Positions 1 through 64,000 of a DNA stretch of 64,000 nucleotides are shown here, piece by piece. Both the position numbers and the translations under genes were made by a program. Source of the DNA: Bacteroidia bacterium. Its GTDB lineage: Bacteria; Bacteroidota; Bacteroidia; NS11-12g; UBA9320. Positions within the stretch are counted from its first letter, which is position 1; each line of letters starts with the position of its first letter. The stretch is from the NCBI GenBank assembly GCA_017640445.1, contig JAEPQQ010000001.1, forward strand, positions 56,769 to 120,768. Direction: 5' to 3'. The notes under the pieces are model-generated. The model saw nothing but the letters and a program-made list of their open reading frames with translations, was not told where the DNA came from and searched no databases.

Positions 1-769
1 TAATTTAGTTGAGCTGTTTTCAGAGCAGAGGTATAAAATTGGCATGGTTGCAACCTCCTCCATTACCCATGCAACTCCCGCATCATTTTATGCGCATGCG
101 TCACACCGAAACAAGCACTACGACATAGCCGGGCAATTGCTGTCCTCAAGCGTCGATTTTTTTGCTGGAGGTGGTAAGAAGTTTTTTAGAGACCTCGATC
201 GCGAAAGCAAACTTTATAACTGGCAGATTGATTCTTCTTTCTGTTGCAGTATTCCTGATTCACTCGAGTTGGACCCGGAGAAGAAATATGGGTACCTGTT
301 GGCTTCCGATGGTATGCCCAAAATGAGTGAATCTCGTGGCGATTTTCTTAAAACAGCGTCTCTTGCAGCACTGAATTATTTCGATAAGGACCCATATTTT
401 ATTATGATTGAAGGTTCACAGATCGATTGGGGGGGCCATTCAAACGACTATGATTATGTGGTTTCTGAGTTGAAAGACTTTGACCAAACCATTGATGCCA
501 TTCTCGATTATGCCGAAAAAGACAAGAATACCCTTGTAGTGGTAACCGCCGATCACGAAACAGGAGGTCTTTCGCTTGGAGGTCCTCAGTACGTGGATAG
601 CAATGGAAAGAAGAGACAGCGTTACAATGCCATTGAACCTTCTTTTAACACCGGTGGGCACACATCGACACTAATCCCGGTATTTGCTTACGGGCCAGGT
701 GCTGAGCACTTTCAGGGAGTGTACGAAAACAACGAGATTTTTAATAAGATCAAAGCGCTGATGCGCTGA
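1..769 (+). CDS. Alkaline phosphatase, 5' end cut by the window edge. The reading frame is open from position 2, so the listed Met at 44 is internal.
   Basis: Motifs SSITHATPASFYAH, TADHETGGLS and GGHTSTLIPVFAYGPGA are typical of the PhoA family. The frame stays open back to nucleotide 2. Confidence 0.85.
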   Translation, partial: NLVELFSEQRYKIGMVATSSITHATPASFYAHASHRNKHYDIAGQLLSSSVDFFAGGGKKFFRDLDRESKLYNWQIDSSFCCSIPDSLELDPEKKYGYLLASDGMPKMSESRGDFLKTASLAALNYFDKDPYFIMIEGSQIDWGGHSNDYDYVVSELKDFDQTIDAILDYAEKDKNTLVVVTADHETGGLSLGGPQYVDSNGKKRQRYNAIEPSFNTGGHTSTLIPVFAYGPGAEHFQGVYENNEIFNKIKALMR

Positions 770-771
770 GA

Positions 772-1368
772 CTACTTGTCAAAAATGCGCGTGGTGTTCA
801 GTATCTCAAAAACATAGGTTTGTTTCTTGTAGTCGAGTACCGTCACAGGAATTTTATACACCTTGGACCCATCTCCAAGTTCAACCGATAGCACCCGTGG
901 AACTGTTGCAGGGTCGTCGCTGTCAAAATAGAGACAGTTCTGAACGCGCAGCTTGGTGAGGTCAACACTGTTTTCTTCCGCAGATTTTCTGAGTTTACCA
1001 ATGTTGTCCTTAAATCGTTGCGTCATAGGGCCGATCATCTTTTCCCTAATTTGTTGATCCGTTTGGTCAATGGTCTGCTTCGGAGAGAGATAACGGGCAA
1101 GATCGGGTTCAGCAAAAAATGGATTTATTATTTCCCAGTTTTGGGTTTGTAACACTGCTAAGAAAACATCACATACTTCGTGATAAGCCATCATGACATT
1201 GGTTTCCTGGGCTTCGGCAATTTCAATTGTTGAGTTGGGCTGTTCAGGCTCACTGGCCGCCTCCGTTTTTTCGGTCTTGGAGACCTCTTCCGAACTTGAG
1301 GAGTTCTTCTTAAACAGTTTACACGAGCAGAAAAGAAATACGACACTTACATAAAGGAAAATTCTCAT
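772..1368 (-). CDS. Hypothetical lipoprotein
   Basis: A 198-aa ORF whose N-terminus MRIFLYVSVVFLFCSC has a lipoprotein-type signal and lipobox Cys. No recognisable catalytic motif. Confidence 0.55.
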   Translation of the reverse strand: MRIFLYVSVVFLFCSCKLFKKNSSSSEEVSKTEKTEAASEPEQPNSTIEIAEAQETNVMMAYHEVCDVFLAVLQTQNWEIINPFFAEPDLARYLSPKQTIDQTDQQIREKMIGPMTQRFKDNIGKLRKSAEENSVDLTKLRVQNCLYFDSDDPATVPRVLSVELGDGSKVYKIPVTVLDYKKQTYVFEILNTTRIFDK

Positions 1369-1506
1369 AACTCAAAAATAGCAGAAATTGTTCCAGCCGT
1401 TTGGTTTGGTTTTTGAACTATATATAACAACAAACGGTTAGCGACAGCGAAACAAGCGCAATACCGTGCGACAGAGACAGTTTAGATCAAATTTAGTGTA
1501 TATATT

Positions 1507-1854
1507 ATGAGACAAATACTTCTACCTTTAGCAACATTATTCGTTTTGGTTTTTACCGGATGTTCGGACGACCTGGACATCAATGCAGGAGTTCCGGAAG
1601 CCAGCATATCGTACGACTTTTGGGCAGGTGCCCGCAACGTTGAAGTAGATGGGGAAATCTTCAACGATGGAAACGTGCACATTGAATCAGTTGAGTTGGA
1701 AATTGCCATGTACGACGAGTATGGTCATTACATCAATTCTGTATTTCAAACTCTATGGGTCGACCTGAGGCCGCAAGACAGTTTCGTGTTTGCTACCGAC
1801 GTTAGAGAGGTGGGTGTGTTTGATGTTGAGGTGCTTCTTCACCGGCTAAATTAG
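1507..1854 (+). CDS. Hypothetical lipoprotein
   Basis: A 115-aa ORF with signal MRQILLPLATLFVLVFTGCSDD. Confidence 0.5.
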   Translation: MRQILLPLATLFVLVFTGCSDDLDINAGVPEASISYDFWAGARNVEVDGEIFNDGNVHIESVELEIAMYDEYGHYINSVFQTLWVDLRPQDSFVFATDVREVGVFDVEVLLHRLN

Positions 1855-1936
1855 CGCAATACGTATAGGTCTTGGTTGGCTCAATTCCTAAATTAGTAAA
1901 ACAGTTTAGAACCTAAGCTGTTACCTTTGTGCCCAA

Positions 1937-2314
1937 TTGGCAAATAGAATGTTTGGACTCTTTAACAACAATAAGGGAGGCGGGAAATCATGGTTGACAC
2001 TCGATGCGGTAAAGCAACTGGATGATATTCTTGAGGAATCGTTTCAGCATCCTGTGGTTCTATTCAAGCACAGCACCCGTTGCAGTATCAGTGCAATGGC
2101 AAAGTCTAGGCTTGAACGCGAATCCTCTGCAGAAGATCCCGTAATCTATTATTTGGATTTGATTGCATATCGAGATGTTTCGAACGCAATTGAGTCGCGT
2201 TTTGGTGTTCGCCATGAAAGTCCTCAGGTAATTCTGCTCAAGGACGGAAAGGTCGTCTATCATGCGTCGCATGGTGCCATTAATATTCATGATTTGAAAT
2301 CGTATGCAGCATAA
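1937..2314 (+). CDS. ytxJ: Bacillithiol-system thioredoxin-like protein YtxJ (DUF2847)
   Basis: The HPVVLFKHSTRCSISAMA TCS-type redox motif and the ~120 aa size match the YtxJ family. Confidence 0.7.
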   Translation: MANRMFGLFNNNKGGGKSWLTLDAVKQLDDILEESFQHPVVLFKHSTRCSISAMAKSRLERESSAEDPVIYYLDLIAYRDVSNAIESRFGVRHESPQVILLKDGKVVYHASHGAINIHDLKSYAA

Positions 2315-2729
2315 CCCAGAAGGAATGGAACTAATTACCACGCACATTGCAATGACCAAAGACATGGGGGTTCACGGAAACCTCTTTGGTGGTATTATGA
2401 TGGCATGGATCGATGAGGCAGCGTCGGTTATGGCATGCCAGGTGTGTCATACACCCAATATGGTTACGGTTAAGATTGAAGAATTGATCTTTCAGAAAAA
2501 GGTTAAAGAAGGCTTTCTAATCAAAATATACGGAGAGGTGGCTGAAATTGGGCGGTCGTCTATCACCTTGACCATAGAAGCGCGAAAAGGCAGTGTGTAC
2601 AGTGGAGAGGAAGACCTGGTTTTGTCAACCAGAACCACCTTTGTACGCATCGATGAGGCAGGTGATCCAACTCCGATCCCATCTCCTGTGAGAGAGCGGT
2701 TTAATCACCTTAGCAAATATGCTAAGTAA
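2304..2729 (+). CDS. Acyl-CoA thioesterase, hotdog fold, YciA-like
   Basis: The VHGNLFGGIMMAWIDEAASV hotdog thioesterase signature. The start overlaps the ytxJ stop. Confidence 0.7.
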   Translation: MQHNPEGMELITTHIAMTKDMGVHGNLFGGIMMAWIDEAASVMACQVCHTPNMVTVKIEELIFQKKVKEGFLIKIYGEVAEIGRSSITLTIEARKGSVYSGEEDLVLSTRTTFVRIDEAGDPTPIPSPVRERFNHLSKYAK

Positions 2730-2815
2730 GTCTCTTCTGATTTTCTCCTTTTAGCTTTTTGCAATACTTTTGAAACCCCGCAGAGGCGGCAGGTAATCAT
2801 ATAAATTCTGAAGAA

Positions 2816-3919
2816 ATGTCAAGCACAGAACAACTCAAAAACACAACGTTAACACATGTCCACGAAGGCCTGGGTGCCAAGATGGTGCCTTTTGCAGGCT
2901 ATAATATGCCCGTTCAGTATTCCAATCTCAGAGAGGAACACATGGCGGTACGTAATTCTGTAGGTGTTTTCGACGTGTCTCACATGGGTGAGTTCGTTGT
3001 AAAGGGTGAAGGTGCTACAGCCCTGTTGGAGTGGGTTACTTCCAACGACATCGGAAAAATGATTGATAAGCAGGCACAGTACAACTGCCTGCCAAATAAA
3101 ACAGGCGGTATTGTTGATGATTTGATCGTATACCGCTGGGATGAGCAGGAATACTACCTTGTAGTAAATGCCAGCAACATTGAGAAAGACTGGAACTGGA
3201 TTGTAAGTCAGAATGAAGAGAAAGGGTTTGGAGCCGAACTGGAAAATATTTCCGACAAACTTTCCCTGCTTGCCGTTCAAGGTCCGAATGCCGAAAAGTT
3301 GATCCAGAAACTTACAGATGTGGACCTGGGTGCTATCAAGTTCTATCATTGGGATGCTGGTCAGGTAGCCGGAATTGATGATGTTATTATCTCAAATACG
3401 GGATATACAGGTTCTGGCGGATTCGAGCTATATGTTTGGAATAAAGATGCAGAGGCTCTGTGGAACGCTGTACTGGAAGCCGGAAAGGAATTTGACATCT
3501 TGCCTTGTGGCCTTGGATGCCGTGATACACTACGTCTTGAAAAGGGGTATTGCCTGTACGGTAACGACATCAACGACGAAACGTCTCCAATTGAAGCAGG
3601 CTTAGGTTGGATCACGAAGTTCGACAAGCCTTTCGTTAATTGGGAACACCACGCTAAGATCAAAGAAGACAAACCGTCGAAACGTCTGGTTGGATTTGAG
3701 ATGATTGATCGGGGAATCCCAAGACAGCATTACCCGATTCTTGATGGTGAGGGAAATAAGATCGGAGAAGTAACAAGTGGTACGCAAAGCCCGTCGTTGG
3801 GTAAAGCCATCGGAATGGGATATGTAGCCCGTGGTTTTGGCAAAAGTGGTACTGAAATATTCGTAGAAATCCGCGGTAAGGCGGTGAAAGCCCAGGTAGC
3901 CAAGCTTCCTTTCTTGTAG
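2816..3919 (+). CDS. gcvT: Glycine cleavage system T protein (aminomethyltransferase)
   Basis: A full-length 367-aa protein with GcvT motifs: VGVFDVSHMGEF, the NCLPNKTGGIVDDLIVYR stretch, and the C-terminal GKAVKAQVAKLPFL. Confidence 0.9.
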   Translation: MSSTEQLKNTTLTHVHEGLGAKMVPFAGYNMPVQYSNLREEHMAVRNSVGVFDVSHMGEFVVKGEGATALLEWVTSNDIGKMIDKQAQYNCLPNKTGGIVDDLIVYRWDEQEYYLVVNASNIEKDWNWIVSQNEEKGFGAELENISDKLSLLAVQGPNAEKLIQKLTDVDLGAIKFYHWDAGQVAGIDDVIISNTGYTGSGGFELYVWNKDAEALWNAVLEAGKEFDILPCGLGCRDTLRLEKGYCLYGNDINDETSPIEAGLGWITKFDKPFVNWEHHAKIKEDKPSKRLVGFEMIDRGIPRQHYPILDGEGNKIGEVTSGTQSPSLGKAIGMGYVARGFGKSGTEIFVEIRGKAVKAQVAKLPFL

Positions 3920-4019
3920 AAATAACGATTCTGTTTCAACGTGCTCAAGGCATAGGGCTGATACAGTATTTTGAGTCAATGCGGTTACGTCGTACTTTTG
4001 ATGTTCCACGTTATCGCAT

Positions 4020-4571
4020 ATGTTTTGGAAACGCAAAAGAGAATTCACAGGAGAAGGTGATGCTGAATTCGATGAATTAACACATCGGAAGGAGCGCGAA
4101 ATAGACCAGGTACGGCAATGTACTCTGTTCATCAGCAGTAAATACAAGGAGATCATATTCGTTCCTATTGGTGAGGTTGAATCCTTTATGCACCGTGAAC
4201 TGGATTCGGTGGTGGTGAAACCGTGGCCCATGTCAATTGGGGAGCTGCAGGAAGAGATAGAAAACACCCTCAATAAGTACCAAAACCGTGTGGCCGACCT
4301 GCCACCTTCTAACCAAACCTGGTATTCTTTGAATGCGAGTAAAGCCAAGTCGCAGCGATCGTTTAAGGTAGATTATATTGATGTAAATCTCTTTACCGAC
4401 ACACATCGGCCGTATGGGGAGGGAGAAGTAGAGCGTATTCGGGTAGATGCTGCCCCCAAAGACCGACTCCAGAATAGCTATGTGCTCACGGGTGTGAGCC
4501 ACCTGTTGGAAACCGGGGTGGCGCAGACGGTTATCGATATTTTCAACGCATGTGAGAAAATAAGGAATTAA
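4020..4571 (+). CDS. Hypothetical protein
   Basis: A 183-aa ORF in the gene-dense plus-strand run. No recognisable domain. Confidence 0.4.
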   Translation: MFWKRKREFTGEGDAEFDELTHRKEREIDQVRQCTLFISSKYKEIIFVPIGEVESFMHRELDSVVVKPWPMSIGELQEEIENTLNKYQNRVADLPPSNQTWYSLNASKAKSQRSFKVDYIDVNLFTDTHRPYGEGEVERIRVDAAPKDRLQNSYVLTGVSHLLETGVAQTVIDIFNACEKIRN

Positions 4572-4579
4572 GTTTTGTT

Positions 4580-5482
4580 ATGAGTTCTTATATAGCCCGA
4601 ATAAATAAGGCCCTGGAGTACATCGACCAACACCTTGATGAAGAAATCAACGTGTCAAAACTGGCAAACATAAGTGGGTTTTCCTTGTATCATTTTCATA
4701 GAATCTTTAAGGCAAACGTACGCGAATCTCCCTACGATTTTTTACTTCGATTAAGACTTGAGAAAGCAATTTTCCTTTTGAAATACAGAAGGCAGTTAAG
4801 TATCGCAGAGGTAGGGTATGAAAGTGGTTTCTCTAGTCCCGAAAACTTTTCGAGGCTGTTTAAAGAACGTTATGAAGTGACACCAGGCACCTATCGGAAA
4901 AATACGGAATTACACAAAAGCAGGATTCATCAAGAACGCCAGGAGAACGACTTTTACATTCGCATCGAACAAAGTAGGGAAATGCCAAAGGCATCCTTTA
5001 CATTGGAGATTGAGCAGATGCCAGAGACACCAGTTGTGGTTGCTAAGGCTATTTTTGGCGCAGATGGAAGTGGTTTGGTGGAAAAATATCTAAGCTTGAT
5101 GGATTGGGCGCAAGAACACGGAATCAACATCAAGGGGAATATGACCCGGTTTGGAATGTCCATTGATAATCCAGAGGTTACACCCGCCAGCAAGTATAGG
5201 TACGACTTTGCTCTGAAAGTGGAGGGAAATCCACCGTTGGCCGAAGGACTTGAATGGTCTTCCATCCCATCAACCGAATACGCTACGGTTCATGCGCAGG
5301 GTTCACTGGATACTGTGGCCCAGGCATGGGACTATATTTATCGCGATTGGTTGCCGAACAGTGGGTATGTGCCTGAGCACCTTCCGGCTGTGGAAGAATT
5401 TATCCAGGGTCCTGAGGAAATTGGTTGGGAAAAGTTCAATCTGAAATGTCGTGTTCCAATAACGAAAACAGAAAATGAATAA
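4580..5482 (+). CDS. AraC-family transcriptional regulator with a C-terminal GyrI-like effector-binding domain
   Basis: The N-terminal AraC HTH (ISGFSLYHFHRIFK ... FSSPENFSRLFKERYEVTPGTYR) is followed by a GyrI-like ~150 aa domain. Confidence 0.8.
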   Translation: MSSYIARINKALEYIDQHLDEEINVSKLANISGFSLYHFHRIFKANVRESPYDFLLRLRLEKAIFLLKYRRQLSIAEVGYESGFSSPENFSRLFKERYEVTPGTYRKNTELHKSRIHQERQENDFYIRIEQSREMPKASFTLEIEQMPETPVVVAKAIFGADGSGLVEKYLSLMDWAQEHGINIKGNMTRFGMSIDNPEVTPASKYRYDFALKVEGNPPLAEGLEWSSIPSTEYATVHAQGSLDTVAQAWDYIYRDWLPNSGYVPEHLPAVEEFIQGPEEIGWEKFNLKCRVPITKTENE

Positions 5483-5906
5483 ACACCTAAATCGAATTAT
5501 TGTGTTGGCTGTAGTATTGACGCTAACAGCTTCCACACCCTTAAAGAAAGTAAATGAGTCACCAGACCTTGGTAAGTATTCCATGTCGTTGAACGTGAGC
5601 GACCTTAGTGCCTCGAAAGACTTCTATGAAAAGCTGGGTTTTCAGCCAGTTGAAGGACTTGGAAGTCTTAAACAGATGTGGATGGTGGTTTCCAATGGCC
5701 ATGAAAACATCGGTCTTTTTCAGGGGATGTTTCCCACGAATACAATGACTTTCAACGTCGAAGATGGTCGAGGTACTCTACAAACAATCAAGGACAATGG
5801 GATTGAAGCGAATTTGATTACTGGTAAGGATACATCTGCAGGTCCTTGTTCTTTCCTGATAACAGACCCGGATGGGAACCCAATTATTGTTGACCAATTA
5901 AAGTAA
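5475..5906 (+). CDS. VOC/glyoxalase-family protein with signal peptide
   Basis: SLNVSDLSASKDFYEKLGFQPVEG is a glyoxalase-like beta-alpha-beta-beta-beta motif. There is an N-terminal signal peptide. Confidence 0.6.
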   Translation: MNKHLNRIIVLAVVLTLTASTPLKKVNESPDLGKYSMSLNVSDLSASKDFYEKLGFQPVEGLGSLKQMWMVVSNGHENIGLFQGMFPTNTMTFNVEDGRGTLQTIKDNGIEANLITGKDTSAGPCSFLITDPDGNPIIVDQLK

Positions 5907-5910
5907 GAAT

Positions 5911-6291
5911 ATGACAAAAGATATAAATGAAATACGGGAGCGGTTGGTTTCCCTGTTAAAGCGCCACCAGGATGTTTTGAAAATTGGTACCAACAAGTTT
6001 GAGAACTTTGTTGTAAACGGAACCGTCGAGGCTATGCAAGGGAAAAAGAAAGTAGATGGGATCTACTTTGCTTCAGTTGTACCTAAACCCAAAGATGTGC
6101 GGTTTTATTTCTTTCCTAGCTATACGCATAAGGAAGGACTGGGTGAATTGCCCGAGAATCTTCAAAAGGCCTTAAAAGGGAAGTCTTGTTTTTACATAAA
6201 ATACATGGACGACGAGTTGGAAAAGAACCTGGGTGATTTGATTGAGCAGGCTATTGGCTTGTATCAGGAGGATGGGTTGCTGGCGAAATAG
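5911..6291 (+). CDS. Hypothetical protein, possibly DUF1801-like
   Basis: A 126-aa ORF. Its weak resemblance to YdhG-like proteins (GIYFASVVPKPKDVRFYFFPSY) is not a firm assignment. Confidence 0.45.
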   Translation: MTKDINEIRERLVSLLKRHQDVLKIGTNKFENFVVNGTVEAMQGKKKVDGIYFASVVPKPKDVRFYFFPSYTHKEGLGELPENLQKALKGKSCFYIKYMDDELEKNLGDLIEQAIGLYQEDGLLAK

Positions 6292-6736
6292 GAAAGTCAG
6301 GCTAATAGAGTCATATCTTTCGAGTGGATTATTGGTTGCGTGTCTGCTGTTACCAATGCTCCAGTCATGTTCCGTACCGTCCGATCACACGAGGTCCGGA
6401 AAGCTTCAGGACGAAACAGATACACTTGAACTCAAGTATTATGCGTTTGCCTGTTATTGCCCCAGATGGTGCCAAGAAGACCTTAAGATAGACACAGTAC
6501 GTCCCGGGAGGGATTGTATTCGTCTTGAGGCGAGTCACGATTCGTTGGAGGTTCCTACAAGGTTTCTTGTCTCAGGCAATAAGTTCCGTTTCATTGGTCA
6601 ATTCTACCAGGAAGCGCAATATGGTAAGGATGTGGAAGATGGAGGATTGGCTCGAACGTTTCTTTATTCATCCTTTGAGGTAGTGGACACGATAGATCAC
6701 AGGAGTGGAATGTCAGAAACAGAAAGTAATGAATAA
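6272..6736 (+). CDS. Hypothetical lipoprotein, start uncertain
   Basis: The long ORF 6242-6736 contains an internal Met followed by a basic n-region, a hydrophobic core LLVACLLLPML and QSC. That is a plausible lipoprotein signal if translation starts at 6272, which would overlap the upstream gene by 20 nt. Confidence 0.35.
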   Translation: MGCWRNRKVRLIESYLSSGLLVACLLLPMLQSCSVPSDHTRSGKLQDETDTLELKYYAFACYCPRWCQEDLKIDTVRPGRDCIRLEASHDSLEVPTRFLVSGNKFRFIGQFYQEAQYGKDVEDGGLARTFLYSSFEVVDTIDHRSGMSETESNE

Positions 6737-7019
6737 ACTAAAATGGCAGCATATCGTTTATGCAACACTGTTTGTTTTTGTTGTGATTACATATGCGACC
6801 TCAAAAATTGAAACGCCATTTGACGGCGACGATACATATGGCTTCCCATTTACATTTTATATTGTGTATTCTGGTATGTGTGATCCATGTCCCGATGAAC
6901 CAACACAATTCTACGGGTTTAAATTGTGGATAGACATTCTTTTCTCAGCTATCCTGGCTGTAGCAGGCCTCATAGGACAGAGATGGTTAAGGCACCGACT
7001 GCATGGAAGTAAACCCTAA
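6729..7019 (+). CDS. Small membrane protein
   Basis: Met at 6729 gives MNKLKWQHIVYATLFVFVVITYA with two hydrophobic segments. It overlaps the upstream stop by 8 nt. Confidence 0.4.
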   Translation: MNKLKWQHIVYATLFVFVVITYATSKIETPFDGDDTYGFPFTFYIVYSGMCDPCPDEPTQFYGFKLWIDILFSAILAVAGLIGQRWLRHRLHGSKP

Positions 7020-7066
7020 GGTTTCAAACAATATATTCGCGGGCTAGCCATAGACAAATACACTGA

Positions 7067-7777
7067 ATGGAACCCCCGGATAATATCAGAACCTACCTTA
7101 ACTGGAGCTCGGGCAAAGATGCGTCAATGGCACTTCATCGACTTCAGCAAGATGGAGTAACCGTCGAAAAACTGGTTACAACGGTTAACAAACATTTTAG
7201 GCGTGTATCAATGCATGGCTTGAGGATTGAACTGTTGCAGCGGCAATCCGAGGCTCTTAACATACCCTTGCAATTAATCGAACTACCGGAAAAGCCTTCT
7301 ATGGAAGTTTACGATGAGATTATGAGTGGTGCTATGTCGGAGCTAAACGAACAGGGATTTACCCACTGCGGTTTTGGCGATATTTTTCTGGAGGACCTCA
7401 GAGCCTATCGCGAAAACCAGCTGCAAAAAGTGGGCATTACTGCTTCCTTCCCATTGTGGAAGCAGGACACGCGACAACTGATTAACGATTTCATTCAGGC
7501 AGGTTTCAAGGCAGTGGTTGTTTGCCTTAACGCAAGTAAATTGGACAATTCATTTCTGGGAAGAGAGATTGACGAGGCCTTCGTTAAAGCGTTGCCCAAA
7601 GGAGTAGATGTTTGTGGGGAGTACGGCGAGTTTCATACGTTTTGCTATGACGGGCCCATTTTTAAGAATCCGGTGCCCTTCACGTTGGGTGAAAAAACGT
7701 ATCGCGAATACGAAATCAAGGACGCTAACGGAGATAAGAACACCGTTACGGGGTTCTGGTTTGTGGATTTGATATAA
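7067..7777 (+). CDS. PP-loop ATP pyrophosphatase of the Dph6/MJ0570 (DUF71) family
   Basis: The N-terminal LNWSSGKDAS resembles the SGGKDS PP-loop, and the 236-aa size matches the diphthine-ammonia-ligase-like ATP-binding domain. Confidence 0.6.
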   Translation: MEPPDNIRTYLNWSSGKDASMALHRLQQDGVTVEKLVTTVNKHFRRVSMHGLRIELLQRQSEALNIPLQLIELPEKPSMEVYDEIMSGAMSELNEQGFTHCGFGDIFLEDLRAYRENQLQKVGITASFPLWKQDTRQLINDFIQAGFKAVVVCLNASKLDNSFLGREIDEAFVKALPKGVDVCGEYGEFHTFCYDGPIFKNPVPFTLGEKTYREYEIKDANGDKNTVTGFWFVDLI

Positions 7778-7835
7778 GGAACAGCGTGGTGTAAAACAAT
7801 TTGCGTATAATTGACATAAATAAATCGGTAAAAAA

Positions 7836-8378
7836 ATGAAACAAGCCCTAGGAGTTTTTCTGATATCGATCTTGGTATACGCTTGTACTAATTCACCCAA
7901 AACGTCTCACCAGCAGCATGAGCACGAACACAACGGTACTCTCCTGCATGTTTCGTCAGACGAAGGAAAGGAATGGAACGTATTTGGCGTTCGAATAACG
8001 GGCAAGGTGTTGAGCGCACAAACCAATGGTGATTATTCAGTAATTGTGACAGAAACCCCACCCAACGGTGGACCACCACGCCATGTCCATCAGAATGAAG
8101 ACGAGTTGTTCTATGTGCTTAAAGGGAAGTATGAATTCCGATGCGGAGATACAGTGATTCAGGCTCATGAAGGAGATCTAGTACACTTGCCAAAAGGCAT
8201 CCCACATAACTTTGTGAACGTAGACACGGTTACCGGTATTACTATGAATACCATCACCCCCGGTGGTTTTGAACAGTTTTTCGACGACGTGGCCGAGATG
8301 TCGAAATCCACAACGTTGTCGCGTAAACAAATCGATTCGATTGCGGGCGTATACGGCGTCTCGTTTATCAGTAAGTAG
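7836..8378 (+). CDS. Cupin-domain protein (lipoprotein)
   Basis: Signal MKQALGVFLISILVYACTNS, and a cupin core PRHVHQNEDELFYVLKGKYEF ... GIPHNF. Confidence 0.6.
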   Translation: MKQALGVFLISILVYACTNSPKTSHQQHEHEHNGTLLHVSSDEGKEWNVFGVRITGKVLSAQTNGDYSVIVTETPPNGGPPRHVHQNEDELFYVLKGKYEFRCGDTVIQAHEGDLVHLPKGIPHNFVNVDTVTGITMNTITPGGFEQFFDDVAEMSKSTTLSRKQIDSIAGVYGVSFISK

Positions 8379-8392
8379 AGACTTGTCTCGCA

Positions 8393-9388
8393 ATGTGGTT
8401 TAAAGAATTAGTAGGTTTTGAAGAGACCTCACCTGAAAAGGTTAGAGAGCACCTGAGCTATCAGGATGGGTGGGTGAAATCAGAAGCAAATGGGAGGGAA
8501 ATGTATGTGGGCATTCTTGAGGTACCAACATTGGATGAGTTAAAACAACGGGCGCCGTCTCTCGATTCGTTTCACTCTAGACTTCGGGTCAAGGAAGTTG
8601 TGGGAAACGTTCAGGCCCTACATGTAGAACCTCAAAACGAACACTCCGTTTTTCAGGCAGCGTCACAGTTTAACCTGCTTGAGATGGTTAGCCCTTCCGT
8701 TACCCCTGAAATGGGAATAGACCGTTACAGCCATGATCACACTCAGGGACCTGCCTGTGCAATTGCCTGTGGAGCTGGTACCATTTACAGAAACTACTTT
8801 GTTCCACTCAATGGAAAACAGGGTCAAACCAGAAACAACCAAATCAATTGTCTGGACCAGGTTGGTGAGGCACTAAACAATTCCGAATTGCAGCTCTGGA
8901 GTATGGTGAATGGTTATGCTCTTTTAAACGAACATGGGCTTTTAAAAATTAATGCCTTGCTGGGTAGTGGTAAAGTGCAACGCGATACGTTGAAGTCGCT
9001 GTTACGAGTAGGTGTTCAATGGAACACAGAGGTGACTATTGCGAAAGAAGGTCATCAGGTAACTCAGGTATATTGCTCTGCATTGCCGGTAGCGTATTCG
9101 AGCCACATCGACCCGATTTATTGGGAAAACTTCGCTACACTTATCCTGGAGGCGACCTATGAAGCGACACTCTATACCGCCTTAATCAACCATACGAAAA
9201 CCGGATGTAGTAAAGTGTTCCTAACATTGGTAGGTGGAGGAGCCTTTGGTAATGAACTAAGTTGGATTTTATCTGCTTTGAGCAATGCGTTGATCAAATT
9301 TCGGAATACGCCTCTTAATGTGAGTGTGGTCAGCTATGGCCATTCCAATCGAAGGCTGCATAGCACGTTGGAGAAATTGTTGGAATAG
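8393..9388 (+). CDS. Hypothetical conserved protein
   Basis: A 331-aa ORF that overlaps the upstream gene only slightly. No family recognised by eye. Confidence 0.5.
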   Translation: MWFKELVGFEETSPEKVREHLSYQDGWVKSEANGREMYVGILEVPTLDELKQRAPSLDSFHSRLRVKEVVGNVQALHVEPQNEHSVFQAASQFNLLEMVSPSVTPEMGIDRYSHDHTQGPACAIACGAGTIYRNYFVPLNGKQGQTRNNQINCLDQVGEALNNSELQLWSMVNGYALLNEHGLLKINALLGSGKVQRDTLKSLLRVGVQWNTEVTIAKEGHQVTQVYCSALPVAYSSHIDPIYWENFATLILEATYEATLYTALINHTKTGCSKVFLTLVGGGAFGNELSWILSALSNALIKFRNTPLNVSVVSYGHSNRRLHSTLEKLLE

Positions 9389-9478
9389 AAGTGTTCCCAC
9401 AGGGCTTTGCACCCGACAAATACTATTTTGGTTTTATATGGGTTAACTTAATAACCAAGTTTAAACGTTGCCGAAAAC

Positions 9479-10162
9479 ATGAAAACCATCTTTACTTGTG
9501 TCCTTCTAGGGATTAACTTCTGCCTGCTTGCTCAGGACACGGTCTCAATGCAACTGGACCTAACTGAACCAAGGGTAGGTCAGGAAGTCACTTTGTCATT
9601 CCCAATCGATTTTTTGACTCAGGAGGTGCAGAACCAGCTTGGAGACAGCATTTCGGTTGTACCATCTCGCTTTGGTTTATACAATCAGGGGTCGCCATTT
9701 AAAAGAACCATAAAATTCCACCAACCCGGAAACTATATAGTAGGGCCGTTTCGATTCGACATAAACGGGGAAAGAATTCAAACGGATTCACAAGAAGTAG
9801 TCGTAAAGGAGAAATTACCATTGCAAGAAGGTTTTTGGGTGCGATTGATCCAAAATGGGTCTGGAGATAACGAGATTGTGCTGGAACAGCAGATAGCAGA
9901 CTCCAACGTATTCCGTGACCCGGAGGGACGAATGGAAGTGACTAGTCTGGTTGAAGAACCGCAACCAGGAGTGCAGTTTTACTTAAGTAGGCACGCCATA
10001 ACAACCGTACAAAGAGGATTGGAGCAAAACGAAGTGCCTCTGCATTACAGTTTCACGCAATACCGGGTCGTATTTGATTCAGAAGTAGAAGGTATTACCT
10101 TACAACCCTGGCATTTTTCTCATCTAAAAGAAGAGATACCCAGTTTGGAGATAAAAAGGTAA
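9479..10162 (+). CDS. Hypothetical secreted protein
   Basis: Signal peptide MKTIFTCVLLGINFCLLAQD. Confidence 0.5.
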   Translation: MKTIFTCVLLGINFCLLAQDTVSMQLDLTEPRVGQEVTLSFPIDFLTQEVQNQLGDSISVVPSRFGLYNQGSPFKRTIKFHQPGNYIVGPFRFDINGERIQTDSQEVVVKEKLPLQEGFWVRLIQNGSGDNEIVLEQQIADSNVFRDPEGRMEVTSLVEEPQPGVQFYLSRHAITTVQRGLEQNEVPLHYSFTQYRVVFDSEVEGITLQPWHFSHLKEEIPSLEIKR

Positions 10163-10210
10163 GCCAGGTTTGGTCTAAAACCGTATCTTGCCTAACCTAA
10201 AAGCATTCGT

Positions 10211-10624
10211 ATGGCAGGATTGGCTACAAAGGAAACCGACAAAAGTGTAGATGCGTTTATTCAAAGTGTCGAGAACGCATCCAAGCGCGAAGACAGTTTA
10301 GTTTTGGTAAATATGATGAGGGAAGTTACCGGGTGTGAACCCAAAATTTGGGGTGACAACTTCATAATTGGTTTTGGAAAATACACCTATACCCGAAAAG
10401 GTAGTAAAGAGGAGTTTGAATGGTTCAACCTTGGTTTTGCACCAAGAAAGACTAAAATAACTGTCTACCTGACGTTTGACATTAGCAAGGAAGAAGAGCT
10501 TTTGAGTAAACTTGGTAAATCCAAGTGGGGGAAAGGTTGTCTTTATATCAACAAGTTGGCCGATGTGGATCTTACCGTATTGCGGGAACTAATTGTGAAA
10601 AGCAAAGAGGCCACCTGGCACTAA
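10211..10624 (+). CDS. DUF1801 (YdhG-like) domain protein
   Basis: VDAFIQSVENASKREDSLVLVNMMREVTGCEPKIWGDNFIGFGKYTY matches the YdhG-like family pattern. Confidence 0.65.
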   Translation: MAGLATKETDKSVDAFIQSVENASKREDSLVLVNMMREVTGCEPKIWGDNFIIGFGKYTYTRKGSKEEFEWFNLGFAPRKTKITVYLTFDISKEEELLSKLGKSKWGKGCLYINKLADVDLTVLRELIVKSKEATWH

Positions 10625-10717
10625 ACCACAAAAATTATTGATTTCTATGTGGTATGTGTTAGCAAATCTGCATTTAGTGTTACGGTTTCCTATCGGATGA
10701 TCTCAATTTTGTAGTCT

Positions 10718-11635
10718 ATGTCAAAAATGTCAGATCAAGTATATCGAATCGAGTCAATCAGCCAATTGCATGGCCTTATGGGGTTGGGGAAACCCAAACA
10801 CCCTCTAATCTCTATTATCGACACAACAGAAATAGAAGTGACCGAAAATGAAGTGGGTGCACGAATCGTCTACGATTTTTACATGATCGCCATGAAAGAC
10901 AAGAGCTGTGGTGTTGAATATGGCCGAAACTCATTCGATTTCAATGAAGGCGTTATGACGTTTTCTGCACCCGGGCAGGTGTATAAACCAACCCGGGGCA
11001 TTGAAAAGGGAGAAATAAATGGCTGGATGCTTTTTGTGCATCCCGACCTAATCCGAAACACCGGTTTAGGCAGTCAGATGCATGATTACACCTTCTTTGA
11101 CTACGACGTTTTTGAGGCGCTCCACCTTTCAGAAGAGGAGGAACAAACGGTAAACAATAGTGTACTCAATATTCAGCACGAATACGAACAGCGAATCGAC
11201 AACCACAGCCAGCGAGTAATCGTGTCTAATCTCGAACTTCTCCTCAATTATTGCCTGCGTTTCTATGAACGACAGTTCAATACGCGAAGCAATCAAAGTT
11301 CTGGTGTGGTAGTGCAATTCGAAAAGGCCCTCCATCAATACTTTGATCAGGAACTCAACCTGGAACAAGGTCTGCCGTCCATTCAACACTTTGCCGATAT
11401 CGCTCATTTGTCGCAGCACTACTTCAGCGATCTAATAAAAAAAGAAACCGGCAGAAGCACTAAGGACCACATTAATGACTTTGTAGTTGAAAGGGCCAAA
11501 AATCTCTTACTTAGCTCGGATAACTCGGTAAGTGAAATTGCCTACGATCTCGGGTTTAACTACCCACATTATTTTACCAGACTTTTCAAGTCGCGAACTG
11601 GGCATACACCTGTAGAGTTTAGAAACCTTAACTAG
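10718..11635 (+). CDS. AraC-family transcriptional regulator
   Basis: C-terminal AraC HTH: SEIAYDLGFNYPHYFTRLFKSRTGHTPVEFR. Confidence 0.85.
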   Translation: MSKMSDQVYRIESISQLHGLMGLGKPKHPLISIIDTTEIEVTENEVGARIVYDFYMIAMKDKSCGVEYGRNSFDFNEGVMTFSAPGQVYKPTRGIEKGEINGWMLFVHPDLIRNTGLGSQMHDYTFFDYDVFEALHLSEEEEQTVNNSVLNIQHEYEQRIDNHSQRVIVSNLELLLNYCLRFYERQFNTRSNQSSGVVVQFEKALHQYFDQELNLEQGLPSIQHFADIAHLSQHYFSDLIKKETGRSTKDHINDFVVERAKNLLLSSDNSVSEIAYDLGFNYPHYFTRLFKSRTGHTPVEFRNLN

Positions 11636-11650
11636 ACACTTCCTATGTGT

Positions 11651-11685
11651 CTGCGTTTTGTGTAAGCCTTACTGCGTTTTGTGTA
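11651..11685. promoter_or_regulatory. Direct repeat CTGCGTTTTGTGTA x2 spaced 21 bp start-to-start. Candidate AraC-type binding site.
   Basis: Two exact 14-bp copies at 11651-11664 and 11672-11685. They lie between the AraC gene stop and the epimerase gene. Confidence 0.3.
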
Positions 11686-11712
11686 GCTCGAAGCAATAAG
11701 CTGATCGCAACT

Positions 11713-11744
11713 TTGTACTGTTAAACAAATCAAAAACAGTACAA
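11713..11744. promoter_or_regulatory. Perfect 10-bp inverted repeat TTGTACTGTT-N12-AACAGTACAA overlapping the start codon of the epimerase gene
   Basis: Read directly from the sequence. The right arm ends at the A of ATG at 11744. It could be an operator, or an mRNA hairpin occluding the start codon. Confidence 0.35.
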
Positions 11745-12814
11745 TGACACAAATTGATAAATCGAAACCCGTTCTTGTCACCGGAGCCAATGGTTATGTA
11801 GCCAGTTGGTTAGTGAAAATGCTCTTGGAAGATGGTATTACCGTTCATGCGGCAGTACGAGATCCCAAAAACGAAAAAAAGATTGCGCACCTTAAGGAGC
11901 TCGCTGCACATTCAAATGGAGAAATAAAGTTCTTTAAAACCGACTTACTTACTCCAGGTTCGTACACGAGTGCAATGGATGGATGTGAGCTGGTGTACCA
12001 TACCGCTTCTCCTTACACCATAGATGTGAAGGATCCACTGAAGCAACTTGTGGAGCCAGCTTTGCACGGCACAGAAAACGTGTTGAACACAGCAAAGAAA
12101 GTCGCATCCGTAAAACGCGTAGTGGTAACAAGTAGCTGCGCCGCTATTTATACCGATGCGATTGACTCGGTGAACGCGCCAGGTGGTCAACTTACCGAAG
12201 ACGTATGGAATACCACCGCTTCGTTGGAATATCAACCTTATTCGTATTCCAAGACACTAGCGGAGAAGAAGGCATGGGAAATTGCTGAGAGCCAGGATCA
12301 ATGGGATTTGGTTACCATTAATCCGTGTGGAGTTTTTGGCCCTTCTCTTAACCCGAATGCCACTTCCGAGAGTATCAACATCCTTAAGATGTTAGGCGGT
12401 GGAGATATGAAAATGGGGGCTCCCAAAATGGGTTTTGGAATTGTAGACGTTCGTGATGTGGCCGAAGCACATATGAAAGCCGGGTTTGTACCATCTGCAA
12501 GTGGCCGTTACATCACAGCCGGACATAACTCCGACTTTCTCGAAATGGGTACAGTATTATTACCTAAATACGGCGACCAATTTCCTCTTCCCAAAAAGGC
12601 CTTGCCTAAGTGGTTGTTGATGTTAGTTGGTCCTATGACCAACAAATTATTTACCCGACAATTTATTCGGAACAACGTAAATGTGCCCTGGAGGGCCGAC
12701 AATTCTAAAATCAAAAAAGAACTGGGTATCGAATTCCGACCATTAAAAGAAACTATGGAAGATTCGTTTCAGTCGTTAATCGATGACGGCATTTTAACCC
12801 CAAAGAAAAAATAA
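11744..12814 (+). CDS. NAD(P)-dependent epimerase/dehydratase of the aldehyde/flavonol reductase type
   Basis: N-terminal Rossmann motif VLVTGANGYVASWLVKMLLEDG and an extended SDR catalytic YSYSK. Confidence 0.8.
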   Translation: MTQIDKSKPVLVTGANGYVASWLVKMLLEDGITVHAAVRDPKNEKKIAHLKELAAHSNGEIKFFKTDLLTPGSYTSAMDGCELVYHTASPYTIDVKDPLKQLVEPALHGTENVLNTAKKVASVKRVVVTSSCAAIYTDAIDSVNAPGGQLTEDVWNTTASLEYQPYSYSKTLAEKKAWEIAESQDQWDLVTINPCGVFGPSLNPNATSESINILKMLGGGDMKMGAPKMGFGIVDVRDVAEAHMKAGFVPSASGRYITAGHNSDFLEMGTVLLPKYGDQFPLPKKALPKWLLMLVGPMTNKLFTRQFIRNNVNVPWRADNSKIKKELGIEFRPLKETMEDSFQSLIDDGILTPKKK

Positions 12815-12820
12815 TTCGAA

Positions 12821-13642
12821 ATGAAAAAGACAATATTAATTACAGGTTCGAGCACCGGAATTGGCCGCGCTACCGTGAAGAGGTTTCAGGAAGAAGGGTG
12901 GTCGGTTGTGGCTACCATGCGATCTCCTGAAAAAGAAGAAGAACTGCAAAACCTCGAAAATGTTCTCGTAACCCGACTGGATGTGTTGAATTAAGCCTCA
13001 ATTAAAACTGCATTCGCTAAAGGAATTGAGCGCTTCGGTCAGGTCGATGTAGTGTTGAATAACGCCGGTTATGGCCTAATGGGAACGTTTGAATCGGCCA
13101 GCAGAGAAAGTGTTGAGCGGCAGTTCGGAGTTAATGTATTGGGTTTGTTTGATGTTACCCGAACTGCGCTTCCTCACTTTCGATCGAACCAAAGTGGAAT
13201 GTTCATCAATATTTCATCAATTGGAGGAAAGATGACCTTCCCAATTATGCCTCTTTACCACTCCACCAAATTTGCGGTGGAAGGGTTTAGCGAATCATTG
13301 CACTACGAAATGGCTCCCATCGGTGTTAAGGTTAAGATCGTTGAGCCTGGTGGGGTCGCCACGGATTTTGGTGGACGATCACTCGACTTCCAACACGACG
13401 AGTCGTTGGAAGAATACAATGGTTTTGTGAGTCAGGTAATGGGTACGTTTGAGAACATGATGAACCCAAATACCATGAGCACGCCGGAAATGATAGCAGA
13501 CGTTATTTACACCGCCGCTACAGACGAAAAAGACACTCTGAGATATAGAGCGGGTGCAGACGCAGAACAACTTCTTTCTGCCCGCCAACAAATGGACGAC
13601 GGACAGTTTATCGGAATGATGAAACAGCAACTTAGTTTGTAG
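12821..13642 (+). pseudogene. Classical SDR oxidoreductase interrupted by an in-frame TAA at 12992-12994
   Basis: MKKTILITGSSTGIGRATV (TGxxxGIG) ... LDVLN, then TAA, then ASIKTAFAKGIERFGQVDVVLNNAGYG, all in one frame. The YHSTK catalytic motif lies downstream. Without the stop this is a 273-aa SDR. Confidence 0.6.
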
Positions 13643-13675
13643 AGCGTAACAAACGAATTTGTGTCGATAAACAAA

Positions 13676-13709
13676 GCGGGTCAGGCAAGTTGTCTGACCC
13701 GCTTTTTAT
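13676..13709 (+). terminator. Rho-independent terminator after the SDR gene
   Basis: Stem GCGGGTCAG, a 9-nt loop, stem CTGACCCGC, then TTTTT. Confidence 0.6.
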
Positions 13710-13782
13710 TGAAGTGAACAGACAGTTGTGCGTTTTTCACACTTTCAATCTTATACTTGTGTGGATCTAACGAGCCATCCAC

Positions 13783-14619
13783 ATGACAGCATATCTTAAC
13801 GCTTCATTCGACTATACAACCGATGAACTGGTTGGGAGCTATGACGACCTCCCGGTCTGGTCGTCTGTTCCGGGAAATCTTCTTCTTGAACACCTGCACT
13901 ATTCTGAGAATCAAACCGTCGTTGACATTGGCCCGGGTACCGGTTTCCCACTATTGCCTATGGCAGCACGATTCGGTTCATCGTCGAGAGTTTATGGTGT
14001 TGATCTGTGGGAATCGGCATTAAAAAGAGTAAAGGAGAAGATTAGAGTCCGAAATGTAAGGAACGTAGAACTGTACAAGACCAATGCCTCCGAAATGCCG
14101 TTCTCAGCCCAGTCCGTTGACATGGTCACCTCTAACCTGGGAATCAATAATTTTGAGCAACCGGATGAAGTAGTGCAGGAGTGTTTCCGTATTCTGAAAC
14201 CCGGTGGATATCTGTATCTCACCTCCAACCTGGTCGGTACGTTTTCAAGATTCTATGATGAATTTGTATCCGTAGTCAAAGAAGTTGGTAGCATTCAAAC
14301 ACTGAACCAACTACAACAACACGTTGACGCGCGAGCAACAAGCCAGAGGCTTGATTCGCTGTTTACACAACATGGTTTTTTAAATCATTCAACCATAGAA
14401 ACGATTTATTCCATAACCTACTGCAATGGCAGTGCTTTTTTAAACGACTATTTCATAATTATGGCCTTTTTGCCATCGTGGAAGGAGATAGTGCCTCAAG
14501 AGCAGCATGAACAAATCTTTAGCCAGTTGGAGGATCGACTTAATAAAATAGCGGAAGAAGAAAACGGCTTAAAACTTGACGTACCAATTGCCTTGAAGGT
14601 GTTTCAGCGAGATGCATAG
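13783..14619 (+). CDS. Class I SAM-dependent methyltransferase
   Basis: VVDIGPGTGFPLL motif I and VDMVTSNLGINNF. Confidence 0.7.
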   Translation: MTAYLNASFDYTTDELVGSYDDLPVWSSVPGNLLLEHLHYSENQTVVDIGPGTGFPLLPMAARFGSSSRVYGVDLWESALKRVKEKIRVRNVRNVELYKTNASEMPFSAQSVDMVTSNLGINNFEQPDEVVQECFRILKPGGYLYLTSNLVGTFSRFYDEFVSVVKEVGSIQTLNQLQQHVDARATSQRLDSLFTQHGFLNHSTIETIYSITYCNGSAFLNDYFIIMAFLPSWKEIVPQEQHEQIFSQLEDRLNKIAEEENGLKLDVPIALKVFQRDA

Positions 14620-14651
14620 AACCATATCTTTGACAACAAAAAAGAGCACCT

Positions 14652-15020
14652 ATGGACCGTTTTATGGTGAACATTGCAACAGCAGAACTAAATAGAACGA
14701 AAGACTTCTATGTTCGTTTATTTGGGTTTCAGGTAGAGTACGACAGCGATTGGTTTGTACACCTCGAATCTGCAGATACTCAGCTTGAACTTGGAATAAT
14801 CCTGGAAAACAATGAATATGTTCCCGATGGCGTCAGAGGAGGCCACAAAGGGTTTTATCTGACGTTTGTTGTAAGTGACCTCGATCAAACGCAGTCCGTA
14901 GCAGTGGAACAGGGTTATAAGATCGTTGAGGAGCCAAAAGACACCGCCTATGGTCAACGGAGAATGCTGTTGAACGATCCCAATGGCGTTGCGGTTGATG
15001 TTTCTTCGCCCGTTTCATAA
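14652..15020 (+). CDS. VOC/glyoxalase-family protein
   Basis: TKDFYVRLFGFQVEYDSDWFVHLE glyoxalase-like motifs. Confidence 0.6.
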   Translation: MDRFMVNIATAELNRTKDFYVRLFGFQVEYDSDWFVHLESADTQLELGIILENNEYVPDGVRGGHKGFYLTFVVSDLDQTQSVAVEQGYKIVEEPKDTAYGQRRMLLNDPNGVAVDVSSPVS

Positions 15021-15176
15021 CTAAAGCAATGAGTTTTCTTTTTCATTGTTAGGTCAATAAAGTTATTTGTTCAAATACCGCTGCGCATTTGAACTAAATT
15101 CTCTTAAACTTTGCACCGACAACCAAGCCCATCAGACATCATCCCGTCAAATGGGCACAAACCAACTTAAAGCAAA

Positions 15177-15722
15177 ATGAATATTGATTTGAATAACCCA
15201 TGGCACAAGGTGCCTATTGGTGATAATGCACCCGAAATTGTAAACGGCATAATTGAAATTCCAAAGAACACCAGAGCCAAGTATGAATTGGACAAGGAAT
15301 CTGGCCTGTTAGTAATGGATCGCGTGATCTATTCCTCGATGTATTATCCGGCCAACTATGGCTTTATACCCAAGACGTACTGCGATGACAAAGACCCTTT
15401 AGATATATTGGTGCTGTCGCAAATTGAAATCGTTCCTATGTGCATTGTGTCGGCAAAAGTTATTGGTGTAATGCGAATGATCGATGAAGGAGAACACGAC
15501 GATAAGATTATCGCCGTTGCTGAGAATGATATGAGTGTCAATCACATCAGCGATATAAGCGAACTGCCAGCTCACTTCTTTAAGGAGTTGAAGACGTTTT
15601 TTGAAGACTATAAAAAACTTGAGAATAAGACAGTAGAGATTGAAGAATTTCAGAATGCCGCAACCGCACGAGCCATTGTAGAACAAAGCGTTCGTGATTA
15701 TAATGAATACATAAGTAGTTAG
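15177..15722 (+). CDS. ppa: Inorganic pyrophosphatase
   Basis: [40 protein letters not shown] and the 181-aa size match family I PPase. Confidence 0.9.
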
Positions 15723-15741
15723 AACTAATAAAGCCAAAACC

Positions 15742-16272
15742 ATGGAAGGAATGTATCACAAAGAAAACTACCTCGACAACCCGTCAGAACTGTTGACGTA
15801 TCTCAAGGAGAATATAGCATGGGATGATCGGATGAAAGCCAGGAAGACAGCCAGTTACGGAGTTGCCTATAACTATTCTGAGATTTCATACCCATTTCAG
15901 GAGTTCCCTGATGAGTTGGAAACTGTCCGTAGGTCTATTGAAGAAATACTTGGGTTTTGTCCAAATAACTGTTTACTCAATTATTATCTCACCGGAGATT
16001 CTACCATGGGGTATCATTCCGATCAGGTTGATATATTGGAGGAAGGTACAGGAGTCGCAATTTTGTCGCTCGGCGCTTCGCGAGTCTTGCGATTTCGTAG
16101 TATCACCAACAAAGAGATAAAACATGACGTTGTGTTACATCATGGATCGTTGTTTTATATGGAAAATGAGATACAAGAGCGTTGGCAGCACGCCATTCCG
16201 AAATCAGACAGTAAGCAGGCCAGGATAAGCCTTACGTTTAGAAAAATTCGTGATGATGAGAACTGGAATTGA
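15742..16272 (+). CDS. 2OG-Fe(II) oxygenase, AlkB-like
   Basis: GYHSDQVDILEEGTGVAILSLGASRVLRFR and HAIPK carry the HxD...H plus Arg signatures. Confidence 0.7.
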   Translation: MEGMYHKENYLDNPSELLTYLKENIAWDDRMKARKTASYGVAYNYSEISYPFQEFPDELETVRRSIEEILGFCPNNCLLNYYLTGDSTMGYHSDQVDILEEGTGVAILSLGASRVLRFRSITNKEIKHDVVLHHGSLFYMENEIQERWQHAIPKSDSKQARISLTFRKIRDDENWN

Positions 16273-16927
16273 GTATACCACACTGTTGCTGTTTTTCGTT
16301 TTGCTGGTTTCTTGTACAAATAACAAACAACCCAGCCTTGCCGAGGCAGATCGGCAAGAGGCCGATACGAACCATTTCAAGAACGTAGACAAAGTGGAGG
16401 TGTATGGTGATAGTTTACGAATTGAATATGAATTCCGGGGCGACACCATTGTTGAGCACCGAATTGACTTGAAAGGAATACATGATGATGGATTTGATAA
16501 CACGTTCACGGCTGTTAGAACGACTAAAAATAGAGAGAGTTCCAGACTTGAGTGTTCCGAAGCGTTTAACCTGTGGTTTGGAGAGGTAAGCTTTCAATTT
16601 TGCAAGGAAGAGGCACGCTCATACTACGATAGCCTGGCCCGATATGGAAACCAACGGGACAGCCAGAACGCCAGGGAGGTTTTGAAGAATTTGGAAGGCG
16701 TCTTTACGCCCAGGGATCAGGGAATCGTTGAAATCAACTTCTTTCTACCGTTGATGTTGATCCAGCATCTAAGATTTAAGGCCATGGACTCAATTTCATC
16801 AAAGGAGGTAGCTCGCATTGCCATTGAGTCGTATGAAACAGAGTTTTCAGGCGGAAAAAACTATTATGTGATTGACGGTGGAGGTGACACTATGTACATG
16901 TTCCACCAAAACGAATATATGAGATGA
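16250..16927 (+). CDS. Hypothetical secreted protein
   Basis: Signal TTLLLFFVLLVSCTNN. The first Met overlaps the AlkB-like gene. Confidence 0.45.
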   Translation: MMMRTGIEYTTLLLFFVLLVSCTNNKQPSLAEADRQEADTNHFKNVDKVEVYGDSLRIEYEFRGDTIVEHRIDLKGIHDDGFDNTFTAVRTTKNRESSRLECSEAFNLWFGEVSFQFCKEEARSYYDSLARYGNQRDSQNAREVLKNLEGVFTPRDQGIVEINFFLPLMLIQHLRFKAMDSISSKEVARIAIESYETEFSGGKNYYVIDGGGDTMYMFHQNEYMR

Positions 16928-17889
16928 GTACCATCAACATAAACCGACATACGATTAACTTAGACCTCCCACCAGGTCAACGATGGCAGTTCCTGAAGGC
17001 ATACCAAGGCGAAATGAAGGAGTTGTTCTCCTGCTATTTAAAAGACTTTGAAGGAGCCGATTACTTGCTGCCTGCCATAGATCTATATAAAGCGGAAGTC
17101 GTTTCTCAAGAATATCTTGAAGAAATCGAGTCCATAGCCTTGCTTACCGGGTTTACTCCAAACGAAACCCTGCTTGCCAATCTCTATTACGATGTGCTTA
17201 AAGCCTATCTGGGTTGCACGGCATTTGCGCACGAAGCCAATGGTAGAATGTTTCATTCGAGAAACCTGGATTGGTGGACCGACCACAATATCCTGAGTAA
17301 ACATTCGATGATCTTCGATTTTCAACGAGAGGGAAGAACCTGCTTTAGTGCAGTCGGTTGGCCAGGCTTTATTGGCGTACTTTCCGGAGTAAAATCAGGA
17401 GCATTTTCCTTAACGTTAAACGCAGTTTTGGGAACAGACAGCGCTGAATTGGCCACACCGGTGACCTTTCTGCTACGCGATGTTTTGGATCAGTCAGGTT
17501 CGTTCAGCATGGCGAAAGAAGTACTGGAAAATAAGACGATTGCGAGCGACTGTTTATTACTGTTATCGGGCACATCTGTTGAAGAAATGGCAGTAATCGA
17601 AAGGAGTCCAAAGAGGTCGGCGGTCCGAACATCAGATGCCGGACACATTGCGGTTACCAACGACTACAAGCTTTTGAAAAACGAGTTGGACGAAACCAAT
17701 CCATTGCAGTCAACTTCCTGCGCTCGATACGATAGAGCAATGGAAAGACTAAAACGCCAACATCCCATGGATCCGGACCAATGTTTCAGCATTCTTCAGG
17801 ACCAGGAGGTGATGATGGGTATAACCGTCCAGCAGATGGTATTCGATACCATCAAAGGGGATATCTACCTTAAGACAACTAATACTTAA
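16924..17889 (+). CDS. Ntn-hydrolase superfamily protein, acid-ceramidase/NAAA- or C45-like
   Basis: GCTAFAHEANGRMFHSRNLDW carries a candidate N-terminal nucleophile Cys, and the 321-aa size fits. The assignment is tentative. Confidence 0.5.
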   Translation: MSTININRHTINLDLPPGQRWQFLKAYQGEMKELFSCYLKDFEGADYLLPAIDLYKAEVVSQEYLEEIESIALLTGFTPNETLLANLYYDVLKAYLGCTAFAHEANGRMFHSRNLDWWTDHNILSKHSMIFDFQREGRTCFSAVGWPGFIGVLSGVKSGAFSLTLNAVLGTDSAELATPVTFLLRDVLDQSGSFSMAKEVLENKTIASDCLLLLSGTSVEEMAVIERSPKRSAVRTSDAGHIAVTNDYKLLKNELDETNPLQSTSCARYDRAMERLKRQHPMDPDQCFSILQDQEVMMGITVQQMVFDTIKGDIYLKTTNT

Positions 17890-19057
17890 TTACCTGAGAT
17901 ACATGACGTGTGCCGTCGCTCAGTTGTATTAGAATCCAGTAGGAGCCAGGAAGTATGGCTTCCGTATTTAGGTTGCCGGAAGTAGATGAAACCAACGTTC
18001 TTCCAAAAGCGTCAACGAGTTCCGCTTTTTTAAGTTCTCCTTCATACTGCAGCTGAATCTTGTCGTTAAACGGATTTGGAAATGGCCGAAGCGTTGAGAT
18101 TGAGGAGGCCTCGATTCCACCTATCGCCGGATTGGAGCAGAATGCCTTGCTGTGTCCGGAAGAATCGGTGAATGACAGCAGTTTTGTCCAAATGAAATCA
18201 CGTACGTTCTCGTATCGATCAGCAATCAATGGCTCAATGATGGAGGGAGGTTTGTACGTATTTGGAGTGGGTTGTTCGTAAAGCGCCATATAGGTAACCA
18301 TCGCTGCCAAGAAATAAGTAGTTGCTTTTCCGTGGGGAGCGTCATCCTCGTATAGGGAATCTACTGGTATGGTATTATAGGGAGATGTCTGAAGAAGTTC
18401 ACTGATGATTGGACCAACAGGTATCATTCGAACGCAATGATCTGGGTGTGCAAACCGCAGGGAGTCATGATATTCTAAAAACCACGTATGGAAGTCATTT
18501 TGCAGGTAATCGTTATAGTTCTTCCATTCTTCAGCCGTTGGCGGGAATCCGCTGGCAAGGTAAGGTCCCATGTCCGGCCAGTTCTCATAAACGTAAAATG
18601 AAATATCACTGGTCTCCTTTTTTACCCAGTTGAAAATTCGATTGGTATAGTCAAGCGGTGATAAAGTATCCTGATAATAATTAACAGACGGGCCTTGCCA
18701 TTGAATAAAATTGCCCGGGGTGATCATGATGTTGTCGAAATCTGCTTCCGAAAACGACTCACTGTCGGAGTCCCATGCTGGTGTTACATGGTCAAAACCC
18801 CATTGGGCAAAAGGTGGCAGGTTGGCGTGTTGAGGAATAAAGCCATATTGGCCACTCATTGCATAAGAAACCTCAGCTTCCTCAGCCAGGAAGTGTAACC
18901 AGTGTGGAACAGAAGTCTCCTGGCTCGGCGTAGGATTCACCTGTAACTCATGGTGAATCAGACTATGACCAAATATAAACGATCGAATACTGTTCTGAGC
19001 GTTCGAAATCTGAAACACGAATAGAATTGATATAAAGAGGATCGGTCTAACATTCAT
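17879..19057 (-). CDS. Secreted protein with a T9SS C-terminal sorting domain. Translation starts at an internal Met of the listed ORF.
   Basis: Signal MNVRPILFISILFVFQISNAQ at Met 40 of the ORF. The C-terminus RPFPNPFNDKIQLQYEG...VDAFGRTLVS...PGSYWILIQLSDGTRHVSQVIKY matches the Por-secretion tail pattern. Confidence 0.7.
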   Translation of the reverse strand: MNVRPILFISILFVFQISNAQNSIRSFIFGHSLIHHELQVNPTPSQETSVPHWLHFLAEEAEVSYAMSGQYGFIPQHANLPPFAQWGFDHVTPAWDSDSESFSEADFDNIMITPGNFIQWQGPSVNYYQDTLSPLDYTNRIFNWVKKETSDISFYVYENWPDMGPYLASGFPPTAEEWKNYNDYLQNDFHTWFLEYHDSLRFAHPDHCVRMIPVGPIISELLQTSPYNTIPVDSLYEDDAPHGKATTYFLAAMVTYMALYEQPTPNTYKPPSIIEPLIADRYENVRDFIWTKLLSFTDSSGHSKAFCSNPAIGGIEASSISTLRPFPNPFNDKIQLQYEGELKKAELVDAFGRTLVSSTSGNLNTEAILPGSYWILIQLSDGTRHVSQVIKY

Positions 19058-19213
19058 AACCACGGGTAGGTTGTATGACAAAAATAGGGTAACAAATACG
19101 AGACACGCAATATCGACAAAATGATGCAGGCCGGATTGTTCAACTGTTTTGTCAATAAAATTGAGCCCGTTCATGGCAACATGTAAAAAAAATCAGTTAT
19201 TTGGATACCAACT

Positions 19214-19642
19214 ATGGCAGAATTCAACTTTAAATCAAATCCGGAAGTCGCAAAAATCTTTGATGCATATCCAGAACACGTAAGAGGGTATATGAGGAAA
19301 TTGCGTGATCTGGTTATTAATGTAGCTGAAGGACACGACGAAATTACGGGGCTGGAGGAGACGCTCAAATGGGGTGAACCCAGTTACGTAACTAAACACG
19401 GTAGTACACTGCGGATGGATTGGAAACAACGATTCCCTAACCAATACGCCATGTACTTCAATTGCAACTCAGGCCTAGTGTCAACGTTTCGTATGGTGCA
19501 TGGAAGTGATCTGGATTTTGAGGGAAATCGGGCAGTAATTCTTAAGGTGGATGAAGAATACCCGGAAGCCGTACTGCGGAATTGCATTGAAGCGGCTCTG
19601 CGATATCACAAAGTCAAAAAACTTCCAATGTTGGGGATGTAA
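19214..19642 (+). CDS. DUF1801 domain protein
   Basis: IFDAYPEHVRGYMRKLRDLV...KWGEPSY pattern. Confidence 0.6.
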   Translation: MAEFNFKSNPEVAKIFDAYPEHVRGYMRKLRDLVINVAEGHDEITGLEETLKWGEPSYVTKHGSTLRMDWKQRFPNQYAMYFNCNSGLVSTFRMVHGSDLDFEGNRAVILKVDEEYPEAVLRNCIEAALRYHKVKKLPMLGM

Positions 19643-19654
19643 AATAGTATACGA

Positions 19655-20119
19655 ATGAACAAAGCTAAGTCACTGGCAAACCGCACCCGAGAAGTCTTCC
19701 TCAATGGAGAAAGGGTGGCGTTTACGAATTACAAGAAACTCTTGAGCGATGTGAGTTTTGAACAGGCAACCAGCAAGGTTGGAGATTTAAACACAATAGC
19801 CGCGTTGACGTTCCACGTTAATTACTACGTGGAAGGCCTGGTCAACGTGTTTAAGGGTGGGCCGTTGGATATTCGAGACAAATACAGCTTCGATATGCCT
19901 CCAATCAATTCGGAGGAAGACTGGATTCAACTACGCAGCGCACTTCTTAAGTATGGAGCTGAATTTGCCGATCTGGTTGACCAGTTTTCTGATGAAAAAC
20001 TAGAGTCTCCGTTTATCGATGAGAAGTACGGAAACTATAGCCAGAACATCGAAATAATAATAGAGCATAGTTATTATCACCTTGGTCAGGTTTCGTTGAT
20101 TAAGAAGATGACTTCGTGA
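19655..20119 (+). CDS. DinB/DUF1572-family protein
   Basis: Size and the terminal HSYYHLGQVSLIKK motif, which resembles a DinB_2 His triad. Confidence 0.55.
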   Translation: MNKAKSLANRTREVFLNGERVAFTNYKKLLSDVSFEQATSKVGDLNTIAALTFHVNYYVEGLVNVFKGGPLDIRDKYSFDMPPINSEEDWIQLRSALLKYGAEFADLVDQFSDEKLESPFIDEKYGNYSQNIEIIIEHSYYHLGQVSLIKKMTS

Positions 20120-20123
20120 GTAA

Positions 20124-20690
20124 ATGAACGCCCACAAGCAAACATATAGCCATGAGTGGGTTCAAACCAGGGAACATAATGAACGTGTGAAATTTTTATT
20201 TTTCTGGGGGCATACCAGTACGCCGGGACAAATTACCTCGTCGTGCTTGAGTCAATGGTATGAAAGCCCGTTTGAAGTAGAAGGCCAAACGTATCGGACC
20301 TGCGAACACTGGATGATGGCAGAGAAGGCTAAGTTATTTGGCAATAATGAAACACGTTCAGATATCTTAAGTGCCAATTCACCAGGCGAAGCTAAACAAC
20401 TTGGGCGTATGGTCAAAAATTTTGATGAAGAGGTATGGCGTGAAAGCCGTTACGGAATTGTAGTGCAGGGCAATCTGCATAAGTTTGGTCAATTACCAAT
20501 GTTACGAGATTATCTTCTAAGCACAGGAGAACGCGTATTGGTAGAAGCAAGCCCCGTTGACTCCATTTGGGGGATCGGACTTACCCGCGATAGCGAGGAC
20601 GCTCAGTATGTCAACCGATGGAGAGGCTTGAACCTCCTAGGTTTTGCTCTAATGGAGGTGCGCGACTTACTTAGGTCAGGCCATTCTTGA
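20124..20690 (+). CDS. NADAR-family protein (YbiA-like N-glycosidase, DUF1768)
   Basis: FFWGHTS...CEHWMMAEKAKLFGN...VDSIWGIGL motifs. Confidence 0.7.
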   Translation: MNAHKQTYSHEWVQTREHNERVKFLFFWGHTSTPGQITSSCLSQWYESPFEVEGQTYRTCEHWMMAEKAKLFGNNETRSDILSANSPGEAKQLGRMVKNFDEEVWRESRYGIVVQGNLHKFGQLPMLRDYLLSTGERVLVEASPVDSIWGIGLTRDSEDAQYVNRWRGLNLLGFALMEVRDLLRSGHS

Positions 20691-20697
20691 TAAGGAG

Positions 20698-21225
20698 ATG
20701 GCCCAAACAGTCTCGGATATATGTAAGAAGCTGATTCTTGAACTACCAGGGAGTTCTGGCAACGATCGTCGGAGGTTGGCGCATGAAATAATAGATGCCG
20801 AAGTGGGCATAGAAGATCTAAGTTTGATGCTGCATACCGAGAGCCAGGTGGTTTCCAGGTTTCTTTGGTTGCTAACAGACATTGCCTGGATTCGACCGGA
20901 TGCTGTAAAAAGGGCTTTGCCGAGTTTATGGAAGGAGCGAGAAGCCATTAATTATCCCTATCAAGCATCTTTTGCGCAGTATTGGTTGGTGTGCGGAGTG
21001 CCTGAACAAGATGAGGCAGAAGCACTTGATGCTTTGTTTAGCTGGTTGAGGTCGTCCACAACTAATTCTTCCACGAAAACACGTTCACTCAAAGTGTTGG
21101 TTACAATGATGGACGTTTATCCGGAGCTTAAGAACGAACTCAAACTGAGTCTAGAAGAACTCAAGGAAACATCGTCGATAAGCCTTAGAAAATTAGTTGA
21201 TCGAACAAAGGCGGAACTAAGATGA
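20698..21225 (+). CDS. Hypothetical protein
   Basis: A 175-aa ORF that looks helical. No confident family. Confidence 0.45.
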   Translation: MAQTVSDICKKLILELPGSSGNDRRRLAHEIIDAEVGIEDLSLMLHTESQVVSRFLWLLTDIAWIRPDAVKRALPSLWKEREAINYPYQASFAQYWLVCGVPEQDEAEALDALFSWLRSSTTNSSTKTRSLKVLVTMMDVYPELKNELKLSLEELKETSSISLRKLVDRTKAELR

Positions 21226-21286
21226 CCGGTTTGAAGTTATGAAGTGAACCGCGTATTTTTACCCGATACATAAGAATTAAACAACT

Positions 21287-21766
21287 ATGGGATTTTTTGA
21301 TTTGTTTCGCTCCAAACGGAAATCGAACCAAGATGATTTTGAAGCCTTTCGAGCAGAAAAGCTAAAAGAGTTCGACGAAAAGTTTGGCTCAGACAACTCG
21401 TTTGAGACGCTTATGGCGCAGGCCAAAGAACGATTTGCAGAGAAAGCTCGACACGAGGCCGTCGACGGTCATGAATTCCCGCACGGCGAAGGCGAATTCG
21501 GTCATTCGATTGATAATCCAATTCCCGTAACAGGGATTGAAGAGTCAAGGCAATATCTGGCGAGTCTTGTGTTTGATGAACAAAGCTCTGACGATGTGCA
21601 ATGGGTACGTTTGGGAAGTGGCGTAGGAAAGCATCGAGAGTTGCCTGTAGACATATATCAACTCCTGGATAATGAGGGCAACGTGCTAACTACATTGTAC
21701 CTTTGGCCGCATAACAGCGTGCAGTCTGAAAAAGTACCCGTTGGCTTCAGCCGTAGGGAAGATTGA
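21287..21766 (+). CDS. Hypothetical protein
   Basis: A 159-aa ORF. Confidence 0.45.
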   Translation: MGFFDLFRSKRKSNQDDFEAFRAEKLKEFDEKFGSDNSFETLMAQAKERFAEKARHEAVDGHEFPHGEGEFGHSIDNPIPVTGIEESRQYLASLVFDEQSSDDVQWVRLGSGVGKHRELPVDIYQLLDNEGNVLTTLYLWPHNSVQSEKVPVGFSRRED

Positions 21767-21826
21767 GTTGGGATCTGTCAATTCCAGCAGAAATTTACGA
21801 CGATTATCAGTGCACGCACAGAACCG

Positions 21827-22666
21827 ATGAAGTTTCAAGGAAGGAATAACGAATTTGTGGAAATTGTCGATATCACCCCCGACAATTGTAGGGTATTAAA
21901 CGAATCACGAGAAAATGAGCTTTCTCTTCTTTGGTTCGTTGCCGACGGTAACCAACTCGTCATTGACACTGTCGAGTATACCTTTAACACCAACGACATA
22001 GTTAGTCTTACCGAGTTTCATGAGATCAAGGCCACCCGAATTACAGGCGCTCAGCTGATTCGTTGGAACCGATCCTTTTACTGCATTATTGATCACGATA
22101 GCCAGGTTGGTTGTAAAGGAGTGTTATACTACGGTGCTTCGCGGGTGCCAGTTATCAAACCAGGCGCAGAGGACATGGATGTGTTTGAAACCACCATGAA
22201 GATGTTTCGGATTGAGATGGAATCCAGAGACAACCTGCAGCTCGAAATGTTACAAATGATGTTAAAGCGGTTTATTATTCTGTGTACGCGGATATACAAG
22301 TCGCAACAGCCCGAATACAATAACGATCCTGGTCAGGTGGAACTATTGAGATCGTATAATTATTTGGTGGAAGAGCACTTCAAAGAGAAGCACACCGTAA
22401 AAGAGTATGCCGATCTGTTAAGTAAGTCGCCAAAGACACTGGCAAACCTGTTTAAGAAACGCGGAGGCATAACTCCGTTGCAGTATATTCACAACAGAAT
22501 TATGCTGGAAGCACGGCGCATGCTGGTGCATTCTGATAAGTCGGTTTCAGAGATCGGATATCACCTCGGTTTTTCTGATGTTCAGGTTTTTAGCCGTTTT
22601 TTCAAGAAGGAACAAGGCTGTTCCCCGCAGTTTTTTAGAGAGCGGGAAGTATTGACAACACAATAG
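21827..22666 (+). CDS. AraC-family transcriptional regulator
   Basis: C-terminal HTH: SEIGYHLGFSDVQVFSRFFKKEQGCSPQFFRE. Confidence 0.8.
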   Translation: MKFQGRNNEFVEIVDITPDNCRVLNESRENELSLLWFVADGNQLVIDTVEYTFNTNDIVSLTEFHEIKATRITGAQLIRWNRSFYCIIDHDSQVGCKGVLYYGASRVPVIKPGAEDMDVFETTMKMFRIEMESRDNLQLEMLQMMLKRFIILCTRIYKSQQPEYNNDPGQVELLRSYNYLVEEHFKEKHTVKEYADLLSKSPKTLANLFKKRGGITPLQYIHNRIMLEARRMLVHSDKSVSEIGYHLGFSDVQVFSRFFKKEQGCSPQFFREREVLTTQ

Positions 22667-22747
22667 GAAGTTAGGTCTAACAGAAGGCCCTGTCACGGGG
22701 CGAGGTTTGTACTGTTATTTTATTACAAATTAGAAAACAGTAAAAAC

Positions 22748-23287
22748 ATGGAAACCTTAACACAAATTTCAGTACCAACTCGTGAAGAAGTAAACACAGA
22801 CAGCCAGCAAATCTTTGATCAACTAAAAAATCAAATGGGTATGGTTCCTAATCTTTATGCAACCATCGGTCATTCAAGCAACGCACTTTCAGGCTTTTTG
22901 GCTTTTTCAGCCAATGCAAGCAACGGAGTGTTTTCGAATAAGGAAATCGAGGCCATCAAGTTAGCCGTATCAGAAGCTAATGGATGTCGCTACTGCAAAT
23001 CGGCACATACGGCCATTGCCAAAATGAATGGGTTTAGCCAGGAAGAGACGTATAAACTCCGAACTGCAACCATCGAAGATGAAAAACTTAATGTGTTGAC
23101 CTCATTGGCAAAAGAAGTGGCAGAAAATGCCGGAAATGCAACGGCAGCAACCCGGGAAAGATTCTTCGCATTGGGTTACAACGAGGAAGCATTATTTGAC
23201 TTTGTCTCAGTTGTAATTGCAGTAACCTTTACCAATTACGCCTACGCCCTAAGTCAGATTGAAGTTGACTTTCCGGTGGTAGACTAA
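22748..23287 (+). CDS. Carboxymuconolactone decarboxylase / AhpD-like family protein
   Basis: The NGCRYCKSAHTA CxxC-containing AhpD core. Confidence 0.7.
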   Translation: METLTQISVPTREEVNTDSQQIFDQLKNQMGMVPNLYATIGHSSNALSGFLAFSANASNGVFSNKEIEAIKLAVSEANGCRYCKSAHTAIAKMNGFSQEETYKLRTATIEDEKLNVLTSLAKEVAENAGNATAATRERFFALGYNEEALFDFVSVVIAVTFTNYAYALSQIEVDFPVVD

Positions 23288-23310
23288 GCAACAGTTCAAT
23301 AGATAGAAAT

Positions 23311-23637
23311 ATGAGAGAGATTAAAACCCCCGCCGACTTCAACGAGGTTGTTAGCGGCGACAAACCAGTACTTCTGGATTTTTACGCTGATTGGTGTGGA
23401 CCTTGTCAGGCCCTCCTTCCAATTGTTGAGGAACTTGCGCAAAAGCATCAGGATGATTTTGTGATAGCCAAGGTGAACGTAGACCAGAACCGCGAATTGG
23501 CCGGTCAGTTTGGCGTACGGAGCATTCCAGCGTTGTTTTTTATCCAGGATGGAGAAGTAAAGGAACAATTGTTGGGTTTGCAACCGAAGCAAGTATTGGA
23601 TAGACACATCCATATGTATCTGGATAAGGCAGCTTAG
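23311..23637 (+). CDS. trxA: Thioredoxin
   Basis: WCGPCQ active site, 108 aa. Confidence 0.9.
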   Translation: MREIKTPADFNEVVSGDKPVLLDFYADWCGPCQALLPIVEELAQKHQDDFVIAKVNVDQNRELAGQFGVRSIPALFFIQDGEVKEQLLGLQPKQVLDRHIHMYLDKAA

Positions 23638-23659
23638 AAAGATTCATTGAGTAGCAAAA

Positions 23660-23690
23660 AAGGGGAGGCAGGTGCATCCCCTTTTTTATT
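23660..23690 (+). terminator. Rho-independent terminator after trxA
   Basis: AAAAAAGGGGAggcaggtgcaTCCCCTTTTTT stem-loop with T-tract. Confidence 0.6.
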
Positions 23691-23770
23691 TGGTTGATTT
23701 TGAGGGAGTAAGCCAGGTATACGTAACAACCAACTTCTTCGTTCTATGAATAGGTAAGATCAGTTTCCGT

Positions 23771-24889
23771 ATGAACATCAAAATGAACACAACAATGCTT
23801 TTAGTCCTCACTTGCATTGGATACGGCTGTAAGAAAGACGTAATGACCAAAAATTTGGCGCATGTAGTGTATACATTTCCAGAAGAGGGTGCCAAACATG
23901 AAGGCACCTGGCTGCAATGGCCACATCACTATCAATATGGGATGGAGTTTCGAAATCGAATGGATAGTACCTGGATACATATGACCAGAGAGTTGGTTCA
24001 AGGTGAAAATGTTCATATCGTGGCGTATAACAACACCGAGCGACAACGTATATCTAACCTGTTAAAGTCTGTTGGAGTTGATCAGACCCGAGTGGACTTC
24101 TACATTCACCCAACCAACGATTTCTGGATACGCGACAATGGTCCGATATACGTTCGGGATAGCACAGGAAACTTGATCATTGAAGACTGGGGCTTCAATG
24201 GCTGGGGGAATAAGGCAGATTTCGAAGACTGTAATTTGGTGCCTGAAAAAATTGGTCGTGATCAGCAACGTAATGTGTTAGACCTGAATACGGTAATGAT
24301 CAATGAAGGAGGCGCCGTGGAACTGGATGGACGAGGTAGCCTGATGGCATGTAGGAGTTCTATTTTAAACAACAATCGAAATCGAGGCATGAGCCAGACA
24401 CAGGCTGAAGAAATTTTCACGACCTACCTCGGGGCTACTAACTTTATTTGGCTTCAAGGACGAAAAGGCCGAGACGTAACCGATCAGCATATCGACGGTT
24501 TTGCCCGGTTTGCCAACCCCGGTACAATCGTTACCATGTCGGAAAACGACTTGCTTGACTATGACGTTAGGCAATCGGACATAGAACTTCTTTACAATGC
24601 TAAAAATGCCCTTGGAGAGGCCTATACGTTTGTAAAACTTCCTTTGACCCAAGGGAACGTTGTAACCACCTACGGTAAGAAACTGGGCTATAAGGGTTCC
24701 TATTGCAATTACTATATCGCCAATGAGTGTGTGTTGGTGCCGGTCTACAACGACCCCAATGATGAAATGGCTTTGTCGGCATTACGGGACCTGTACCCGA
24801 ACAGACGCGTTGTTGGAATCGATTGCCGAAATGTGTACGCCGATGGAGGTATGATCCATTGCATTACACAACAACAACCGATCGACTAA
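23771..24889 (+). CDS. Agmatine deiminase / porphyromonas-type peptidylarginine deiminase family protein, secreted
   Basis: FWIRDNGPIYV, DGFARFANPGTIV and the C-terminal GGMIHCITQQQP with its catalytic Cys. The N-terminus is a signal/lipoprotein. Confidence 0.8.
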   Translation: MNIKMNTTMLLVLTCIGYGCKKDVMTKNLAHVVYTFPEEGAKHEGTWLQWPHHYQYGMEFRNRMDSTWIHMTRELVQGENVHIVAYNNTERQRISNLLKSVGVDQTRVDFYIHPTNDFWIRDNGPIYVRDSTGNLIIEDWGFNGWGNKADFEDCNLVPEKIGRDQQRNVLDLNTVMINEGGAVELDGRGSLMACRSSILNNNRNRGMSQTQAEEIFTTYLGATNFIWLQGRKGRDVTDQHIDGFARFANPGTIVTMSENDLLDYDVRQSDIELLYNAKNALGEAYTFVKLPLTQGNVVTTYGKKLGYKGSYCNYYIANECVLVPVYNDPNDEMALSALRDLYPNRRVVGIDCRNVYADGGMIHCITQQQPID

Positions 24890-24922
24890 GTGGTTACCGC
24901 ATAAGCAATTTATATTTACACC

Positions 24923-26095
24923 GTGATTTACCGAATGAAAAACATTCTGGTTGGCTTAACATTGGTTTTAGGGGCGTTAGAAGCTGGTGCGCAAGACTTC
25001 CCGCAGCAAGACACTACTGTACGTTTTGAACATCATGAGTTACATTTTTCCATCTTGAAAGGGGAAGGTACCCCCATTCTCTTTGAGTCCGGAGCTGGTA
25101 ACGATGGCAGTGTGTGGCATTCTCTTCTTCAAGATATTAATCGACTTACCGGGGCCACTTTGATTACGTATGATCGGGCCGGTTTTGGAAAAAGCTCACT
25201 CGACACTGTTCACAAGGAAGTGGAATATCACAACCTCGAATCCAGCTTTCAGGATTTGGAAAAAAGCCTTGCTTATCTTGGATACTCCGATGAGATAGTA
25301 CTGGTTTCACACTCCTATGGAGGATATCTAAATTACCTTTATGCGAACAAATATCCCAACCGAGTTAAAGGCATTGTAGCCCTGGACATTGTGCATGATT
25401 ACCATACCGAAGGTTTTGCAGATAGTTTGTTAAACCGAATCCCAGAGGTAATTGAAAAATGGAGGCTTCACAACCCCGGTATGTATTACATCCATGCCAG
25501 CTTAACTCAGGCTGCCGATCTGATATCAACAGTATCGATTCCTGATTCCATCCCGGTAGTTGACCTGGTTGCTGAATTGCCATTTAGTTCGGTTGAGCAG
25601 GAAGCAAAACGATGGAAATCAAAACATGCCGACTTTGTAAAAAACCACCCCAGGGCCACCGGAATATTGGCCGCAAACTGTGGGCATTACATATGGCGCG
25701 ACAACAAACCCCTGGTGGTCATGTCTATCGCTAATCTCTATGCGAGTATCTCATCGAATGAAAAAAGACAGGAAATAGAGCACCGAATAGCGGGATATGC
25801 TATCACATCTTCGAACGAAGCGAAGGGAGACCAATATTCAGAGAGACAAAACAACATATACGGTTATAACCTGCTGCGAAGAGGAATGCAGCAACAAGCC
25901 TTGCTCGTGTTTGAGCTAAATACATTGCTGTACCCAACAAGTTACAATGCCTTTGATAGTTATGGAGAAGCCCTGGCCATTGCAGGCCAAACGGAGAAAG
26001 CCATTGCGATGTATGAGAAGTCCGTTCAACTAAATCCGGAAAACCAAAATGGTCGACACATGTTGAAAAGGTTGAGGGGCAAACATGAAAATTAG
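24923..26095 (+). CDS. Secreted alpha/beta hydrolase with C-terminal TPR repeats
   Basis: Signal peptide, nucleophile elbow VSHSYGGY, and C-terminal TPR-like helices. Confidence 0.65.
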   Translation: MIYRMKNILVGLTLVLGALEAGAQDFPQQDTTVRFEHHELHFSILKGEGTPILFESGAGNDGSVWHSLLQDINRLTGATLITYDRAGFGKSSLDTVHKEVEYHNLESSFQDLEKSLAYLGYSDEIVLVSHSYGGYLNYLYANKYPNRVKGIVALDIVHDYHTEGFADSLLNRIPEVIEKWRLHNPGMYYIHASLTQAADLISTVSIPDSIPVVDLVAELPFSSVEQEAKRWKSKHADFVKNHPRATGILAANCGHYIWRDNKPLVVMSIANLYASISSNEKRQEIEHRIAGYAITSSNEAKGDQYSERQNNIYGYNLLRRGMQQQALLVFELNTLLYPTSYNAFDSYGEALAIAGQTEKAIAMYEKSVQLNPENQNGRHMLKRLRGKHEN

Positions 26096-26756
26096 AACGT
26101 TAACACTGTATAGCAGCACACTTGACCAAGAAAAGGCCTTCTACGATCGGGTGCTGGGTTTATCCATTACACATTCGGACGATGATTCTTTCACGGTGGC
26201 GCTAGGTTGGACGAATCTTACGTTTCGACGTTCTCAGAGGCCGCATTTCTATCACTATTGTTTTCTCATACCTTCAAATAAATTGCAGGAAGCACTTGCC
26301 TGGTTAAAAACACGTACGGAGATTATTACCGACGAAGTGGGAAAGGAAACGCACCACTTCGACACCTGGAACGCAGATTCGTTTTATTTTCATGATGCCA
26401 GCGGAAACATTGCCGAGTGCATCGTTCGATATGGTCTGAACAATGCAACCGATCAGCCATTTGATTCAGATCAGTTTTTATGTATAAATGAGATTGGTAT
26501 GCCCGTTAACGATATTGAAACAACAAACGCACAGTTGGAGCGCCTTTTGGGATCGAGGTTTTGGAAAGGGAATACGGTGCGTTTTGGTACACATGGTTCG
26601 CAAGAAGGTCTGCTATTGCTACCCAACCCATCGCAAAAGCGAGGATGGTTTCCCACCGATCAGGCCATCCGAAAAGAGCCGTTTGAGATTGAAGTTGAAG
26701 AAAACGATAGAATTCATCGCTTTCGATACGAAAATGGACGTATTTTCACCCTGTAA
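26085..26756 (+). CDS. VOC-family (glyoxalase/extradiol dioxygenase-like) protein
   Basis: Two-module VOC layout: LTLYSSTLDQEKAFYDRVLGLSI ... HYCFLIP. Confidence 0.55.
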   Translation: MKIRTLTLYSSTLDQEKAFYDRVLGLSITHSDDDSFTVALGWTNLTFRRSQRPHFYHYCFLIPSNKLQEALAWLKTRTEIITDEVGKETHHFDTWNADSFYFHDASGNIAECIVRYGLNNATDQPFDSDQFLCINEIGMPVNDIETTNAQLERLLGSRFWKGNTVRFGTHGSQEGLLLLPNPSQKRGWFPTDQAIRKEPFEIEVEENDRIHRFRYENGRIFTL

Positions 26757-26757
26757 A

Positions 26758-27117
26758 ATGACACCGAAAGAAATAATACGAAACTGGGTAGATGTATTCA
26801 ACACAGCTGATGCAGAAGCCATGGGCGAATTCTATCATGAAGATGCCGTAAATCATCAGGTTGCTAACGACCCGGTTTCGGGGCGAGAAGCAATTGTTCA
26901 ACGCTTTAGAGAGGAATTCGAGCAAGCAGATATGGTGTGCCTGGTTGAACAAATTCTGGAAGACGGAGAATGGGCGATATTGGAATGGAAAGACCCACAG
27001 GGCCTCAGAGGCTGTGGTTTTTTTCATATTGTCAATGGGAAGATTGCGTTTCAACGAGGTTACTGGGATAAGCTTAGTTTCCTACGCTTGCACAAGCTTC
27101 CAATTCCAACGCAATAG
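26758..27117 (+). CDS. SnoaL-like / NTF2-like domain protein
   Basis: Met at 26758 right after the upstream stop. IIRNWVDVFNTADAEAMGEFYHEDAV matches the ketosteroid-isomerase-like family. Confidence 0.6.
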   Translation: MTPKEIIRNWVDVFNTADAEAMGEFYHEDAVNHQVANDPVSGREAIVQRFREEFEQADMVCLVEQILEDGEWAILEWKDPQGLRGCGFFHIVNGKIAFQRGYWDKLSFLRLHKLPIPTQ

Positions 27118-27121
27118 ACCA

Positions 27122-27658
27122 GTGCAGAGTTACCTTGATCACGCAGAGAAAAACGGAATAACGCTATTCTCAGAGGGGAAGTGCCAGTTTTGCGGTGCAA
27201 ATACAACCCGAGGTATTCATGAATGTGTGGAACTGTTCAACCTCGGTTTTTTATTGGATTTTTCCAGTGAAGATAGCCACATTTCACGTTTTCTGAGTGT
27301 AGATGCACACACCCTGCAACACTCAGAGATCCATGGACGGTGGAACAACCATTTTCACCTTACCCGAATGCACCTCATGCGAAGCCATAACGTTGCATGG
27401 ACCTATACACATTCACCAAAGCTAAGCGATTATCTGAACGCTTATAAATTGAAACATGCGAATGAAGTTCTGGTGCCACCTCCTGTTGGAGAGCGTGGCG
27501 GTATAACCACTACGGACGTTCAGGAAGCATCTACATCGGTATCCGCGTGCATGGAAAAGATAGATGAATGGTCCGAATCGGTATATCAGGCCTGGAAAGA
27601 ACACCATGATACAGTGGACCTTATTGCGAAAGGCTTCCTGGCCCAACTTTATGCGTAG
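27122..27658 (+). CDS. Hypothetical Cys/His-rich protein with a candidate GTG start
   Basis: The reading frame has no ATG until late. In-frame GTG at 27122 sits just after the upstream stop. A CQFCGANTTRGIHEC motif suggests metal binding. Confidence 0.4.
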   Translation: MQSYLDHAEKNGITLFSEGKCQFCGANTTRGIHECVELFNLGFLLDFSSEDSHISRFLSVDAHTLQHSEIHGRWNNHFHLTRMHLMRSHNVAWTYTHSPKLSDYLNAYKLKHANEVLVPPPVGERGGITTTDVQEASTSVSACMEKIDEWSESVYQAWKEHHDTVDLIAKGFLAQLYA

Positions 27659-27776
27659 AAAAAAGCGACCATTGGAAATAGGCGAAAAGGGAGTTACGAG
27701 ATGCACAAGTGTCAGGCCTGCCCGAAAATGCTGACCTCTATGATTTTTATGTAACTTTAGCGAGTCAAATGTAGCT

Positions 27777-28448
27777 ATGACTTCCGAAAATCGAACAAAA
27801 CGCAACCCTCTAAGAAGATACCGGAGATACTGGTGGCCAATGGCAATCAATTGGTTTCTGATCATGAATATCGCATCTCAAAACGTTACGGATATCGACC
27901 GAATGTTTATGGGGGGAGGAGGTGTATCAGTGATTCCCGCTTTGCTACTGATAACGGTGGTATGGTTTTTCGGTTTCAAAGCTGTGGCACGCTATATGGA
28001 ACGCAAGGAAATGGTTGATCTCAGCTGGAAGAAATGGGTGGCTTCTGTGACGATGATGAGTGTGCTTTCGGTACCCTTGTATGCTACCCAAACCACAAAA
28101 TTTATTCGCAACGTTAAGTGCCAGTCCACCTTGCAGTTAAAGGAGAAGATTGAGGTACGAGACAAATATCCATACGGAGCATCGTCAGAACCTATGTCGT
28201 ACATGGAGTACAACCTGATCCAAAGCGATTACGGACTTCCAAAACTGCCGGTTGAGGCTGATAGTATTCGCTTTTCCTATCTGTACGATGGCTTTTTGCC
28301 CGATCACTCAATTGTGGTGGAATACGTGGTGCCTTATGGTTGCCAATTGGATGTTTATGAACAGGACGACGGGAACCATTACCAAAGGCAACAGGTAGAC
28401 GAATTCCCTAAATACAAAAGAGTCCGGTACGAAGAAGGACTTTATTAA
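27777..28448 (+). CDS. Hypothetical membrane protein
   Basis: Two hydrophobic helices near the N-terminus. Confidence 0.45.
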   Translation: MTSENRTKRNPLRRYRRYWWPMAINWFLIMNIASQNVTDIDRMFMGGGGVSVIPALLLITVVWFFGFKAVARYMERKEMVDLSWKKWVASVTMMSVLSVPLYATQTTKFIRNVKCQSTLQLKEKIEVRDKYPYGASSEPMSYMEYNLIQSDYGLPKLPVEADSIRFSYLYDGFLPDHSIVVEYVVPYGCQLDVYEQDDGNHYQRQQVDEFPKYKRVRYEEGLY

Positions 28449-28481
28449 TGCAACCGTTCATAAGCGTGCAAGCTTAATTCT

Positions 28482-29207
28482 ATGTTTAGACTCCAGTCAA
28501 ACGACGTCCTGTTAATACCGGATAAACCCGATGTGGAACGTGATGCCCTGGCTAAGGCATGGACTGTGCATGGGGGAGAGGTGCTAAGAATTGGTAAATT
28601 CTGGATCAAGCCGGAGGTCAAGGGTCGACGAATCAGCCTCTATGGATATGATAGTTTTTGCCTGGTACTGGCACAGTTATTAGATCTATCTCCGGCAATG
28701 GTGAACGATGCATTCGTAGCTGAACTCGACTACAATTTCCTGAAGAGGGCAATGAAACTTACATCACTTGATCAGTTGGAAGCGGAAGACTTTCCAACCT
28801 TTATCAAACCTCAGGTTCCAAAGAGTTTTATTTCTCAGGTGTATGGGTCTCGGGAGTCTTTTAGTACGACCAACCCAGGTATCGGTGTTAAGGAAGCAGT
28901 TATTGTTTCGGAAATTGTTGAGGTAGAGAAGGAAGTACGGGCGTTTGTGCTAAACGGAGTGGTTTTGGACCTCCAATACTATGAAGGAACGGGAGGCTTA
29001 GATGCACCAAATCAGTTTCTCGAAGCGTTTTTGCAACGTTATTCAAACCAGCTCCCAATCACGTTGGTCGTCGACCTCGGTTGGAATCCGGGCAAGGGAT
29101 GGTTTGTACTGGAATTCAATAATACCTGGGGTTCGGGGCTCAATTTCTGTAGCCCTGAGAAGGTAATTCCGGCTATTTGGAGTGCCATACAGAGGAAAAA
29201 CCAATAA
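28482..29207 (+). CDS. ATP-grasp domain protein (DUF4343-like)
   Basis: FIKPQVPKSF...EVRAFVLNGVV...YEGTGG pattern. Confidence 0.55.
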   Translation: MFRLQSNDVLLIPDKPDVERDALAKAWTVHGGEVLRIGKFWIKPEVKGRRISLYGYDSFCLVLAQLLDLSPAMVNDAFVAELDYNFLKRAMKLTSLDQLEAEDFPTFIKPQVPKSFISQVYGSRESFSTTNPGIGVKEAVIVSEIVEVEKEVRAFVLNGVVLDLQYYEGTGGLDAPNQFLEAFLQRYSNQLPITLVVDLGWNPGKGWFVLEFNNTWGSGLNFCSPEKVIPAIWSAIQRKNQ

Positions 29208-29331
29208 TTCTAACTAACTTGCGTTCGCTAATCAAGCGTAACTACTACTTCATGTCCGTGATGACGAACGTCTGGTCGTGTCATACACCCATCATAAAGT
29301 AGCATAAGTAGTCCTCGGAAGGGGAAATTGT

Positions 29332-29655
29332 TTGGTTAACAACGACTACTATATTAGAATGAAATTTAGGTTCACATACGTTGTGGAGTTTAATGGCGGA
29401 GCGTCTGTATCTCAGGTGGAAGCTAAAGATCTTCAGGAATCTGTCGAAAAATGGTTTAAACAACTTGAAGAAAAGTCTCAGGATATGTCTTTTCTGGGCT
29501 CGGAAGGTCTTAGGGAGATGAAAGCCCAAATTTCCGGACGGGAATTTGAGGACGGAGCAATTTTGTTAGAAGGTTTGCCCGATTCATGGTCGCTTGTGTT
29601 CGCCATTGGTACACAACGAGGATACATCAACATCATCAAAACAGAAGTAAAGTAG
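29332..29655 (+). CDS. Hypothetical protein
   Basis: A 107-aa ORF. The competing antisense ORF looks low-complexity. Confidence 0.3.
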   Translation: MVNNDYYIRMKFRFTYVVEFNGGASVSQVEAKDLQESVEKWFKQLEEKSQDMSFLGSEGLREMKAQISGREFEDGAILLEGLPDSWSLVFAIGTQRGYINIIKTEVK

Positions 29656-29677
29656 GCTTTTTTTAAAGACGATTTGC

Positions 29678-29719
29678 GTAACCGATTGGTTACATCTATA
29701 TTTGTAACCGAATAGTTAC
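29678..29719. promoter_or_regulatory. Two tandem palindromes GTAACCgattGGTTAC and GTAACcgaataGTTAC upstream of the ArsR-family gene. Candidate autoregulatory operator.
   Basis: Inverted repeats at 29678-29693 and 29704-29719, located 8-49 bp upstream of the ATG at 29727. Confidence 0.4.
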
Positions 29720-29726
29720 ATGTTGG

Positions 29727-30053
29727 ATGCGTAGAGATGTATTTCAGGCCATTGCAGACCCCGTTCGCAGAAACATAATCGAACTGCTTGCCGATCAATC
29801 AAGAACGGTTAATGAAGTAGCAGAGCACTTCGACATAAGCCGACCTGCCATCTCGAAACATCTGAAGATATTAAAGGAATGTGGTATAGTGGTTCTGAAC
29901 AAACAAGGCCGCGAATTCCACTGTCATATACAGCCGAGTAGCCTGGTGCCTGCGTTTCTCTGGATGCAGCAACACAAACATTTGTGGGAAGACCGCCTCG
30001 ACTCATTTGAGGCCTATCTCTCAGATCTAAAAGAAAAAAGGAACGATAAATGA
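29727..30053 (+). CDS. ArsR/SmtB-family transcriptional regulator
   Basis: FQAIADPVRRNIIELLADQSRTVNEVAEHFDISRPAISKHLKILKECGIV. Confidence 0.85.
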   Translation: MRRDVFQAIADPVRRNIIELLADQSRTVNEVAEHFDISRPAISKHLKILKECGIVVLNKQGREFHCHIQPSSLVPAFLWMQQHKHLWEDRLDSFEAYLSDLKEKRNDK

Positions 30054-30496
30054 ACACAACAGACAATCGAACACTGACACTAGAGCGCATATTTGATGCG
30101 CCCATTGACCTCGTGTGGGAAGCCTGGACAAAGCCCGATCATATTGTGAAATGGTGGGCGCCTGAAGGGATGATGGTTCAGGTGGTGGCACACGACTTTC
30201 GGGTAGGAGGCAAGTGGAAATATACTATGCCAATGCCCGATGGGAGTGAGTTTGTATCCGAGGGTGAGTACACTGAGATTGAAGAAGGTAGAAAAATTGT
30301 GACCTCGGCAAACTTTAGGCCTATGACGGAAGGCGTGGAACTTCAGGCGATTTTTGAGGAAAGCGGCGATAAAACGAAATTTACGTTCAACGTGGTTCAT
30401 GCAACCGAAGCGTACTGTCGGCAGCAAGAAGAAATGGGATTTTATAACGGATGGGGCTCAACGTTCGAACGCCTTAATGCCCTGGTCTCAGCGTAA
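30050..30496 (+). CDS. SRPBCC-family protein (AHSA1/Aha1-like)
   Basis: LTLERIFDAPIDLVWEAWTKPDHIVKWWAPEG. The gene overlaps the ArsR stop and looks co-transcribed with it. Confidence 0.75.
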   Translation: MNTTDNRTLTLERIFDAPIDLVWEAWTKPDHIVKWWAPEGMMVQVVAHDFRVGGKWKYTMPMPDGSEFVSEGEYTEIEEGRKIVTSANFRPMTEGVELQAIFEESGDKTKFTFNVVHATEAYCRQQEEMGFYNGWGSTFERLNALVSA

Positions 30497-30497
30497 T

Positions 30498-31286
30498 ATG
30501 ACAGCCAAATACGATCGCATTGGAGAAGGCTACAATGAAACTCGGAAAGCCGACCCGTATCTTGCTTCACGTTTGGTTGAGCATCTAAACCCCACAGTAG
30601 GTAAGAAGTACATTGATCTGGGTTGTGGTACAGGCAACTACACAATAGAAGTGAGTCGTTACGGAGGCCATTTTACAGGTGTAGATCCTTCTGAAAGGAT
30701 GCTGGAGATAGCCAGAGCCAAGAGTACGCGGATTGATTGGAAGATTGGCCAGGCCGAAGACATTGCACTACCAACCAATTCGTTTGATGGTGCTATGGCA
30801 ACTCTAACCCTTCATCATTGGACCAACCTTGAATTAGGATTTAAAGAATTGAGTCGGGTGCTAAAACCGCAAGCACCGGTAGTGCTGTTTGCTGCAACCG
30901 CTGAACAGATGGAAGGCTATTGGGTACGACACTATTTTCCAAAAATGGTCGCCGACTCTATGAAGCAGATGCCGTCGATGCATGATATGACCTTAGCCAT
31001 GTCCAAAGCCGGTTTTGTGGGCTTAACGTTTGAGCCATACGACGTTCAACCCGACTTGCAGGATAAGTTTCTGTATTGTGGTAAACACAATCCCTCCATA
31101 TACTTCGACAAGGACATTCAGCGAGGTATTTCCTCCTTCTCCGACATTGCCAATGAACAAGAAGTCAACGAGGGATTAAAACAGTTAGCCAGTGACATAC
31201 AAAGTGGTAAGATCAAGGAGGTAATGAAGTCGTACTCCAACCGCGACGGAGACTACATATTCATAGTGGCCCGGAACGGACCATAG
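30498..31286 (+). CDS. Class I SAM-dependent methyltransferase
   Basis: Met at 30498 directly after the upstream stop. YIDLGCGTGNYT motif I. Confidence 0.75.
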   Translation: MTAKYDRIGEGYNETRKADPYLASRLVEHLNPTVGKKYIDLGCGTGNYTIEVSRYGGHFTGVDPSERMLEIARAKSTRIDWKIGQAEDIALPTNSFDGAMATLTLHHWTNLELGFKELSRVLKPQAPVVLFAATAEQMEGYWVRHYFPKMVADSMKQMPSMHDMTLAMSKAGFVGLTFEPYDVQPDLQDKFLYCGKHNPSIYFDKDIQRGISSFSDIANEQEVNEGLKQLASDIQSGKIKEVMKSYSNRDGDYIFIVARNGP

Positions 31287-31379
31287 TATTTGTGGTCACC
31301 GGAAGTACATCCGCCTTCTGGCGTTATACCATAACGGGGATTCCACCGTTATTAACTATGTCGTACAACCAATCAAACA

Positions 31380-31751
31380 ATGCGGATCACGTTAAAAATT
31401 TTCTTAACTACCATTGCGTTCGCGATGGCTTTTTTCGGTTACTGGTTGATAAACCCAGACACCCGACTGGAAAGCCCAGGTTGCGCTTTTGCTACCATTA
31501 TTATCCCTAAACACGGTACCCAGTATGCAAAGGGGTATTCCAACCACGGTTTCAGTCAGATCAAGCATGGAGCTTCCGAACTAGAAGTAATTGAACTTCT
31601 GGGTGAGCCCATAAAGCGATGGACGGATCACAACGATGTCCTGAGATTCTCCTATTCGAAGTATGTAGGCTGCGAAAACTATCACATTCGACAAGTGATA
31701 TTTGATGAGGGCAAGGTGATTTCCAAACGGGCCTACTATTACATGGATTGA
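31380..31751 (+). CDS. Hypothetical secreted/membrane protein
   Basis: N-terminal hydrophobic segment ITLKIFLTTIAFAMAFFGYWLI. Confidence 0.45.
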   Translation: MRITLKIFLTTIAFAMAFFGYWLINPDTRLESPGCAFATIIIPKHGTQYAKGYSNHGFSQIKHGASELEVIELLGEPIKRWTDHNDVLRFSYSKYVGCENYHIRQVIFDEGKVISKRAYYYMD

Positions 31752-31790
31752 TAAAATATTTGATAATTTGCTCGCTCAAACAATGCAATC

Positions 31791-32630
31791 ATGAGCAATT
31801 ACATCCCGCCACTGGCACGCAAGGAATTCTGCTACACCGATTACGAGAGACCTTCTATTGTTGAAGACCTGGATAAAGAAGACCGAAAAACTTCTCATTT
31901 GGCCATATACAAGGACACCAAAAACCTACACGTATTATCCGAATTTGACCCGGAGTATCTATGGTTGATTAATCTCAACGAACCGGTGTTCCACTCGATA
32001 ATTGAAAAAGTCAATCCTCGCTTTTTGCATGTTTACGGATGTAAGGTGACCGATTATAGTCCGCTTGAGCACTTCAACCTTCTTGAAATCTGTATTGTGA
32101 TTTGGAACACCAAAGCCAGACAGTTGTGGCAGGTGGAGGCCAATACGGCTTTGCGGGAGTTGCATATTGAAAACCTGGCAAAGTTGCATGATTTCACTCA
32201 ACTAAGAGACGCACATTCGCTGCGCTATCTTGGAATTGAAGGAGGTATGTGGGAGAAACAAACGGTGACAAGTCTTGACATGTTAAACGGACTGTCTAAC
32301 CTCGAACGACTGCGGTTGGTGCACCTCAAGATTGTCAATGGCGGATTGCAACCGCTGGCCGATCTTACACAGCTACAGAGCCTTGGGCTGTCCAATGCCC
32401 ACAAAACCGAAGATGTCGCATGGCTATCCACAAGGCTTAGCAACACCATATGCAACTTGTTCGCTCCATATGTTGAGGTAGAGTTTATTGCGGATGGAGA
32501 ACTGGAATACGATGTTATGATTACTGGTAGCCGAAAGCCCTTTTTACACTCAACGAAGGACAAGGAGAAAATCGCGAAGTATGTAGAGAAATACGAGGCA
32601 CTGGTGCGCAAATTTCAGAATACCCTATAA
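31791..32630 (+). CDS. Leucine-rich-repeat-like protein
   Basis: Repeated LxxLxLxxL segments, e.g. LSNLERLRLVHLKIVNGGLQPLADLTQLQSLGLSN. Confidence 0.45.
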   Translation: MSNYIPPLARKEFCYTDYERPSIVEDLDKEDRKTSHLAIYKDTKNLHVLSEFDPEYLWLINLNEPVFHSIIEKVNPRFLHVYGCKVTDYSPLEHFNLLEICIVIWNTKARQLWQVEANTALRELHIENLAKLHDFTQLRDAHSLRYLGIEGGMWEKQTVTSLDMLNGLSNLERLRLVHLKIVNGGLQPLADLTQLQSLGLSNAHKTEDVAWLSTRLSNTICNLFAPYVEVEFIADGELEYDVMITGSRKPFLHSTKDKEKIAKYVEKYEALVRKFQNTL

Positions 32631-32675
32631 ACGTTGGTGTATAGAACAAATCCATACATTCGTATGCGATATTGA

Positions 32676-33155
32676 ATGAACTATATAGAACCAAGAATCG
32701 AAATTATACCGGCGCGAACTCTGGTAGGCTTCAAAATGGAAATGAGCCTGATAAACAACCGAACGCACGAGTTGTGGAAGGCGTTTATGACCAGGAGATC
32801 AGAAATCGTGAATGCCGTTTTACCCAACCTGTATTCACTACAAGTTTATTCACCCGACTATTTTTCGTCTTTTGTGCCTACCAATCGATTTACCAAGTGG
32901 GCTTTAACGGAGGTTACCAGTACCGATAATCTTCCTGAAGGCATGGAGGCCTTTTTGTTAGAAGGAGGGCAGTATGCGGTGTTCGATCAGAAGGGCCACG
33001 ACAAGTCCATATTCTCGTACATATATTCCAAATGGGTTCATCACTCTAACTACCGATTGGACGATCGACCGCATTTTGAAGTGTTAGGAGAAAAATACAA
33101 GAACGACGACCCGAATTCGGAGGAGGAGATCTGGATTCCTGTTAAACCAAAATGA
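32676..33155 (+). CDS. GyrI-like small-molecule-binding domain protein
   Basis: PRIEIIPARTLVGF ... EGGQYAVFDQKGH pattern. Confidence 0.65.
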   Translation: MNYIEPRIEIIPARTLVGFKMEMSLINNRTHELWKAFMTRRSEIVNAVLPNLYSLQVYSPDYFSSFVPTNRFTKWALTEVTSTDNLPEGMEAFLLEGGQYAVFDQKGHDKSIFSYIYSKWVHHSNYRLDDRPHFEVLGEKYKNDDPNSEEEIWIPVKPK

Positions 33156-33164
33156 TTTTGGATT

Positions 33165-33734
33165 ATGACTGAGTTAGAAGTGTACATATCGTCTTATTTT
33201 GGAGCACCTACCGATGCGGTAGGTAAACTATCAACGCTTTTTGTAGAAGAAGAGCTGAAGCGTGACGATATTCACACCCGAACAGGTAGTTATCATGGAC
33301 GACTGAGCTTTGTTCGCTCTGGTTATCTTAGAATCTATAAACAAACCGAACTCAAAGAGGTGACGCAATGGATATCTTCGCCTGGAGAGTTTACTGCCGA
33401 CTTAAACGCAATCATGTTCAATCAACCTGCCCGTTGGACGATTCAGGCACTCACCGATTGCCAGTTGTATACGATACATCAGGAAGACTATAAAAAGATT
33501 GGAACATTGATTCCGGAGTGGACCAACTTAGAAAGGCTGTTTCTTGGTAAGTGCTTTATAACACTTGAGGAACGTGTATTTTCATTTTTGTCCCTAACCG
33601 CAGAAGAGCGTTACAAACTTTTTTTCGAAGAGAGGAAAGAGTTATTTAACCTGGTATCGTTGCAATACATTGCCTCCATGTTGGGCATGACGCCTGAAAC
33701 GTTCAGTCGAATAAGGAAGAAAATGAGTTCTTGA
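33165..33734 (+). CDS. Crp/Fnr-family transcriptional regulator
   Basis: An N-terminal cNMP-binding-like domain and a C-terminal HTH. Confidence 0.7.
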   Translation: MTELEVYISSYFGAPTDAVGKLSTLFVEEELKRDDIHTRTGSYHGRLSFVRSGYLRIYKQTELKEVTQWISSPGEFTADLNAIMFNQPARWTIQALTDCQLYTIHQEDYKKIGTLIPEWTNLERLFLGKCFITLEERVFSFLSLTAEERYKLFFEERKELFNLVSLQYIASMLGMTPETFSRIRKKMSS

Positions 33735-33794
33735 TATTTGTCAAGAGAGACCTCCGTTGCAGCCTCAATCTTTGCCATAACAAAAAAGATAAAT

Positions 33795-34220
33795 ATGGCA
33801 TTTGAAATTAACACATCAATCAGAATTGAGGCAACACCTTCACAGATTTGGACCGTTTTTTCCGATTTTTCCAACTACAAGGAATGGAACCAATTTATTC
33901 ACTCAATAGAAGGTGAAATCGTTGAGGGTCAACGATTTAAGGCCACCGTTGGCAATATGAACTTTAAACCAACTGTGTTGACATATGAGCCAAACAAAAA
34001 ATTTGAATGGATTGGTCGGCTGCTGCTCCCAGGCATTTTTGACGGGCGGCACGTATTTGAACTTATGGACAATGGTGACGGCAGCACAACATTTGTTCAG
34101 AAGGAGTATTTCAACGGCATTCTGGTTCCGGTTTTTAGAAAGAAGTTAGACACCGAAGTGCGAGGCGAGTTCGAAAAAATGAACGCAGCTCTGAAGCACC
34201 GCGTCGAGAGCATGAAGTAA
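33795..34220 (+). CDS. SRPBCC-family (polyketide-cyclase/START-like) protein
   Basis: Met at 33795. IRIEATPSQIWTVFSDFSNYKEWN. Confidence 0.65.
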   Translation: MAFEINTSIRIEATPSQIWTVFSDFSNYKEWNQFIHSIEGEIVEGQRFKATVGNMNFKPTVLTYEPNKKFEWIGRLLLPGIFDGRHVFELMDNGDGSTTFVQKEYFNGILVPVFRKKLDTEVRGEFEKMNAALKHRVESMK

Positions 34221-34303
34221 GTTATCGGTTCTTGGTGTTAAGTGAACGGTATTCGTTTTAAATTGAAACGTTGTACTTTCGGTCGTCCAAATGATCACAT
34301 GGT

Positions 34304-34957
34304 ATGAGGATAGGAATTGCGACGATAAAGCCAATGAAAAAACACAAAGGGCAGTTTATTGGAACCCAGTTTATCATTCTGGTAATACCCCTTATCCCAA
34401 TTCAAAGTCACTTTTTTATTGGCGAGTACGGCCGAAGTATAGAGATCGGATGGTACTGGCGACAGATCGTGAAGGCGTATATGGTTTTTATTAGCCTATT
34501 GGGAGGTATAGCCGTAATTGGCATGAGTGCGGCACCAGGAAATAACAACATTATCGAAAACAAGACGCTCGCATTTGGACTTGTGGTGGCTTGTATAGCT
34601 GCCCTGATTTACTTCGGTTTTTTCATAGGACGGATGAATGAGGAAGAGAAGGAATTAAGGGACTTATACGGCGACGCTGTAGGTATGAATGCACTTCCTG
34701 AGTACCTGAATCAAAAAGCGGCTAAGGAGCTTCTACGGTCTTTATCTCTTGACTTTATGACGAAAACGAAGAGTGATTGGGGGCAATTGGTTAAGGAGGG
34801 TAGTTATACATCCGAACAGGTGCCTATGCTGTTTGCTCTTACGGGTTATCAACTAAAGATTGAGTCCAGCCCAATGATGGAGTTGAAACACCAAAAACTA
34901 CTGGAAGAATACAAAGAGATTAAGAAAAAACGTTTGTTGAATAATGACAAGGCCTAG
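34304..34957 (+). CDS. Hypothetical membrane protein
   Basis: Multiple hydrophobic helices. Confidence 0.45.
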   Translation: MRIGIATIKPMKKHKGQFIGTQFIILVIPLIPIQSHFFIGEYGRSIEIGWYWRQIVKAYMVFISLLGGIAVIGMSAAPGNNNIIENKTLAFGLVVACIAALIYFGFFIGRMNEEEKELRDLYGDAVGMNALPEYLNQKAAKELLRSLSLDFMTKTKSDWGQLVKEGSYTSEQVPMLFALTGYQLKIESSPMMELKHQKLLEEYKEIKKKRLLNNDKA

Positions 34958-35432
34958 AATAAAGTTGGAATGGACGGTAGGAGACAAACTCGTGTTTGGT
35001 TTGGGTCTTCTTGGCGTGTTGGTTCTTATCGTTTTGCCATTTTGGTTTTACAACGACTTGCCGGATCGTATTCCGAAGCACTTTAATGCGGCGGGACAAC
35101 CCGATGCGTTTGGTACCCGGTCGTCCATATGGATATCACCTATTGTTGGTGTGGTACTGTTCATTGGAATGGCGGTGCTCAATCAGTATCCACATCTATT
35201 TAACTACCTGAAACCAATTACCCAGGATAATTACGAGTCACAATACCGAAATGCGACCCGCCTCCTGCGATTGATCAACGTGATAATGGTCTGGGTATTT
35301 GCCTACATAACATATGGAACCATACAAACGGCCTTGGGTAAGGTAGATGGGTTGGGACCTGGCCCGGTGTTAGGTGTAGTGGGATTGATGGTTGTCATTT
35401 CAGTTGTTTACATGACCCGTTCCGGTAAATGA
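34944..35432 (+). CDS. DUF1648 membrane protein
   Basis: LVFGLGLLGVLVLIVLPFWFYNDLPDRIPKHFNAAGQPD signature. Confidence 0.6.
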   Translation: MTRPRIKLEWTVGDKLVFGLGLLGVLVLIVLPFWFYNDLPDRIPKHFNAAGQPDAFGTRSSIWISPIVGVVLFIGMAVLNQYPHLFNYLKPITQDNYESQYRNATRLLRLINVIMVWVFAYITYGTIQTALGKVDGLGPGPVLGVVGLMVVISVVYMTRSGK

Positions 35433-36157
35433 AAAAGACATTGGCCATAACATGGGGTGTATGGGTAGTAACGATGATTTGCTCTTGCAACACTTCCCCT
35501 GATGGCCAACCTTTACGGGAAACACAAGCTCAGAGTATAAAACCAGGATACGCAGTTCAATACAGACCGAATTGGTTTGCGCATGGCGACGCAGCTAAAA
35601 CAAAGAAACTTATGTCCATGCCCGCAGCTATGTTTTGCGATCAACCAAGTAAGCATCCAGTAGATATCATAGCGAGAAAAGACATTGACAGCCTGAAGCG
35701 TGAGGGTGTTGACACGATTTTGCTGTATAGGCACTGGTTGTTTACCAATGGTTATAATGGGTACGGCAAGTTGATTTGGAAAGAAAGAGGTGAAACACGC
35801 CAATATCAATACAACTTTGAGTCGCAGTGGAACACATACGGTATTTCAAGTGTGGTATATCGTGTTTCTCAGGAGAACTCTGGCTTGCGTTATTTTCTTG
35901 AAAACAGACTTGATACAATAACATCGTACCCGGTATACCCCATTTACTTTGCCTGTTACAGTCATATGCCACATCATTTTGTTTACTTTCATATCGATCA
36001 ACGGCAGGATTGTTTCAACTACACAGGACCACTAAATCCAGAAGGTAAGCACCCCTATGAGGAGTTAATCAGACGATTGGGTTTTTCGAATGCCGAATAC
36101 GAACTTGAACTCAAGAAATATGGCTCAGGTAGGCCTATAATATCCTTAGAAGAATAG
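35429..36157 (+). CDS. Hypothetical secreted protein
   Basis: Signal/lipoprotein N-terminus TLAITWGVWVVTMICSC. Confidence 0.45.
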   Translation: MKKTLAITWGVWVVTMICSCNTSPDGQPLRETQAQSIKPGYAVQYRPNWFAHGDAAKTKKLMSMPAAMFCDQPSKHPVDIIARKDIDSLKREGVDTILLYRHWLFTNGYNGYGKLIWKERGETRQYQYNFESQWNTYGISSVVYRVSQENSGLRYFLENRLDTITSYPVYPIYFACYSHMPHHFVYFHIDQRQDCFNYTGPLNPEGKHPYEELIRRLGFSNAEYELELKKYGSGRPIISLEE

Positions 36158-36208
36158 ACTTCGGGCCATGCGTATACTGCATCTCATACTTTTGACCCTG
36201 GGCCTGTC

Positions 36209-36748
36209 TTGCGCCAACGTTTATACGGTTTTAATATGAAACAAGAGGAGTTTGGCCGGCGGTTGAATGCTGCGAGTAAACAATTACTCGAGCTTACAGA
36301 TGTGTACGTCAGCAATGAGCTTTCAGACAATATGTGGTATATGGTCGTTCCTTCCAACCCTGAGAAAAGTGACCATCTAACCTCCTTTGAACTTGAGCAG
36401 CTGGACCGCGTAAATTGCTTCGCTGGGGAGGGGCTTAGTGCTACTCAGGTGATAACACTTCTTTGGCTAGACAGGCGGGTGCCGCTCTATATCAACATGG
36501 AAGTATGGAAATCGGAGGGTGAACGAACCTTGATACAACTTCTTTGCAGCAGGAGATACCGTCAAGACCAGGATTTGCTTCGTGGTACCGATACAAATCC
36601 GCCGTTCCATATTCAAGTTGGTCTTCCGCCCGAATACCAACAAGGGCAAAAAATTGATGTCAACTGGAAGTGCGAGAAACCGAAATCAAACTGGCTTCAA
36701 CGTTCATGGTCAACTCTAAAACGTTTAATATTACCAGGATATAAATGA
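36209..36748 (+). CDS. Hypothetical protein
   Basis: A 179-aa ORF. Confidence 0.4.
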   Translation: MRQRLYGFNMKQEEFGRRLNAASKQLLELTDVYVSNELSDNMWYMVVPSNPEKSDHLTSFELEQLDRVNCFAGEGLSATQVITLLWLDRRVPLYINMEVWKSEGERTLIQLLCSRRYRQDQDLLRGTDTNPPFHIQVGLPPEYQQGQKIDVNWKCEKPKSNWLQRSWSTLKRLILPGYK

Positions 36749-37119
36749 ATCTAAATCAAGTTACAGTACCTGTTGTAAACATGGCCTCGTCCATTGCTTT
36801 TTATACGAAACTGGGTTTGAAGCTAATCGTCCATTCTAACGACGATTACGCCCGGTTTGAATGTCCAGGTGGTTCAACCTTTTCCCTCCAGAGGGAGCAT
36901 CGGGTTTCAACCAAGTCAGGAATTCACGTCTACTTCGAATGTGAGGACCTTGACGAAAAAGTACAAGGTCTTCTAAACGAAGGTGTTTCATTCCTTGAAC
37001 TGCCTAACGACAAGCCTTGGTTATGGAGGGAAGCACACCTGGAAGATCCCGATGCTAATCATATTGTGTTGTACCTTGCAAGAGAAAACAGATTAAACCC
37101 GCCCTGGAGAATTTCGTAA
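36745..37119 (+). CDS. VOC/glyoxalase-family protein
   Basis: LNQVTVPVVNMASSIAFYTKLGL glyoxalase motif. Confidence 0.6.
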   Translation: MNLNQVTVPVVNMASSIAFYTKLGLKLIVHSNDDYARFECPGGSTFSLQREHRVSTKSGIHVYFECEDLDEKVQGLLNEGVSFLELPNDKPWLWREAHLEDPDANHIVLYLARENRLNPPWRIS

Positions 37120-37125
37120 CGAACC

Positions 37126-37866
37126 ATGAACAACCGCCTTGAACGTATAATAGATGAGGCATATCGTGTCTTTAAACCCTATAAGGCATCCAAGCCGTTA
37201 GACGCTTGCACCGATTGTTGTCTTGGTCGTGAACAGGAAGACGAACTCGTGTCGATGGCAATTAGGCAAATTCCCTTCGACTTGTTCTATGAGTACAATT
37301 CGGCGGCCAAGCCAACGCAACTCAATCCCGAAGAAGTCTTGCATTTTTTGCCTCGGCTTTTGGAATTAACCGCCGAGTTTCGGTTTACGTACCATTCTGC
37401 GGAGCTGGTTCTTTCGCGAATGGCCTGTTTAAACCTGGAAGAAATGCCAGAGATTGAGTGCATGGTGCTGATGCAGTATGCCGAGTTATTGGTGGAGAAG
37501 GCCCTGAGGCAATATCCGCTACCCGAATTGGAACGGATGGATTCCATTATTGCCATGTTGTACAACGGAGGTTTTGCAGTTGAACCCATGTTAACCCAAT
37601 GGGAAAACAATGGAAGTGACGAGGCCTTGCTTCATTTTGCAGACCTTGTGTTGGATGGCCTTCAAGACAAAAATGGGAACATTTACAAAAATGGATTCGC
37701 GGACCAAACCTTTAATCAGACGTTTCAAAATTGGCTGAAACGCCCACAAGTGCTCGACGGGTTTAAAAGGCAATTGGAGGAGGTGGTAATGCACAGCAAT
37801 TCCTACGATTCAGAAGTGGTTGAACGATGCAGCTGGGCGTACGATAAGCTATATTATGGCTTGTAA
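37126..37866 (+). CDS. Hypothetical protein
   Basis: A 246-aa ORF. Confidence 0.45.
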   Translation: MNNRLERIIDEAYRVFKPYKASKPLDACTDCCLGREQEDELVSMAIRQIPFDLFYEYNSAAKPTQLNPEEVLHFLPRLLELTAEFRFTYHSAELVLSRMACLNLEEMPEIECMVLMQYAELLVEKALRQYPLPELERMDSIIAMLYNGGFAVEPMLTQWENNGSDEALLHFADLVLDGLQDKNGNIYKNGFADQTFNQTFQNWLKRPQVLDGFKRQLEEVVMHSNSYDSEVVERCSWAYDKLYYGL

Positions 37867-37950
37867 CCTACCTTTCACAGGAAGTGTTTGGACAATCGTT
37901 CTGTCCGCAGTAACTTCGGAGACATAGCAAAACACGAACGTTAAACAAAT

Positions 37951-38406
37951 GTGTCTATGAAACTGAGTTTAGATATTGCAATTGATGGAAGCCGTGAGGC
38001 GATCTGGGCCGTTATCTCCGATATTGAAAATGCCGTTGATCGAATCAGTGGCATTGACAAAATTGAGATTCACGAAAAGCCTGAAAGTGGTTTGGTCGGA
38101 TTAAAGTGGACCGAAACACGAACCCTGTTTGGTAAAAGTGCCACCGAAACCATGTGGATCACTGAAGAGTCGCCTAACGAGTATTACAAGACCCGGGCAG
38201 AGAATCATGGTGCTATTTACACTTCGGGCCTTCGAATTCTTGAACGCGATGGTAAGAATTATCTGGAAATGTTCTTTGAGTCTGAGCCTCAAACTTTCAT
38301 GGCTAAGGTTATGAGCAAACTGATGGGCTTTATGTTTAAAAAAGCGACCATCAAAGCCTTGCAACAAGACCTTGACGACATAAAGAAAGCAGTTGAGTCT
38401 ACTTAA
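37951..38406 (+). CDS. SRPBCC-family protein
   Basis: IDGSREAIWAVISDIENAV pattern. Confidence 0.6.
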   Translation: MSMKLSLDIAIDGSREAIWAVISDIENAVDRISGIDKIEIHEKPESGLVGLKWTETRTLFGKSATETMWITEESPNEYYKTRAENHGAIYTSGLRILERDGKNYLEMFFESEPQTFMAKVMSKLMGFMFKKATIKALQQDLDDIKKAVEST

Positions 38407-38412
38407 GATCAA

Positions 38413-38826
38413 GTGATGACCCAAAACCAACTTTCCATTTCTGCTGCCTTATTGGTAGCATTCATGCTCGTCGTGCCGATTCGAATTGACGCAAAAGGAG
38501 TACGAGACACTTATGCACTCTCAGGAGTAGCGTATCACAAGAATCAACCGATTACAAATGATCTGTTGGTTCTACGGTTTAATAAGGAGGTTTTTCGAGC
38601 TCAGACCGATTCATTGGGTAACTATGTATTTCGGGTTCCCTGGGGACTTCCCTGTAAATCAGGTGTTTCGTCTTTCCAATACAAAAAGAGAATGAATCAA
38701 ATGAACCCGGAACATCTCCTCATACAATGGAATACATACGCGATTAAGGTTAAAAACGAATGGCCCCGGAAAGGGCTGAAAGCGAAGAATACAGATAGAA
38801 ATAATCGAGATTTATTCTTCAAGTAG
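38413..38826 (+). CDS. Secreted protein with a carboxypeptidase-regulatory-like domain
   Basis: Signal peptide. TDSLGNYVFRVP is the CarbopepD_reg-like motif. Confidence 0.45.
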   Translation: MMTQNQLSISAALLVAFMLVVPIRIDAKGVRDTYALSGVAYHKNQPITNDLLVLRFNKEVFRAQTDSLGNYVFRVPWGLPCKSGVSSFQYKKRMNQMNPEHLLIQWNTYAIKVKNEWPRKGLKAKNTDRNNRDLFFK

Positions 38827-38834
38827 TATAGAAG

Positions 38835-39680
38835 ATGAGCAGGTTTATTCAGTGGCTGATTCATTTTTGGTTGAATCTTACAGGCCGAAAAGTCGATGTA
38901 GAACGTTTCCCGTTTCTCAATGGCCCAATGGGCATCTCTTCCGAAATTGGTGATCAATTTTACAAGGAAGTAGCCGACCAGGAGGGCCTGGAGGTAAGAG
39001 AAGAAGAAGGCGGTCTGCTAACCGACTTTAGGGAAGTGCTCGACCCAACTTCTCCTCATTACGATACATTGATACCCGAAATCGCGAGGTTTTATGAACA
39101 AACCTCTCAATATTCTTTGGAGGTATGGACCAAGTGGATACCGCCCGTAAGCTGGTTGGCGCACATCATTATCCGTATTGTGAGTGTGGAAATGAAGCAG
39201 CTTAACATACCCATTGACGAGTTGGATACGAGTTATGGTATGACGAGTAAAGTAATTCGATTGGTTGAAAAGAATGGAACGGTGCGCTATACGTGTTGGC
39301 TGCGAAAGTCGAACAAATCGGATCGAGTGGTATATGCAGGGTTTTATAGTGGTTTTCAACTGGAAGAAACCTCTCACAAATACGTACGTGTCGTGTTTCC
39401 GTTGCCGAAGGGAAATGTAACCGTAGTTTTAAGAGTTGAACTTTTGCCGGATGGTTCGGTTGACCTTGTATCCAGGGGACGTGGGTTTGGAGGCATAGGT
39501 TACTATCGATTGCATAAGAATAAGAGAGGAATATTAAAGGCCCGCATGATCCCGATCAAGGAGTCGATTCATGTATTTAAGGATGAGGAGGGAACACTTC
39601 GTACCGATCACATCTTCAGTTGGTGGAAGAGAAAGTTTTTACACCTCCATTATAAAATCATACCACGATCGAAGGCTTAA
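38835..39680 (+). CDS. Hypothetical protein
   Basis: A 281-aa ORF. Confidence 0.45.
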   Translation: MSRFIQWLIHFWLNLTGRKVDVERFPFLNGPMGISSEIGDQFYKEVADQEGLEVREEEGGLLTDFREVLDPTSPHYDTLIPEIARFYEQTSQYSLEVWTKWIPPVSWLAHIIIRIVSVEMKQLNIPIDELDTSYGMTSKVIRLVEKNGTVRYTCWLRKSNKSDRVVYAGFYSGFQLEETSHKYVRVVFPLPKGNVTVVLRVELLPDGSVDLVSRGRGFGGIGYYRLHKNKRGILKARMIPIKESIHVFKDEEGTLRTDHIFSWWKRKFLHLHYKIIPRSKA

Positions 39681-39723
39681 CCTTGCGGAGAATCATACGT
39701 AATTCTACTTTTGAAATCAAGTT

Positions 39724-40272
39724 ATGAAGATTGACGAAATACAAACAACCAGGTTGGTTTTAAGAAAGTTTGATGTAGACGTGTTAAACCATGTACACAC
39801 TGCATATTCCGAAGAAAAGTTAAGGGAGTTTCTCGGAGCAAAAACCGAAGAGGAGTTCGAAAAGGAACGAAAGCGATACGAAGGCGGTTGGACTACCTTC
39901 AATCGAACATTTCTTTTCTTTCACATACTGCTTAAGGAAACCCGTGAACTAATTGGGTGGTGTGGGTATCACACCTGGTACACAGATCACGACCGGGCAG
40001 AGATGGGATACGGATTGTTTGATGATAAATGGAAGCAAAAAGGCTTTATGTCCGAAGCGATGGAGGCGGTATTGGATTATGGTTTCGACGAAATGAACCT
40101 GCATCGGGTGGAGGCCTTTATTGGTGAGGAGAATGAGGCATCAAAACGTACCGTGGGCAAGTTTAATTTTGTTCGTGAAGGCTTGATGAGAGAGCATTAT
40201 TTCAACAATGGAAAGCATGAGGATTCACTGGTGTATTCGTTGCTTCGAAGCGAGTATAAACCAGGTCAATAG
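39724..40272 (+). CDS. GNAT-family N-acetyltransferase
   Basis: RLVLRKF...IGWCGYHTW...GYGLFDDKWKQKGFMSEAMEAVLDYGF pattern. Confidence 0.75.
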   Translation: MKIDEIQTTRLVLRKFDVDVLNHVHTAYSEEKLREFLGAKTEEEFEKERKRYEGGWTTFNRTFLFFHILLKETRELIGWCGYHTWYTDHDRAEMGYGLFDDKWKQKGFMSEAMEAVLDYGFDEMNLHRVEAFIGEENEASKRTVGKFNFVREGLMREHYFNNGKHEDSLVYSLLRSEYKPGQ

Positions 40273-40292
40273 ATTAACAGGGTAACACGATT

Positions 40293-40733
40293 ATGGATCA
40301 AACAACCAGATGGAAGGGATTTTACGCCTATCATGATGTACAGGATAATGGTATCGAGCACATCACACGAATACCTTTTACCATGAACATTGAGTTTGAC
40401 AATGGGAAAATTACGGGTACAACATGGGATGTGGAGAGCGATGGACTTTTCGATGATCCCATAACGATAAAAGGTTTCATGGTTGATGACCGCACCAGCT
40501 TTATGGTTACCTATCCGTGTTTGTGGTACTGGGATGAAGAGCAGAATGGTTTTGTTAAGGACGAAGAGAATAAAGACTATGAGGTCCATTATTCAGGGGA
40601 ATATAACAACCATAGTAAGTGCTACCAGGGTGATTGGACAATTACGCTGGAAGAGGAACGAGAAGGCAAGTGGCAAACGGATTACAACGAGAAATTTTTA
40701 GAAGGAACCTGGGAAATGGAACGAGTCGAATGA
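40293..40733 (+). CDS. Hypothetical protein
   Basis: A 146-aa ORF. Confidence 0.45.
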   Translation: MDQTTRWKGFYAYHDVQDNGIEHITRIPFTMNIEFDNGKITGTTWDVESDGLFDDPITIKGFMVDDRTSFMVTYPCLWYWDEEQNGFVKDEENKDYEVHYSGEYNNHSKCYQGDWTITLEEEREGKWQTDYNEKFLEGTWEMERVE

Positions 40734-41389
40734 AACCGCTGGCCTGTTTACTGTTGAGCTTTTTGGTTCTGATTAGTGGTGAACCCTACGAAGACGTTCG
40801 GGGTGTATCGATTCGAACTCAATGGGTTGACAGTTTGCCGGGAGTTTTTGGATTTAGCCAGTTATGGAGTTATCCCGAAGGGGTTTATCGACGAAACGAC
40901 GGCCAATTGAGTTGTGACGGCCTTTGTCCGGAAGGCATAGACCAGATGAAGGACTCCTCAGGAAAGGTGATTAGTGACTCTCTGGAGAAGTTCTACGCCT
41001 TGGTAGACACCTCGCACCAGTATCATAGTTTTTTGTCGGAAGCTCGAATGTATGAGTGGGCCGGTTCCAACTTCATCAGTGCAGTACAATTGAAAGATGG
41101 AAGCGTTCAGTTAACGTCTCATGGGAATGCTGCCACGCATTGTCATTTGATTATTCGATTGGGAGAGGATTCGACAAGGGCCTCTGTGTATTATGTCAGT
41201 ATCCGACCTGTTCCGGCAGAAACCTTTCCTTTGAAGACGGGCATGATTCTATTAGATCAAAATGCGTTCAGGCAAGGTTGGATCAAAGCGACATTTCAAT
41301 TCGAATTTGAGAACACATTAGAGCCTGACCACGAACTTTGGTGGAAAGGCAAGGTGTATACTCGTTTACAACCTGATGGAGAGGGGTGA
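40730..41389 (+). CDS. Hypothetical secreted protein
   Basis: Met at 40730 in an ATGA overlap with the upstream stop. Signal MKPLACLLLSFLVLISG. Confidence 0.5.
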   Translation: MKPLACLLLSFLVLISGEPYEDVRGVSIRTQWVDSLPGVFGFSQLWSYPEGVYRRNDGQLSCDGLCPEGIDQMKDSSGKVISDSLEKFYALVDTSHQYHSFLSEARMYEWAGSNFISAVQLKDGSVQLTSHGNAATHCHLIIRLGEDSTRASVYYVSIRPVPAETFPLKTGMILLDQNAFRQGWIKATFQFEFENTLEPDHELWWKGKVYTRLQPDGEG

Positions 41390-41428
41390 GAAAACCTGCC
41401 ATTTGTGAAAGGCATGGTATATCCATCA

Positions 41429-43897
41429 TCAAAGTCGATATTTTAACAACAAACGGCCGCTGTAAACGTGTTTGCGTTCAACACCATAAAGGCCTTCAAT
41501 CATGCCTAACCCAAAACTTGTTTGAATGGACAACTTCTGCAGAGGGTGGAACGAAGCTGTTGTAACCCAGTTATACCTTAAATCATGAGAATCATAATAG
41601 TCGAAGAAGATGGAGGATGAAACGTTGACTTTCTTTTCTGATTGCTGGCCAACCTCAATTCGAACACCCCTATAGTTCAGCGTGTCAATTTGTGGTTTAG
41701 ACTGATTTCTGTAAGCGTTTACGGAAGCCCGTAACCCAGGGCTCTTCAGTGCCAGTAACAGGTTGTAGAATTCGTTCTCGACAGGTGCTTCTCCTTGATT
41801 GAAGTCAATTTGGCTTCTCGTGTAGTTGGAGACAACGGATACCCTTGTCTTTTTGACCTTTTTGACATAGATGATACCGGCTGTGGTAACACTCAACTGG
41901 TTGTTTACACGGAATACGGAGTCTGGATGGTTGTTACCTTGCTCATAGGGTGCGTGCTGAACAAACAGGTTAGGCCACTTTTTCAGATTCGTTCTAGCAG
42001 AGATGCCATACCCTTTCATTGTGTTGGTTGTTTGTTGAATGCTTGTGATGTTGTCGGCAAAATGCTTGTAGAAAACAGAAGTCTGTAGTCTGCGTTTTAA
42101 GAATTTTCGATCCAATTGAATCCGATGTTCATCGTAACCATTGCGCATGAATGGGTTGGATAGGTTTATAAAACCAGGGTAGATACGGTGATTGGTTATA
42201 GACATCTTGGATTGAGCATCAATTTGAACCTTGAATTCCAACTTTAAGGCCATTCGATTAAGACGTTGTACGATAACCCCCGGGTGTTTAGTTTCGGATG
42301 AGGGTTCTGGGAGCTTTCGGTTGTCGACATACGCCGAATGCGCCGTGGTAGCCCTGATGTTAAGGTGTTTGCCAAGTTTTCGTCTCACCTCAAGCGTTTG
42401 AACAAAGTTTCGTTTAGGCTCAGTGAGAGTCACAGGATCCCAGATGGATGTGTTAGAAATCGTTAGACTTCCGCGTGACGACATACGTTCATAATACACG
42501 CCCTGAACATTTCTGGTAAATTCTGGATTGGGTTGACCTAATCCAAAGGTGTTAATCCGGTTGTTGAATGTCCTGCCACCAACAAGTTTGAAGTGGTTTT
42601 TACCTTTGGTGAATCCGGCATTCAGACCTTTGACCGGTGTTCCGTTTAACGACAGCTTTGAAAAGAAAGGGTAGTTAATTCCAACCTCAAAGTAATCGAC
42701 ATTGCTCAGGATACCGGCTAACTTCTTACTACCTAGTTTCTGAGCCGCTCTCTGTTTGATAAAATCCGGATTTGCAAACTGTGATTGTAGGTATTCAATA
42801 CGACTTCCGTAGGCAGAGTCCAGATCATTGACCAATCTGTAAACCGAGTCAACCAGTTCATATTTTCTTTTGAGATCTTCATATTGTTCCTTTCGTTTTA
42901 GGTAGGTTTCATATTTGGTTGAGTCGAGTTTCGCTGCCCGTTCCGTGGTGATATGGTTGTAGGGGTTCAGGAGGGAGTCGGACGTTCTTTTTATCGCGTT
43001 TTCTATCAGGTTAATTTGTCGATCCTTACCCTTCTTAATCTGGTCCGCTTTTCCATTTGGATTCAACTCATCCTGAGCATTAGGTACATCCAGGTGCCGG
43101 TTTAGATTCTTTTTGGCTTGAATATCGATTTGATCCAGTTGGCTCTTTTTATGATCCAATTGCAGTTTTATTTGGTTTTTATAGCTTCCAAGTTCAGATT
43201 GCTTTTCTCGTGCTATGTTCTTTTTCTGATAGACTTTCTGGAGCTCATCTCTGGCTTTTTGTTGTAGATTACTCTTAAAGGTCTCGGTATCGAATCGAAC
43301 ACGAAAGGAGTTCGAATTATAAATGGTGTTGTCTTCCGTCGTTACAAAGAAGTCAACAGCAAATGGCAGATTCGCGACTTGAATAGTCGGATTGCCATAA
43401 AATCGGCTATAGGCCTTTTCACTTATGGTAAAGGGATCCTGGTAGTTGGTGACGAACGACTCGGAGACAATTTCTCCAGAGAGGGAGATCCTGGACGAAA
43501 CGATTTGTTTTGTTCTGTCCAGCGATAACCTGAAAAGTCCGTTAAGCGAGTCTCCATGGTTTTTTAGGGAAGATTTTTTAGGCAAGATTTCGTTCAGAGA
43601 AGCACGAAGAAGGGAGTCGCGAAAATCGTTAATCTGGTTTTTTGCAGAGTTTAAACCTGCGTTTGTTCGGTGCCGCAGGGAGTCCTTGTGTCTGTTTACG
43701 GCATACGCTATACTGTCACTCTTTTTAGAAAGAAGTTCATGGGACTTACCGTATTGGTCAATCAGTTGTTCTTTCTGAAGTTCGATATTTTTCAGGGTTT
43801 GTTCCTGGAGACTGTCTTTGTTTACAACCTTGGTATTGATTTGGGCAAACCCAGTAGAAAACAAAAACAGGCAAACCAGGACAATCGCCAGACGCAT
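41429..43897 (-). CDS. Predicted outer-membrane beta-barrel protein with a long N-terminal coiled-coil region. It is the last gene of the toxin operon.
   Basis: The signal MRLAIVLVCLFLFSTGFAQ begins at Met 38 of the listed ORF. About 400 aa of K/E/Q/L-rich heptad-like sequence follows. The C-terminal ~420 aa show an amphipathic beta-strand alternation ending ...RLLLKYRL. The gene lies 116 bp downstream of the RHS gene stop on the same strand. Confidence 0.6.
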   Translation of the reverse strand: MRLAIVLVCLFLFSTGFAQINTKVVNKDSLQEQTLKNIELQKEQLIDQYGKSHELLSKKSDSIAYAVNRHKDSLRHRTNAGLNSAKNQINDFRDSLLRASLNEILPKKSSLKNHGDSLNGLFRLSLDRTKQIVSSRISLSGEIVSESFVTNYQDPFTISEKAYSRFYGNPTIQVANLPFAVDFFVTTEDNTIYNSNSFRVRFDTETFKSNLQQKARDELQKVYQKKNIAREKQSELGSYKNQIKLQLDHKKSQLDQIDIQAKKNLNRHLDVPNAQDELNPNGKADQIKKGKDRQINLIENAIKRTSDSLLNPYNHITTERAAKLDSTKYETYLKRKEQYEDLKRKYELVDSVYRLVNDLDSAYGSRIEYLQSQFANPDFIKQRAAQKLGSKKLAGILSNVDYFEVGINYPFFSKLSLNGTPVKGLNAGFTKGKNHFKLVGGRTFNNRINTFGLGQPNPEFTRNVQGVYYERMSSRGSLTISNTSIWDPVTLTEPKRNFVQTLEVRRKLGKHLNIRATTAHSAYVDNRKLPEPSSETKHPGVIVQRLNRMALKLEFKVQIDAQSKMSITNHRIYPGFINLSNPFMRNGYDEHRIQLDRKFLKRRLQTSVFYKHFADNITSIQQTTNTMKGYGISARTNLKKWPNLFVQHAPYEQGNNHPDSVFRVNNQLSVTTAGIIYVKKVKKTRVSVVSNYTRSQIDFNQGEAPVENEFYNLLLALKSPGLRASVNAYRNQSKPQIDTLNYRGVRIEVGQQSEKKVNVSSSIFFDYYDSHDLRYNWVTTASFHPLQKLSIQTSFGLGMIEGLYGVERKHVYSGRLLLKYRL

Positions 43898-44013
43898 AAT
43901 GGGTACGGTGGTCTTATAAAGCCATTCGGAAAACCTTTTGGAATATCCTATTAGATAGGGGAGATGTTTCGGAGTAAAAGCCGAAACATCTCCCAATAAA
44001 TCAGTCATATGGC

Positions 44014-44772
44014 TTATTTCTTAGGGACTGGTATTGAGTTTATAACATTGGTGTGATATTGACTTGTGGTTTCGATTTTTTGCAACATTCTTGCTTTACC
44101 AGTTCCATCAGACTGAAGGTCGAAACCATAGGTAAGTGACAGGATAGGCACATAAGAATCTCCTACTTGTCTCACTAGAGATAACTCAGCGACCCAATAA
44201 ACAGGACCATCTTGGTGCTTTGGCCTTCCAGGCTGGTCACTAAATGATCGATAGCCAATCTCCAGGTTGTCACCGTATACTGGCACCTTGTTCTTACGGT
44301 CATAACCCGAATAGAAATGTGGAGGGTCATTTGGTACCGGTGGATCTGTGTACTCAAGCTCCCTTAGAACCGGAGTGCCTCGATTATAGTTCAACAACTT
44401 GTACTCGTTATGTGGATAGTTGGTTTTGATGGTTTGGACCCAATTAACATAACCTACGTCGTCTGCAAGCTTGGTGTCTAGAACTATCCCGGTGAAATAT
44501 CCATTAATCGGACTTTTGTGACCATAAAAATCCAGACCCCTAGAAAAGGGCTCAAAGTGTATCACATTTACTTGACCAAGCTCACCCAGCGAATAAGTGG
44601 GTTTGGGATCGTTTAGATTCAGATACTCTCCAATTGGAAGGTTCTTTGCTTCATACTCCTTGTTCCAAGCCATTAAATCCTCAGTTGGTATACCAGTCCA
44701 GATCGATATTTTCGAGAACCAGTCGTTTTCTTCTATTTTCCATTTCCATACTCCATCCAGTAAAACCGAGTC
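44014..44772 (-). other. C-terminal variable (toxin-like) domain of the RHS protein, downstream of the DPSGA core terminus. It includes a LysM-like segment.
   Basis: The sequence after IIDPSGA is DSVLLDGVWKWKIEENDWFSKISIWTGIPTEDLMAWNK...NLPIGEYLNL (LysM-like spacing) followed by ~190 aa with no recognised family. Confidence 0.6.
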
Positions 44773-47700
44773 TGCACCCGAAGGGTCGATAATCCAGATA
44801 GGATTATTAGCGTAACATGAGTAACCGCTCTGGTCATGTTTGACAACTGGGTCGACATTCCACCTTCGGCCTAACCTACTATCGTATTGCCAGAATTGAG
44901 CGGTTAAACTGTTCCCCGAACCATGAATCTCATCATCAGCCTCTTGTCCCTGGAAACCATATTTATAAGTAGACGTAGCATAGCTCCCAGCTTCAAATCC
45001 CCGTTCGTCCATCAGGGAGCCAAACGCATAGTAGTCCTGTGCCTTAATCACATAAGGTATGAAGTAATCAATTGTTCCGTTAGAGGTATAATCAACGCCT
45101 TGCTTTCGGTCTTGAATGGTGACCAGTACATTGCCTAAGTGGTTTGACAATTCATAGGTCTTTAAACCCCGTTCCGTGTAATGAACAACGGTGTCAACTA
45201 CAAATAGTACATTGATTGGATAGGCCGAATAATCTCGAGATGTAAGACGAGAGTCGTCAAGTGTTGCCGTGAATTCTCGTTCTACTAACACCGTGTCAAT
45301 GTGCTGAACACCAATACGCGAGGACCCATAAATGGTGAACTCGTTGATCTTGAGCTGGTCGGTATAGTGACTACCGTTGGATGGATATGCACGCGTATAC
45401 GTAGCCAATACCTTGCCCTCACCATCGCGTATGTAATACTCAATTTGCCAGTGACTTTCATCGAGCAACGTATTGTTGTTGGAAGCATCCTTGGGCTTTA
45501 CAACCTTGTACATTCGGTTGTTGAATACATCATACCCAAACTCGAGATCTGGTTGCGCGTCGTTCGCACCTCGTTTGATTTCCTTGATCTTGCCAGAAGC
45601 CGTCCAAACAATTTCACTAATTGCAGAACTTTCATCGCGTGTTAGATTCCCTAAAACGTCATAACCATAGGTGTTATCTGTGTTGATTTGGGATGGAGTG
45701 CTTGTAAACGATGTACCTGGATCATCTACGTCATTGGTATACCTTGATGTAAGCAGGGGTTGATCATTAACGTGATACAACTTGTTGCTGTGCATGCCTT
45801 CCCAATTCAGGGTTACACTTCCTCCCGGCGAGCTGACTGTAGCCGATTTGCCACGCTTGTCATAATGGTAGATCAGGCTATCCATCTCCACAGAAGGTGT
45901 TAGATGCCCGTTTCTGCGTAACCGCGTAATGTTCCCATTTCCGTCGTATTGGAAATCTTCATAATATAAAGCCTCGCCCGTAGCACTCGTGTTTAACCAG
46001 GCATCCTGGGCCGAATTGATATTTTGAAACACGCGGTGTTTGAATATTCTATTCAGTTGATCGTAACGATATACGTTCCCCATAACATCGGCCTTCAGGC
46101 TTCCGTTTATGTAGTCATTTTCCATGGGAATCGAAGTGGTCATCATAGCAATGTTGCCATTGTATAAAGCATCATAAGCTGAGGCAACATCACTACCCGT
46201 TTTGTCTGGTCCGTAAGCACCACCGTTAATTGGCGTATAATCTTCGTTGAAATAAGAAAGGTCATACGCAAAGGCATCTCTTGCCACCCAACGATTTGGA
46301 TTGGTTGGAATTTGCATGCCGTCCTGGCCAATATCCTCGGTAGAATTGAGTACGGCGCCATTTACGCCTTTGACCCACCCTTGGAGCGTATATGCATAAT
46401 CCATTCCCTGTACATTGAGTTCCCCCAATTCCTGTCGTGCCAGCGGTCCATGGAAATAGTATTCATACCGCGATTCGCTCTCCCACGAATAATCATCTCG
46501 CGACGTTTGCACCTCAACCAGTTGATTGTTTCGATCATATACTAAACGATGTACAAACTGATCCGCTTGATTCTTTTGGTAAATGGTTTTAAGAACATTC
46601 CCACTTAAGAGGTCGAAGGTGTAATCGATGCTGAACAGGTTTCTCTCTAATGGTGCAAGTGTTGGTAAGTCTTGAACATAACGACTCAGGTTCCCCATCG
46701 CATCGTACGAGTAAAACACACCATGGTCGTACGTTGCATCATTGTTGTCGTTAACCTGTTCATAAGTCGAATAGGAAATCCAGTTGCGTAGGTTTTGTTG
46801 ACCACCAAGGTCTGCGAATGCATCATAAATCGGTTGGGAAGCATTGGCTTCGTCAAAATAACTTCGTAGAACTTCTGATTTGTAACTTGGGTTACCAGAA
46901 ACATCAAGCATATTGGTTACGGATGAGTTGGTGGCTGCGAACTCTGAAGTCATTCCTCCGGAGGGTGGGTTCTGAGGGTCAACGATTCCCGATTCAACCG
47001 TTCTTCCTAATTCGTCGTACACTGTGTAAGCGAATTTATTGTCTACAGCCTGGTCTTCGTTTTGACTTAGGATGGGGCGGCCAAGTTCATCGTACCACAT
47101 ATTGCTTTCGCCACCATCCGGTGTTTCTTGAGATACAATTTTCCCAAGACTGTTGTATCTATATTGAGTAGCCAGGTCGTGATAAGTAAGAGGTCGTGTA
47201 GCAAGGTTACCGGAACGGTAAGCTGCCGTTTTCGCAATGCGATCATTTGCCAAGAGCAATCGATCTATGTTACTCAGGCTGGCGTTGTCTACATCAACTC
47301 CCGCAGGAGGCACAGTTTTTACCAACGAACCGCTTCGGTCGTAGTAGTATAACATATGGTGAAGTGTTCGGTCGTTGTAACGAACACGCATTGTTTCCTT
47401 GAGAGAGTCGCTGTTCATGCATACGTTGACATACATACTGTCGAATAACTCGATACGCCTTTTGAGATAGTCGTCATACCGTGTAAGGGCGTTGGTCATG
47501 GCAACTTCGATGTCCTCTTCAAAACAAGGCTCAGGATCTACGATTGGCCGAAAAAAGGGTTTGTTGCATAGACGAGCACAGTTGAGACATGGAACTTCAA
47601 CACCAATATCAATAGTCTGGAAACGTCCCGTTAAACCAATTGTGTCATAGCAGTAGTCTTCAGAGCCGATGGTTACATTAGGACAATTAGCTTTGCTGCC

Positions 47701-50700
47701 CCAATATTTTTTAGGCATGCGATAGACTGCAATGAGTTTAAACATGTCAGGTGGTCGACACCCATGTACCTCCAGTGGTTTTACGTCAAGAAACTCAACG
47801 ATTTCGCCAAAGTTCCACTTTTTAGCGGCTGAGGGAAAGGTAAGATTGAAGGCCATTTCGTATCCATTTTGATCTTCAATGGTCACTACCAGTTCTGGAA
47901 CTTTGACCTCCTTCAGAACGTATTCCAGGTGATTTGAGAATCCATTGTCGTACAAGGTTGGGTTGTTGTAGAAAGAGTTGATGTCAAACGCACCTATTCC
48001 GGTGAAATTCCAATCTGTCGCATACAGATAATTCGGTTGGTCTTTTCGGGTTATTTGATCCAAGAAGGCCCTGAAAGCATCAAGGTACTCCATATCTACC
48101 GTATAGCATTTTGGGCAGGGCTTGGGCTTTGGGTCGAGTGTAACACCCGACGAACATGGACCGGTAAACTGAATAAAAGACTCTAGCGATTTCTTGCTCT
48201 GCGTAGTTCCGTTGTAACATTTGTTGAATCTCGCGTTGAAGAAATCTTCCAAGAGTGCAAACCAGTCTAGCATGTCTTGCACCGCCTGGGTAATAGTTCC
48301 GTTATAGGGGTGATATTGATAGTAGAGTTCACCAAGGTCGCCGGCTAATTGGCGAAGATTAGGCTGCGCGTATCCCGGATCGTCTGGTCGAGGGTTATTA
48401 ACCAGAAAGTCCTTGAAGGCCTGACCAATTGTTTCGCATGGTAGTTTTTCAACACAGGGGTCTTTTTTATGACAGCCACGAAGCTTGTTTAGATAGAAAG
48501 ATAAGCTATAACCAGCATTTGGATTGCATTTCGAGAATTCCAAATTCAACAGGCGTTCTATTTCTTCAAGTAGTGCAAGCCTTGCATCATTGATGGTTCC
48601 AGATCCGGTTTTGGACGCATCCATTATATCATATATGTCACCCATTTGATCAAGTGGGGCCAGATACAAGACCCCTGGTAAATGAGAGCTTATGTTGCCG
48701 AGGTTCTGACCATTTACGATCAGGTCGATGTTATAGGCTTCTCGAACGGCCTTCATGAAGTGAAAAGTGAGTCGGTCACAGGGAATGTTATCAACGCAAG
48801 GTTCTTTTGGATTGCACAGCAAGCTTTTATTCAAAAGCCAGTCCATGTCCTCAGCGTATTCTTCTAAATTGCTGCCGCTTATGTTGTTCCAGTTGGACGT
48901 GCTTGTCCACCCGTTTACGGTATTGCCGCTATTGTCCTTACGTTCACCGGTTCCCCACATCTTTTCACAGGCTTCTAAAAGGGATTGTATGTTGTCAATA
49001 GCAAAGCCTTTCTCGCGAAGCGCAAATGCTTCAAGGGTAATGGGAGGGGTCTGGGGTGGAGTTCCGGCAAGGTAGGAATCATAATCTTCCCTAATTTTCT
49101 TTAATTCTTTACAACCGCAGGTGTCCAGGAAACCGGTTTCCGTTTCAAACTCAATCTCGGGGTCACAGGTGGATTCATCTAAGCGCGTCAGGTCGGCAGG
49201 TGGGTTAACGTCCAATTGTTGCTGAATGTGTAGATTAGATTCGGGTGGGAACTTCATTCCTGGCAGATAGTCGTCAGGTTCGCATGGTGTCGGGTCGTTG
49301 ACAGGGATTCCTTTCCATAACTTACAACAGATTTGCCGCATGTTGTTGAAATTCCAGCTTGAGGGCCAACTCGTATTAAATAGAGAATCGTACAAATCTT
49401 CAGCTGGCAGGCCTCCTGAATGGCCAGAATCAAGGAGGTGCCCGATCTTCATAATGCGTTCGCATTGGCACTTAATCGATTCGACGTCCTGGGATTGGCT
49501 GACCTCGGATGTTTGCTCGCCTGGAATCACAAACCTTTCGTTGGTGGTTGCCCACTCAGTAGTAACTTTCTTACGAGCAAAACCGGCCTTTATGAACGGA
49601 CTTAAACTAGGCACTTTAAGAACAGGAGTTTCAGCAGCATAACGTATTTTCTCTGGCTTGCCCCCGTTGAGGTAGATGTCATCATTTTTCAGGTCAAAGG
49701 GATATGATTCGTCAAAATACGAAACCAATAATTTTCGGGATAGAGTATTCCAGAGTTGTCCGACCGTCGAATCATAACCTGGGTCAATGCAATTTCGGGC
49801 AAAGACTTCATACTCATAATATGTGAGGTTGAATCCAAACGACCGATTCACCCAGGTGGTGAGCATGTCTTGATACAACGGGTCTCCCGCAGCGAGTTTA
49901 ATTGCGGCAGAATCGTAACGCTCGTAGAATTGGTAAACGGGATCGTTTAAGTCCTTACAAACAATACAGTTTTGACACTTCTCTGCTGGGAATACGTGTC
50001 TTTGACTGGCCTTTGCCATTGCGAGGTCATGAGGGTAAGAACATCCACAAGAGTCTAGTATTGAATGAACTACCAGGTCAGGGCAGGCGTGTGGAGAACT
50101 CCATTTTATGGTATCACAAATACAATCATTTGCATCAGGGTCGTCGGTTGCTAAGTAGTCGTGTCCATAAACACCTGGAAATTGAATGAGCAGGTCATCA
50201 CAAATTCCTTCTTCAAACCAGTCATTCCCCAGATGCTTTTTAAATACATCATGTAGGTTGCCGAATGGGTAGGTAGTGGTATTTGTCGAGTTTTTTAGGG
50301 AGCGGGTAATAGAGCCATATGGGTTGTCAATATCACAGCCACTCATGCATAGATTCTGTAAATCCGCCTTGAAAGCATTGAAGTCGCCTTCGGTGAGGTT
50401 CGAAATCTTTGAGCAATCGCTCAACCATTCTATCCACATGTTCACGTTGTCTTCACAATTGCGTTCACAAGAACTCGTGATTTGATCGTTAATGAGATTT
50501 TCATAATCCTCGGCATTACATAAATTCATTATGCTTCCCCAACCTTGTTCAATATCATCAAGTGAAGAAATATCTTGAGCACCAGGCCATCGCGGTACGC
50601 CTAAAAGGCTCTGAGGAATTTCGAGGTCGCAGATGGAGGTTTGGTCACATGAATTGGTATAGTAGTCTTTCAGCCATGCACGTTTTTGGGATAGGTACAT

Positions 50701-53700
50701 TCCGCGAAGGATTGGCCAGAAAACCTCCTCCATGCAGGTGTCTTGCTCGGTCATATTGGTGGTTAGTCCGTTGTCCAAACGATACTGCTCATAAACTTCC
50801 CAAATGGTATTGGTGTGTGTCTGACAATCACCATTTGCATCAGGCAATAGATATTCAAAGGCTGTAAGACTCGTTTGGAAATCCGTTCCATGGGATGCAT
50901 AATAAGGCAGGTTTAGGATTGGATCACGTTCAACGCTGGCGGATATCTCGTAGGTCGTATAGTCAATTGTTTGGCTGTTTATGGTTCCAAGTGTGCCAAG
51001 TCCCAATCCCAGAGGATTGTAGTATCCCTTTTTCTGGGCCTCTCGGGGATCTTCGGTAGCTACGAGCTTTGCATCGTATTCGTAGGTGGTTTCAATCGCC
51101 TGGCATTTTGGATAGTAACAATACTCGGGGTGAATGTAGATCAGAGACTCTGCCCACGAACTTTTCCAGAATTTGACAAAATCAAGAACGGATTTGAGCT
51201 CATGAGGTCGCACAAATTTTTGACCGTCTATGACAACATGAGTTGCACCAGAAACAATATCGGGGTAGTTGTTGAATACCGGAATTAATGACTCGGTTCC
51301 ATCTGGGTCGTAATAGAGGTTGGCCGACGTGTTGTGGTTGAAAGGCACTCTCCAGTTGCGATCTGCGCCGCTGCAGGTACGCCATTGGTCGGATAGAATG
51401 GATTTCTGATTATAACCAGCGTCGCCAATCGTTTTGTCAACGTTTCCATATTCGTCCAAGGTGAAATACTTCATGTATTGACCACCAAGTGTGACATCGG
51501 CCAACATGTTTTGGTAGAGTATATCGCAAGGGGACTTTTCTTCACAAATCTCGTTGCACACTTCAATTAAATCCGAAAGCTCTTCTTTCACCGCGATGTA
51601 ATCTGTATGAGAGTTTGTGTCAATGCTGTTTTGCAAACACCAGTTTCGGATACTATCTCTGGTGGAATTCAACTCACCAATCTCATAATCACAATGTTCA
51701 CAGCTTATTTCACATTCAATAGCCATTTGACTTAGTTCCTCCGAAAGGAATTCCGTAAAGGTTTTAACGCAACCCGACTGTTTTAGGTAGTATTCCCGGT
51801 TCTGTTCGAGTCCATTTCGAGTCAGTCGAAGCGTTTTGACCAATGTATATTCACCTAGGCCAAGTTCAAGTGCAATGGGAGCGGGTTGTGCCTTAAAACG
51901 TATTGGTTTCTGACAATCGGCAGAATCGTCAATCGTACCCACCGTAGCTGTAATTGGGCCGCTAGGTATTTGTTCGTTTCCCCATTGGTCGATTAAGCTG
52001 ATGGTCATTTCATATTCACACGAGTAACAGAAGTTGGTGTCGCAAGCTGCCGACATCTGCAGGGGCTGGAATTCGTAATTGAATTTCCAACTATCTTTCT
52101 GAGTGACAAGAAATGTGTGGTTAATTACTTTTTCTTTTTGGTTTGAAACCGTGTTGTTCCAAAAGACATCGTATCCATCCACACCGGCTATATGACCAAT
52201 AGGTTCCAAACTTGGGGTATTGTCGTCATCACCCGCTAAAGCAGTTGCAATGGTTCGACCAAACAGATCTATATACGTTAGTGAAACCTGTCCATTGACG
52301 TCTTGCGTCATAATCTTTTTGTAGTTGGAATAAGGCCCCACTTCGGCCGCGAAAAGCACGTCTAGTTCTTCCTGCGTAGGAAGACCCTCCCATACTACAG
52401 TTTGCTTACCTTCACTTAACGTGGAATTGTGGTCGTAAGCTGTAAGTTGGTGAGTCTTACCAACAGAACCTGAACGGCTAAGCCGAACTTCAGGATCGTT
52501 TGTGAATTCTTGCTGTGAAAATGCATAACCATCGGCATCTGGTAGAAAGCTGTGTCGTCTTTTTACGTTCTCGGAGTACGAACTTGCTTGCAGATAGGTT
52601 TGAAACTGATCGGAGTAGTAATAATTTGAGCCAGACAAATCACTCATCTTATTCACCAGAATCTCATGAGAAACAGTGCTGCCTAAGTTGTAGTTTAGAT
52701 CAAAGTCAGTATAGCTGTAGTTCTGTCCGCTTGGATTTTGATTCAGTTTTTCGCGGAAATCATAACCTCGCTGATCGAAAACGGGTGATGGCATCACTGA
52801 AACCGCGGGGCGTCCGAGGTGATCGTAGATACTAGAGGCAACTACCGGGAGATCATTTTCGTGGTCCATGGATAGCTGACTACGCGTTCTAAGAAGACCG
52901 TCGGACCATTCAAGGAGGATGTCATATTTAGTTTCCTCTGCGTAGGTCGTAGACCTGTTCCAGTTCCTCGAAACATCGTAGTTCTGAACTTTTAGAGAAG
53001 TTTTTCCCGATGTCTGTCCAAGGCTGACTTGAGATTGGTCCGGTAAGGACCATAAGGTGGCAATTTTTCGACTTGATTGAGTTAGTTTTTCGCTTAGAGC
53101 CCGGACTCGATAAACCAAATACCCTTCTGGAAGAAAGATTGGGATGTCTAAACTCGTCCCGTCTGTAACGCGAATACGTGTGGCACTATGACGAAAATCA
53201 ATGTATATCGCAGACAATGGGGGGAGGTTTGGGTTTCGGTTTTCGGGAGACTGGATGAAGGCAAACTCAACTTCATATGATTCTGCTCCCGGTTTGCTTG
53301 GCCAGGTTAGTCTAATTTCCTGATCCTTTGCATTAACATTTGGCTTATCAGACGAAATGGACATCAAATTATGATCTAATGCATTTTTGGTCATCGCCTC
53401 AATTCGATTGATTTCGATTCGGTTTTCGAGTTGTATTACAGGAAGTTGCGCGTTGGGGTAGGTCAAACCAGAGCCTGTTACCGCGACATTGTTTATGGTA
53501 ACCTTGGACCAAATAACATCTTCTAACGTAATTACCACTCGGTCAACTTCCTTGGCAGTCTGACCTGGGTCATACTTCAATTGTATAGTTTTTAGTATGG
53601 GTGGTTGAGTCACAAACACATTGCCTATCAATTTGTCCGTCTCTATGGTTAGATCAATGTCGAACGTAATGGCAGAGGCAATTAGGTTCAAATTGGACCG

Positions 53701-54009
53701 GTCAATGTTGAGTATGATGCGGTTGTCCACTTTTCGATTGTAAAAACTTGTGGTCCATGCCGGGTTATTATAAATTGAACCTGTTCGGGGAGGAACGTCA
53801 TGTTGATTGTCCACAACCTGAGCGGAGGCGGGAAGCGATGTCACTGTATTAACCCCGGAAGTAAAGGGATATTCCTTTGCCTTGGCGTTCAATCCCGAAA
53901 TCAAGATCATGAACAACATCAGCGCGAGTGTAACCAGATTCGAACGGTGTCTGCCTACCAGTGATGCGTCGACTATTGTCTGTTTATTGGTTTGTCTGTA
54001 AATATTCAT
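44014..54009 (-). CDS. Giant (3331 aa) RHS/YD-repeat protein with an N-terminal signal/anchor, a Cys-rich ~2200-aa N-terminal region, an RHS shell, and a C-terminal polymorphic-toxin-like domain
   Basis: YD repeats from about residue 2220 (YYYDRSGSL, YRYNSLGKI, WYDELGRPI, YTVYDELGRTV ...). The RHS core terminus is QYDSRLGRRWNVDPV...YSCYANNPIWIIDPSGA. A 252-aa C-terminal extension follows. Confidence 0.9.
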   Translation of the reverse strand: MNIYRQTNKQTIVDASLVGRHRSNLVTLALMLFMILISGLNAKAKEYPFTSGVNTVTSLPASAQVVDNQHDVPPRTGSIYNNPAWTTSFYNRKVDNRIILNIDRSNLNLIASAITFDIDLTIETDKLIGNVFVTQPPILKTIQLKYDPGQTAKEVDRVVITLEDVIWSKVTINNVAVTGSGLTYPNAQLPVIQLENRIEINRIEAMTKNALDHNLMSISSDKPNVNAKDQEIRLTWPSKPGAESYEVEFAFIQSPENRNPNLPPLSAIYIDFRHSATRIRVTDGTSLDIPIFLPEGYLVYRVRALSEKLTQSSRKIATLWSLPDQSQVSLGQTSGKTSLKVQNYDVSRNWNRSTTYAEETKYDILLEWSDGLLRTRSQLSMDHENDLPVVASSIYDHLGRPAVSVMPSPVFDQRGYDFREKLNQNPSGQNYSYTDFDLNYNLGSTVSHEILVNKMSDLSGSNYYYSDQFQTYLQASSYSENVKRRHSFLPDADGYAFSQQEFTNDPEVRLSRSGSVGKTHQLTAYDHNSTLSEGKQTVVWEGLPTQEELDVLFAAEVGPYSNYKKIMTQDVNGQVSLTYIDLFGRTIATALAGDDDNTPSLEPIGHIAGVDGYDVFWNNTVSNQKEKVINHTFLVTQKDSWKFNYEFQPLQMSAACDTNFCYSCEYEMTISLIDQWGNEQIPSGPITATVGTIDDSADCQKPIRFKAQPAPIALELGLGEYTLVKTLRLTRNGLEQNREYYLKQSGCVKTFTEFLSEELSQMAIECEISCEHCDYEIGELNSTRDSIRNWCLQNSIDTNSHTDYIAVKEELSDLIEVCNEICEEKSPCDILYQNMLADVTLGGQYMKYFTLDEYGNVDKTIGDAGYNQKSILSDQWRTCSGADRNWRVPFNHNTSANLYYDPDGTESLIPVFNNYPDIVSGATHVVIDGQKFVRPHELKSVLDFVKFWKSSWAESLIYIHPEYCYYPKCQAIETTYEYDAKLVATEDPREAQKKGYYNPLGLGLGTLGTINSQTIDYTTYEISASVERDPILNLPYYASHGTDFQTSLTAFEYLLPDANGDCQTHTNTIWEVYEQYRLDNGLTTNMTEQDTCMEEVFWPILRGMYLSQKRAWLKDYYTNSCDQTSICDLEIPQSLLGVPRWPGAQDISSLDDIEQGWGSIMNLCNAEDYENLINDQITSSCERNCEDNVNMWIEWLSDCSKISNLTEGDFNAFKADLQNLCMSGCDIDNPYGSITRSLKNSTNTTTYPFGNLHDVFKKHLGNDWFEEGICDDLLIQFPGVYGHDYLATDDPDANDCICDTIKWSSPHACPDLVVHSILDSCGCSYPHDLAMAKASQRHVFPAEKCQNCIVCKDLNDPVYQFYERYDSAAIKLAAGDPLYQDMLTTWVNRSFGFNLTYYEYEVFARNCIDPGYDSTVGQLWNTLSRKLLVSYFDESYPFDLKNDDIYLNGGKPEKIRYAAETPVLKVPSLSPFIKAGFARKKVTTEWATTNERFVIPGEQTSEVSQSQDVESIKCQCERIMKIGHLLDSGHSGGLPAEDLYDSLFNTSWPSSWNFNNMRQICCKLWKGIPVNDPTPCEPDDYLPGMKFPPESNLHIQQQLDVNPPADLTRLDESTCDPEIEFETETGFLDTCGCKELKKIREDYDSYLAGTPPQTPPITLEAFALREKGFAIDNIQSLLEACEKMWGTGERKDNSGNTVNGWTSTSNWNNISGSNLEEYAEDMDWLLNKSLLCNPKEPCVDNIPCDRLTFHFMKAVREAYNIDLIVNGQNLGNISSHLPGVLYLAPLDQMGDIYDIMDASKTGSGTINDARLALLEEIERLLNLEFSKCNPNAGYSLSFYLNKLRGCHKKDPCVEKLPCETIGQAFKDFLVNNPRPDDPGYAQPNLRQLAGDLGELYYQYHPYNGTITQAVQDMLDWFALLEDFFNARFNKCYNGTTQSKKSLESFIQFTGPCSSGVTLDPKPKPCPKCYTVDMEYLDAFRAFLDQITRKDQPNYLYATDWNFTGIGAFDINSFYNNPTLYDNGFSNHLEYVLKEVKVPELVVTIEDQNGYEMAFNLTFPSAAKKWNFGEIVEFLDVKPLEVHGCRPPDMFKLIAVYRMPKKYWGSKANCPNVTIGSEDYCYDTIGLTGRFQTIDIGVEVPCLNCARLCNKPFFRPIVDPEPCFEEDIEVAMTNALTRYDDYLKRRIELFDSMYVNVCMNSDSLKETMRVRYNDRTLHHMLYYYDRSGSLVKTVPPAGVDVDNASLSNIDRLLLANDRIAKTAAYRSGNLATRPLTYHDLATQYRYNSLGKIVSQETPDGGESNMWYDELGRPILSQNEDQAVDNKFAYTVYDELGRTVESGIVDPQNPPSGGMTSEFAATNSSVTNMLDVSGNPSYKSEVLRSYFDEANASQPIYDAFADLGGQQNLRNWISYSTYEQVNDNNDATYDHGVFYSYDAMGNLSRYVQDLPTLAPLERNLFSIDYTFDLLSGNVLKTIYQKNQADQFVHRLVYDRNNQLVEVQTSRDDYSWESESRYEYYFHGPLARQELGELNVQGMDYAYTLQGWVKGVNGAVLNSTEDIGQDGMQIPTNPNRWVARDAFAYDLSYFNEDYTPINGGAYGPDKTGSDVASAYDALYNGNIAMMTTSIPMENDYINGSLKADVMGNVYRYDQLNRIFKHRVFQNINSAQDAWLNTSATGEALYYEDFQYDGNGNITRLRRNGHLTPSVEMDSLIYHYDKRGKSATVSSPGGSVTLNWEGMHSNKLYHVNDQPLLTSRYTNDVDDPGTSFTSTPSQINTDNTYGYDVLGNLTRDESSAISEIVWTASGKIKEIKRGANDAQPDLEFGYDVFNNRMYKVVKPKDASNNNTLLDESHWQIEYYIRDGEGKVLATYTRAYPSNGSHYTDQLKINEFTIYGSSRIGVQHIDTVLVEREFTATLDDSRLTSRDYSAYPINVLFVVDTVVHYTERGLKTYELSNHLGNVLVTIQDRKQGVDYTSNGTIDYFIPYVIKAQDYYAFGSLMDERGFEAGSYATSTYKYGFQGQEADDEIHGSGNSLTAQFWQYDSRLGRRWNVDPVVKHDQSGYSCYANNPIWIIDPSGADSVLLDGVWKWKIEENDWFSKISIWTGIPTEDLMAWNKEYEAKNLPIGEYLNLNDPKPTYSLGELGQVNVIHFEPFSRGLDFYGHKSPINGYFTGIVLDTKLADDVGYVNWVQTIKTNYPHNEYKLLNYNRGTPVLRELEYTDPPVPNDPPHFYSGYDRKNKVPVYGDNLEIGYRSFSDQPGRPKHQDGPVYWVAELSLVRQVGDSYVPILSLTYGFDLQSDGTGKARMLQKIETTSQYHTNVINSIPVPKK
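44773..47360 (-). other. RHS/YD-repeat shell region (~860 aa) of the giant protein
   Basis: Many Yx(Y)DxxGRL/NL-type repeats were read from the translation. The boundaries are approximate. Confidence 0.7.
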
Positions 54010-54027
54010 TTCAATACGTGTTTGGGG

Positions 54028-54708
54028 TTAAAGTTTGTATAGCTCAATTTGGTCTAATTCAGGTTCGTCCTGAAGCTCCAGCGTCTTGAGATTAATTACG
54101 TTAGCTGGATCTATGAGTACCGGTATTAGTCGTTCGTCTGTGTTGCGCTGAACCATCCGCATTACGGTGCGATGGATTTCCGACTGCCCAAGTGCATTTT
54201 TGCGCACCTGGGTCAAAACCGTCTCTTCCAATTCATCGGTGCTTCTCCGAAACTTGATCGTAAGGGTCACATCATCCAGGTAGTAGGTGTTGATTCGAAA
54301 AGGCCCTTCATTTTTCGACCTTATTATTTGGATGGAATCAGCGTTACTAAACCCAGCCAATTGATGAATCACGCTGTCCGGGATTTGATTTTTGCGTTTG
54401 ATCCGAATTTTGGCTCGGCGAACCGGTAATGGGGTTCTTCTTACCAGAGTTGCGATCTTCGACTCCGCATACACCGTTAGTACGTTGCTCGCCCATGTGT
54501 ACTGCCTGTAGGCATCCCCAAATTCCGTGTATGTTATGCCTTTACAGCTACCTTCTTCCATTTGCAGTGAGTCCGTTAAATCGAGGTTTACGTAGTTGTA
54601 TTGCCGCCAGGTTTTAAGGTAGCAAGCAGGTTTGTTGGGTTTTTCTTGTCCAAAACCTGGGATGTATAAGAATACTAAGAACAGAGATATAGAAACTAGT
54701 TTTTTCAT
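54028..54708 (-). CDS. Small secreted protein (226 aa) sandwiched between the two giant genes
   Basis: Signal MKKLVSISLFLVFLYIPGFGQ. It lies 5 bp after the SpvB-like gene stop and 18 bp before the RHS gene start. Confidence 0.6.
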   Translation of the reverse strand: MKKLVSISLFLVFLYIPGFGQEKPNKPACYLKTWRQYNYVNLDLTDSLQMEEGSCKGITYTEFGDAYRQYTWASNVLTVYAESKIATLVRRTPLPVRRAKIRIKRKNQIPDSVIHQLAGFSNADSIQIIRSKNEGPFRINTYYLDDVTLTIKFRRSTDELEETVLTQVRKNALGQSEIHRTVMRMVQRNTDERLIPVLIDPANVINLKTLELQDEPELDQIELYKL

Positions 54709-54713
54709 GGTTA

Positions 54714-57700
54714 TTAATCTTTAAAGCTTTGGTAATTTTCACTGAGTGTCATGATGCCACGGTCTGTTTCCACCTTATTGCGTTGGAGACGTCCGGCTTC
54801 ATTGTATTCGTAGAATGTGGCAAAATTATTTGGTCCGAGACTGGCCATAAGTCGTTTACGGTCTTTGTCGTACACGTAAGCATTCATAATGGCATCTTCA
54901 GGGAAAATCATGATATCATCCACAAAACAGGGAAGGGCCGGCTCGCCTGTCCGTCTGTTTACCATAAACCGCATTCGCTCGATTTCTTCTCCTGCCAGGA
55001 GCGTAAAGCGATAGGTCATTTTTCTCCATTCATTGACGAAAACATCCGGTGTTTCAGTGGTTAACCCAACCGGTGTAGAAGTGCCCCCTACATCTTTGGT
55101 CAGGTGGAACTCGAATTGGCCTTCAAATCCTTCTTTTACCCAAAGTGAAACAATGTATTCCTGGTCTGTATCTGGTTTGAGGTAGAAGTTGGTTGCGAAG
55201 TGGCTTTTGGTAAGCACATTTGAAGGCGTACCAGGAGAAGGAGCGCCTTCGTCAGACGCATCGTTGTCTAGCTCAACGTCAGTCCAGCCATCACCTAACA
55301 TAAGGGCCTTATTGCCTGTGTGGGCCTGTTGTTCGCTTATGCGATTTACACCACCGATTAGGGCCTCACCTACACGCCAGTGTCTAAATGATTCACAGAA
55401 CTCTTCCTGCCAGTCAGGTGTAACAACCGTATTAAGGCCTAAGTAGTCCTGACAATTCAGTTCCACATAAGCGTCACCAGAATAGTCCTCAAAACTCTCA
55501 AAAAGTACTTCGTTGTAGGCGGCGTTGGATACAGCAGCGACTGGTAACGAACGTTGGTAATCATATAGGATAGAATTGCGTATACCATTGAGGGCACTAA
55601 CGGTTTCCAGATCGTTGCCAAGAAAGTCAGTTTTAGTTACGGAGTCTTTCCAGGTCCAGGGGTTTGTCAAACTTTGAGTTGAGTTCTTTTGCCAGGTAGA
55701 TGTAGATGAATTGTAGGTCCAGTAGGGTTTGAAATCTGATAAGTAACCCGATTCACGAATGTTTGTCGAATTGGGGTCGGTAGATACATCTTGCACCTGA
55801 ACCCGGGTAGAATGAGCGTTCCGCTTTTCATAATACACCACTTCGGATGCGGGTCGCCAATTACCCTTTAACCCGTATACATATGGGTTAATAATATCTC
55901 CCGGATGGAAAGCCGACCACATGGAACACAACGCACAGTTTGGAAGTGGATGCATGGGATTCTCATCGTCTCTTCCACAATCACAGGGCGCAGGTTTGCC
56001 ATAAAAAATCCCGTTACCCGCACCAGAATCCAAACTGTCATAGTGAAAGCCAAAGTCTTGAGTGTAAGAACTCGGAGTGTTGCGATAGCCATAACCATAA
56101 GCTGTTAGGTCACCACTAACCTGCGGAACTGCTGGTAGTGTACACATAGGCTCCGCACAGTATCTGAACTTATAAAGCATTTTGCGTTCGTCATGATAGT
56201 CGATTGTTTTCGCCGAAATAACTTTATCCCAATTTGCGAACTCATGCCACTTCCCGGTTGAGTGGTCTAGGGGGTTGTCCTTGAGTACAATGGTTTCCGC
56301 ACCATATGTCAACAGGTTTTTATGTCCTGAACGGAATACGCGAAGCCGATTAGTAGGTGTGGTGTTATTCCCAAGTTGATCAATTAGTTCAACGGTTCCG
56401 TTATGGGATGATAGCACCCAGTATTTTGTGGTGTTAGCGAAATCGTCGGGCACCAGAATGTCTCCTGGCAGTAAACTACCTGAAGGATCAGTTAGTGAAC
56501 TTCCATTCCACTGAAGCTCCACCGTTAAGCCAAGGTTCTCGTATGCTCCGGCAAGCTGACCGTTCATCCAGTAAGCTGGTTTGTTCAGGGTGTACACGTT
56601 GTCGTTAAATTCGTCCTTGGTCTTTGTCACCATCACTTTACCGGTTACTGCATCCCATGCCATGTTTTTGATAAAGGTGTGATTGCCCTTGTCCATGGTG
56701 TGAATCGAATCCAATATGCCATTTCGGAATACTTGTTTGGTTACAATCATGATCCGGGAATCGTTGGAGTGATATGCATAACTCCCAAATACAGAAGGTA
56801 TTATTGGGATTGGCATAGGGTTAGCAATGTCTACATTGGGTGTAATGGCACCATCCTGATTAATTTCAGTAGTTCGGAACGCAAAAACCGTGGGCACCAT
56901 TTGAACCCCCATTTCTACATCTTCAAAACTTCCATCTTTGCGTAAAACGGTAACGGTGTTGACCAATGCATTTTTAGAGTCCATTTTGTAGTGAAAAGTC
57001 TTCGATGTAATTGCATTTTTACCATTGGGCTTAAACGTTTTTACGGATTTGGGTTTGCCATGCATATCGTTTTGCTCAATCATAAAACCCTGTGAAGCGG
57101 CCGCAAACCCCAACTTGGCTTGTACGTCAAACCCAAACGTAAACTTCTTGCTATCACTTTCGGCTGGTTCTTTTGCAACTCCATCTGTTGAAGGTTCTTT
57201 GGACTTAAAGGTGTCTTTGAGTTGTGGAGAAGTGAAGTTCCGGATGCGCTTGTCGATAGTGGTCATTGAAGATTTGGTAGGAAAGTCATAGGCCGTATAG
57301 AATTCGTATTCGGTTCGGCCGGTTTGGTGCCTCACAATGTCTTGGTGTGGGGCTACATGTTGAACCGTAACCTTACTGTAGCCTACCTGGGCAGCTGGAT
57401 AAAACTCTTCTCCAATAGGTCCTAAATCGTAACCAATCGAAACAGAACCCAATGGCCCACTTCTTTTTCGCCGATATACGTCTTTTAGTGCCTCGTACTG
57501 AATCGGACGAACAAGTGGATTTTCCTCTCCTCCAATAAATGGTTCGTATATGGCAACACCTGAGGTAGATGTACTATCACTTCCTTTGTTGTAGGTGTAC
57601 AGCGTGGTGTAAGAAGCTTCCGATTCGGTACTATCCGACATGTGGTGCCAGCCGTCATAAGTGGTGACTGTTTTTACGCGATGGCCACCACCATATTTTT

Positions 57701-60700
57701 TTCTTTGTGGATGAAGAAGTCGAATAAACGATCGATCAATATCAATACGTTGAGCATGACTACGAGCCTGATAGTAATTAACCGAGCCCATAATCGACTT
57801 AATATACTCAGGTATTATGCCTACCGCCTGATTCACTGCATCATCGATTTTTTCTGATGTATTACTACGCTTGGTGTATCCTTTTGGATTCATGACATGA
57901 GGCACATTGCTCAACGCATATTGCAATGCCATTTTAGTTACAGGATTGACCTTAGTCGGCTGCAACCGTCCAAGTTCATATGGGGCCACCTTAATATAGG
58001 CTTTGTTTGTACTGGCAATATCACCGTGTTCTACTACAGAGAAGAAGCCGGAAACCTGCTCATTAGCCAGGCGTTCTCCGGTGCGCGCCAGGTTGACGTT
58101 GAAACTGAAAAAAACAAGACTGTCGTTAGTGATGTAATCGACGGAGGTGGTTCCGGGATCTTTTTCAAAGGTGATGTACAGGTTTGGGTCCTGTATGCCG
58201 TCGTATAATTCGTTGTCATCATAATCCGAAAGCGATCCTCTGATCCCACTAATGGGTCTCATTACCATGGCGGGTTCGTTTTGTACATACGCATAGTCAT
58301 CGGATTCGTAGGTCCAAGTAATTTTCCCGCCGGAGGGTAAGGTTACATCTGACATCATCCAGGCCGAGGCCCAGGTGTCAATATTGTTTGGGTCTTGGTG
58401 GGTATAAGGAAAGTGAGCCAAGGTCGTTTGACGGTCGTCGGAAACTCCACTTTTTTTGTACAGATCGAGTGGATGGTATGTACCCCACCGGTCACCACTG
58501 AGGTACGCATAATCTGGGTTAGCCGTATTGTACTCAAATAGGTAGGGGTCGGATGTAGCCATACCAAACGAATGGTCAATAAACTGAAGCGTATGCAGGG
58601 TAAGTTTACCACCGGAAAACTTAACATTTGAGCCATATCCGGCCACAAGATCCTTAAGAGGATGCTCGTTACAAGAGCTAGAAACGCTAGGTGCCTGGTA
58701 AGTTTTTACACCTTGGCAGAGGTCATAGGAGTACCCCAGTTTAATCTCTCGGGTTGGGCTGGCAGAAAGTCCGTCCTTTTCAAATGACGCACGGTCGAAA
58801 ATTTTGATGCCAACCAGGCATTTTTGGCGATTCCCAGAGGTATTGATGCCGCCATTGCGCCCGACATTGCCATAACCATCTGCGCGATCTTCAAGTTCGA
58901 AGACAACAATCTCGTTTTTGGTTTCAATGCTGTGCATATACCACTGTTCCCGTTGCCCGTATGAAAAACTTGCTTGATCATCGAGTTCGTCTGATTCGTA
59001 ACCTCTGGCCCAGTTTGCGTCTGTAAAAGGAGTTCTCCAGTTGAATAGGGAGTGGTACATGTCTGAGCTAGACGAGTTGTAATCCGGCATGCCATAGTTG
59101 AATTTGACATAATTCCCCAAGTCATCTTTTGTTGGGCCGTCGCCAGTTAAGTCTGAATAATCTTGAGATAAGATAGTGGTCAATAGGAAAGTACTGGCGT
59201 ATGAAGGCGTTTTAACCTCTTCAAAGAAGTTGTTGATACCCTTTTTGTTTGACTCACTGTCGTCTGCATTGCCCGATTTGGTATAGCTTGTGGTCTTGCT
59301 TAGGTAATCATCAAGGTCCTGGCCTGAGCCACTGCCGTCTACGGCAAACCGCACATTGTATTCGTTAACCTGATACACCGGCAAGCCAAAGTTGTATAAC
59401 ATACCGTCTGGTTGGAGTACGTTGATTTCGGAGATGTGGTGCCCCTTACGATAGTCAGAAGCGCGGTCTATTTCGTCATAATTAAGTGATGTTGACCCGG
59501 AACTGGTTGTGGAAACCCTATATGAGGTTTGACAAGCAGCTCCGGTTGATTCAAATTGATAGCTTCGTAGTTTGGCAGTGATGCCTTGTTTACTCGCCTC
59601 ATCGGCGGTAAGATAGGAAATGGCTTGCAGCCGAGCGCCACGCGACGATTTAGCCGCCTGTGCACTAAGTGTACCCATATCGTTTCCCTGAACGCCAACC
59701 ATGTCGTTGGTTATACGCCATGCCGATAATTTATCACGGGTATTGCTTTTGAGTCCAAACTTGATAGCCTGTTTGCCGCCAAGTTGGTTGTCATAGGCCA
59801 TATCTGTTTCCACAAACTCGAAGTCGTTACGCAGGGCAAAGGGCTCGTATGTACTATTGACACTCCTGTCTTTGAATTTTAAGTAGGGAGCTGCCTCGTT
59901 TTTGCCTTCCCAACGCTCTGTTTTTTTGATGACGTGTCGGAGCCCGAATTTTCCGGCAATTTCCCAGTTGGTGCCACCGCCTATTTCAACTTGTATTTTC
60001 GGATTGGTAAAGGTGGTAACCTTTCCGAGAGAAGGGGTAAGGATACCTATACTGTTTTGCTTAATCTTGAAACTGCCGCCAACCCCGTTTGCAGATACAT
60101 TAAATACGTCATAGGTTGCAACAGTTGGTGGTAGTTTTTGCGTTGTTTTGTCAATGACCATTGAGGCAACTTGATGGTCAAGGAGTGCTCCTTCAGCCTC
60201 GGTGCCTTCCTGAAAATAGAGGCTGCCATAGGCCTTGGAAGCCTTGAATTTTTTTGAGTACTTCTCAGTGGATACAACAACTTTTCCGGAGATGGCCCGA
60301 TCATCGGCAAATATTTTATCCCCTGATATGGCGAGACCGAAGACCTTGACCGATGCATGAATGTCAGGGTTAAACTGCGGGAGGTAAGAAGATGAAAGGA
60401 AGTTGGCCCCGAAATTGGCCACATCTGTTGCTCCATAGCGAAATCTGGGTTTCTTTAACGCCATGGACTTTAGCCCTTTTTCCGTACTGAATTTGATTGA
60501 AGGACTCGAAAGCAAGATGTGGTATCGTTTTTCTTTTCCTCCTAACCATCTATTGTCCAAAAAACCTATGCGCGGCACTACCTCATAGGAGTTGCCGTCA
60601 AACGCACTGTAAGACGTCTTAAAGTCAAGAATTGGTATTTTTTGGGTAATTGAGGAGTCTCGCAGAACTATGGCAATAATGGAGTCGGAAAGAGTTGAAT

Positions 60701-61292
60701 CTCGAATGACTTCACCCGTGAGGGTCTGAATGGTTTTGTTAGCAGATAATCCAAAGCTCAGGTCGTAATTGATGCCAAAGCCACGGTAGTTGTCATGGAT
60801 TATGGTGGGCAATCCATTCATCTTTATTCCACCGTTTAATCCGACTAACTCTACTTGTTTACCTTCCTTGTTGTGTGCTTGAAAGTCATACGCCTGTATA
60901 ATCCGGGGTTTCTTGTTGATTTTTTTCTCTACTTCGTCACCTTTAAAATCGTCGGGTATTCCACGCATGGCTCTTCCAATGGATCCTGCCTGAAGACTCC
61001 ATCCTAGACCTACCCATCCGGCGTTTTGCTCCGAGTTGATATCGCCCGAGTAGGTCAGATTAATTGGATAACCTCCAATGTCAAAGAGTGGAATAGAGTA
61101 TTGCATGTTACCAGTGAATTGATCCACTAGTTGACCAGGCCCAATCTTTTGAAATCGACTGTATTCCGGAGGTGTAGGCCCTCCTGTTGTGGCCATGGCA
61201 GTCGATATAAGGTCAACAGGGTTGAACATGAGGCCAACGGCCAGGATGCATAAAACTTTTGTGAGTCTGGATTTACGGATACGTATAAGCAT
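54714..61292 (-). CDS. Giant (2192 aa) protein with an N-terminal SpvB/TcB-like domain and C-terminal YD-like repeats
   Basis: The N-terminus PTPPEYSRFQKIGPGQLVDQFTGNMQYSIPLFDIGGYPINLTYSG...GWVGLGWSLQAGSIGRAMRGIP matches the SpvB (Salmonella virulence plasmid 65 kDa B / TcB N-terminal) domain pattern. The C-terminus is AYVYDKDRKRL...FYEYNEAGRL. Nearby is a Cys cluster APCDCGRDDENPMHPLPNCALC. Confidence 0.8.
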   Translation of the reverse strand: MLIRIRKSRLTKVLCILAVGLMFNPVDLISTAMATTGGPTPPEYSRFQKIGPGQLVDQFTGNMQYSIPLFDIGGYPINLTYSGDINSEQNAGWVGLGWSLQAGSIGRAMRGIPDDFKGDEVEKKINKKPRIIQAYDFQAHNKEGKQVELVGLNGGIKMNGLPTIIHDNYRGFGINYDLSFGLSANKTIQTLTGEVIRDSTLSDSIIAIVLRDSSITQKIPILDFKTSYSAFDGNSYEVVPRIGFLDNRWLGGKEKRYHILLSSPSIKFSTEKGLKSMALKKPRFRYGATDVANFGANFLSSSYLPQFNPDIHASVKVFGLAISGDKIFADDRAISGKVVVSTEKYSKKFKASKAYGSLYFQEGTEAEGALLDHQVASMVIDKTTQKLPPTVATYDVFNVSANGVGGSFKIKQNSIGILTPSLGKVTTFTNPKIQVEIGGGTNWEIAGKFGLRHVIKKTERWEGKNEAAPYLKFKDRSVNSTYEPFALRNDFEFVETDMAYDNQLGGKQAIKFGLKSNTRDKLSAWRITNDMVGVQGNDMGTLSAQAAKSSRGARLQAISYLTADEASKQGITAKLRSYQFESTGAACQTSYRVSTTSSGSTSLNYDEIDRASDYRKGHHISEINVLQPDGMLYNFGLPVYQVNEYNVRFAVDGSGSGQDLDDYLSKTTSYTKSGNADDSESNKKGINNFFEEVKTPSYASTFLLTTILSQDYSDLTGDGPTKDDLGNYVKFNYGMPDYNSSSSDMYHSLFNWRTPFTDANWARGYESDELDDQASFSYGQREQWYMHSIETKNEIVVFELEDRADGYGNVGRNGGINTSGNRQKCLVGIKIFDRASFEKDGLSASPTREIKLGYSYDLCQGVKTYQAPSVSSSCNEHPLKDLVAGYGSNVKFSGGKLTLHTLQFIDHSFGMATSDPYLFEYNTANPDYAYLSGDRWGTYHPLDLYKKSGVSDDRQTTLAHFPYTHQDPNNIDTWASAWMMSDVTLPSGGKITWTYESDDYAYVQNEPAMVMRPISGIRGSLSDYDDNELYDGIQDPNLYITFEKDPGTTSVDYITNDSLVFFSFNVNLARTGERLANEQVSGFFSVVEHGDIASTNKAYIKVAPYELGRLQPTKVNPVTKMALQYALSNVPHVMNPKGYTKRSNTSEKIDDAVNQAVGIIPEYIKSIMGSVNYYQARSHAQRIDIDRSFIRLLHPQRKKYGGGHRVKTVTTYDGWHHMSDSTESEASYTTLYTYNKGSDSTSTSGVAIYEPFIGGEENPLVRPIQYEALKDVYRRKRSGPLGSVSIGYDLGPIGEEFYPAAQVGYSKVTVQHVAPHQDIVRHQTGRTEYEFYTAYDFPTKSSMTTIDKRIRNFTSPQLKDTFKSKEPSTDGVAKEPAESDSKKFTFGFDVQAKLGFAAASQGFMIEQNDMHGKPKSVKTFKPNGKNAITSKTFHYKMDSKNALVNTVTVLRKDGSFEDVEMGVQMVPTVFAFRTTEINQDGAITPNVDIANPMPIPIIPSVFGSYAYHSNDSRIMIVTKQVFRNGILDSIHTMDKGNHTFIKNMAWDAVTGKVMVTKTKDEFNDNVYTLNKPAYWMNGQLAGAYENLGLTVELQWNGSSLTDPSGSLLPGDILVPDDFANTTKYWVLSSHNGTVELIDQLGNNTTPTNRLRVFRSGHKNLLTYGAETIVLKDNPLDHSTGKWHEFANWDKVISAKTIDYHDERKMLYKFRYCAEPMCTLPAVPQVSGDLTAYGYGYRNTPSSYTQDFGFHYDSLDSGAGNGIFYGKPAPCDCGRDDENPMHPLPNCALCSMWSAFHPGDIINPYVYGLKGNWRPASEVVYYEKRNAHSTRVQVQDVSTDPNSTNIRESGYLSDFKPYWTYNSSTSTWQKNSTQSLTNPWTWKDSVTKTDFLGNDLETVSALNGIRNSILYDYQRSLPVAAVSNAAYNEVLFESFEDYSGDAYVELNCQDYLGLNTVVTPDWQEEFCESFRHWRVGEALIGGVNRISEQQAHTGNKALMLGDGWTDVELDNDASDEGAPSPGTPSNVLTKSHFATNFYLKPDTDQEYIVSLWVKEGFEGQFEFHLTKDVGGTSTPVGLTTETPDVFVNEWRKMTYRFTLLAGEEIERMRFMVNRRTGEPALPCFVDDIMIFPEDAIMNAYVYDKDRKRLMASLGPNNFATFYEYNEAGRLQRNKVETDRGIMTLSENYQSFKD

Positions 61293-61330
61293 TTTGGTAT
61301 TCTTTTGGTGTTTAAGTGATTAAGGTTGGT

Positions 61331-62494
61331 TTAATGATTGCGAGGTTGGTCGGTTTGGTCTTCAAACCGGATACGAACAAAAAACGGATCAGATTTGCCA
61401 TTAGTGATCTCAAATACATAGGTAATGTCTGTCTCCAGATCTTGAATGTCTTCAGGTTTCAAGGCGAGGTTGGTTTTTCCTTCGGTCTTGTTTGTTTCGA
61501 TCAACTGACCTATTTCAAACCACTCGTTTGATGTTTCCGAGCGGATACGCGCAGACCAGTCCATTTGTTCATCTGAGTGATACCGGTCCTCAAACACAAA
61601 ACCGAGTTTCCGGTTTACTGGATGACCGTAGGCTTCCATTCCGAGTTTGGGTTTGACAACGTAGAAATACTCTATGGGTTTGGGTTGGTCAATCTCGAAC
61701 TCCCATACGTCGCTGGTGCCAATGTGAACATCACCGATGTAAGCAGATACCTGCCAGGCATAGCGCTGACCTCGACGTAAGTCATTTAATTGGCCAGGGA
61801 ACATCTGAGAAATAGTGGTGAGGTTCGTGCGTTCGTAAACAGCGCGGTTTCTTCGAATTGCATCTTCTGCCGTTTGTCCTTCGAGCATGTTGACCAAGCG
61901 GAATGTATAACGGAGGTTGGAGCTATTTCCGAAGGGCATTGGAGGAATCCAGTTGAAGTTGGGTCGAAGGTCCTCGACCACGGATTCGTCTTCAGGGGTG
62001 TTCAGAAGCAAGGGTGTTATGGTTTCCGAATGTGCTTGACCGCAAGCAGTGTAATTTTGTTCAATCTGAAACGCCCGTTTACAGGCTTCTTCAGTGTCCA
62101 TGCATGTTAGCCGAATACAATAAGTGTATTCCCCGGGTGGAAGGAATGAAGTACTCTTTTCGATAGCCGACAAGTTATGGTTTAGGTACCTGCTCTGAGA
62201 AATGCCAAAGGAGGTTGGATTGTAGCTATTTACACCTGGCTCGATGGAATGGGTCCTACTTTGAAATTGCACCACCAGGCCACTTGATTCATGGCTGAGT
62301 TCGGCTTCGTATCTGACAGTAACGGAATGGGAGCCAGCAAGTATTATGTCAAAGTTTAGAATGTCTTTGCTGGCCAACTGAAAACCGTTGATGGGGTGCG
62401 GATTGATGACTACCTGGCTTTTAACTATCGTGGTACTGGATAAGAAGAAACACAGGAATGCAATACAAGTTAGATTGAGATTGGGTCTGTTCAT
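61331..62494 (-). CDS. Hypothetical secreted protein. It is the first gene of the toxin operon. Translation starts at an internal Met of the listed ORF.
   Basis: Signal MNRPNLNLTCIAFLCFFLSSTTIVKSQ at Met 20. Its stop lies 38 bp upstream of the SpvB-like gene. Confidence 0.5.
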   Translation of the reverse strand: MNRPNLNLTCIAFLCFFLSSTTIVKSQVVINPHPINGFQLASKDILNFDIILAGSHSVTVRYEAELSHESSGLVVQFQSRTHSIEPGVNSYNPTSFGISQSRYLNHNLSAIEKSTSFLPPGEYTYCIRLTCMDTEEACKRAFQIEQNYTACGQAHSETITPLLLNTPEDESVVEDLRPNFNWIPPMPFGNSSNLRYTFRLVNMLEGQTAEDAIRRNRAVYERTNLTTISQMFPGQLNDLRRGQRYAWQVSAYIGDVHIGTSDVWEFEIDQPKPIEYFYVVKPKLGMEAYGHPVNRKLGFVFEDRYHSDEQMDWSARIRSETSNEWFEIGQLIETNKTEGKTNLALKPEDIQDLETDITYVFEITNGKSDPFFVRIRFEDQTDQPRNH

Positions 62495-62757
62495 GCTTAT
62501 TTTTTTAGAAATGAAAAAACAGTAAAGTCTATTATGGTAAGTTGGAAACATGTAACCAAATCACCCCATTTATTTGATAAGATCGAAGGGCCGTTTTGAA
62601 TCTGGTAGAGTTGACTTTGATTCTGGTGTAACAGCAAATTGTGACTAGTTAGAGGCAGCTGTATTATTGTATTTCGCATTATTTATATTTGTGTAAGGGT
62701 GCTTCTGGTAAATCCAGAATGCCCGACTTACACAAACCCGCCCTTAAAAACCTGAAA

Positions 62758-63501
62758 ATGAAACCTACTACGTATAGCGTTGTCATTGTAGACGACGAGG
62801 CCCGTGCCCGCCAACATTTACAAGCGTTGTTTGAAGACTATTGTCCTGAATTTAACTTGGTTAGTGCGTTTGAGAATGCGAAAGATGCAATTTCGCATTT
62901 ACGTACACATCCCGTCGATGTGGTGTTTTTGGATATAAAAATGCCGGAAATGAGTGGCTTGGAGATGCTTAAGCACTTTAAGCCCAATGGAACCAAGTTC
63001 GTTTTTTTTAGTGCTTATGACGATTATGGCGTAGAAGCTATCAAACTTGGTGCATTCGATTACATTCTCAAACCGCCACGAATTGGAGACTTGAGAAACC
63101 TGGTGGCGAGACTTGATGACTCTCCGGCTATTCACCATAAGGATTTAATAACGGCAGTCGGTGGTAAGATATGTGTGCCTATTGCACATGGTTTTAAGGT
63201 CATAGAGGTGTCATCAATTTCACATATTGTCTCAGACAATTCATATTGTGAGGTCTACCTTGTGGAGGGAGGAAGATTGGTAGTGTCAAAAAGTATTAAA
63301 GATTTTCAACACAACCTTGAGCCGGTTGGCTTCTTCCGGATTCACAACAAGTATTTGATCAACCTGGAACATCTTAATTCGTTTAGCGCTCTGGATGGTG
63401 GTTTTGCCGCTATGGACTCGGGCGACACCTTGCCGATATCCAGACGTCGTTTGGCTCAATTTAAAAGTCAGGTCAAACGTAAATACTCATCCTTAGGATG
63501 A
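62758..63501 (+). CDS. LytTR-family response regulator
   Basis: Receiver domain SVVIVDDEARAR...VDVVFLDIKMPEMSGLE, plus a C-terminal LytTR domain (SYCEVYLVEGGRLVVSKSIKDF...FFRIHNKYLINLEHL). The start at 62758 avoids an N-terminal extension. Confidence 0.8.
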   Translation: MKPTTYSVVIVDDEARARQHLQALFEDYCPEFNLVSAFENAKDAISHLRTHPVDVVFLDIKMPEMSGLEMLKHFKPNGTKFVFFSAYDDYGVEAIKLGAFDYILKPPRIGDLRNLVARLDDSPAIHHKDLITAVGGKICVPIAHGFKVIEVSSISHIVSDNSYCEVYLVEGGRLVVSKSIKDFQHNLEPVGFFRIHNKYLINLEHLNSFSALDGGFAAMDSGDTLPISRRRLAQFKSQVKRKYSSLG

Positions 63502-64000
63502 AACGAATTGTATTGTCCGTAGTGCTGTTCTTACTAGCACTAGCATCGCTACGTGCACAAGTTCACCACTTGAGGTTTGGGCTTGAGCAGGGCCTTCCCA
63601 GTAATACCACATACGGTATATGTCAAGATGAACAAGGGAGAATCTGGGTGGCTACCGAAAATGGATTGGTTTACCTTGAAAACGGGCTGCTTCACCCCGT
63701 TAAAGACCTGAATCTGCCGAAACAGGTGTTACGCGTTTATGCAAGGCGGGATAGCGGCGTGGTAATTGTTGGTAATAATCCCGTTGGCGCCTATCAGGTG
63801 TTTAGAGACGGTCCGAGTAAGGCTTTAGAGTTACCTGCTCAATTCAAAGCGTTCGATGGACTCGTAGTTGCGTTCTCAAAAAATGAAGATGCTCTATACT
63901 TTGGAGATAAAGGGCATAAGCTTTTGAAAACCACCCTTGACAGATTGGACACCATACTAGATCTGCATTCAAAGGGGACATTGAAAGAGGTTCTGGTGCA
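63498..64000 (+). CDS. Sensor histidine kinase with N-terminal two-component-regulator propeller repeats. The 3' end is beyond the window.
   Basis: ATGA overlap with the response regulator stop. Signal MKRIVLSVVLFLLALASLRAQ, then GLPSNTTYGICQDEQGRIWVATENGLVYLENG, which resembles the Reg_prop repeat. Confidence 0.55.
   Translation, partial: MKRIVLSVVLFLLALASLRAQVHHLRFGLEQGLPSNTTYGICQDEQGRIWVATENGLVYLENGLLHPVKDLNLPKQVLRVYARRDSGVVIVGNNPVGAYQVFRDGPSKALELPAQFKAFDGLVVAFSKNEDALYFGDKGHKLLKTTLDRLDTILDLHSKGTLKEVLV

Follow-up and report, generated by a model that had tools for sequence, protein, structure and literature searches.

Several described systems resemble parts of the locus analysed here. The BC subcomplex of Tc toxins (TcdB2-TccC3, YenB-YenC2) likewise places an SpvB-type YD-shell protein beside an RHS protein with variable cargo. 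T6SS Rhs effectors are represented by RhsA, Tse5, RhsP and S. bongori Rhs. In two-partner secretion and CDI systems (TpsB-TpsA, CdiB-CdiA), as in our locus, the gene for a giant Sec-exported toxin lies next to the gene for its own barrel; the TpsB barrel is 16-stranded. Bacterial teneurin-like proteins (PMC13018210) and wall-associated RHS toxins, among them WapA, are YD-shell toxins that are thought to be surface-exposed and have immunity genes after them. The paper on teneurin-like proteins makes no mention of Bacteroidota, SpvB or an operon with an outer-membrane partner (PMC13018210). Finally, TANFOR toxins (Jana, Salomon & Bosis 2020, PMC7073777) are giant Bacteroidota proteins with Sec signals and polymorphic C-terminal toxins; their description there includes neither an RHS cage nor a TcB-like partner, nor a barrel of their own.

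The locus considered here lies within a 64,000-nucleotide stretch of a Bacteroidia bacterium contig (hereafter, the window). An earlier note on this DNA had described five minus-strand genes with gaps of 5-120 bp, and all five ORFs were found:

61331-62551, minus strand: g1, maximal ORF of 406 aa; 387 aa, the length given in the earlier note, if counted from the Met preceding a signal-like segment (61331..62494)
54714-61292, minus strand: g2, ORF of 2192 aa
54028-54708, minus strand: g3, ORF of 226 aa
44014-54009, minus strand: g4, ORF of 3331 aa
41429-44008, minus strand: g5, maximal ORF of 859 aa; 822 aa from Met38 (41429..43897)

The five-gene operon is real, because ORFs of 2192 and 3331 codons are beyond chance and homologs of each of the five products exist elsewhere. 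The gaps g1-g2, g2-g3 and g3-g4 are 38, 5 and 18 bp, and g4-g5 is 5 bp, or 116 bp with the 822-aa start of g5. Upstream, the operon is bordered by a plus-strand gene for a LytTR response regulator (62689-63501), and downstream by converging plus-strand genes, so that it is bounded on either side. Apart from the five, all ORFs in the window are 431 aa or shorter, and a TcA-sized gene is therefore absent from it, as had been claimed. Sec-type signal-like N-termini can be read from the sequence of all five proteins. The predicted mature N-terminus is Gln in g1, g3 and g5, in agreement with the 'Q-rule' known for exported Bacteroidetes proteins. In line with the earlier view that the organisation is unlike described Tc, T6SS-Rhs or CDI systems, a literature search yielded no paper on this gene arrangement, and no TPS, T6SS or TcA markers were found. 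The locus is an RHS polymorphic-toxin system whose trafficking module is apparently undescribed and whose mechanism we infer. The combination of an RHS toxin, a relative of the TcB subunit and a barrel looks like an undescribed export route for giant toxins.

To see how widely this gene set occurs, we took g2 as the cluster's founding marker and considered its relatives, at least 584 of which are present among bacterial and archaeal species genomes. The best 80 of these come, by record title, from Bacteroidota, except for two MAG bins, one titled Hydrocarboniphaga and the other Akkermansia. The gene cluster is found in hundreds of Bacteroidota species and is apparently confined to this phylum. 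Linkage was counted over the 80 g2 loci, with denominators of 62 or 66 denoting loci with enough flank. A g4-type gene follows g2 in 61/62 loci, while g1 homologs precede it in 57/66. The g5 gene is upstream of g2 in 41/66 loci and downstream in two more. Its detection at 43/80 loci may reflect fast divergence or limited flank. Linkage of g5 to g2 persists despite changes of position and strand; the two co-occur at 43 loci and in three arrangements, which argues for a functional link. All five genes thus travel together across many Bacteroidota. As for synteny, the gene set is conserved, but the five-gene order is not: most relatives have g5-g1-[OmpH]-[lipoprotein]-g2-g3-g4, unlike the window. 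OmpH/Skp (22 loci; PF03938, E 1e-13) and lipoprotein-like genes, often located between g1 and g2 in relatives, are missing from the window operon. In addition, g2 is duplicated or split in 26 of the 80 loci, and in Aquimarina and Pelagihabitans a giant LRR/Ig protein follows the g2 homolog in place of the g4-type gene.

The cargo candidate of the cluster is g4, in which the following regions were delineated:

51010..53712, minus strand: conserved N-terminal module, residues ~100-1000, with high tblastn coverage across relatives
52708-52953, minus strand: DUF6443-like stretch, residues 353-434, a sub-threshold PF20041 match
47710..51009, minus strand: Cys-rich central insert, residues ~1000-2100, lineage-specific
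44776..47709, minus strand: RHS/YD shell, residues ~2100-2990, plus Rhs core, conserved in relatives
44776-45033, minus strand: Rhs core, residues 2993-3078, from TIGR03696 and motif reading
44017..44775, minus strand: hypervariable C-terminal domain, residues 3079-3331 (~250 aa), to which no relative aligns

Sequence and profile comparison show that g4 truly belongs to the RHS proteins: it has an Rhs core and ends in a hypervariable tail, much as the earlier note had it (an RHS shell and a C-terminal variable domain). RHS_repeat matches above its gathering score of 22 (27.1 bits, E 5.3e-6), and Rhs_assc_core TIGR03696 covers residues 2993-3078 (E 2.2e-7), the core motif ending in ...NNPIWIIDPSGA as read from the sequence. 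Canonical YD motifs are confined to residues 2119-2783. A profile built from the family's RHS region matches PDB entries with E values spanning 2e-27 to 1e-8: SGS1 (2e-27), Tse5 (2e-14), RhsP, RhsA and YenC2, the last in its core region (1.4e-8). A teneurin-like protein is matched as well (E 4e-8). The N-terminal ~900-aa module is a candidate trafficking or docking module. Within it, PF20041 (DUF6443) scores 18.9 bits (E 0.0018) against a gathering score of 27.8, and a DUF6443 match is on record for the Niastella counterpart. The central insert is aligned by the closest relatives only, and all but one of the 64 cysteines in g4 fall within residues 600-2200. Alignments to all relatives, including the 49%-identical L004 homolog, end near residue 3080. 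The tail beyond, residues 3079-3331, is the presumed toxin domain; no relative was found in Pfam or PDB, nor is a toxin fold recognisable in it. Its counterparts in relatives include Tox-HNH-HHH and a LysM+NucA/NucB DNase, and in 13 relatives small same-strand ORFs begin no more than 10 bp past the g4 stop. In contrast, no small immunity-like ORF follows g4 in the window, because g5 comes directly next, and an antibacterial role of this copy is thus without support.

The second giant, g2, proved more divergent. Two of its regions are relevant:

60213..61130, minus strand: SpvB-N-domain-like region, ~residues 55-360, with a conserved motif
54717..55655, minus strand: C-terminal ~310 residues, a probable jelly-roll insert surrounded by YD-repeat-like strands

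The motif of the first region is GYP..L.Y....(E)AGWVGLGW.L..G.I.R..RG.PDD. The earlier statement that the N-terminus matches SpvB stands at the level of fold but not of sequence, where PF03534 (SpvB) stays below threshold (E=0.25, 10.9 bits; gathering score 22). SpvB is nevertheless the commonest recurring sub-threshold Pfam match in the g2 family (13/40 members). With an AF2 model (pLDDT 75.9), the top three Foldseek matches were TcB-containing entries (E 5e-7 to 7e-6). On the strength of this model, g2 is related, though very distantly, to YD-shell proteins of the SpvB/TcB type. Pfam detected neither TcB mid domains nor an FG-GAP propeller in it. Thus, of the domains expected in the two giants, RHS_repeat and the Rhs core were recovered in g4, SpvB and DUF6443 remained sub-threshold and TcdB mid domains were not detected. 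At its C-terminus, the family consensus ends '...YVYD....RLMA.LD.NNFATFYEYD.EG.LVR.K.ETERGIMT', and the jelly-roll insert is proposed from motifs. The similarity of this part to the g4 RHS profile is weak (hhalign probability 25%, E 8e-4).

The last gene, g5, had been taken to encode a coiled-coil protein with a beta-barrel, and the structure model bears this out. The model runs from N-terminal helices through 4-6 strands to two larger elements:

42704-43288, minus strand: helical hairpin of ~190 residues (structure model)
41435-42700, minus strand: 22 beta-strands (structure model)

In the model, g5 is a large beta-barrel of outer-membrane type that carries a helical hairpin. Fimbrial ushers are the closest structural matches, yet TonB-dependent receptors, porins and LptD score nearly equally, and the usher likeness is generic for big barrels. 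Compared with the ushers FimD and PapC, and with LptD, MtrB and TonB-dependent receptors, g5 lacks sequence similarity and has the ~190-residue hairpin; Pfam detected no plug, POTRA or usher N- and C-domains. It also differs from TpsB and CdiB: the searches recovered neither a TPS domain nor an Omp85/POTRA transporter, and its strands outnumber the 16 of TpsB. Moreover, CDI cargo is a beta-helix filament, whereas g4 is of the RHS-cage type.

With a hydrophobic signal-like N-terminus ending ...IVKS|Q (read from sequence), g1 is probably an Ig-like or beta-sandwich surface protein. It matches a Niastella neighbour (BLASTP E 3e-27) and, weakly, DUF928; its family profile has no sequence relative in PDB, and larger family members carry SprB, CUB and Big_2 domains. 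The g3 protein, a secreted accessory protein, is by profile comparison with 50 relatives (hhalign probability 93%, E 2.5e-7, 212 columns) a divergent member of a ~240-280-aa family that lies between g2 and g4 in relatives (46/62 loci). Its only lead in the PDB search, LolA (E 0.24), is not significant.

Taken together, we favour the view (probability about 0.6) that the cluster makes and exports an RHS-caged polymorphic toxin via a dedicated Sec-dependent outer-membrane route. Sec would carry all five proteins over the inner membrane, and the Skp-like chaperone, where encoded, would act in the periplasm, keeping hold of the giant chains. At the outer membrane, the g5 barrel would then insert, anchor or translocate g2 and g4, with the conserved N-terminal ~900 residues of g4 recognised by the export machinery. 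The Rhs core would cut off the C-terminal toxin, which would remain within the RHS cage, while g2 might extend or cap this cage, as TcB does for TcC, or form a surface conduit for toxin exit. Target binding may be aided by g1, since its larger relatives have adhesin-type domains. The target would most likely be a neighbouring cell, as some relatives have nuclease tails followed by small immunity-like genes.

A possible but rather unlikely alternative differs solely in the role of g2: g4 would be a self-contained RHS cocoon, g2 an independent YD-shell surface protein (an adhesin or a second cage) and g5 only an anchor. The g4 RHS region (~950 aa plus core) is indeed about as long as the matched self-closing T6SS Rhs proteins (chains of 1077-1426 aa), and both the frequent duplication or splitting of g2 and the Aquimarina and Pelagihabitans loci suit such independence. 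However, a g4-type gene neighbours g2 in 61/62 loci, and YD-like strands form the end of g2, just as they do in TcB where it meets TcC.

It is improbable that the giants are non-toxic, teneurin-like surface proteins for adhesion or recognition, with the variable tail as recognition module. Teneurin and teneurin-like proteins do occur among the structure and profile matches, g1 relatives bear adhesion domains, and the window g4 has neither a following immunity gene nor a toxin signature in its tail. Yet the Rhs core motif of g4 is intact, and relatives have HNH and DNase tails followed by tightly coupled small ORFs. The cluster also differs from teneurin-like proteins in having two separate shell-type proteins.

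Even less probable is a conventional Tc (ABC) B-C pair whose g2-g4 cocoon docks on a TcA encoded elsewhere. The TcB/SpvB-like fold of g2 and the TcC-type shell and core of g4 speak for it, and Yersinia entomophaga does carry orphan TcC loci (PMC11067744). However, the neighbourhoods examined contain no Pfam family of TcA type, and g2 lacks sequence-level SpvB, TcdB mid-domain and FG-GAP matches. Both giants, as had been noticed, far exceed canonical TcB and TcC in size; ~2100 residues precede the g4 RHS region, and g3 splits the pair. The host is a member of Bacteroidota and some cargo domains are nucleases. Tc subunits are freed through T10SS-dependent cell lysis (PMC10847048), whereas all five proteins here have Sec-type N-termini, with a barrel and often Skp in the cluster. 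We rejected a Tc identity on the absence of TcA from the window and the neighbourhoods examined, the closed operon, the Sec-type N-termini and the cluster's own barrel.

Compared with T6SS Rhs effectors, the cluster has no PAAR, VgrG, Eag chaperone or T6SS genes, and g4 starts with a Sec signal and is longer by ~2100 residues ahead of its RHS region. T6SS effectors are not known to use Sec signals, which argues against T6SS cargo. TANFOR toxins differ from g4, in which no TIGR02542 match was found. That g2 and g4 are cargo of T9SS or T6SS-iii, with g5 an unrelated neighbour, is likewise improbable: although T9SS has been proposed to secrete TANFOR toxins, which have no classical CTD (PMC7073777), Pfam and NCBIfam gave no match in the five proteins to a T9SS C-terminal domain (Por_Secre_tail, TIGR04183), as had been claimed for the giants, the operon proteins likewise matched no TANFOR (TIGR02542), PAAR or VgrG, and the co-occurrence of g5 with g2 argues for a functional link.

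The earlier note described a minus-strand operon of five genes, and five consecutive ORFs, labeled g1-g5, are indeed found on that strand.

62689-63501, plus strand: gene for a response regulator (receiver plus LytTR DNA-binding domain), divergent from g1
61331-62551, minus strand: g1, secreted protein; ORF of at most 406 aa, 387 aa when started at the Met ahead of the signal-like segment
54714-61292, minus strand: g2, giant protein with a predicted TcB-like fold; ORF of 2192 aa
54028-54708, minus strand: g3, accessory protein; ORF of 226 aa
44014-54009, minus strand: g4, RHS giant; ORF of 3331 aa
41429-44008, minus strand: g5, predicted barrel; ORF of at most 859 aa, 822 aa from Met38

The intergenic gaps are 38 bp (g1-g2), 5 bp (g2-g3) and 18 bp (g3-g4); that between g4 and g5 is 116 bp for the 822-aa form of g5 and 5 bp for its maximal ORF. 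NCBI locus tags from the source Bacteroidia MAG, whose contig spans about 130 kb, are JJ975_00540 and JJ975_00555. The regulator gene lies upstream of g1, its start 137 bp away from the maximal ORF, and a receiver-GerE regulator occupies the equivalent position in L003 (L-numbers denote the loci of relatives found with g2). The divergent LytTR response regulator may control the operon. At the operon 3' end, plus-strand genes converge on it over at least 10 kb. As opposite-strand genes lie on both sides and no ORF outside the operon exceeds 431 aa, we consider the operon to be complete in the window and to lack a TcA-sized gene, in line with the earlier claim that no TcA-like gene is encoded there.

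The only operon product with domains recognizable by Pfam and NCBIfam is g4. It matches RHS_repeat (PF05593; E 5e-6) with 27.1 bits, the gathering score being 22, and has YD motifs at residues 2119-2783. The Rhs-associated core (TIGR03696), the putative aspartyl autoprotease, maps to residues 2993-3078 (E 2.2e-7); at 31.3 bits it narrowly misses the cut-off of 32.5. The core sequence contains '...YDSRLGRRWNVDP...NNPIWIIDPSGA' and terminates with '...YANNPIWIIDPSGA', leaving a 253-residue tail that has no relative in Pfam or PDB. We also built a profile of the g4 RHS region from 18 relatives and ran it against PDB sequences. It matched the solved RHS proteins SGS1 (2e-27), Tse5 (2e-14), RhsP (6e-14) and RhsA (8e-11) as well as the YenC2 core (E 1.4e-8) and a teneurin-like protein (4e-8). 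The domain scores and the profile matches bear out the original description of g4 as an RHS protein. By sequence comparison, g4 can be firmly assigned as an RHS/YD-repeat protein in which the Rhs core is followed by a hypervariable C-terminal domain. Alignment with relatives partitions the chain as follows.

Residues ~100-1000: N-terminal module, conserved across relatives
Residues ~1000-2100: lineage-specific insert
Residues ~2100-3080: shell and core, conserved across relatives
Residues beyond ~3080: tail, alignable with nothing, even in a homolog that is 49% identical over the remainder

As far as domain layout can tell, this four-part anatomy is that of a polymorphic toxin. All cysteines but one (63 of 64) fall within residues 600-2200. 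DUF6443 (PF20041) scores 18.9 bits at residues 353-434, below its gathering score of 27.8; the Niastella counterpart of g4 has a recorded match to this domain and the L003 counterpart a faint one, and the literature searched yielded no mention of it. Tail domains seen in relatives of g4 are, among others, Tox-HNH-HHH and LysM plus NucA/NucB DNase. The classic position of an immunity gene is just downstream of the stop of the toxin gene, and in 13 relatives (L009, L011, L023, L042, L055, L058-L061, L065, L071, L073 and L076) a same-strand ORF of 74-232 aa begins at most 10 bp from the g4 stop. These immunity-like ORFs match no known immunity family. No small immunity-like ORF is present at the g4-g5 junction of the window (44009-44013 or 43898-44013, by g5 start). 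Two loci in which g5 follows g4 as in the window (L067 and L086) likewise have no small ORF after g4.

The N-terminus of g2 had been read as SpvB-like, a claim that fails by sequence and holds at the level of the fold. SpvB (PF03534) reaches only 10.9 bits (E 0.25; gathering score 22), over a 55-residue motif (residues 60-114), so that g2 does not qualify as a Tc B subunit by sequence. In the g2 family SpvB is the most recurrent sub-threshold Pfam match (13 of 40 members, best E 0.0069). Profiles of the whole family (A1) and of its N-terminal part (A6) retrieve no SpvB or TcB chain from the PDB at E<=10, phmmer finds no relative of g2 among PDB sequences, and the Pfam TcdB_toxin_midN/midC and FG-GAP domains are not matched in g2 even at E<=10. 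We modeled residues 1-1185 with AlphaFold2 (55 sequences, pLDDT 75.9, pTM 0.74). A Foldseek search with this model placed TcdB2-TccC3, YenB and TcdB1-TccC2 on top (E 5e-7 to 7e-6), with very low TM-scores, as the big spirals fail to superpose globally. The model thus has the SpvB N-domain/TcB shell fold, and we conclude that g2 is, at the fold level only, a very distant SpvB/TcB-type shell protein. Seven g2 segments compared by hhalign with the g4 RHS and N-terminal profiles showed no significant similarity, with only weak YD-like strands at the far C-terminal end of g2 aligning to the RHS region; therefore, g2 is not simply a diverged g4 copy.

A search of the protein collection found 180 g2 homologs, none functionally annotated and most nameless. 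Where a name exists, it is 'hypothetical protein' or refers to accessory PA14 or thrombospondin type 3 repeat domains; Pfam domains are essentially missing from the set. In 26 of 80 loci (e.g. L013, L019, L022, L032, L045, L046 and L074) the g2 homolog is represented by two ORFs, some pairs being tandem copies of full length (one of about 1850-2200 aa, the other of 1150-2500 aa) and others an ORF of ~1850 aa followed by one of 300-900 aa.

Searches with g5, whole and in pieces, against Pfam, NCBIfam and PDB sequences returned no significant match. The structure model (822 aa, 64 sequences, pLDDT 82.3) consists, along the chain, of N-terminal helices, four to six strands, a helical hairpin of ~190 residues with a disordered tip, and 22 long strands. 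The features of an outer-membrane beta-barrel, namely a signal peptide, a closed antiparallel barrel and a C-terminal aromatic beta-signal, are all present. The model thereby substantiates the barrel-like appearance noted before and identifies g5 as a predicted outer-membrane beta-barrel of ~26 strands. A word-indexed search with the g5 profile gave 9 proteins only, and a full HMMER scan of the 50%-clustered library gave 921 representatives at E<=1e-3.

For g1 and g3, neither the proteins (against Pfam, NCBIfam and PDB sequences) nor their family profiles (against PDB) produced a significant match; LolA, at E 0.24 for g3, is a lead only. Large g1 homologs of 1100-1680 aa occur in L015, L016, L038, L048 and L071. 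Since some of them are fused to SprB repeats, CUB or Big_2 domains, g1 may act at the surface or in adhesion.

For g2, at least 584 relatives were detected among bacterial and archaeal species-representative genomes. The best 80 of these are Bacteroidota by record title, except for two metagenome bins whose titles read Hydrocarboniphaga and Akkermansia (L048, L066), and their carriers include Chitinophaga, Niastella, Terrimonas, Taibaiella, Flavobacterium, Fluviicola, Flavivirga, Pelagihabitans and Saprospiraceae. Linkage was counted by iterative searches over locus ORFs, using only loci with enough flanking DNA. A g4-type gene lies downstream of g2 in 61 of 62 loci, and the g3 family, which the g3 of the window joins with an hhalign probability of 93%, lies between them in 46 of 62. 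Upstream of g2, g1 is found in 57 of 66 loci and g5 in 41 of 66; g5 follows g4, as in the window, in two further loci and is detected in only about half of all loci. Between g1 and g2 there may be an OmpH/Skp gene (PF03938, E 1e-13; 22 loci) and/or a lipoprotein-like gene of ~180 aa (34 loci), both missing from the window operon. The five genes are therefore a linked set across Bacteroidota loci, but not in the order first described, the commonest being g5-g1-[OmpH]-[lipoprotein]-g2-g3-g4. Where g5 is transcribed divergently, as happens in some loci, it nonetheless remains linked, which argues for a function shared with the cluster.

In two marine Flavobacteriaceae, Aquimarina (L002, 16410-26348) and Pelagihabitans (L034, 16481-25729), the gene after the g2 homolog encodes a giant protein with LRR/Ig repeats, which has at least 3082 aa (in Aquimarina, 4930) and which the g4 search missed. 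The N-terminal part of the g2 partner is apparently exchangeable.

As regards the cage, the closest functional parallel of the cluster is a Tc BC cocoon or a T6SS Rhs effector. The earlier note had envisaged that a TcA homolog just outside the window would turn the operon into a conventional Tc (ABC) locus; opposite-strand genes flank it on both sides, and neither the window nor the related loci contain a TcA injector gene. A T6SS Rhs effector is disfavored by the Sec-type N-terminus of g4, and no PAAR/VgrG-binding N-terminus, Eag chaperone or vgrG was detected by Pfam or NCBIfam in g4 or its neighbors. Two-partner secretion resembles the cluster in export logic, but the TPS domain and the Omp85/POTRA TpsB transporter, which would characterize this system or CDI, were not found. 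T9SS cargo and TANFOR toxins (Jana et al. 2020, PMC7073777) can be dismissed, since Por_Secre_tail, TIGR04183 and TIGR04131 are unmatched in all five proteins, as had been stated for the two giants, and so is TIGR02542 (NCBIfam, E<=0.01). Overall, TcA, T6SS, TPS and TANFOR markers are absent from the neighborhoods examined (the window and related loci). Because a defining feature of each was looked for and not found, we place the cluster outside the Tc, T6SS-Rhs, T9SS-cargo, TANFOR and TPS families.

The architecture also differs from the TcdB/TcaC export class, in which a signal peptide, SpvB and an integrin-like propeller are fused to the toxin (Zhang et al. 2012, PMC3482391). The account of bacterial teneurin-like proteins by Raoelijaona et al. 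2026 (PMC13018210) covers neither Bacteroidota nor an operon with an outer-membrane component. Our full-text literature search, whose coverage is incomplete and leaves an earlier description possible, found no account of the cluster. With no literature match and the defining features lacking, the organization is, as proposed, not that of a described Tc, T6SS-Rhs or CDI system, and this trafficking gene set of an RHS-caged toxin is apparently undescribed so far.

The N-termini of g1-g5 all resemble Sec signals. Bacteroidetes signal peptides tend to be followed by Gln after the cleavage site (the Q-rule), and g1, g3 and g5, with Gln after the likely cleavage site, agree with it. The reading with the best support is that the cluster encodes a polymorphic-toxin system of the RHS type, equipped with a Sec-dependent outer-membrane module of its own. 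Sequence comparison and structure modeling identify g4 as an RHS protein, place a TcB/SpvB-like fold in g2 and a barrel in g5, and establish the gene linkage. In such a system g5, aided by Skp where present, would insert or translocate the giant proteins, and the conserved N-terminal module of g4 could be the trafficking signal. The Rhs core of g4 would cleave the tail and cage it, g2 might extend or cap this cage or form an exit device, and g1 might assist binding. The lack of an immunity-like gene in this copy weakens the reading, as does the detection of g5 in no more than about half of the loci. We give a probability of roughly one in three to the more specific proposal that g5-g1-(Skp)-(lipoprotein)-g2-g3 is an unrecognized Bacteroidota outer-membrane secretion/display pathway for RHS-caged toxins, with the ~26-stranded barrel and the TcB-like giant replacing a TcA injector, T6SS or T9SS, and with g2 as the cell-surface docking/exit device for the g4 cage. 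We put the same odds on the accessory genes constituting a new secretion route at the outer membrane.

RHS-caged toxins are known to exit cells on the spikes of T6SS, within Tc complexes once the cell has lysed, or on the walls of Gram-positive bacteria. None of these routes explains how the many Bacteroidota RHS proteins with Sec signals cross the outer membrane. The cluster supplies concrete candidates that can be tested, namely the large barrel, the chaperone of Skp type, the TcB-like 2000-aa family and the conserved g4 N-terminal module of ~900 residues. Genetics and cryo-EM are feasible because strains of Chitinophaga, Niastella, Terrimonas, Taibaiella and Flavobacterium that can be cultivated are among the carriers. 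The fold prediction further indicates that the 2000-aa g2 family, for which there is no Pfam model, is TcB-like, and that the SpvB/TcB shell type extends well beyond Tc toxins, to proteins that today's domain models fail to reach.

As for the genomic setting, the window has neither tRNA genes nor Rfam elements, and a scan for sigma-70 promoters and terminators gave a signal no higher than background. Two of its genes are as follows.

23771-24889, plus strand: Porphyromonas-type peptidyl-arginine/agmatine deiminase family gene (PAD_porph, E 1e-88)
2816-3919, plus strand: glycine-cleavage T protein gene

Because these represent an ordinary housekeeping context, the operon is suggested to be chromosomal and not part of a mobile element. 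The plus-strand stretch at ~31800-41400, which converges on the operon 3' end, is a long series of small same-strand genes. Their Pfam matches are a GNAT acetyltransferase, two Polyketide_cyc2, a glyoxalase, DUF1648, a cNMP-binding protein and a GyrI-like protein, with several genes unmatched. In L004, a coral-metagenome locus and the closest fully sampled relative, the cluster has just upstream of it a transposase pair of the IS3 type (HTH_Tnp_1 and rve; 58-1394, minus strand).

Follow-up and report, generated by a model that had tools for sequence, protein, structure and literature searches.

In type Vb secretion the gene of a TpsB outer-membrane barrel (FhaC, CdiB, ShlB) is coupled to that of a giant Sec-exported polymorphic toxin. 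The transporter consists of a 16-strand Omp85 barrel and two POTRA domains, which are periplasmic modules able to receive the cargo; the cargo combines a TPS domain with a β-helix, and variable toxin tips are served by a conserved transporter. The described Tc and Rhs systems, including the PAAR-Rhs proteins of the T6SS and WapA, pair a core of the Rhs type with a C-terminal toxin that varies. A Tc complex is built from TcA, a TcB with SpvB and β-propeller domains, and a TcC that holds the Rhs core, and Tc components carry no Sec signal peptides. In Bacteroidota the barrel genes of the PorP/SprF type stand by the gene of a giant surface protein (SprB), and the barrel is thought to attach this protein to the surface. 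To our knowledge, no pathway described so far accounts for the passage of Sec-exported Rhs toxins that carry neither T6SS nor T9SS signals through the outer membrane of Bacteroidota. According to passages of the Zhang et al. 2012 study (PMC3482391) signal-peptide Rhs toxins are assigned to "T2SS" or TcdB/TcaC routes, and a barrel of the kind described below is not mentioned in those passages.

A concrete candidate for the outer-membrane crossing is encoded in the DNA stretch of 64,000 nucleotides from a Bacteroidia bacterium that was analysed here (the window). It belongs to a conserved, unannotated family with a split barrel and a helical hairpin, tied to a cluster of five to seven genes. It is fairly probable that this barrel is a dedicated outer-membrane component of a previously undescribed, Bacteroidota-specific, Sec-dependent Rhs polymorphic-toxin system. 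Since the barrel gene travels with the Rhs toxin cluster across Bacteroidota, the protein probably exports the Rhs toxins across the cell surface or anchors them on it. A dedicated secretion or display component had been proposed in the first-pass annotation; the barrel and the synteny behind that proposal are borne out below, while export or anchoring itself is what we infer.

The open reading frame of the barrel gene occupies 41429..44008 on the minus strand and codes for 859 aa when counted from the first ATG, while a start at Met38 (position 43897) gives a precursor of 822 aa (41429-43897, minus strand). Met38 is the better start, because a canonical signal peptide begins there and because the 37 codons upstream of it show no conservation and contain a perfect 14-bp RNA hairpin. 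The Sec/SPase I signal peptide, which had been claimed earlier and is indeed present, comprises residues 1-18 (43844..43897, minus strand), with cleavage of MRLAIVLVCLFLFSTGFA directly before Gln. This Gln at +1 is invariant in the eight closest members of the family and agrees with the Bacteroidetes Q-rule (PMC5837995). The mature protein thus has about 804 aa, and the "822-aa mature protein" of the first-pass annotation was right in length for the start at 43897 but is in fact the precursor.

The barrel gene is the last on its strand, and the stop of the 3331-aa Rhs gene lies at 44014 with no open reading frame between it and the barrel gene in the window; the next gene downstream (40634-41389, plus strand) is convergent, in agreement with the earlier description of a terminal operon gene placed after the toxin gene on the same strand. 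The hairpin located between the Rhs stop and Met38 (43959..43994, minus strand) has a perfect 14-bp stem and an 8-nt loop. Its folding z is -4.4, equal stability was reached in 0 of 200 shuffles, and no second full copy was found within the window. It might be a terminator, an attenuator, or a processing site.

The other cluster genes of the window are located upstream on the same minus strand. The putative cargo (44014..54009) is an Rhs/YD-repeat polymorphic toxin of 3331 aa with a signal peptide, recognised by its domain matches: Rhs_assc_core at residues 2993-3078 (E = 2e-7), RHS_repeat with 24.3 bits, which is over the cut-off, and a weak match to DUF6443. It is preceded by the gene of a 226-aa protein (54028..54708), predicted to be secreted from its signal peptide, which has 30% identity to the same-position gene of locus L004; genes of 220-266 aa occupy this position in related clusters, with 222-266 aa in L004, L007, L037, L038, L040, and L041. 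The core partner of the cluster is a secreted giant protein of 2192 aa (54714..61292) with a YD-like repeat at the C-terminus and a sub-threshold SpvB/DUF6531-like motif at the N-terminus. The SpvB match (residues 60-114, where such a motif is expected near the N-terminus) reaches only E = 0.25, so that the firm SpvB/Tc label given to this gene earlier could not be upheld. The family of the 2192-aa protein has at least 180 homologues, which are unnamed or hypothetical save for repeat-domain labels, and it was found in cultured Niastella, Pedobacter, Mucilaginibacter, Flavivirga, Longitalea, and Aquimarina. The first gene of the cluster (61331..62551) encodes a secreted 406-aa protein with a faint DUF928/fn3-like profile match.

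Signal peptides were thus found in all five cluster proteins of the window, whereas a T9SS sorting domain (Por_Secre_tail, type B) and T5 or T6 markers were found in none of the five, and TcA-type domains in none of the operon proteins. Neither the 2192-aa nor the 3331-aa protein had a meaningful match when its sequence was searched against the PDB. Skp, a 190-aa family, a recombinase, and orphan Rhs cassettes were also sought in the window, and none is present there.

The structure of the barrel protein was predicted by AlphaFold2 from a 62-sequence alignment with an overall pLDDT of 82.6, mostly 90-98 in the barrel. The model, which is of high confidence over the barrel, is a single-chain 26-strand transmembrane barrel composed of strands 1-4 (residues 138-202) and 22 further strands (400-821), with a helical hairpin of about 10 nm (204-398) splitting the barrel between strands 4 and 5; an independent shallow alignment led to the identical topology of barrel and helical arms. 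The N-terminal helical region (residues 19-135; 43493..43843, minus strand), with helices at 30-69, 82-104, and 119-135, is predicted to be periplasmic. Its pLDDT ranges from about 41 to 86 per 10-residue block, it is the least conserved part of the protein (0.68 bits), its hydrophobic periodicity is 3.6 residues (z = 4.6), and DS[LIV] motifs recur and are enriched in it. Strands 1-4 with loops L1 and L2 (residues 136-203, including TNYQDPFT and TTEDNTIYNSN; 43289..43492, minus strand) were modelled with pLDDT 78-98 and carry numerous invariant residues, L2 reaching 2.73 bits. The hairpin (residues 204-399; 42701..43288, minus strand) consists of the arms 204-268 and 326-398, with pLDDT 85-94, and a low-confidence tip at 265-325. 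According to topology rules the even strand count before the hairpin and the tight turns on the same side suggest that it projects about 10 nm into the periplasm.

The helical sequences quoted in the first-pass annotation were found at the protein level (IDIQAKKNLNRHLDV at residues 257-271, LKRKYELVDSVYRL at 342-355), as was RLLLKYRL at 815-822, but the "~400 aa" of heptad-like sequence reported there is not continuous: the helices extend over about 23-135 and 204-399, and the highly conserved four-strand barrel segment 136-203 lies between them. Coiled-coil character is favoured by the coiled-coil proteins of the PDB that the family profile matches, over the hairpin region only, while the helix periodicity peaks at 3.6 and not strictly at 3.5, and therefore "amphipathic helices forming a long hairpin" is a safer description than a canonical heptad coiled coil.

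Strands 5-26 (residues 400-822; 41432..42700, minus strand), which end in ...GRLLLKYRL, are supported by the AlphaFold2 model, by Foldseek, and by hydrophobic alternation. For the latter a per-strand test replaced a period-2 test over the whole C-terminal half, which carries no information when strands differ in phase, as they do here; within strands the alternation exceeds that of shuffles with z = 3.2, and 1 of 2000 shuffles attains the observed value. The alternating hydrophobicity and terminal β-strand noted earlier therefore hold. The last strand carries L, Y, L, and L at positions -1, -3, -5, and -7, as in a C-terminal β-signal, and the family consensus at this end is YSGRxLLxYxL. The strands are joined alternately by turns of 2-5 residues and by loops of 4-23 residues, and among the loops NPFMRNGYDE (581-590), PYEQGNNHPDS (650-660), and KPQIDTLNY (734-742) are conserved. 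Conservation within the protein is highest in loops predicted to face the exterior, namely L2, L7, L9, and L11 (2.5-3.0 bits vs 1.7 in the strands), which is the opposite of the pattern in ordinary porins. The protein thus has the general features of an outer-membrane β-barrel, namely a Sec signal, an even number of amphipathic strands, and a β-signal, with the barrel itself predicted.

No family of Pfam or NCBIfam matches the barrel protein or any of 35 family members, and the scans gave only scattered coiled-coil-type matches, one member each. Searches of the PDB by sequence (phmmer and the family profile) returned coiled-coil proteins on the helical part only, the best match of the profile being a chemoreceptor hairpin (E = 6e-4), and the barrel part was unmatched. 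Foldseek found generic outer-membrane barrels only, with TM of at most 0.41-0.43; the matches listed (50 per search) were all outer-membrane barrels, except for three model entries (OmpC, OmpF, BtuB). Among these listed matches the top TM-score belongs to MtrB (6r2q_B, TMq 0.33-0.36), and the smallest Foldseek E-value was obtained, with the better model, for Deinococcus SlpA (7zgx_A, 8ae1_A; TM about 0.2).

Just 8 close relatives of the barrel protein were found among 5.8 billion proteins, and a word-indexed homologue search with the 35-sequence alignment added nothing to these first eight matches. The wider family emerged from an exhaustive search of representative sequences and includes at least 280 clusters (E <= 1e-10), almost exclusively of Bacteroidota; all homologues bearing any name in the source databases are "hypothetical". 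The proposed family can be defined by a predicted architecture in which a helical hairpin separates four strands from 22 others, by the motifs TNYQDPF, TTEDNxxYNSN, NPFxRxxxxE, PYEQGNNHPD, and KPxxDxLN, and by adjacency to the 406-aa, 2192-aa, and Rhs families; the present protein displays all of these. Literature searches (full-text and on Rhs/Bacteroidetes, DUF6443, β-barrel/coiled-coil, and Skp topics) yielded no description of either the Rhs cluster or the barrel family.

The linkage of the barrel gene to the toxin genes was followed across relatives by a locus search with a 16-sequence alignment. The gene adjoins the cluster families in 23 to 25 of the 27 loci that are informative and non-redundant, where adjacency means homologues of the 406-aa and 2192-aa proteins and/or an Rhs gene; the synteny expected from the first-pass annotation is therefore found in relatives. 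Beside barrel homologues, members of the 406-aa family, their most constant neighbour, were found in 20 loci and members of the 2192-aa family in 16, while 9 loci have Rhs genes or cassettes there. The related clusters encode a protein of about 380 aa, an optional Skp/OmpH protein, a small protein, and proteins of about 2200 and 230 aa, followed by an Rhs toxin of about 3000 aa, and the full layout was observed in Pedobacter sp. ASV28 and in Niastella caeni (GCA_004834005.1, contig STFF01000004.1), where the barrel gene codes for 868 aa, opens a run of co-directional genes, and stands two genes upstream of FAM09_17260. The optional member is represented by an open reading frame of a family of about 170 aa within the operon in eight related loci, and three tested members scored 54-74 bits against Pfam OmpH (Skp), with a cut-off of 32.4.

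Three arrangements of the barrel gene were observed: it points away from the operon head, stands at the head in the same direction as the operon, or lies at the tail, as in the window. The linkage persists down to about 25% identity and is also seen in the cultured Niastella caeni genome, and its survival through rearrangement argues for a functional tie and not for inherited gene order. The C-terminal toxins of the Rhs proteins differ among related loci (PT-HINT, Tox-HNH-HHH, or of unknown type) and the barrel family is kept, which suggests a role that is not toxin-specific. The linkage has exceptions: no toxin operon was found in the available sequence of L001/L009 and L003, which are the closest loci outside the genome of the window (54-55% identity), no barrel gene lies near the 2192-like gene of an Aquimarina locus, and the barrel-family profile fails to match the gene that holds the corresponding place in Pedobacter.

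The following mechanism may be proposed for the barrel as an outer-membrane component of an Rhs toxin system. All cluster proteins would cross the inner membrane via Sec, as the signal peptides in all five suggest, and the barrel, predicted to be a monomer of 26 strands, would be inserted in the outer membrane by BAM, for which its β-signal-like C-terminus speaks. The N-terminal helices and the hairpin would hang in the periplasm, as strand parity and turn lengths indicate, where these arms may receive giant clients, namely the Rhs toxin of 3331 aa, the 2192-aa protein, or both, with assistance in many relatives from the operon-encoded Skp/OmpH chaperone. The wide barrel would then thread the clients to the surface, or else hold a segment of them or a small partner, with the conserved outer loops as a putative docking or gating surface, and the Rhs toxin complex would be displayed on the surface or released.

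It is possible, though only tentatively suggested, that the barrel together with the 406-aa, optional Skp, small, 2192-aa, and 226-aa proteins forms an unrecognised two-step Sec-dependent Rhs secretion or display pathway with the 26-strand barrel and its periplasmic coiled-coil arms as the outer-membrane translocon. If so, this would amount to a novel kind of machine for exporting proteins through the outer membrane, with no relation to T5SS, T6SS, or T9SS. The hypothesis is directly testable, since the cluster and the 2192-aa family are present in cultured isolates; if confirmed, polymorphic toxins would gain a new outer-membrane route of export or display and large "hypothetical" families would gain functions.

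A different and rather doubtful part for the barrel is that of an anchor which, like MtrB around MtrA or LptD around LptE, permanently sheathes a small partner in its lumen. This partner could be one of the 406-aa and 226-aa proteins or an N-terminal domain from one of the giants; the toxin complex would thereby be fixed in the outer membrane, with the giants exiting otherwise. MtrB, which has the top TM-score among the matches listed, is itself a 26-strand sheath (PMC7198977), the 406-aa gene is the steadiest neighbour of the barrel gene, and a partner could be gripped by the outer loops, which are conserved; however, the TM-scores are low and the similarity generic, and another outer-membrane route for the giants is not visible, their T9SS sorting domain being absent. 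That the barrel serves the envelope in general, as a porin or as an OmpM/SlpA-type tether, and just tends to lie near mobile toxin islands is quite unlikely. Such a role would fit the SlpA match, since this protein combines a coiled coil with a large barrel, and the two close homologues without a toxin operon in the available sequence, but SLH, OmpA, and other peptidoglycan-binding domains were not found in the protein or its 35 relatives, the same four or five families stay linked in most of the loci despite rearrangement and sequence identity of about 25%, and the rarity of close relatives is ill-suited to a housekeeping function.

Immunity genes normally sit directly after the toxin gene, and the position of the barrel gene in the window, directly 3' of the Rhs gene, would agree with a self-protection protein. 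Yet most relatives place it at the operon head or divergent, distant from the toxin tip, the tail-placed copies in L011, L015, and L018 are separated from the Rhs gene by 1.2-4 kb of other genes, and the family is conserved though the toxin domains vary; we know of no immunity protein that resembles an 800-aa outer-membrane barrel. On gene position and conservation pattern this reading, which is scarcely credible, was rejected. It is also very improbable that the protein is a TolC-type exit duct or a TpsB-type transporter diverged past recognition. Its periplasmic helices and barrel recall TolC, and the pairing of its gene with that of a giant toxin is reminiscent of TpsB/CdiB, but OEP, POTRA, ShlB, and Omp85 models are unmatched, the 26 strands are predicted in one chain and not as 3 x 4 or 16, the cluster contains no inner-membrane ABC or MFP partner, and in the cargo a Sec signal is combined with Rhs repeats and not with a TPS domain.

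Returning to the barrel as a dedicated component of an Rhs toxin system, its comparison with the described systems shows partial likeness to each. That it would stand outside the known Tc and Rhs systems had been stated in the first-pass annotation, and the protein indeed has no match to any known family of the Tc, Rhs, TPS, T9SS, or TolC kind. The cluster shares with Tc and Rhs systems the core and the variable toxin, and the faint SpvB-like N-terminus of the second giant recalls the TcB and TcC pairing; it differs by the lack of TcA and T6SS genes and by signal peptides throughout. In literature searches no described Tc/Rhs system was found to include a Skp homologue, a barrel of the outer membrane, or members of the 406-aa and 226-aa families. 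With PorP/SprF it shares the Bacteroidota host and the placement of a barrel gene by that of a giant protein, but T9SS partners of the PorP/SprF or PorV type have a PorP_SprF or FadL-like barrel and a cargo with a C-terminal sorting domain, whereas here there is no PorP_SprF match, the sorting domain is absent from the 406-, 2192-, 226-, and 3331-aa proteins, and the barrel is far larger and bears helical arms. An OEP match is likewise absent, and a single chain is predicted to form the whole barrel, in difference from TolC, where OEP repeats build a trimeric 12-strand barrel with an α-helical tunnel.

Among barrels of similar shape, OmpM and SlpA (PDB 7zgx/8ae1) also combine long periplasmic helices with a large β-barrel. 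They have an SLH or other peptidoglycan-binding domain, a single N-terminal trimeric coiled-coil stalk, and a context of envelope genes, whereas neither SLH nor OmpA domains occur in the present protein or 35 relatives, the structural match is generic, and N-terminal helices and a barrel-inserted hairpin are encoded within a toxin cluster. MtrB (of MtrCAB; PDB 6r2q) and the LptE-plugged LptD share with it the predicted number of 26 strands and are wide barrels that function by enclosing a partner protein, although the sequence identity is 8%, TM does not exceed 0.43, no helical hairpin splits their barrels, and no cytochrome or LPS-transport partners occur here. As in the TpsB systems, the gene of an outer-membrane barrel is coupled to that of a giant Sec-exported polymorphic toxin, with periplasmic modules able to receive the cargo and a barrel conserved behind variable toxin tips; Pfam and NCBIfam show neither POTRA domains nor an Omp85/ShlB barrel in the protein or in 35 family members, and in place of them the present system has a predicted barrel of 26 strands with helical arms and, as cargo, an Rhs/YD shell protein that comes with three or four more conserved proteins.

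The gene under study (window positions 41429-43897, minus strand), here called the barrel gene, is the last of a run of five minus-strand genes, where it directly follows the toxin gene, just as the first-pass annotation had described, and faces a convergent downstream neighbour. The run starts with the genes of a 406-aa protein (61331-62551) and a 2192-aa protein (54714-61292), followed by those of a 226-aa protein (54028-54708) and a 3331-aa protein (44014-54009). All five products carry signal peptides, and no T9SS sorting domain, TPS domain or T6SS marker was found in any of them. Judged by its sequence the 3331-aa product is an Rhs protein, with RHS repeats over the Pfam cut-off, an Rhs-associated core at residues 2993-3078 (E = 2e-7) and a weak DUF6443 match, while no Pfam toxin family matches its last ~250 residues. 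Upstream of the repeats (residues ~600-2100) lie ~1500 cysteine-rich residues without a family match, a module of unusual length for an Rhs toxin. The label SpvB, formerly given to the 2192-aa protein, is too firm: the match is at the expected N-terminal position but is sub-threshold (E = 0.25). The protein has a faintly SpvB/DUF6531-like N-terminus and closes with a YD-like repeat (FYEYNEAGRL); its family is large (180 homologues or more), lacks annotation and includes Niastella, Mucilaginibacter, Pedobacter, Longitalea, Flavivirga, and Aquimarina as cultured carriers. About 35 small plus-strand ORFs (~120-390 aa; window ~19600-41400) converge on the operon, and two of the ten nearest match Pfam families, namely, GNAT acetyltransferase and SRPBCC/Polyketide_cyc2.

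The barrel ORF itself spans 41429..44008 (minus strand) and encodes 859 aa when counted from the first ATG, which is the start in the NCBI annotation (JJ975_00540); a start at Met38 (43897), as in the first-pass annotation, gives an 822-aa product. Met38 is the more likely true start, since a typical SPase I signal peptide opens there (MRLAIVLVCLFLFSTGFA, cleaved before Gln), the Gln directly after the cleavage site is invariant among the closest homologues, the 37 codons upstream show no conservation, and these codons hold a hairpin with a 14-bp perfect stem and an 8-nt loop (43959-43994, minus strand; GGGAGAUGUUUCGG...CCGAAACAUCUCCC), situated between the Rhs stop codon and Met38 and inside the annotated 859-aa ORF. 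Gln at +1 fits the Bacteroidetes Q-rule (PMC5837995). The signal peptide noted in the first-pass annotation was recovered, as were the three peptides it quoted (residues 257-271, 342-355, and 815-822), but the 822 aa it took for the mature protein are the precursor, the mature form being ~804 aa. The hairpin is stable (z = -4.4), is followed by no U-tract and has no second copy within the window; it may set the barrel-to-toxin stoichiometry, acting as a terminator, an attenuator or a site of processing.

The first AlphaFold2 model, based on 8 sequences, was mediocre (pLDDT 63), and the model from 62 family members, identical in topology, reached pLDDT 82.6 and pTM 0.67, with 90-98 in the barrel. 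It predicts N-terminal helices (residues 30-69, 82-104, and 119-135), then four strands (138-202) and, after an extended hairpin of helices (arms 204-268 and 326-398, tip of low confidence), 22 further strands (400-821). The 26 strands in total are joined alternately by turns of 2-5 and loops of 4-23 residues. The hairpin comes after an even number of strands, on the side of the tight turns, and is therefore probably periplasmic, as are the N-terminal helices; a 65-residue helix would be ~10 nm long. In a per-strand test the hydrophobic alternation within strands exceeded shuffles (z = 3.2, 1/2000), and the C-terminus is hydrophobic at -1, -3, -5, and -7. Among the matches listed, Foldseek against PDB returned almost exclusively outer membrane barrels, at low TM-scores and 6-12% identity, with the top TM-score for the 26-strand barrel MtrB (TMq 0.33-0.36) and, for the better model, the lowest E-value for Deinococcus SlpA, a coiled coil plus barrel. 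According to these data the C-terminal region is confidently predicted to be the barrel proposed from sequence, not a soluble domain.

The companion proposal of ~400 aa of heptad-like sequence is right in that the region is helical; however, the helices are amphipathic with a period of 3.6 residues rather than a strict heptad and are split by a conserved β segment of the barrel, so that there are two helical regions and not one heptad stretch. With the family profile the helical region matched only coiled-coil proteins in PDB, including a chemoreceptor hairpin (E = 6e-4). The tripeptide DS[L/I/V] occurs nine times in these regions (residues 28, 61, 72, 94, 116, 307, 325, 350, and 360; window ~42815-43816, minus strand) against 2.0 expected (1/5000 shuffles), and 59 of 62 family members show an excess as well (9.3 observed versus 3.5 expected); several copies are invariant anchors amid variable helices, and they may cap helices or form a recurrent binding motif.

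An exhaustive profile search gave 602 clusters at a threshold of E <= 1e-3, of which 280 reached E <= 1e-10 and 73 reached E <= 1e-30. Neither the barrel protein nor 35 relatives matched a Pfam or NCBIfam family, the barrel part has no sequence relative in PDB, and all source-named homologues are called "hypothetical protein"; it founds an unannotated family of unusual split-barrel design. Genome matches belong to Bacteroidota (Chitinophagaceae, Flavobacteriales, Crocinitomicaceae, and unclassified Bacteroidia), apart from one 5-kb contig binned as Bdellovibrio. In a 1.3 Mb MAG contig (L023, 10022-12360) the gene is broken into three overlapping ORFs, representing either a pseudogene or frameshift errors of long-read assembly.

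The decisive evidence is the genomic setting of the family. Around its members 39 loci were gathered, the window operon proteins were mapped onto them and all ORFs were clustered; 27 loci were informative once duplicates and contigs of insufficient length were taken out. The synteny with toxin genes foreseen earlier was found in 23 of the 27, where the barrel gene adjoins homologues of the 406-aa and 2192-aa proteins and/or an Rhs gene or cassette. It persists in members at just ~25% identity and in cultured Niastella caeni, where the family profile hits an 868-aa protein (E = 5.6e-22). The barrel gene diverges from the operon head in L002, L004, L007, L021-L029, and L037, among others; it leads the operon in the same direction in L019, L020, L030, L038, and Niastella caeni L040; and it comes last, behind the Rhs gene, in the window, L011, L015, L016, L018, and L036. 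The canonical cluster encodes the barrel, a ~370-400-aa protein, an optional Skp/OmpH protein, and proteins of ~135-200, ~2200, and ~220-265 aa, followed by the ~3000-aa Rhs toxin. Genes of the ~170-aa Skp/OmpH family occur between the 406-like and 2192-like genes in eight barrel-anchored loci (L002 7886-8395, L021 7820-8308, L029 7250-7768, and others); three tested members scored 54-74 bits with the Pfam OmpH model, whose cut-off is 32.4, and a ~190-aa protein of unassigned family usually comes next. Neither gene occurs in the window or in L004, the nearest relative with a syntenic locus. An Aquimarina locus (L042) with a 2192-like gene has another OmpH gene in the equivalent position (9307-9819) and no barrel gene nearby. 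In Pedobacter the protein encoded at the corresponding place is not matched by the barrel profile.

In two further informative loci the barrel gene abuts a tyrosine-recombinase family that elsewhere accompanies orphan Rhs cassettes. This ~350-aa recombinase (Phage_integrase) directly adjoins the barrel gene in several relatives (L007/L008 12.6-17.2 kb, L013 76-1209, L014 169-1209, L016 0.3-6.5 kb, L017 2126-3187, and L038 8906-9943), and in L007/L008 and L016 short orphan ORFs with an Rhs core and C-terminal tip lie alongside, which looks like a recombinase-driven system of toxin-tip swapping. The cluster is missing from the available sequence in the last two loci, L001/L009 (full flanks) and L003 (only 1.2 kb upstream). 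These are the closest homologues of the window barrel (54-55% identity) and have in common two-component regulators and a convergent ~305-316-aa neighbour, T9SS-tailed in L003 (Por_Secre_tail, Pfam); they may be orphan copies or may work for a cluster at another genomic site.

Taken together, structure prediction and gene neighbourhood argue that the barrel is probably a dedicated export or anchoring component. Once exported by Sec, the giant proteins would need an outer membrane route or anchor, and the wide barrel is the only predicted integral outer membrane protein of the cluster; its putatively periplasmic arms could receive clients, with Skp where present, and its conserved outer loops could dock or gate them. 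In the 62-member alignment conservation is lowest in the helical regions (0.7-1.1 bits), intermediate in the strands (1.7), and highest in several predicted outer loops (L2, L7, L9, and L11 at 2.5-3.0, L1 and L3 at ~2.2), the conserved loops bearing the motifs TNYQDPF, TTEDNxxYNSN, NPFxRxxxxE, PYEQGNNHPD, and KPxxDxLN. Ordinary porins show the reverse pattern, so a conserved partner or gate may be located at the outer face. A general porin or tether role is unlikely, as no SLH, OmpA or other peptidoglycan-binding domain was found and the linkage to the cluster is kept despite rearrangement.

Within the export or anchoring reading, a conduit for the giant proteins and a sheath or anchor resembling MtrB/LptD are both tentative options, the conduit slightly favoured; with MtrB and LptD the barrel shares strand number as the sole structural feature. 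An immunity protein could be expected beside the toxin tip, and no ORF, hence no candidate immunity gene, lies between the Rhs and barrel genes in the window (43898-44013); however, this role is unlikely for the barrel, whose family is conserved whatever the toxin type, with tips differing between clusters (PT-HINT, Tox-HNH-HHH or unassigned), and in the tail-arranged L011, L015, and L018 1.2-4 kb of other genes separate the two. Descent from TolC or TpsB by divergence is likewise unlikely, despite the fact that TpsB/CdiB are the closest functional analogues, the barrel missing the POTRA and Omp85 features that define them.

No account of the family or cluster was found in the freely searchable full-text literature, though one may exist in subscription-only papers, and the barrel marks a conserved, apparently undescribed Rhs toxin cluster in Bacteroidota. 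A dedicated outer membrane partner of giant toxins is a kind of arrangement already known, while a translocon, if that reading is true, would represent a type of export machinery new to science. The combination of helices plus barrel is common to SlpA/OmpM, but the barrel protein has no SLH domain, and, in agreement with the first-pass annotation, which placed it outside known Tc or Rhs systems, it is not a part of any Tc, T6SS-Rhs or T9SS system as described.

Follow-up and report, generated by a model that had tools for sequence, protein, structure and literature searches.

A conserved cysteine-rich module, putatively a disulfide-stapled scaffold, precedes the RHS shell in a rare family of giant Bacteroidota proteins

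Rhs/YD shells that are decorated by receptor domains occur in mosquito SGS1, teneurins, and TcB (PMC9935623). The domains appended to teneurin-type YD shells have receptor functions (PMC6425310, PMC9935623). In bacterial teneurin-like proteins, beta-sandwich repeats precede the shell (PMC6425310), and in SGS1 the RHS shell is fitted with putative receptor domains, a beta-sandwich among them (PMC9935623). The 3331-aa RHS protein described here (A; NCBI MBO6515022.1, annotated as a hypothetical protein of a Bacteroidia bacterium MAG) is encoded in a 64,000-nucleotide stretch of DNA, the window (Table 1). A shares a signal-like N-terminus, a DUF6443-like stretch, an RHS shell, an Rhs-associated core, and a variable C-terminal domain with the Bacteroidota RHS/YD polymorphic toxins that have an N-terminal DUF6443, but differs from them in a Cys-rich module of approximately 1540 aa, predicted to be mostly helical, before the shell and in a conserved upstream gene for a 2192-aa partner (B). 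Similar to teneurins and bacterial teneurin-like proteins, A has a Cys-containing, putatively extracellular region and a beta-sandwich before the YD shell. However, A lacks EGF repeats and the teneurin C-rich motif, its module is helical whereas the teneurin counterpart is EGF-like, neither profiles nor the model detected an NHL or other propeller between sandwich and shell, and no sequence match to teneurin chains in the PDB was found. The Cys density of the module (4%) is far below that of EGF-like domains, and an EGF-, laminin-, or teneurin-like character, for which a profile search had been suggested, was contradicted, as none of those motifs or profiles matched. Tc toxins resemble A in the encapsulation of the toxin in an RHS shell and in an operon that encodes several very large exported proteins; the shell of A is built by a single protein, in contrast to the TcB-TcC shell, and no SpvB domain, beta-propeller, or TcA-like protein was detected in A or B. 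Tc components are not known to have a Cys-rich module. SGS1 is of similar size (3364 aa), but contains two propellers, a CBM, a lectin domain, and helices within the shell, lacks a Cys-rich helical stalk, and has no sequence match to A.

Table 1. Coordinates in the window of gene A, the regions of its product, and two neighboring genes
Feature	Position	Strand	Basis
Gene A, 3331-aa RHS protein	44014..54009	-	ORF list, translation, exact look-up
Residues 1-44, N-terminal region, likely Sec signal peptide	53878..54009	-	Kyte-Doolittle hydropathy, by eye
Residues 45-625, Cys-free N-terminal region	52135..53877	-	Zero Cys; aligns with all homologs
Residues 626-729, first beta-sandwich (predicted)	51823..52134	-	AF2 model m36c41cde5153, strands at model positions 27-130
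Residues 730-1420, conserved, mostly helical Cys-rich core	49750..51822	-	Alignments A1 and A3, AF2 helices
Residues 1421-1506, Cys-free linker, predicted disordered, poorly conserved	49492..49749	-	pLDDT <50
Residues 1507-1612, helical unit 1 (CxC 1514/1516, CC 1561/1562)	49174..49491	-	AF2 helices, hhalign
Residues 1613-1729, helical unit 2 (C1615, CxC 1631/1633, C1681)	48823..49173	-	hhalign
Residues 1730-1843, helical unit 3 (C-x5-C-x5-C 1732/1738/1744)	48481..48822	-	Smith-Waterman, hhalign
Residues 1844-1949, helical unit 4 (C-x5-C-x5-C 1846/1852/1858, plus C1931)	48163..48480	-	Smith-Waterman, hhalign
Residues 1950-2028, helical unit 5 (C1952, CxxC 1965/1968)	47926..48162	-	AF2 helices
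Residues 2029-2139, second beta-sandwich (predicted; C2084, C2109, C2120)	47593..47925	-	AF2 strands
Residues 2140-2198, Cys cluster CLNCARLC (2141/2144/2148) and long helix	47416..47592	-	AF2, conservation
Residues 2199-3090, RHS/YD-repeat shell	44740..47415	-	PF05593, YD motifs, homolog alignment
Residues 3091-3331, variable C-terminal (toxin) domain, no family assigned	44017..44739	-	Non-conservation in closest relatives
Gene B, 2192-aa partner, hydrophobic N-terminus	54714..61292	-	Upstream of A
p226, 226-aa protein, N-terminal signal-like segment	54028..54708	-	Between B and A

The original prediction, made from this sequence, placed a Cys-rich module of about 1500 aa at positions 47360-52100 (approximately residues 637-2217), ahead of the RHS shell, and quoted 11 cysteine motifs, all of which the translation contains. 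The module proved real and conserved: 63 of the 64 cysteines of A fall within residues 656-2197 (4.1% of this stretch of about 1,540 residues), directly upstream of the shell, whereas residues 1-655 contain none and residues 2198-3331 only one (C3065; binomial P of the clustering, ~3e-20). The module boundaries were set at residues 626-2198. Neighboring cysteines no more than 6 residues apart numbered 24 (6 CxxC, 4 CxC, 5 Cx3C, 2 Cx4C, and 7 Cx5C), compared with 13.8 +/- 2.9 expected under random placement inside the Cys-rich region (P = 4e-4). The enrichment in paired cysteines was therefore borne out, although they amount to about two dozen pairs rather than the "dozens" described. At least one cysteine of the module must be unpaired because their number is odd (63); C879 was found in A alone among its relatives.

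No Pfam or NCBIfam model and no PDB entry covered the module, no paper describing it was found in the literature, and it belongs to no described domain family. With 60 representatives among 1.84 billion proteins and eight loci in the genome collection, all in MAGs of uncultured Bacteroidota, the family is rare, which agrees with the earlier view of the module as unusual. Relatives are annotated as "RHS repeat-associated protein", complete members always possess the RHS shell, and every long relative has a Cys-poor N-terminus, a Cys-rich middle, and a Cys-poor RHS region. Homologs also keep the cysteines: approximately 50 of the 63 show no or almost no variation in the closest (long) subfamily, and approximately 30 are conserved even in relatives at 20-27% identity. 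Cysteines are the most conserved residues of the module, accounting for 14 of the 31 invariant columns in alignment A3 and 19 of the 43 in alignment A2 (19 of 26 outside the RHS part). This conservation refutes the notion that the cysteines cluster through an accident of composition, or that they mark a low-complexity spacer that evolves fast and has no defined fold; such a notion is scarcely credible given the P-value above, cysteines that remain the best-conserved columns down to 20% identity, and a pLDDT of 70-90 in most of the module; only the 86-residue linker, disordered in prediction and poorly conserved, resembles such a spacer.

Cysteines are lost in pairs. C1181 and C1225 were both present in 55 sequences, both lost in five, and never lost singly, and joint loss was similar for 656/747, 964/969, and 1931/2120 (raw counts that ignore phylogeny). 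The paired cysteines could alternatively be metal sites, such as zinc knuckles or iron-sulfur clusters, in a metal-stabilized or redox-active array. The CxxC and CxC motifs and the invariant KCQNCIxC (Cx2Cx2C, together with the invariant C1407) resemble metal-binding motifs, the disulfides of A are a prediction rather than a direct observation, and the teneurin C-rich motif has been likened to putative metal-binding motifs (PMC6425310). However, losses were strictly pairwise and not in fours, zinc-finger or Fe-S profiles yielded zero matches on the module, and Cys spacings are heterogeneous. Many partners lie 40-50 residues apart on predicted helices, a separation that is the geometry of a twin Cx3C disulfide hairpin and therefore argues against metal sites. 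Extracytoplasmic Fe-S proteins are expected to use the Tat pathway; the N-terminus of A is Sec-like, with a hydrophobic segment at about residues 22-44 (...LVTLALMLFMILISGLNAKA), and has no twin-arginine motif. A metal-binding array is thus unlikely. Disulfides are favored because the cysteines are the best-conserved residues, are lost pairwise, and form twin Cx3C motifs on predicted helical hairpins, and because the N-termini of the operon proteins look like export signals; about 30 disulfide bonds probably hold the module.

AlphaFold (AF2) models predicted a module dominated by alpha-helices with two beta-sandwiches, in the order beta-sandwich, helical core of approximately 690 aa, disordered linker, five helical units, second beta-sandwich, and Cys-bracketed helix. 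Confidence was moderate (pLDDT 65 and 73, pTM ~0.5, from shallow alignments of 14 and 20 sequences), although pLDDT was 70-90 over most of the modeled residues; the models bear on local folds and not on the relative arrangement of domains. The first beta-sandwich contains C656, C661, C664, and C699 and had only weak jelly-roll or tail-fibre-like matches in Foldseek (E >= 0.0015), which matched no known fold to the helical module. The core is common to both subfamilies, with the further motifs SPGGQY, HPEYCYY, and KCQNCIxC, and contains two twin Cx3C hairpins (766/770 + 818/822 and 1181/1185 + 1221/1225), whose motifs, 40-52 residues apart, map to predicted antiparallel helix pairs (model helices 171-194/203-222 and 567-596/608-624). 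Twin Cx3C/CHCH helical hairpins are known from small mitochondrial proteins, the small Tim proteins and the Cox17 family. By analogy, each hairpin in A would contain one inner and one outer disulfide, and the outer pair of the second hairpin is the jointly lost 1181/1225; in A, the motif forms part of a 1540-aa module of a putatively exported bacterial protein, without sequence homology to those proteins. Thus, of the array of disulfide-knotted mini-domains that had been suggested, the disulfides are supported by pairwise loss and the twin Cx3C motifs, whereas the mostly helical models speak against mini-domains.

The internal repeats that were foreseen for the whole module were found only in residues 1507-2028; residues 656-1420 are non-repetitive. 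The linker, with pLDDT below 50 at residues 31-106 of model mdf1dcce7d492 and no Cys between 1407 and 1514, precedes five units of approximately 80-115 aa each, among which homology was clear for the neighboring pairs 1/2 (hhalign 94.7% probability, E = 5.8e-8) and 3/4 (hhalign 96.8%, E = 2.7e-10; Smith-Waterman z = 10.6) only. Unit 4 is, by sequence, a tandem duplicate of unit 3, and unit 5 is weakly similar to both (hhalign 13-15%). All four Cys of unit 2 are conserved or nearly so across every aligned relative, and the short subfamily has a match to unit 2 in the unit that is flanked by the equivalents of A1281 and A1347. Unit 4 is missing in about half of the long-subfamily members; therefore, unit copy number varies, and the stretch equivalent to residues 1420-2140 varies in length between 0 and 719 aa across relatives. 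The second beta-sandwich (strands at model positions 630-740, pLDDT mostly 70-90) is followed by a helix (model positions 764-799) bracketed by C2162 and C2197, which, like C2148, are kept in at least 96% of all relatives. Residues 2140-2198 are a putative junction, or plug, into the shell.

Relatives carry inserts, namely a Kelch propeller within the core (P0005) and Laminin_G_3, a ConA-like lectin (P0010), which would accord with a binding role. It is improbable that the module is a membrane-insertion or translocation device that carries the toxin over the target envelope, in the manner of the TcA channel or of the T-domains, likewise helical, of colicins and diphtheria toxin. The large, mostly alpha-helical region adjoins the toxin cocoon, RHS toxins must cross target membranes by some means and the operon offers no evident one, and the lack of a known fold in Foldseek leaves room for such a function. 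On the other hand, a Kyte-Doolittle scan of the whole of A exceeded 1.6 only in the N-terminal window, so that the module has no hydrophobic helices; dense disulfide stapling would be expected to hinder unfolding for membrane insertion, and the variable unit number and the Kelch and lectin inserts better suit a display scaffold.

The shell was supported by PF05593 (27.1 bits, cut-off 22), by YD motifs that begin at residue 2221, and by homologs, whose RHS regions are 30-35% identical to it. The Rhs-associated core at 2993-3078 scored just under the TIGR03696 cut-off (31.3 vs. 32.5 bits), and the DUF6443 match at residues 353-434 was weak and sub-threshold (22 vs. 27.8 bits); homologs of A have a precomputed PF20041 match. 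The closest relatives conserve the remainder of A, but not its C-terminal domain. Pfam assigned no family to this domain, with only a sub-threshold LysM-like stretch (E = 0.18), and no immunity gene was found after it within the window, so that its target could be bacterial or eukaryotic.

Residues 626-2198, which separate the N-terminal region from the shell in these rare giant Bacteroidota RHS toxins, are best explained, with a probability of roughly 0.55, as a scaffold or stalk that lies outside the cytoplasm and is stapled by disulfides. A would first be exported by Sec, and approximately 28-31 disulfides would then lock the helices outside the cytoplasm into a rigid, protease-resistant stalk or scaffold, the length of which could be tuned by the number of helical units. 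The stalk may bear inserted binding domains and hold out the toxin-filled RHS cocoon, helping it to make contact with B, the conserved partner, or with a target surface; a receptor-binding role would fit this arrangement. Delivery and release of the C-terminal toxin would follow the general RHS scheme.

B is always directly upstream of A-like genes where found, and the order B-(p226)-A was identified by tblastn in five independent loci of both subfamilies (L002, L003, L005, L008, and L009). B is conserved on par with A (31-54% identity) and had no match in Pfam, NCBIfam, or the PDB. A cluster similar to that of A had been reported in B; however, APCDCGRDDENPMHPLPNCALC (residues 1768-1789) contains four Cys only and is patchily conserved, being kept in L003 but not in L008. 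In the hydropathy scan, A, B, p406, and p859 each showed one N-terminal hydrophobic segment; p226 had no window above the threshold, yet its translation opens with the signal-like KKLVSISLFLVFLYIPGFG, so that all five operon proteins look, from their N-termini, as if they carry export signals. A further possibility, although a doubtful one, is that the module mainly docks B (and p226) to form a multi-protein holotoxin with target recognition in B, analogous to the docking of TcB/TcC onto TcA. The recurrent gene order, the comparable conservation of B, and the exported appearance of A, B, and p226 are consistent with docking; a physical A-B interaction is conjecture, no similarity of B to TcA, TcB, or any protein of solved structure was detected, and a conserved interface would hardly be expected in the most variable part of the module (units and inserts). 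Docking of B is compatible with, and not exclusive of, the disulfide-stapled stalk. In L003 and L005, the place of p226 is taken by counterparts with 30% identity, and in two other loci by ORFs of 224 aa (L009) and 235 aa (L008).

The 3331-aa RHS protein (A; GenBank MBO6515022.1, "hypothetical protein") comes from a Bacteroidia MAG and is encoded on a 133-kb metagenomic scaffold. A cysteine-rich module upstream of its RHS shell had been proposed from the translation, over a stretch corresponding to residues ~637-2217, and its presence was confirmed: 63 of the 64 cysteines lie within residues 656-2197 (4.1%), with none in 1-655 and one in 2198-3331 (binomial P ~3e-20). There are 24 pairs of adjacent cysteines within 6 residues of each other, against 13.8 +/- 2.9 expected (P = 4e-4), and the cysteine motifs quoted in that proposal were all found in the translations. 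Downstream of the module, RHS/YD repeats were recognized by PF05593 in residues 2200-3331 (27.1 bits; cut-off 22), and the RHS region of A is 30-35% identical to those of 17 homologs. The Rhs-associated core model TIGR03696 scored 31.3 bits, just below its cut-off of 32.5 (E = 2.2e-7), and a DPxG-like "IIDPSGAD" is present in the translation.

A word-indexed search with A residues 600-2230, which did not return A although A is in the collection, identified these 17 relatives at 20-27% identity. All are Bacteroidota RHS proteins of 2100-2850 aa, and most have a precomputed match to DUF6443 (PF20041), a model that scored 22 bits in A, below its cut-off of 27.8. Each of the 17 has a cysteine-poor N-terminus, a cysteine-rich middle, and a cysteine-poor RHS part; ~30 cysteines of A between 656 and 1407 are kept in them, together with C2148, C2162, and C2197. 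A second, profile-based search added only four proteins, and residues 1410-2150 alone returned no relatives. An exhaustive HMMER search recovered only 60 representatives among 1.84 billion proteins and revealed a long subfamily (3200-3650 aa, 24-35% identity) whose members have the whole 656-2197 region in common, and in which ~50 of the 63 module cysteines are invariant or nearly invariant. Cysteines occupy 14 of the 31 invariant columns in one family alignment (A3) and 19 of 43 in another (A2), the latter amounting to 19 of the 26 invariant columns outside the RHS part. Scanning one genome per species located eight loci, all in uncultured Bacteroidota MAGs (UBA6063, Chitinophagaceae, Flavobacteriaceae, and Bacteroidia). 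The best-supported reading makes this family a rare variant of RHS polymorphic toxins in Bacteroidota.

Two AlphaFold2 (AF2) models were built from family alignments, covering residues 600-1420 (pLDDT 72.8) and 1400-2300 (pLDDT 65.1), and the secondary structure and domain order that they predict are listed below with the other features. The cysteine-free, poorly conserved linker lies between the conserved core of the module and its variable array of units, and may act as a flexible hinge. Foldseek searches of the PDB with both models gave no significant match; one model retrieved generic alpha-solenoids at E of at least 0.05, and the other retrieved jelly-roll or tail-fibre-like structures through its sandwich only, at E of at least 0.01. 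A search of BFVD with the models had the same outcome.

Features of A and of the surrounding cluster
Feature	Residues of A	Window position (strand)	Content or basis
DUF6443 (PF20041)	353-434		below cut-off
Beta-sandwich	626-729		AF2 prediction
Largely helical, few small strands	730-1420		AF2 prediction
Unit 0 (candidate)	1285-1425		hhalign
Linker, predicted disordered	1421-1506	49492-49749 (-)	pLDDT below 50
Helices only	1507-2028		AF2 prediction
Unit 1	1507-1612		hhalign
Unit 2	1613-1729		hhalign
Unit 3	1730-1843		hhalign
Unit 4	1844-1949		hhalign
Second beta-sandwich	2029-2139		AF2 prediction
Cysteine cluster	2141-2148		AF2 prediction, low confidence
Long helix, C2162 and C2197 at its ends	2163-2198		AF2 prediction
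RHS hairpins	from ~2220		AF2 prediction
YD motifs	2221-2824		
Rhs-associated core (TIGR03696)	2993-3078		just below cut-off
C-terminal domain	3091-3331	44017-44739 (-)	
PAD_porph gene		23771-24889 (+)	E = 1.5e-88
p859 (859-aa protein)		41429-44008 (-)	
A		44014-54009 (-)	
p226 (226-aa protein)		54028-54708 (-)	
B (2192-aa partner)		54714-61292 (-)	
p406 (406-aa protein), first cluster gene		61331-62551 (-)	
LytTR-type response regulator		62689-63501 (+) and beyond	

Repeats were sought by windowed Smith-Waterman comparison and by profile-profile hhalign of family sub-alignments. Pairwise Smith-Waterman found one clear duplication, between residues 1722-1835 and 1836-1950 (z = 10.6). With hhalign, unit 1 proved homologous to unit 2 (94.7%) and unit 3 to unit 4 (96.8%), unit 5 was weakly similar to units 3 and 4 (13-15%), and similarity between the two types was insignificant; no periodicity was detected by either method within 656-1420. 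Since clear homology is limited to these two pairs and the core is aperiodic, the long array of mini-domains envisaged in the original prediction was not upheld: the mostly non-repetitive module has at best two pairs of helical units, each of ~115 aa, that arose by duplication. A uniform array of five or six units was rejected on the same limit of homology. In short-subfamily proteins, the residues from the equivalent of A1281 to that of A1347 aligned with the profile of unit 2 (E = 1e-5 to 1e-9), so the end of the conserved core may be a related unit; in A itself the similarity is weak, unit 0 reaching only 13% against unit 2 in hhalign. Each unit holds 3-5 cysteines, comprising one CxC, Cx5C, or CxxC plus one or two more, and this motif sits near a predicted helix start or, in unit 5, just upstream of the helix.

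Described domains did not account for the module. No Pfam or NCBIfam model covered it, whether in A or in the 34 family segments that were aligned, EGF and laminin profiles found no match in 34 family members, and PROSITE-style EGF and laminin-EGF patterns had zero matches. The teneurin C-rich motif, ExxCx(D/N)xxDx(D/E)xDxxxDCxxx(D/E)CCxxxxCxxxxxC (PMC6425310), was likewise absent from A with strict or relaxed regular expressions, and sequence and profile searches of the PDB with the module, all of A, and B returned noise only. Arrays of EGF or laminin mini-domains are built from short units of 30-60 aa with a fixed pattern of 6-8 cysteines in beta-rich knots, whereas the units of A are ~80-115 aa, predicted to be helical, and poorer in cysteine, and its core is free of repeats; the cysteine density of 4% is also far under that of EGF-like modules. 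The teneurin/EGF analogy originally drawn fails on every defining feature tested, and an extracellular stalk preceding the shell survives as a general idea. Teneurins and bacterial teneurin-like proteins are further marked by a TTR-like domain, an FN-plug, and an NHL beta-propeller ahead of the YD shell. The Tc toxin proteins TcB and TcC are distinguished by an SpvB N-terminal domain, an FG-GAP/integrin-like propeller, and a TcA partner, whereas neither A nor B had an SpvB, FG-GAP, or TcA match in Pfam, NCBIfam, or the PDB. Zhang et al. (2012; PMC3482391) make no mention of a disulfide or cysteine-rich module, and no description of it was found in the literature on DUF6443 and related terms.

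The state of the cysteines was addressed by merging all 81 family sequences on an HMM in A numbering and counting joint presence and absence. The cysteines vary in twos, including one pair gained together (791/1164), and in these counts, which ignore shared ancestry, the pattern fits disulfides and not four-ligand metal sites. Metal-binding clusters, for which four ligands (Cys/His) should be kept or lost together, are indirectly disfavoured by this pairwise variation and by the lack of any match to zinc-finger or Fe-S profiles.

Joint presence and absence of cysteine pairs in the family, counted without correction for ancestry
Cysteine pair	Both	One	Other	Neither
1181/1225	55	0	0	5
656/747	47	2	3	5
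964/969	55	0	3	3
1931/2120	13	0	0	4
791/1164	6	1	2	28

Disulfide bonding would also suit the arrangement of two pairs of motifs in the core. In twin Cx3C proteins, two Cx3C motifs lie on antiparallel helices and pair inner to inner and outer to outer, giving the geometry of a disulfide-stapled hairpin. Two such twins occur in A (766/770 with 818/822, and 1181/1185 with 1221/1225); both fall on antiparallel helix pairs predicted by AF2, at equal distances from the turn, and the outer pair of the second is lost together. At the level of motif and prediction, these sites fit a disulfide-stapled helical hairpin. The module has an odd number of cysteines, and C879, which is unique to A among 35 aligned sequences, is probably unpaired. 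A hydropathy scan found a single N-terminal hydrophobic segment, and no further one, in each of A, B, p406, and p859; p226 was under the threshold, with a signal-like N-terminal stretch. Putative signal peptides of this kind would fit export into an oxidising compartment.

The counterpart of A 1420-2140 ranges in length from 0 to 719 aa across relatives. Intermediate forms retain either unit 5 together with the second sandwich or a single unit that resembles unit 2, and unit 4 is absent in about half of the long subfamily. Additional domains have been inserted in several relatives: a Kelch propeller (Kelch_1, E = 1e-14) lies inside the core of P0005, at residues 1153-1584, between the equivalents of A1281 and A1347; a Laminin_G_3/ConA-like domain (E = 1.4e-14) occupies residues 1545-1788 of P0010, shortly after the RHS region begins; and residues 922-1708 of P0008 form a 787-aa insert with 20 cysteines that matched no family. 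Inserts of 240-550 aa in several other relatives had no Pfam match. SGS1, teneurins, and TcB are established examples of Rhs/YD shells that bear receptor domains (PMC9935623). Variable length combined with ligand-binding-type inserts is expected of an exposed presentation or adhesion module and provides the main, indirect support for a binding role; a translocation device, as which the module might instead be read, is disfavoured.

The best-supported reading is that the module forms a scaffold or stalk outside the cytoplasm, mostly alpha-helical and stapled by disulfides. The beta-sandwiches would cap this scaffold, and its last element would lead into the RHS shell and may plug it. The module would lie outside the cell, where it might act in presentation, bind a receptor, or dock to B. 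Encapsulation in an RHS cocoon is a general means of carrying toxins; how such cocoons reach and recognize their targets without T6SS or TcA attachment is poorly understood, especially in Bacteroidota. This family contributes a large and conserved module that had no annotation so far, the notable traits of which are a probably disulfide-stapled helical architecture, itself unusual, a variable number of units, and inserts of binding domains. Should the module prove to be a stalk for adhesion or presentation, it would define a new domain family and a novel means of arming RHS toxins, and it could serve in protein engineering as a stable extracellular helical scaffold.

In five loci (L002, L003, L005, L008, and L009), drawn from both subfamilies, the B gene lies immediately upstream of an A-like gene. 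Counterparts of p226 lie between the B and A genes in L003 and L005, and ORFs of similar size occupy this position in L008 and L009. B may be a second subunit of the system, and the module could be a platform for it, which is compatible with the stalk reading; a complex of B with the module would constitute a new multi-component toxin system. Searches of Pfam, NCBIfam, and the PDB found no relative of B, even with a profile of five sequences, and a single YD-like repeat was found at its C-terminal end. A resemblance of the N-terminus of B (…FTGNMQYSIPL…LTYSGD…GLGWSL) to the SpvB/TcB N-terminal motif was dropped for lack of Pfam or phmmer support. A cysteine cluster similar to that of A had also been proposed for B; its four cysteines are present and are kept in L003, but not in L008. 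A bolder proposal, which is rather unlikely, holds that B, p226, and A would form a previously unrecognized extracellular toxin-delivery complex of Bacteroidota, a functional analogue of Tc toxins made from unrelated parts, in which the module would be a length-adjustable arm of new fold with interchangeable receptor-binding inserts, docking the RHS cocoon to B.

Residues 3090-3331 of A found no counterpart in loci where the A homolog is otherwise 45-58% identical. An unconserved C-terminus of 240 residues following a protein that is otherwise ~50% identical in relatives is the pattern of polymorphic toxins. No known toxin family matched this domain; its first ~40 residues are weakly LysM-like (E = 0.18, below threshold), a hint of a peptidoglycan-directed effector. 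Directly downstream of A there is no immunity gene, as p859 starts 5 nt past the A stop (44008-44016). Small ORFs follow the toxin gene in the closest relatives (176 aa, L003 16735-17265; 159 aa, L005 11471-11950) and possibly encode immunity proteins. A may have lost its immunity gene or have it at another site, or its toxin may act on something other than a sibling cell. An array of immunity-gene paralogs on the plus strand was rejected because the genes are ordinary housekeeping genes.

p859 matched no family. Its N-terminal hydrophobic segment is followed by a long charged region, probably a coiled coil, and its C-terminal half is rich in beta structure and may form an outer-membrane barrel. 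It was rejected as a conserved operon member because the ~865-870-aa proteins downstream in L003 and L005, which are 52% identical to each other, are unrelated to it. p406 has a signal-like N-terminus and seven cysteines, four of them within residues 145-170; its sub-threshold "Cys_Knot_tox" match (E = 0.015, 15.9 bits; cut-off 27) is probably noise. The LytTR-type response regulator is divergent beside the cluster, with a histidine kinase next to it on the source contig, and may control the cluster. No tRNA or Rfam features were found in the window, the rest of which holds ordinary chromosomal genes. A Porphyromonas-type peptidyl-arginine/agmatine deiminase (PAD_porph) is encoded among housekeeping genes (GcvT, an epimerase, and a methyltransferase), a setting that fits a chromosome of Bacteroidota better than a mobile element.
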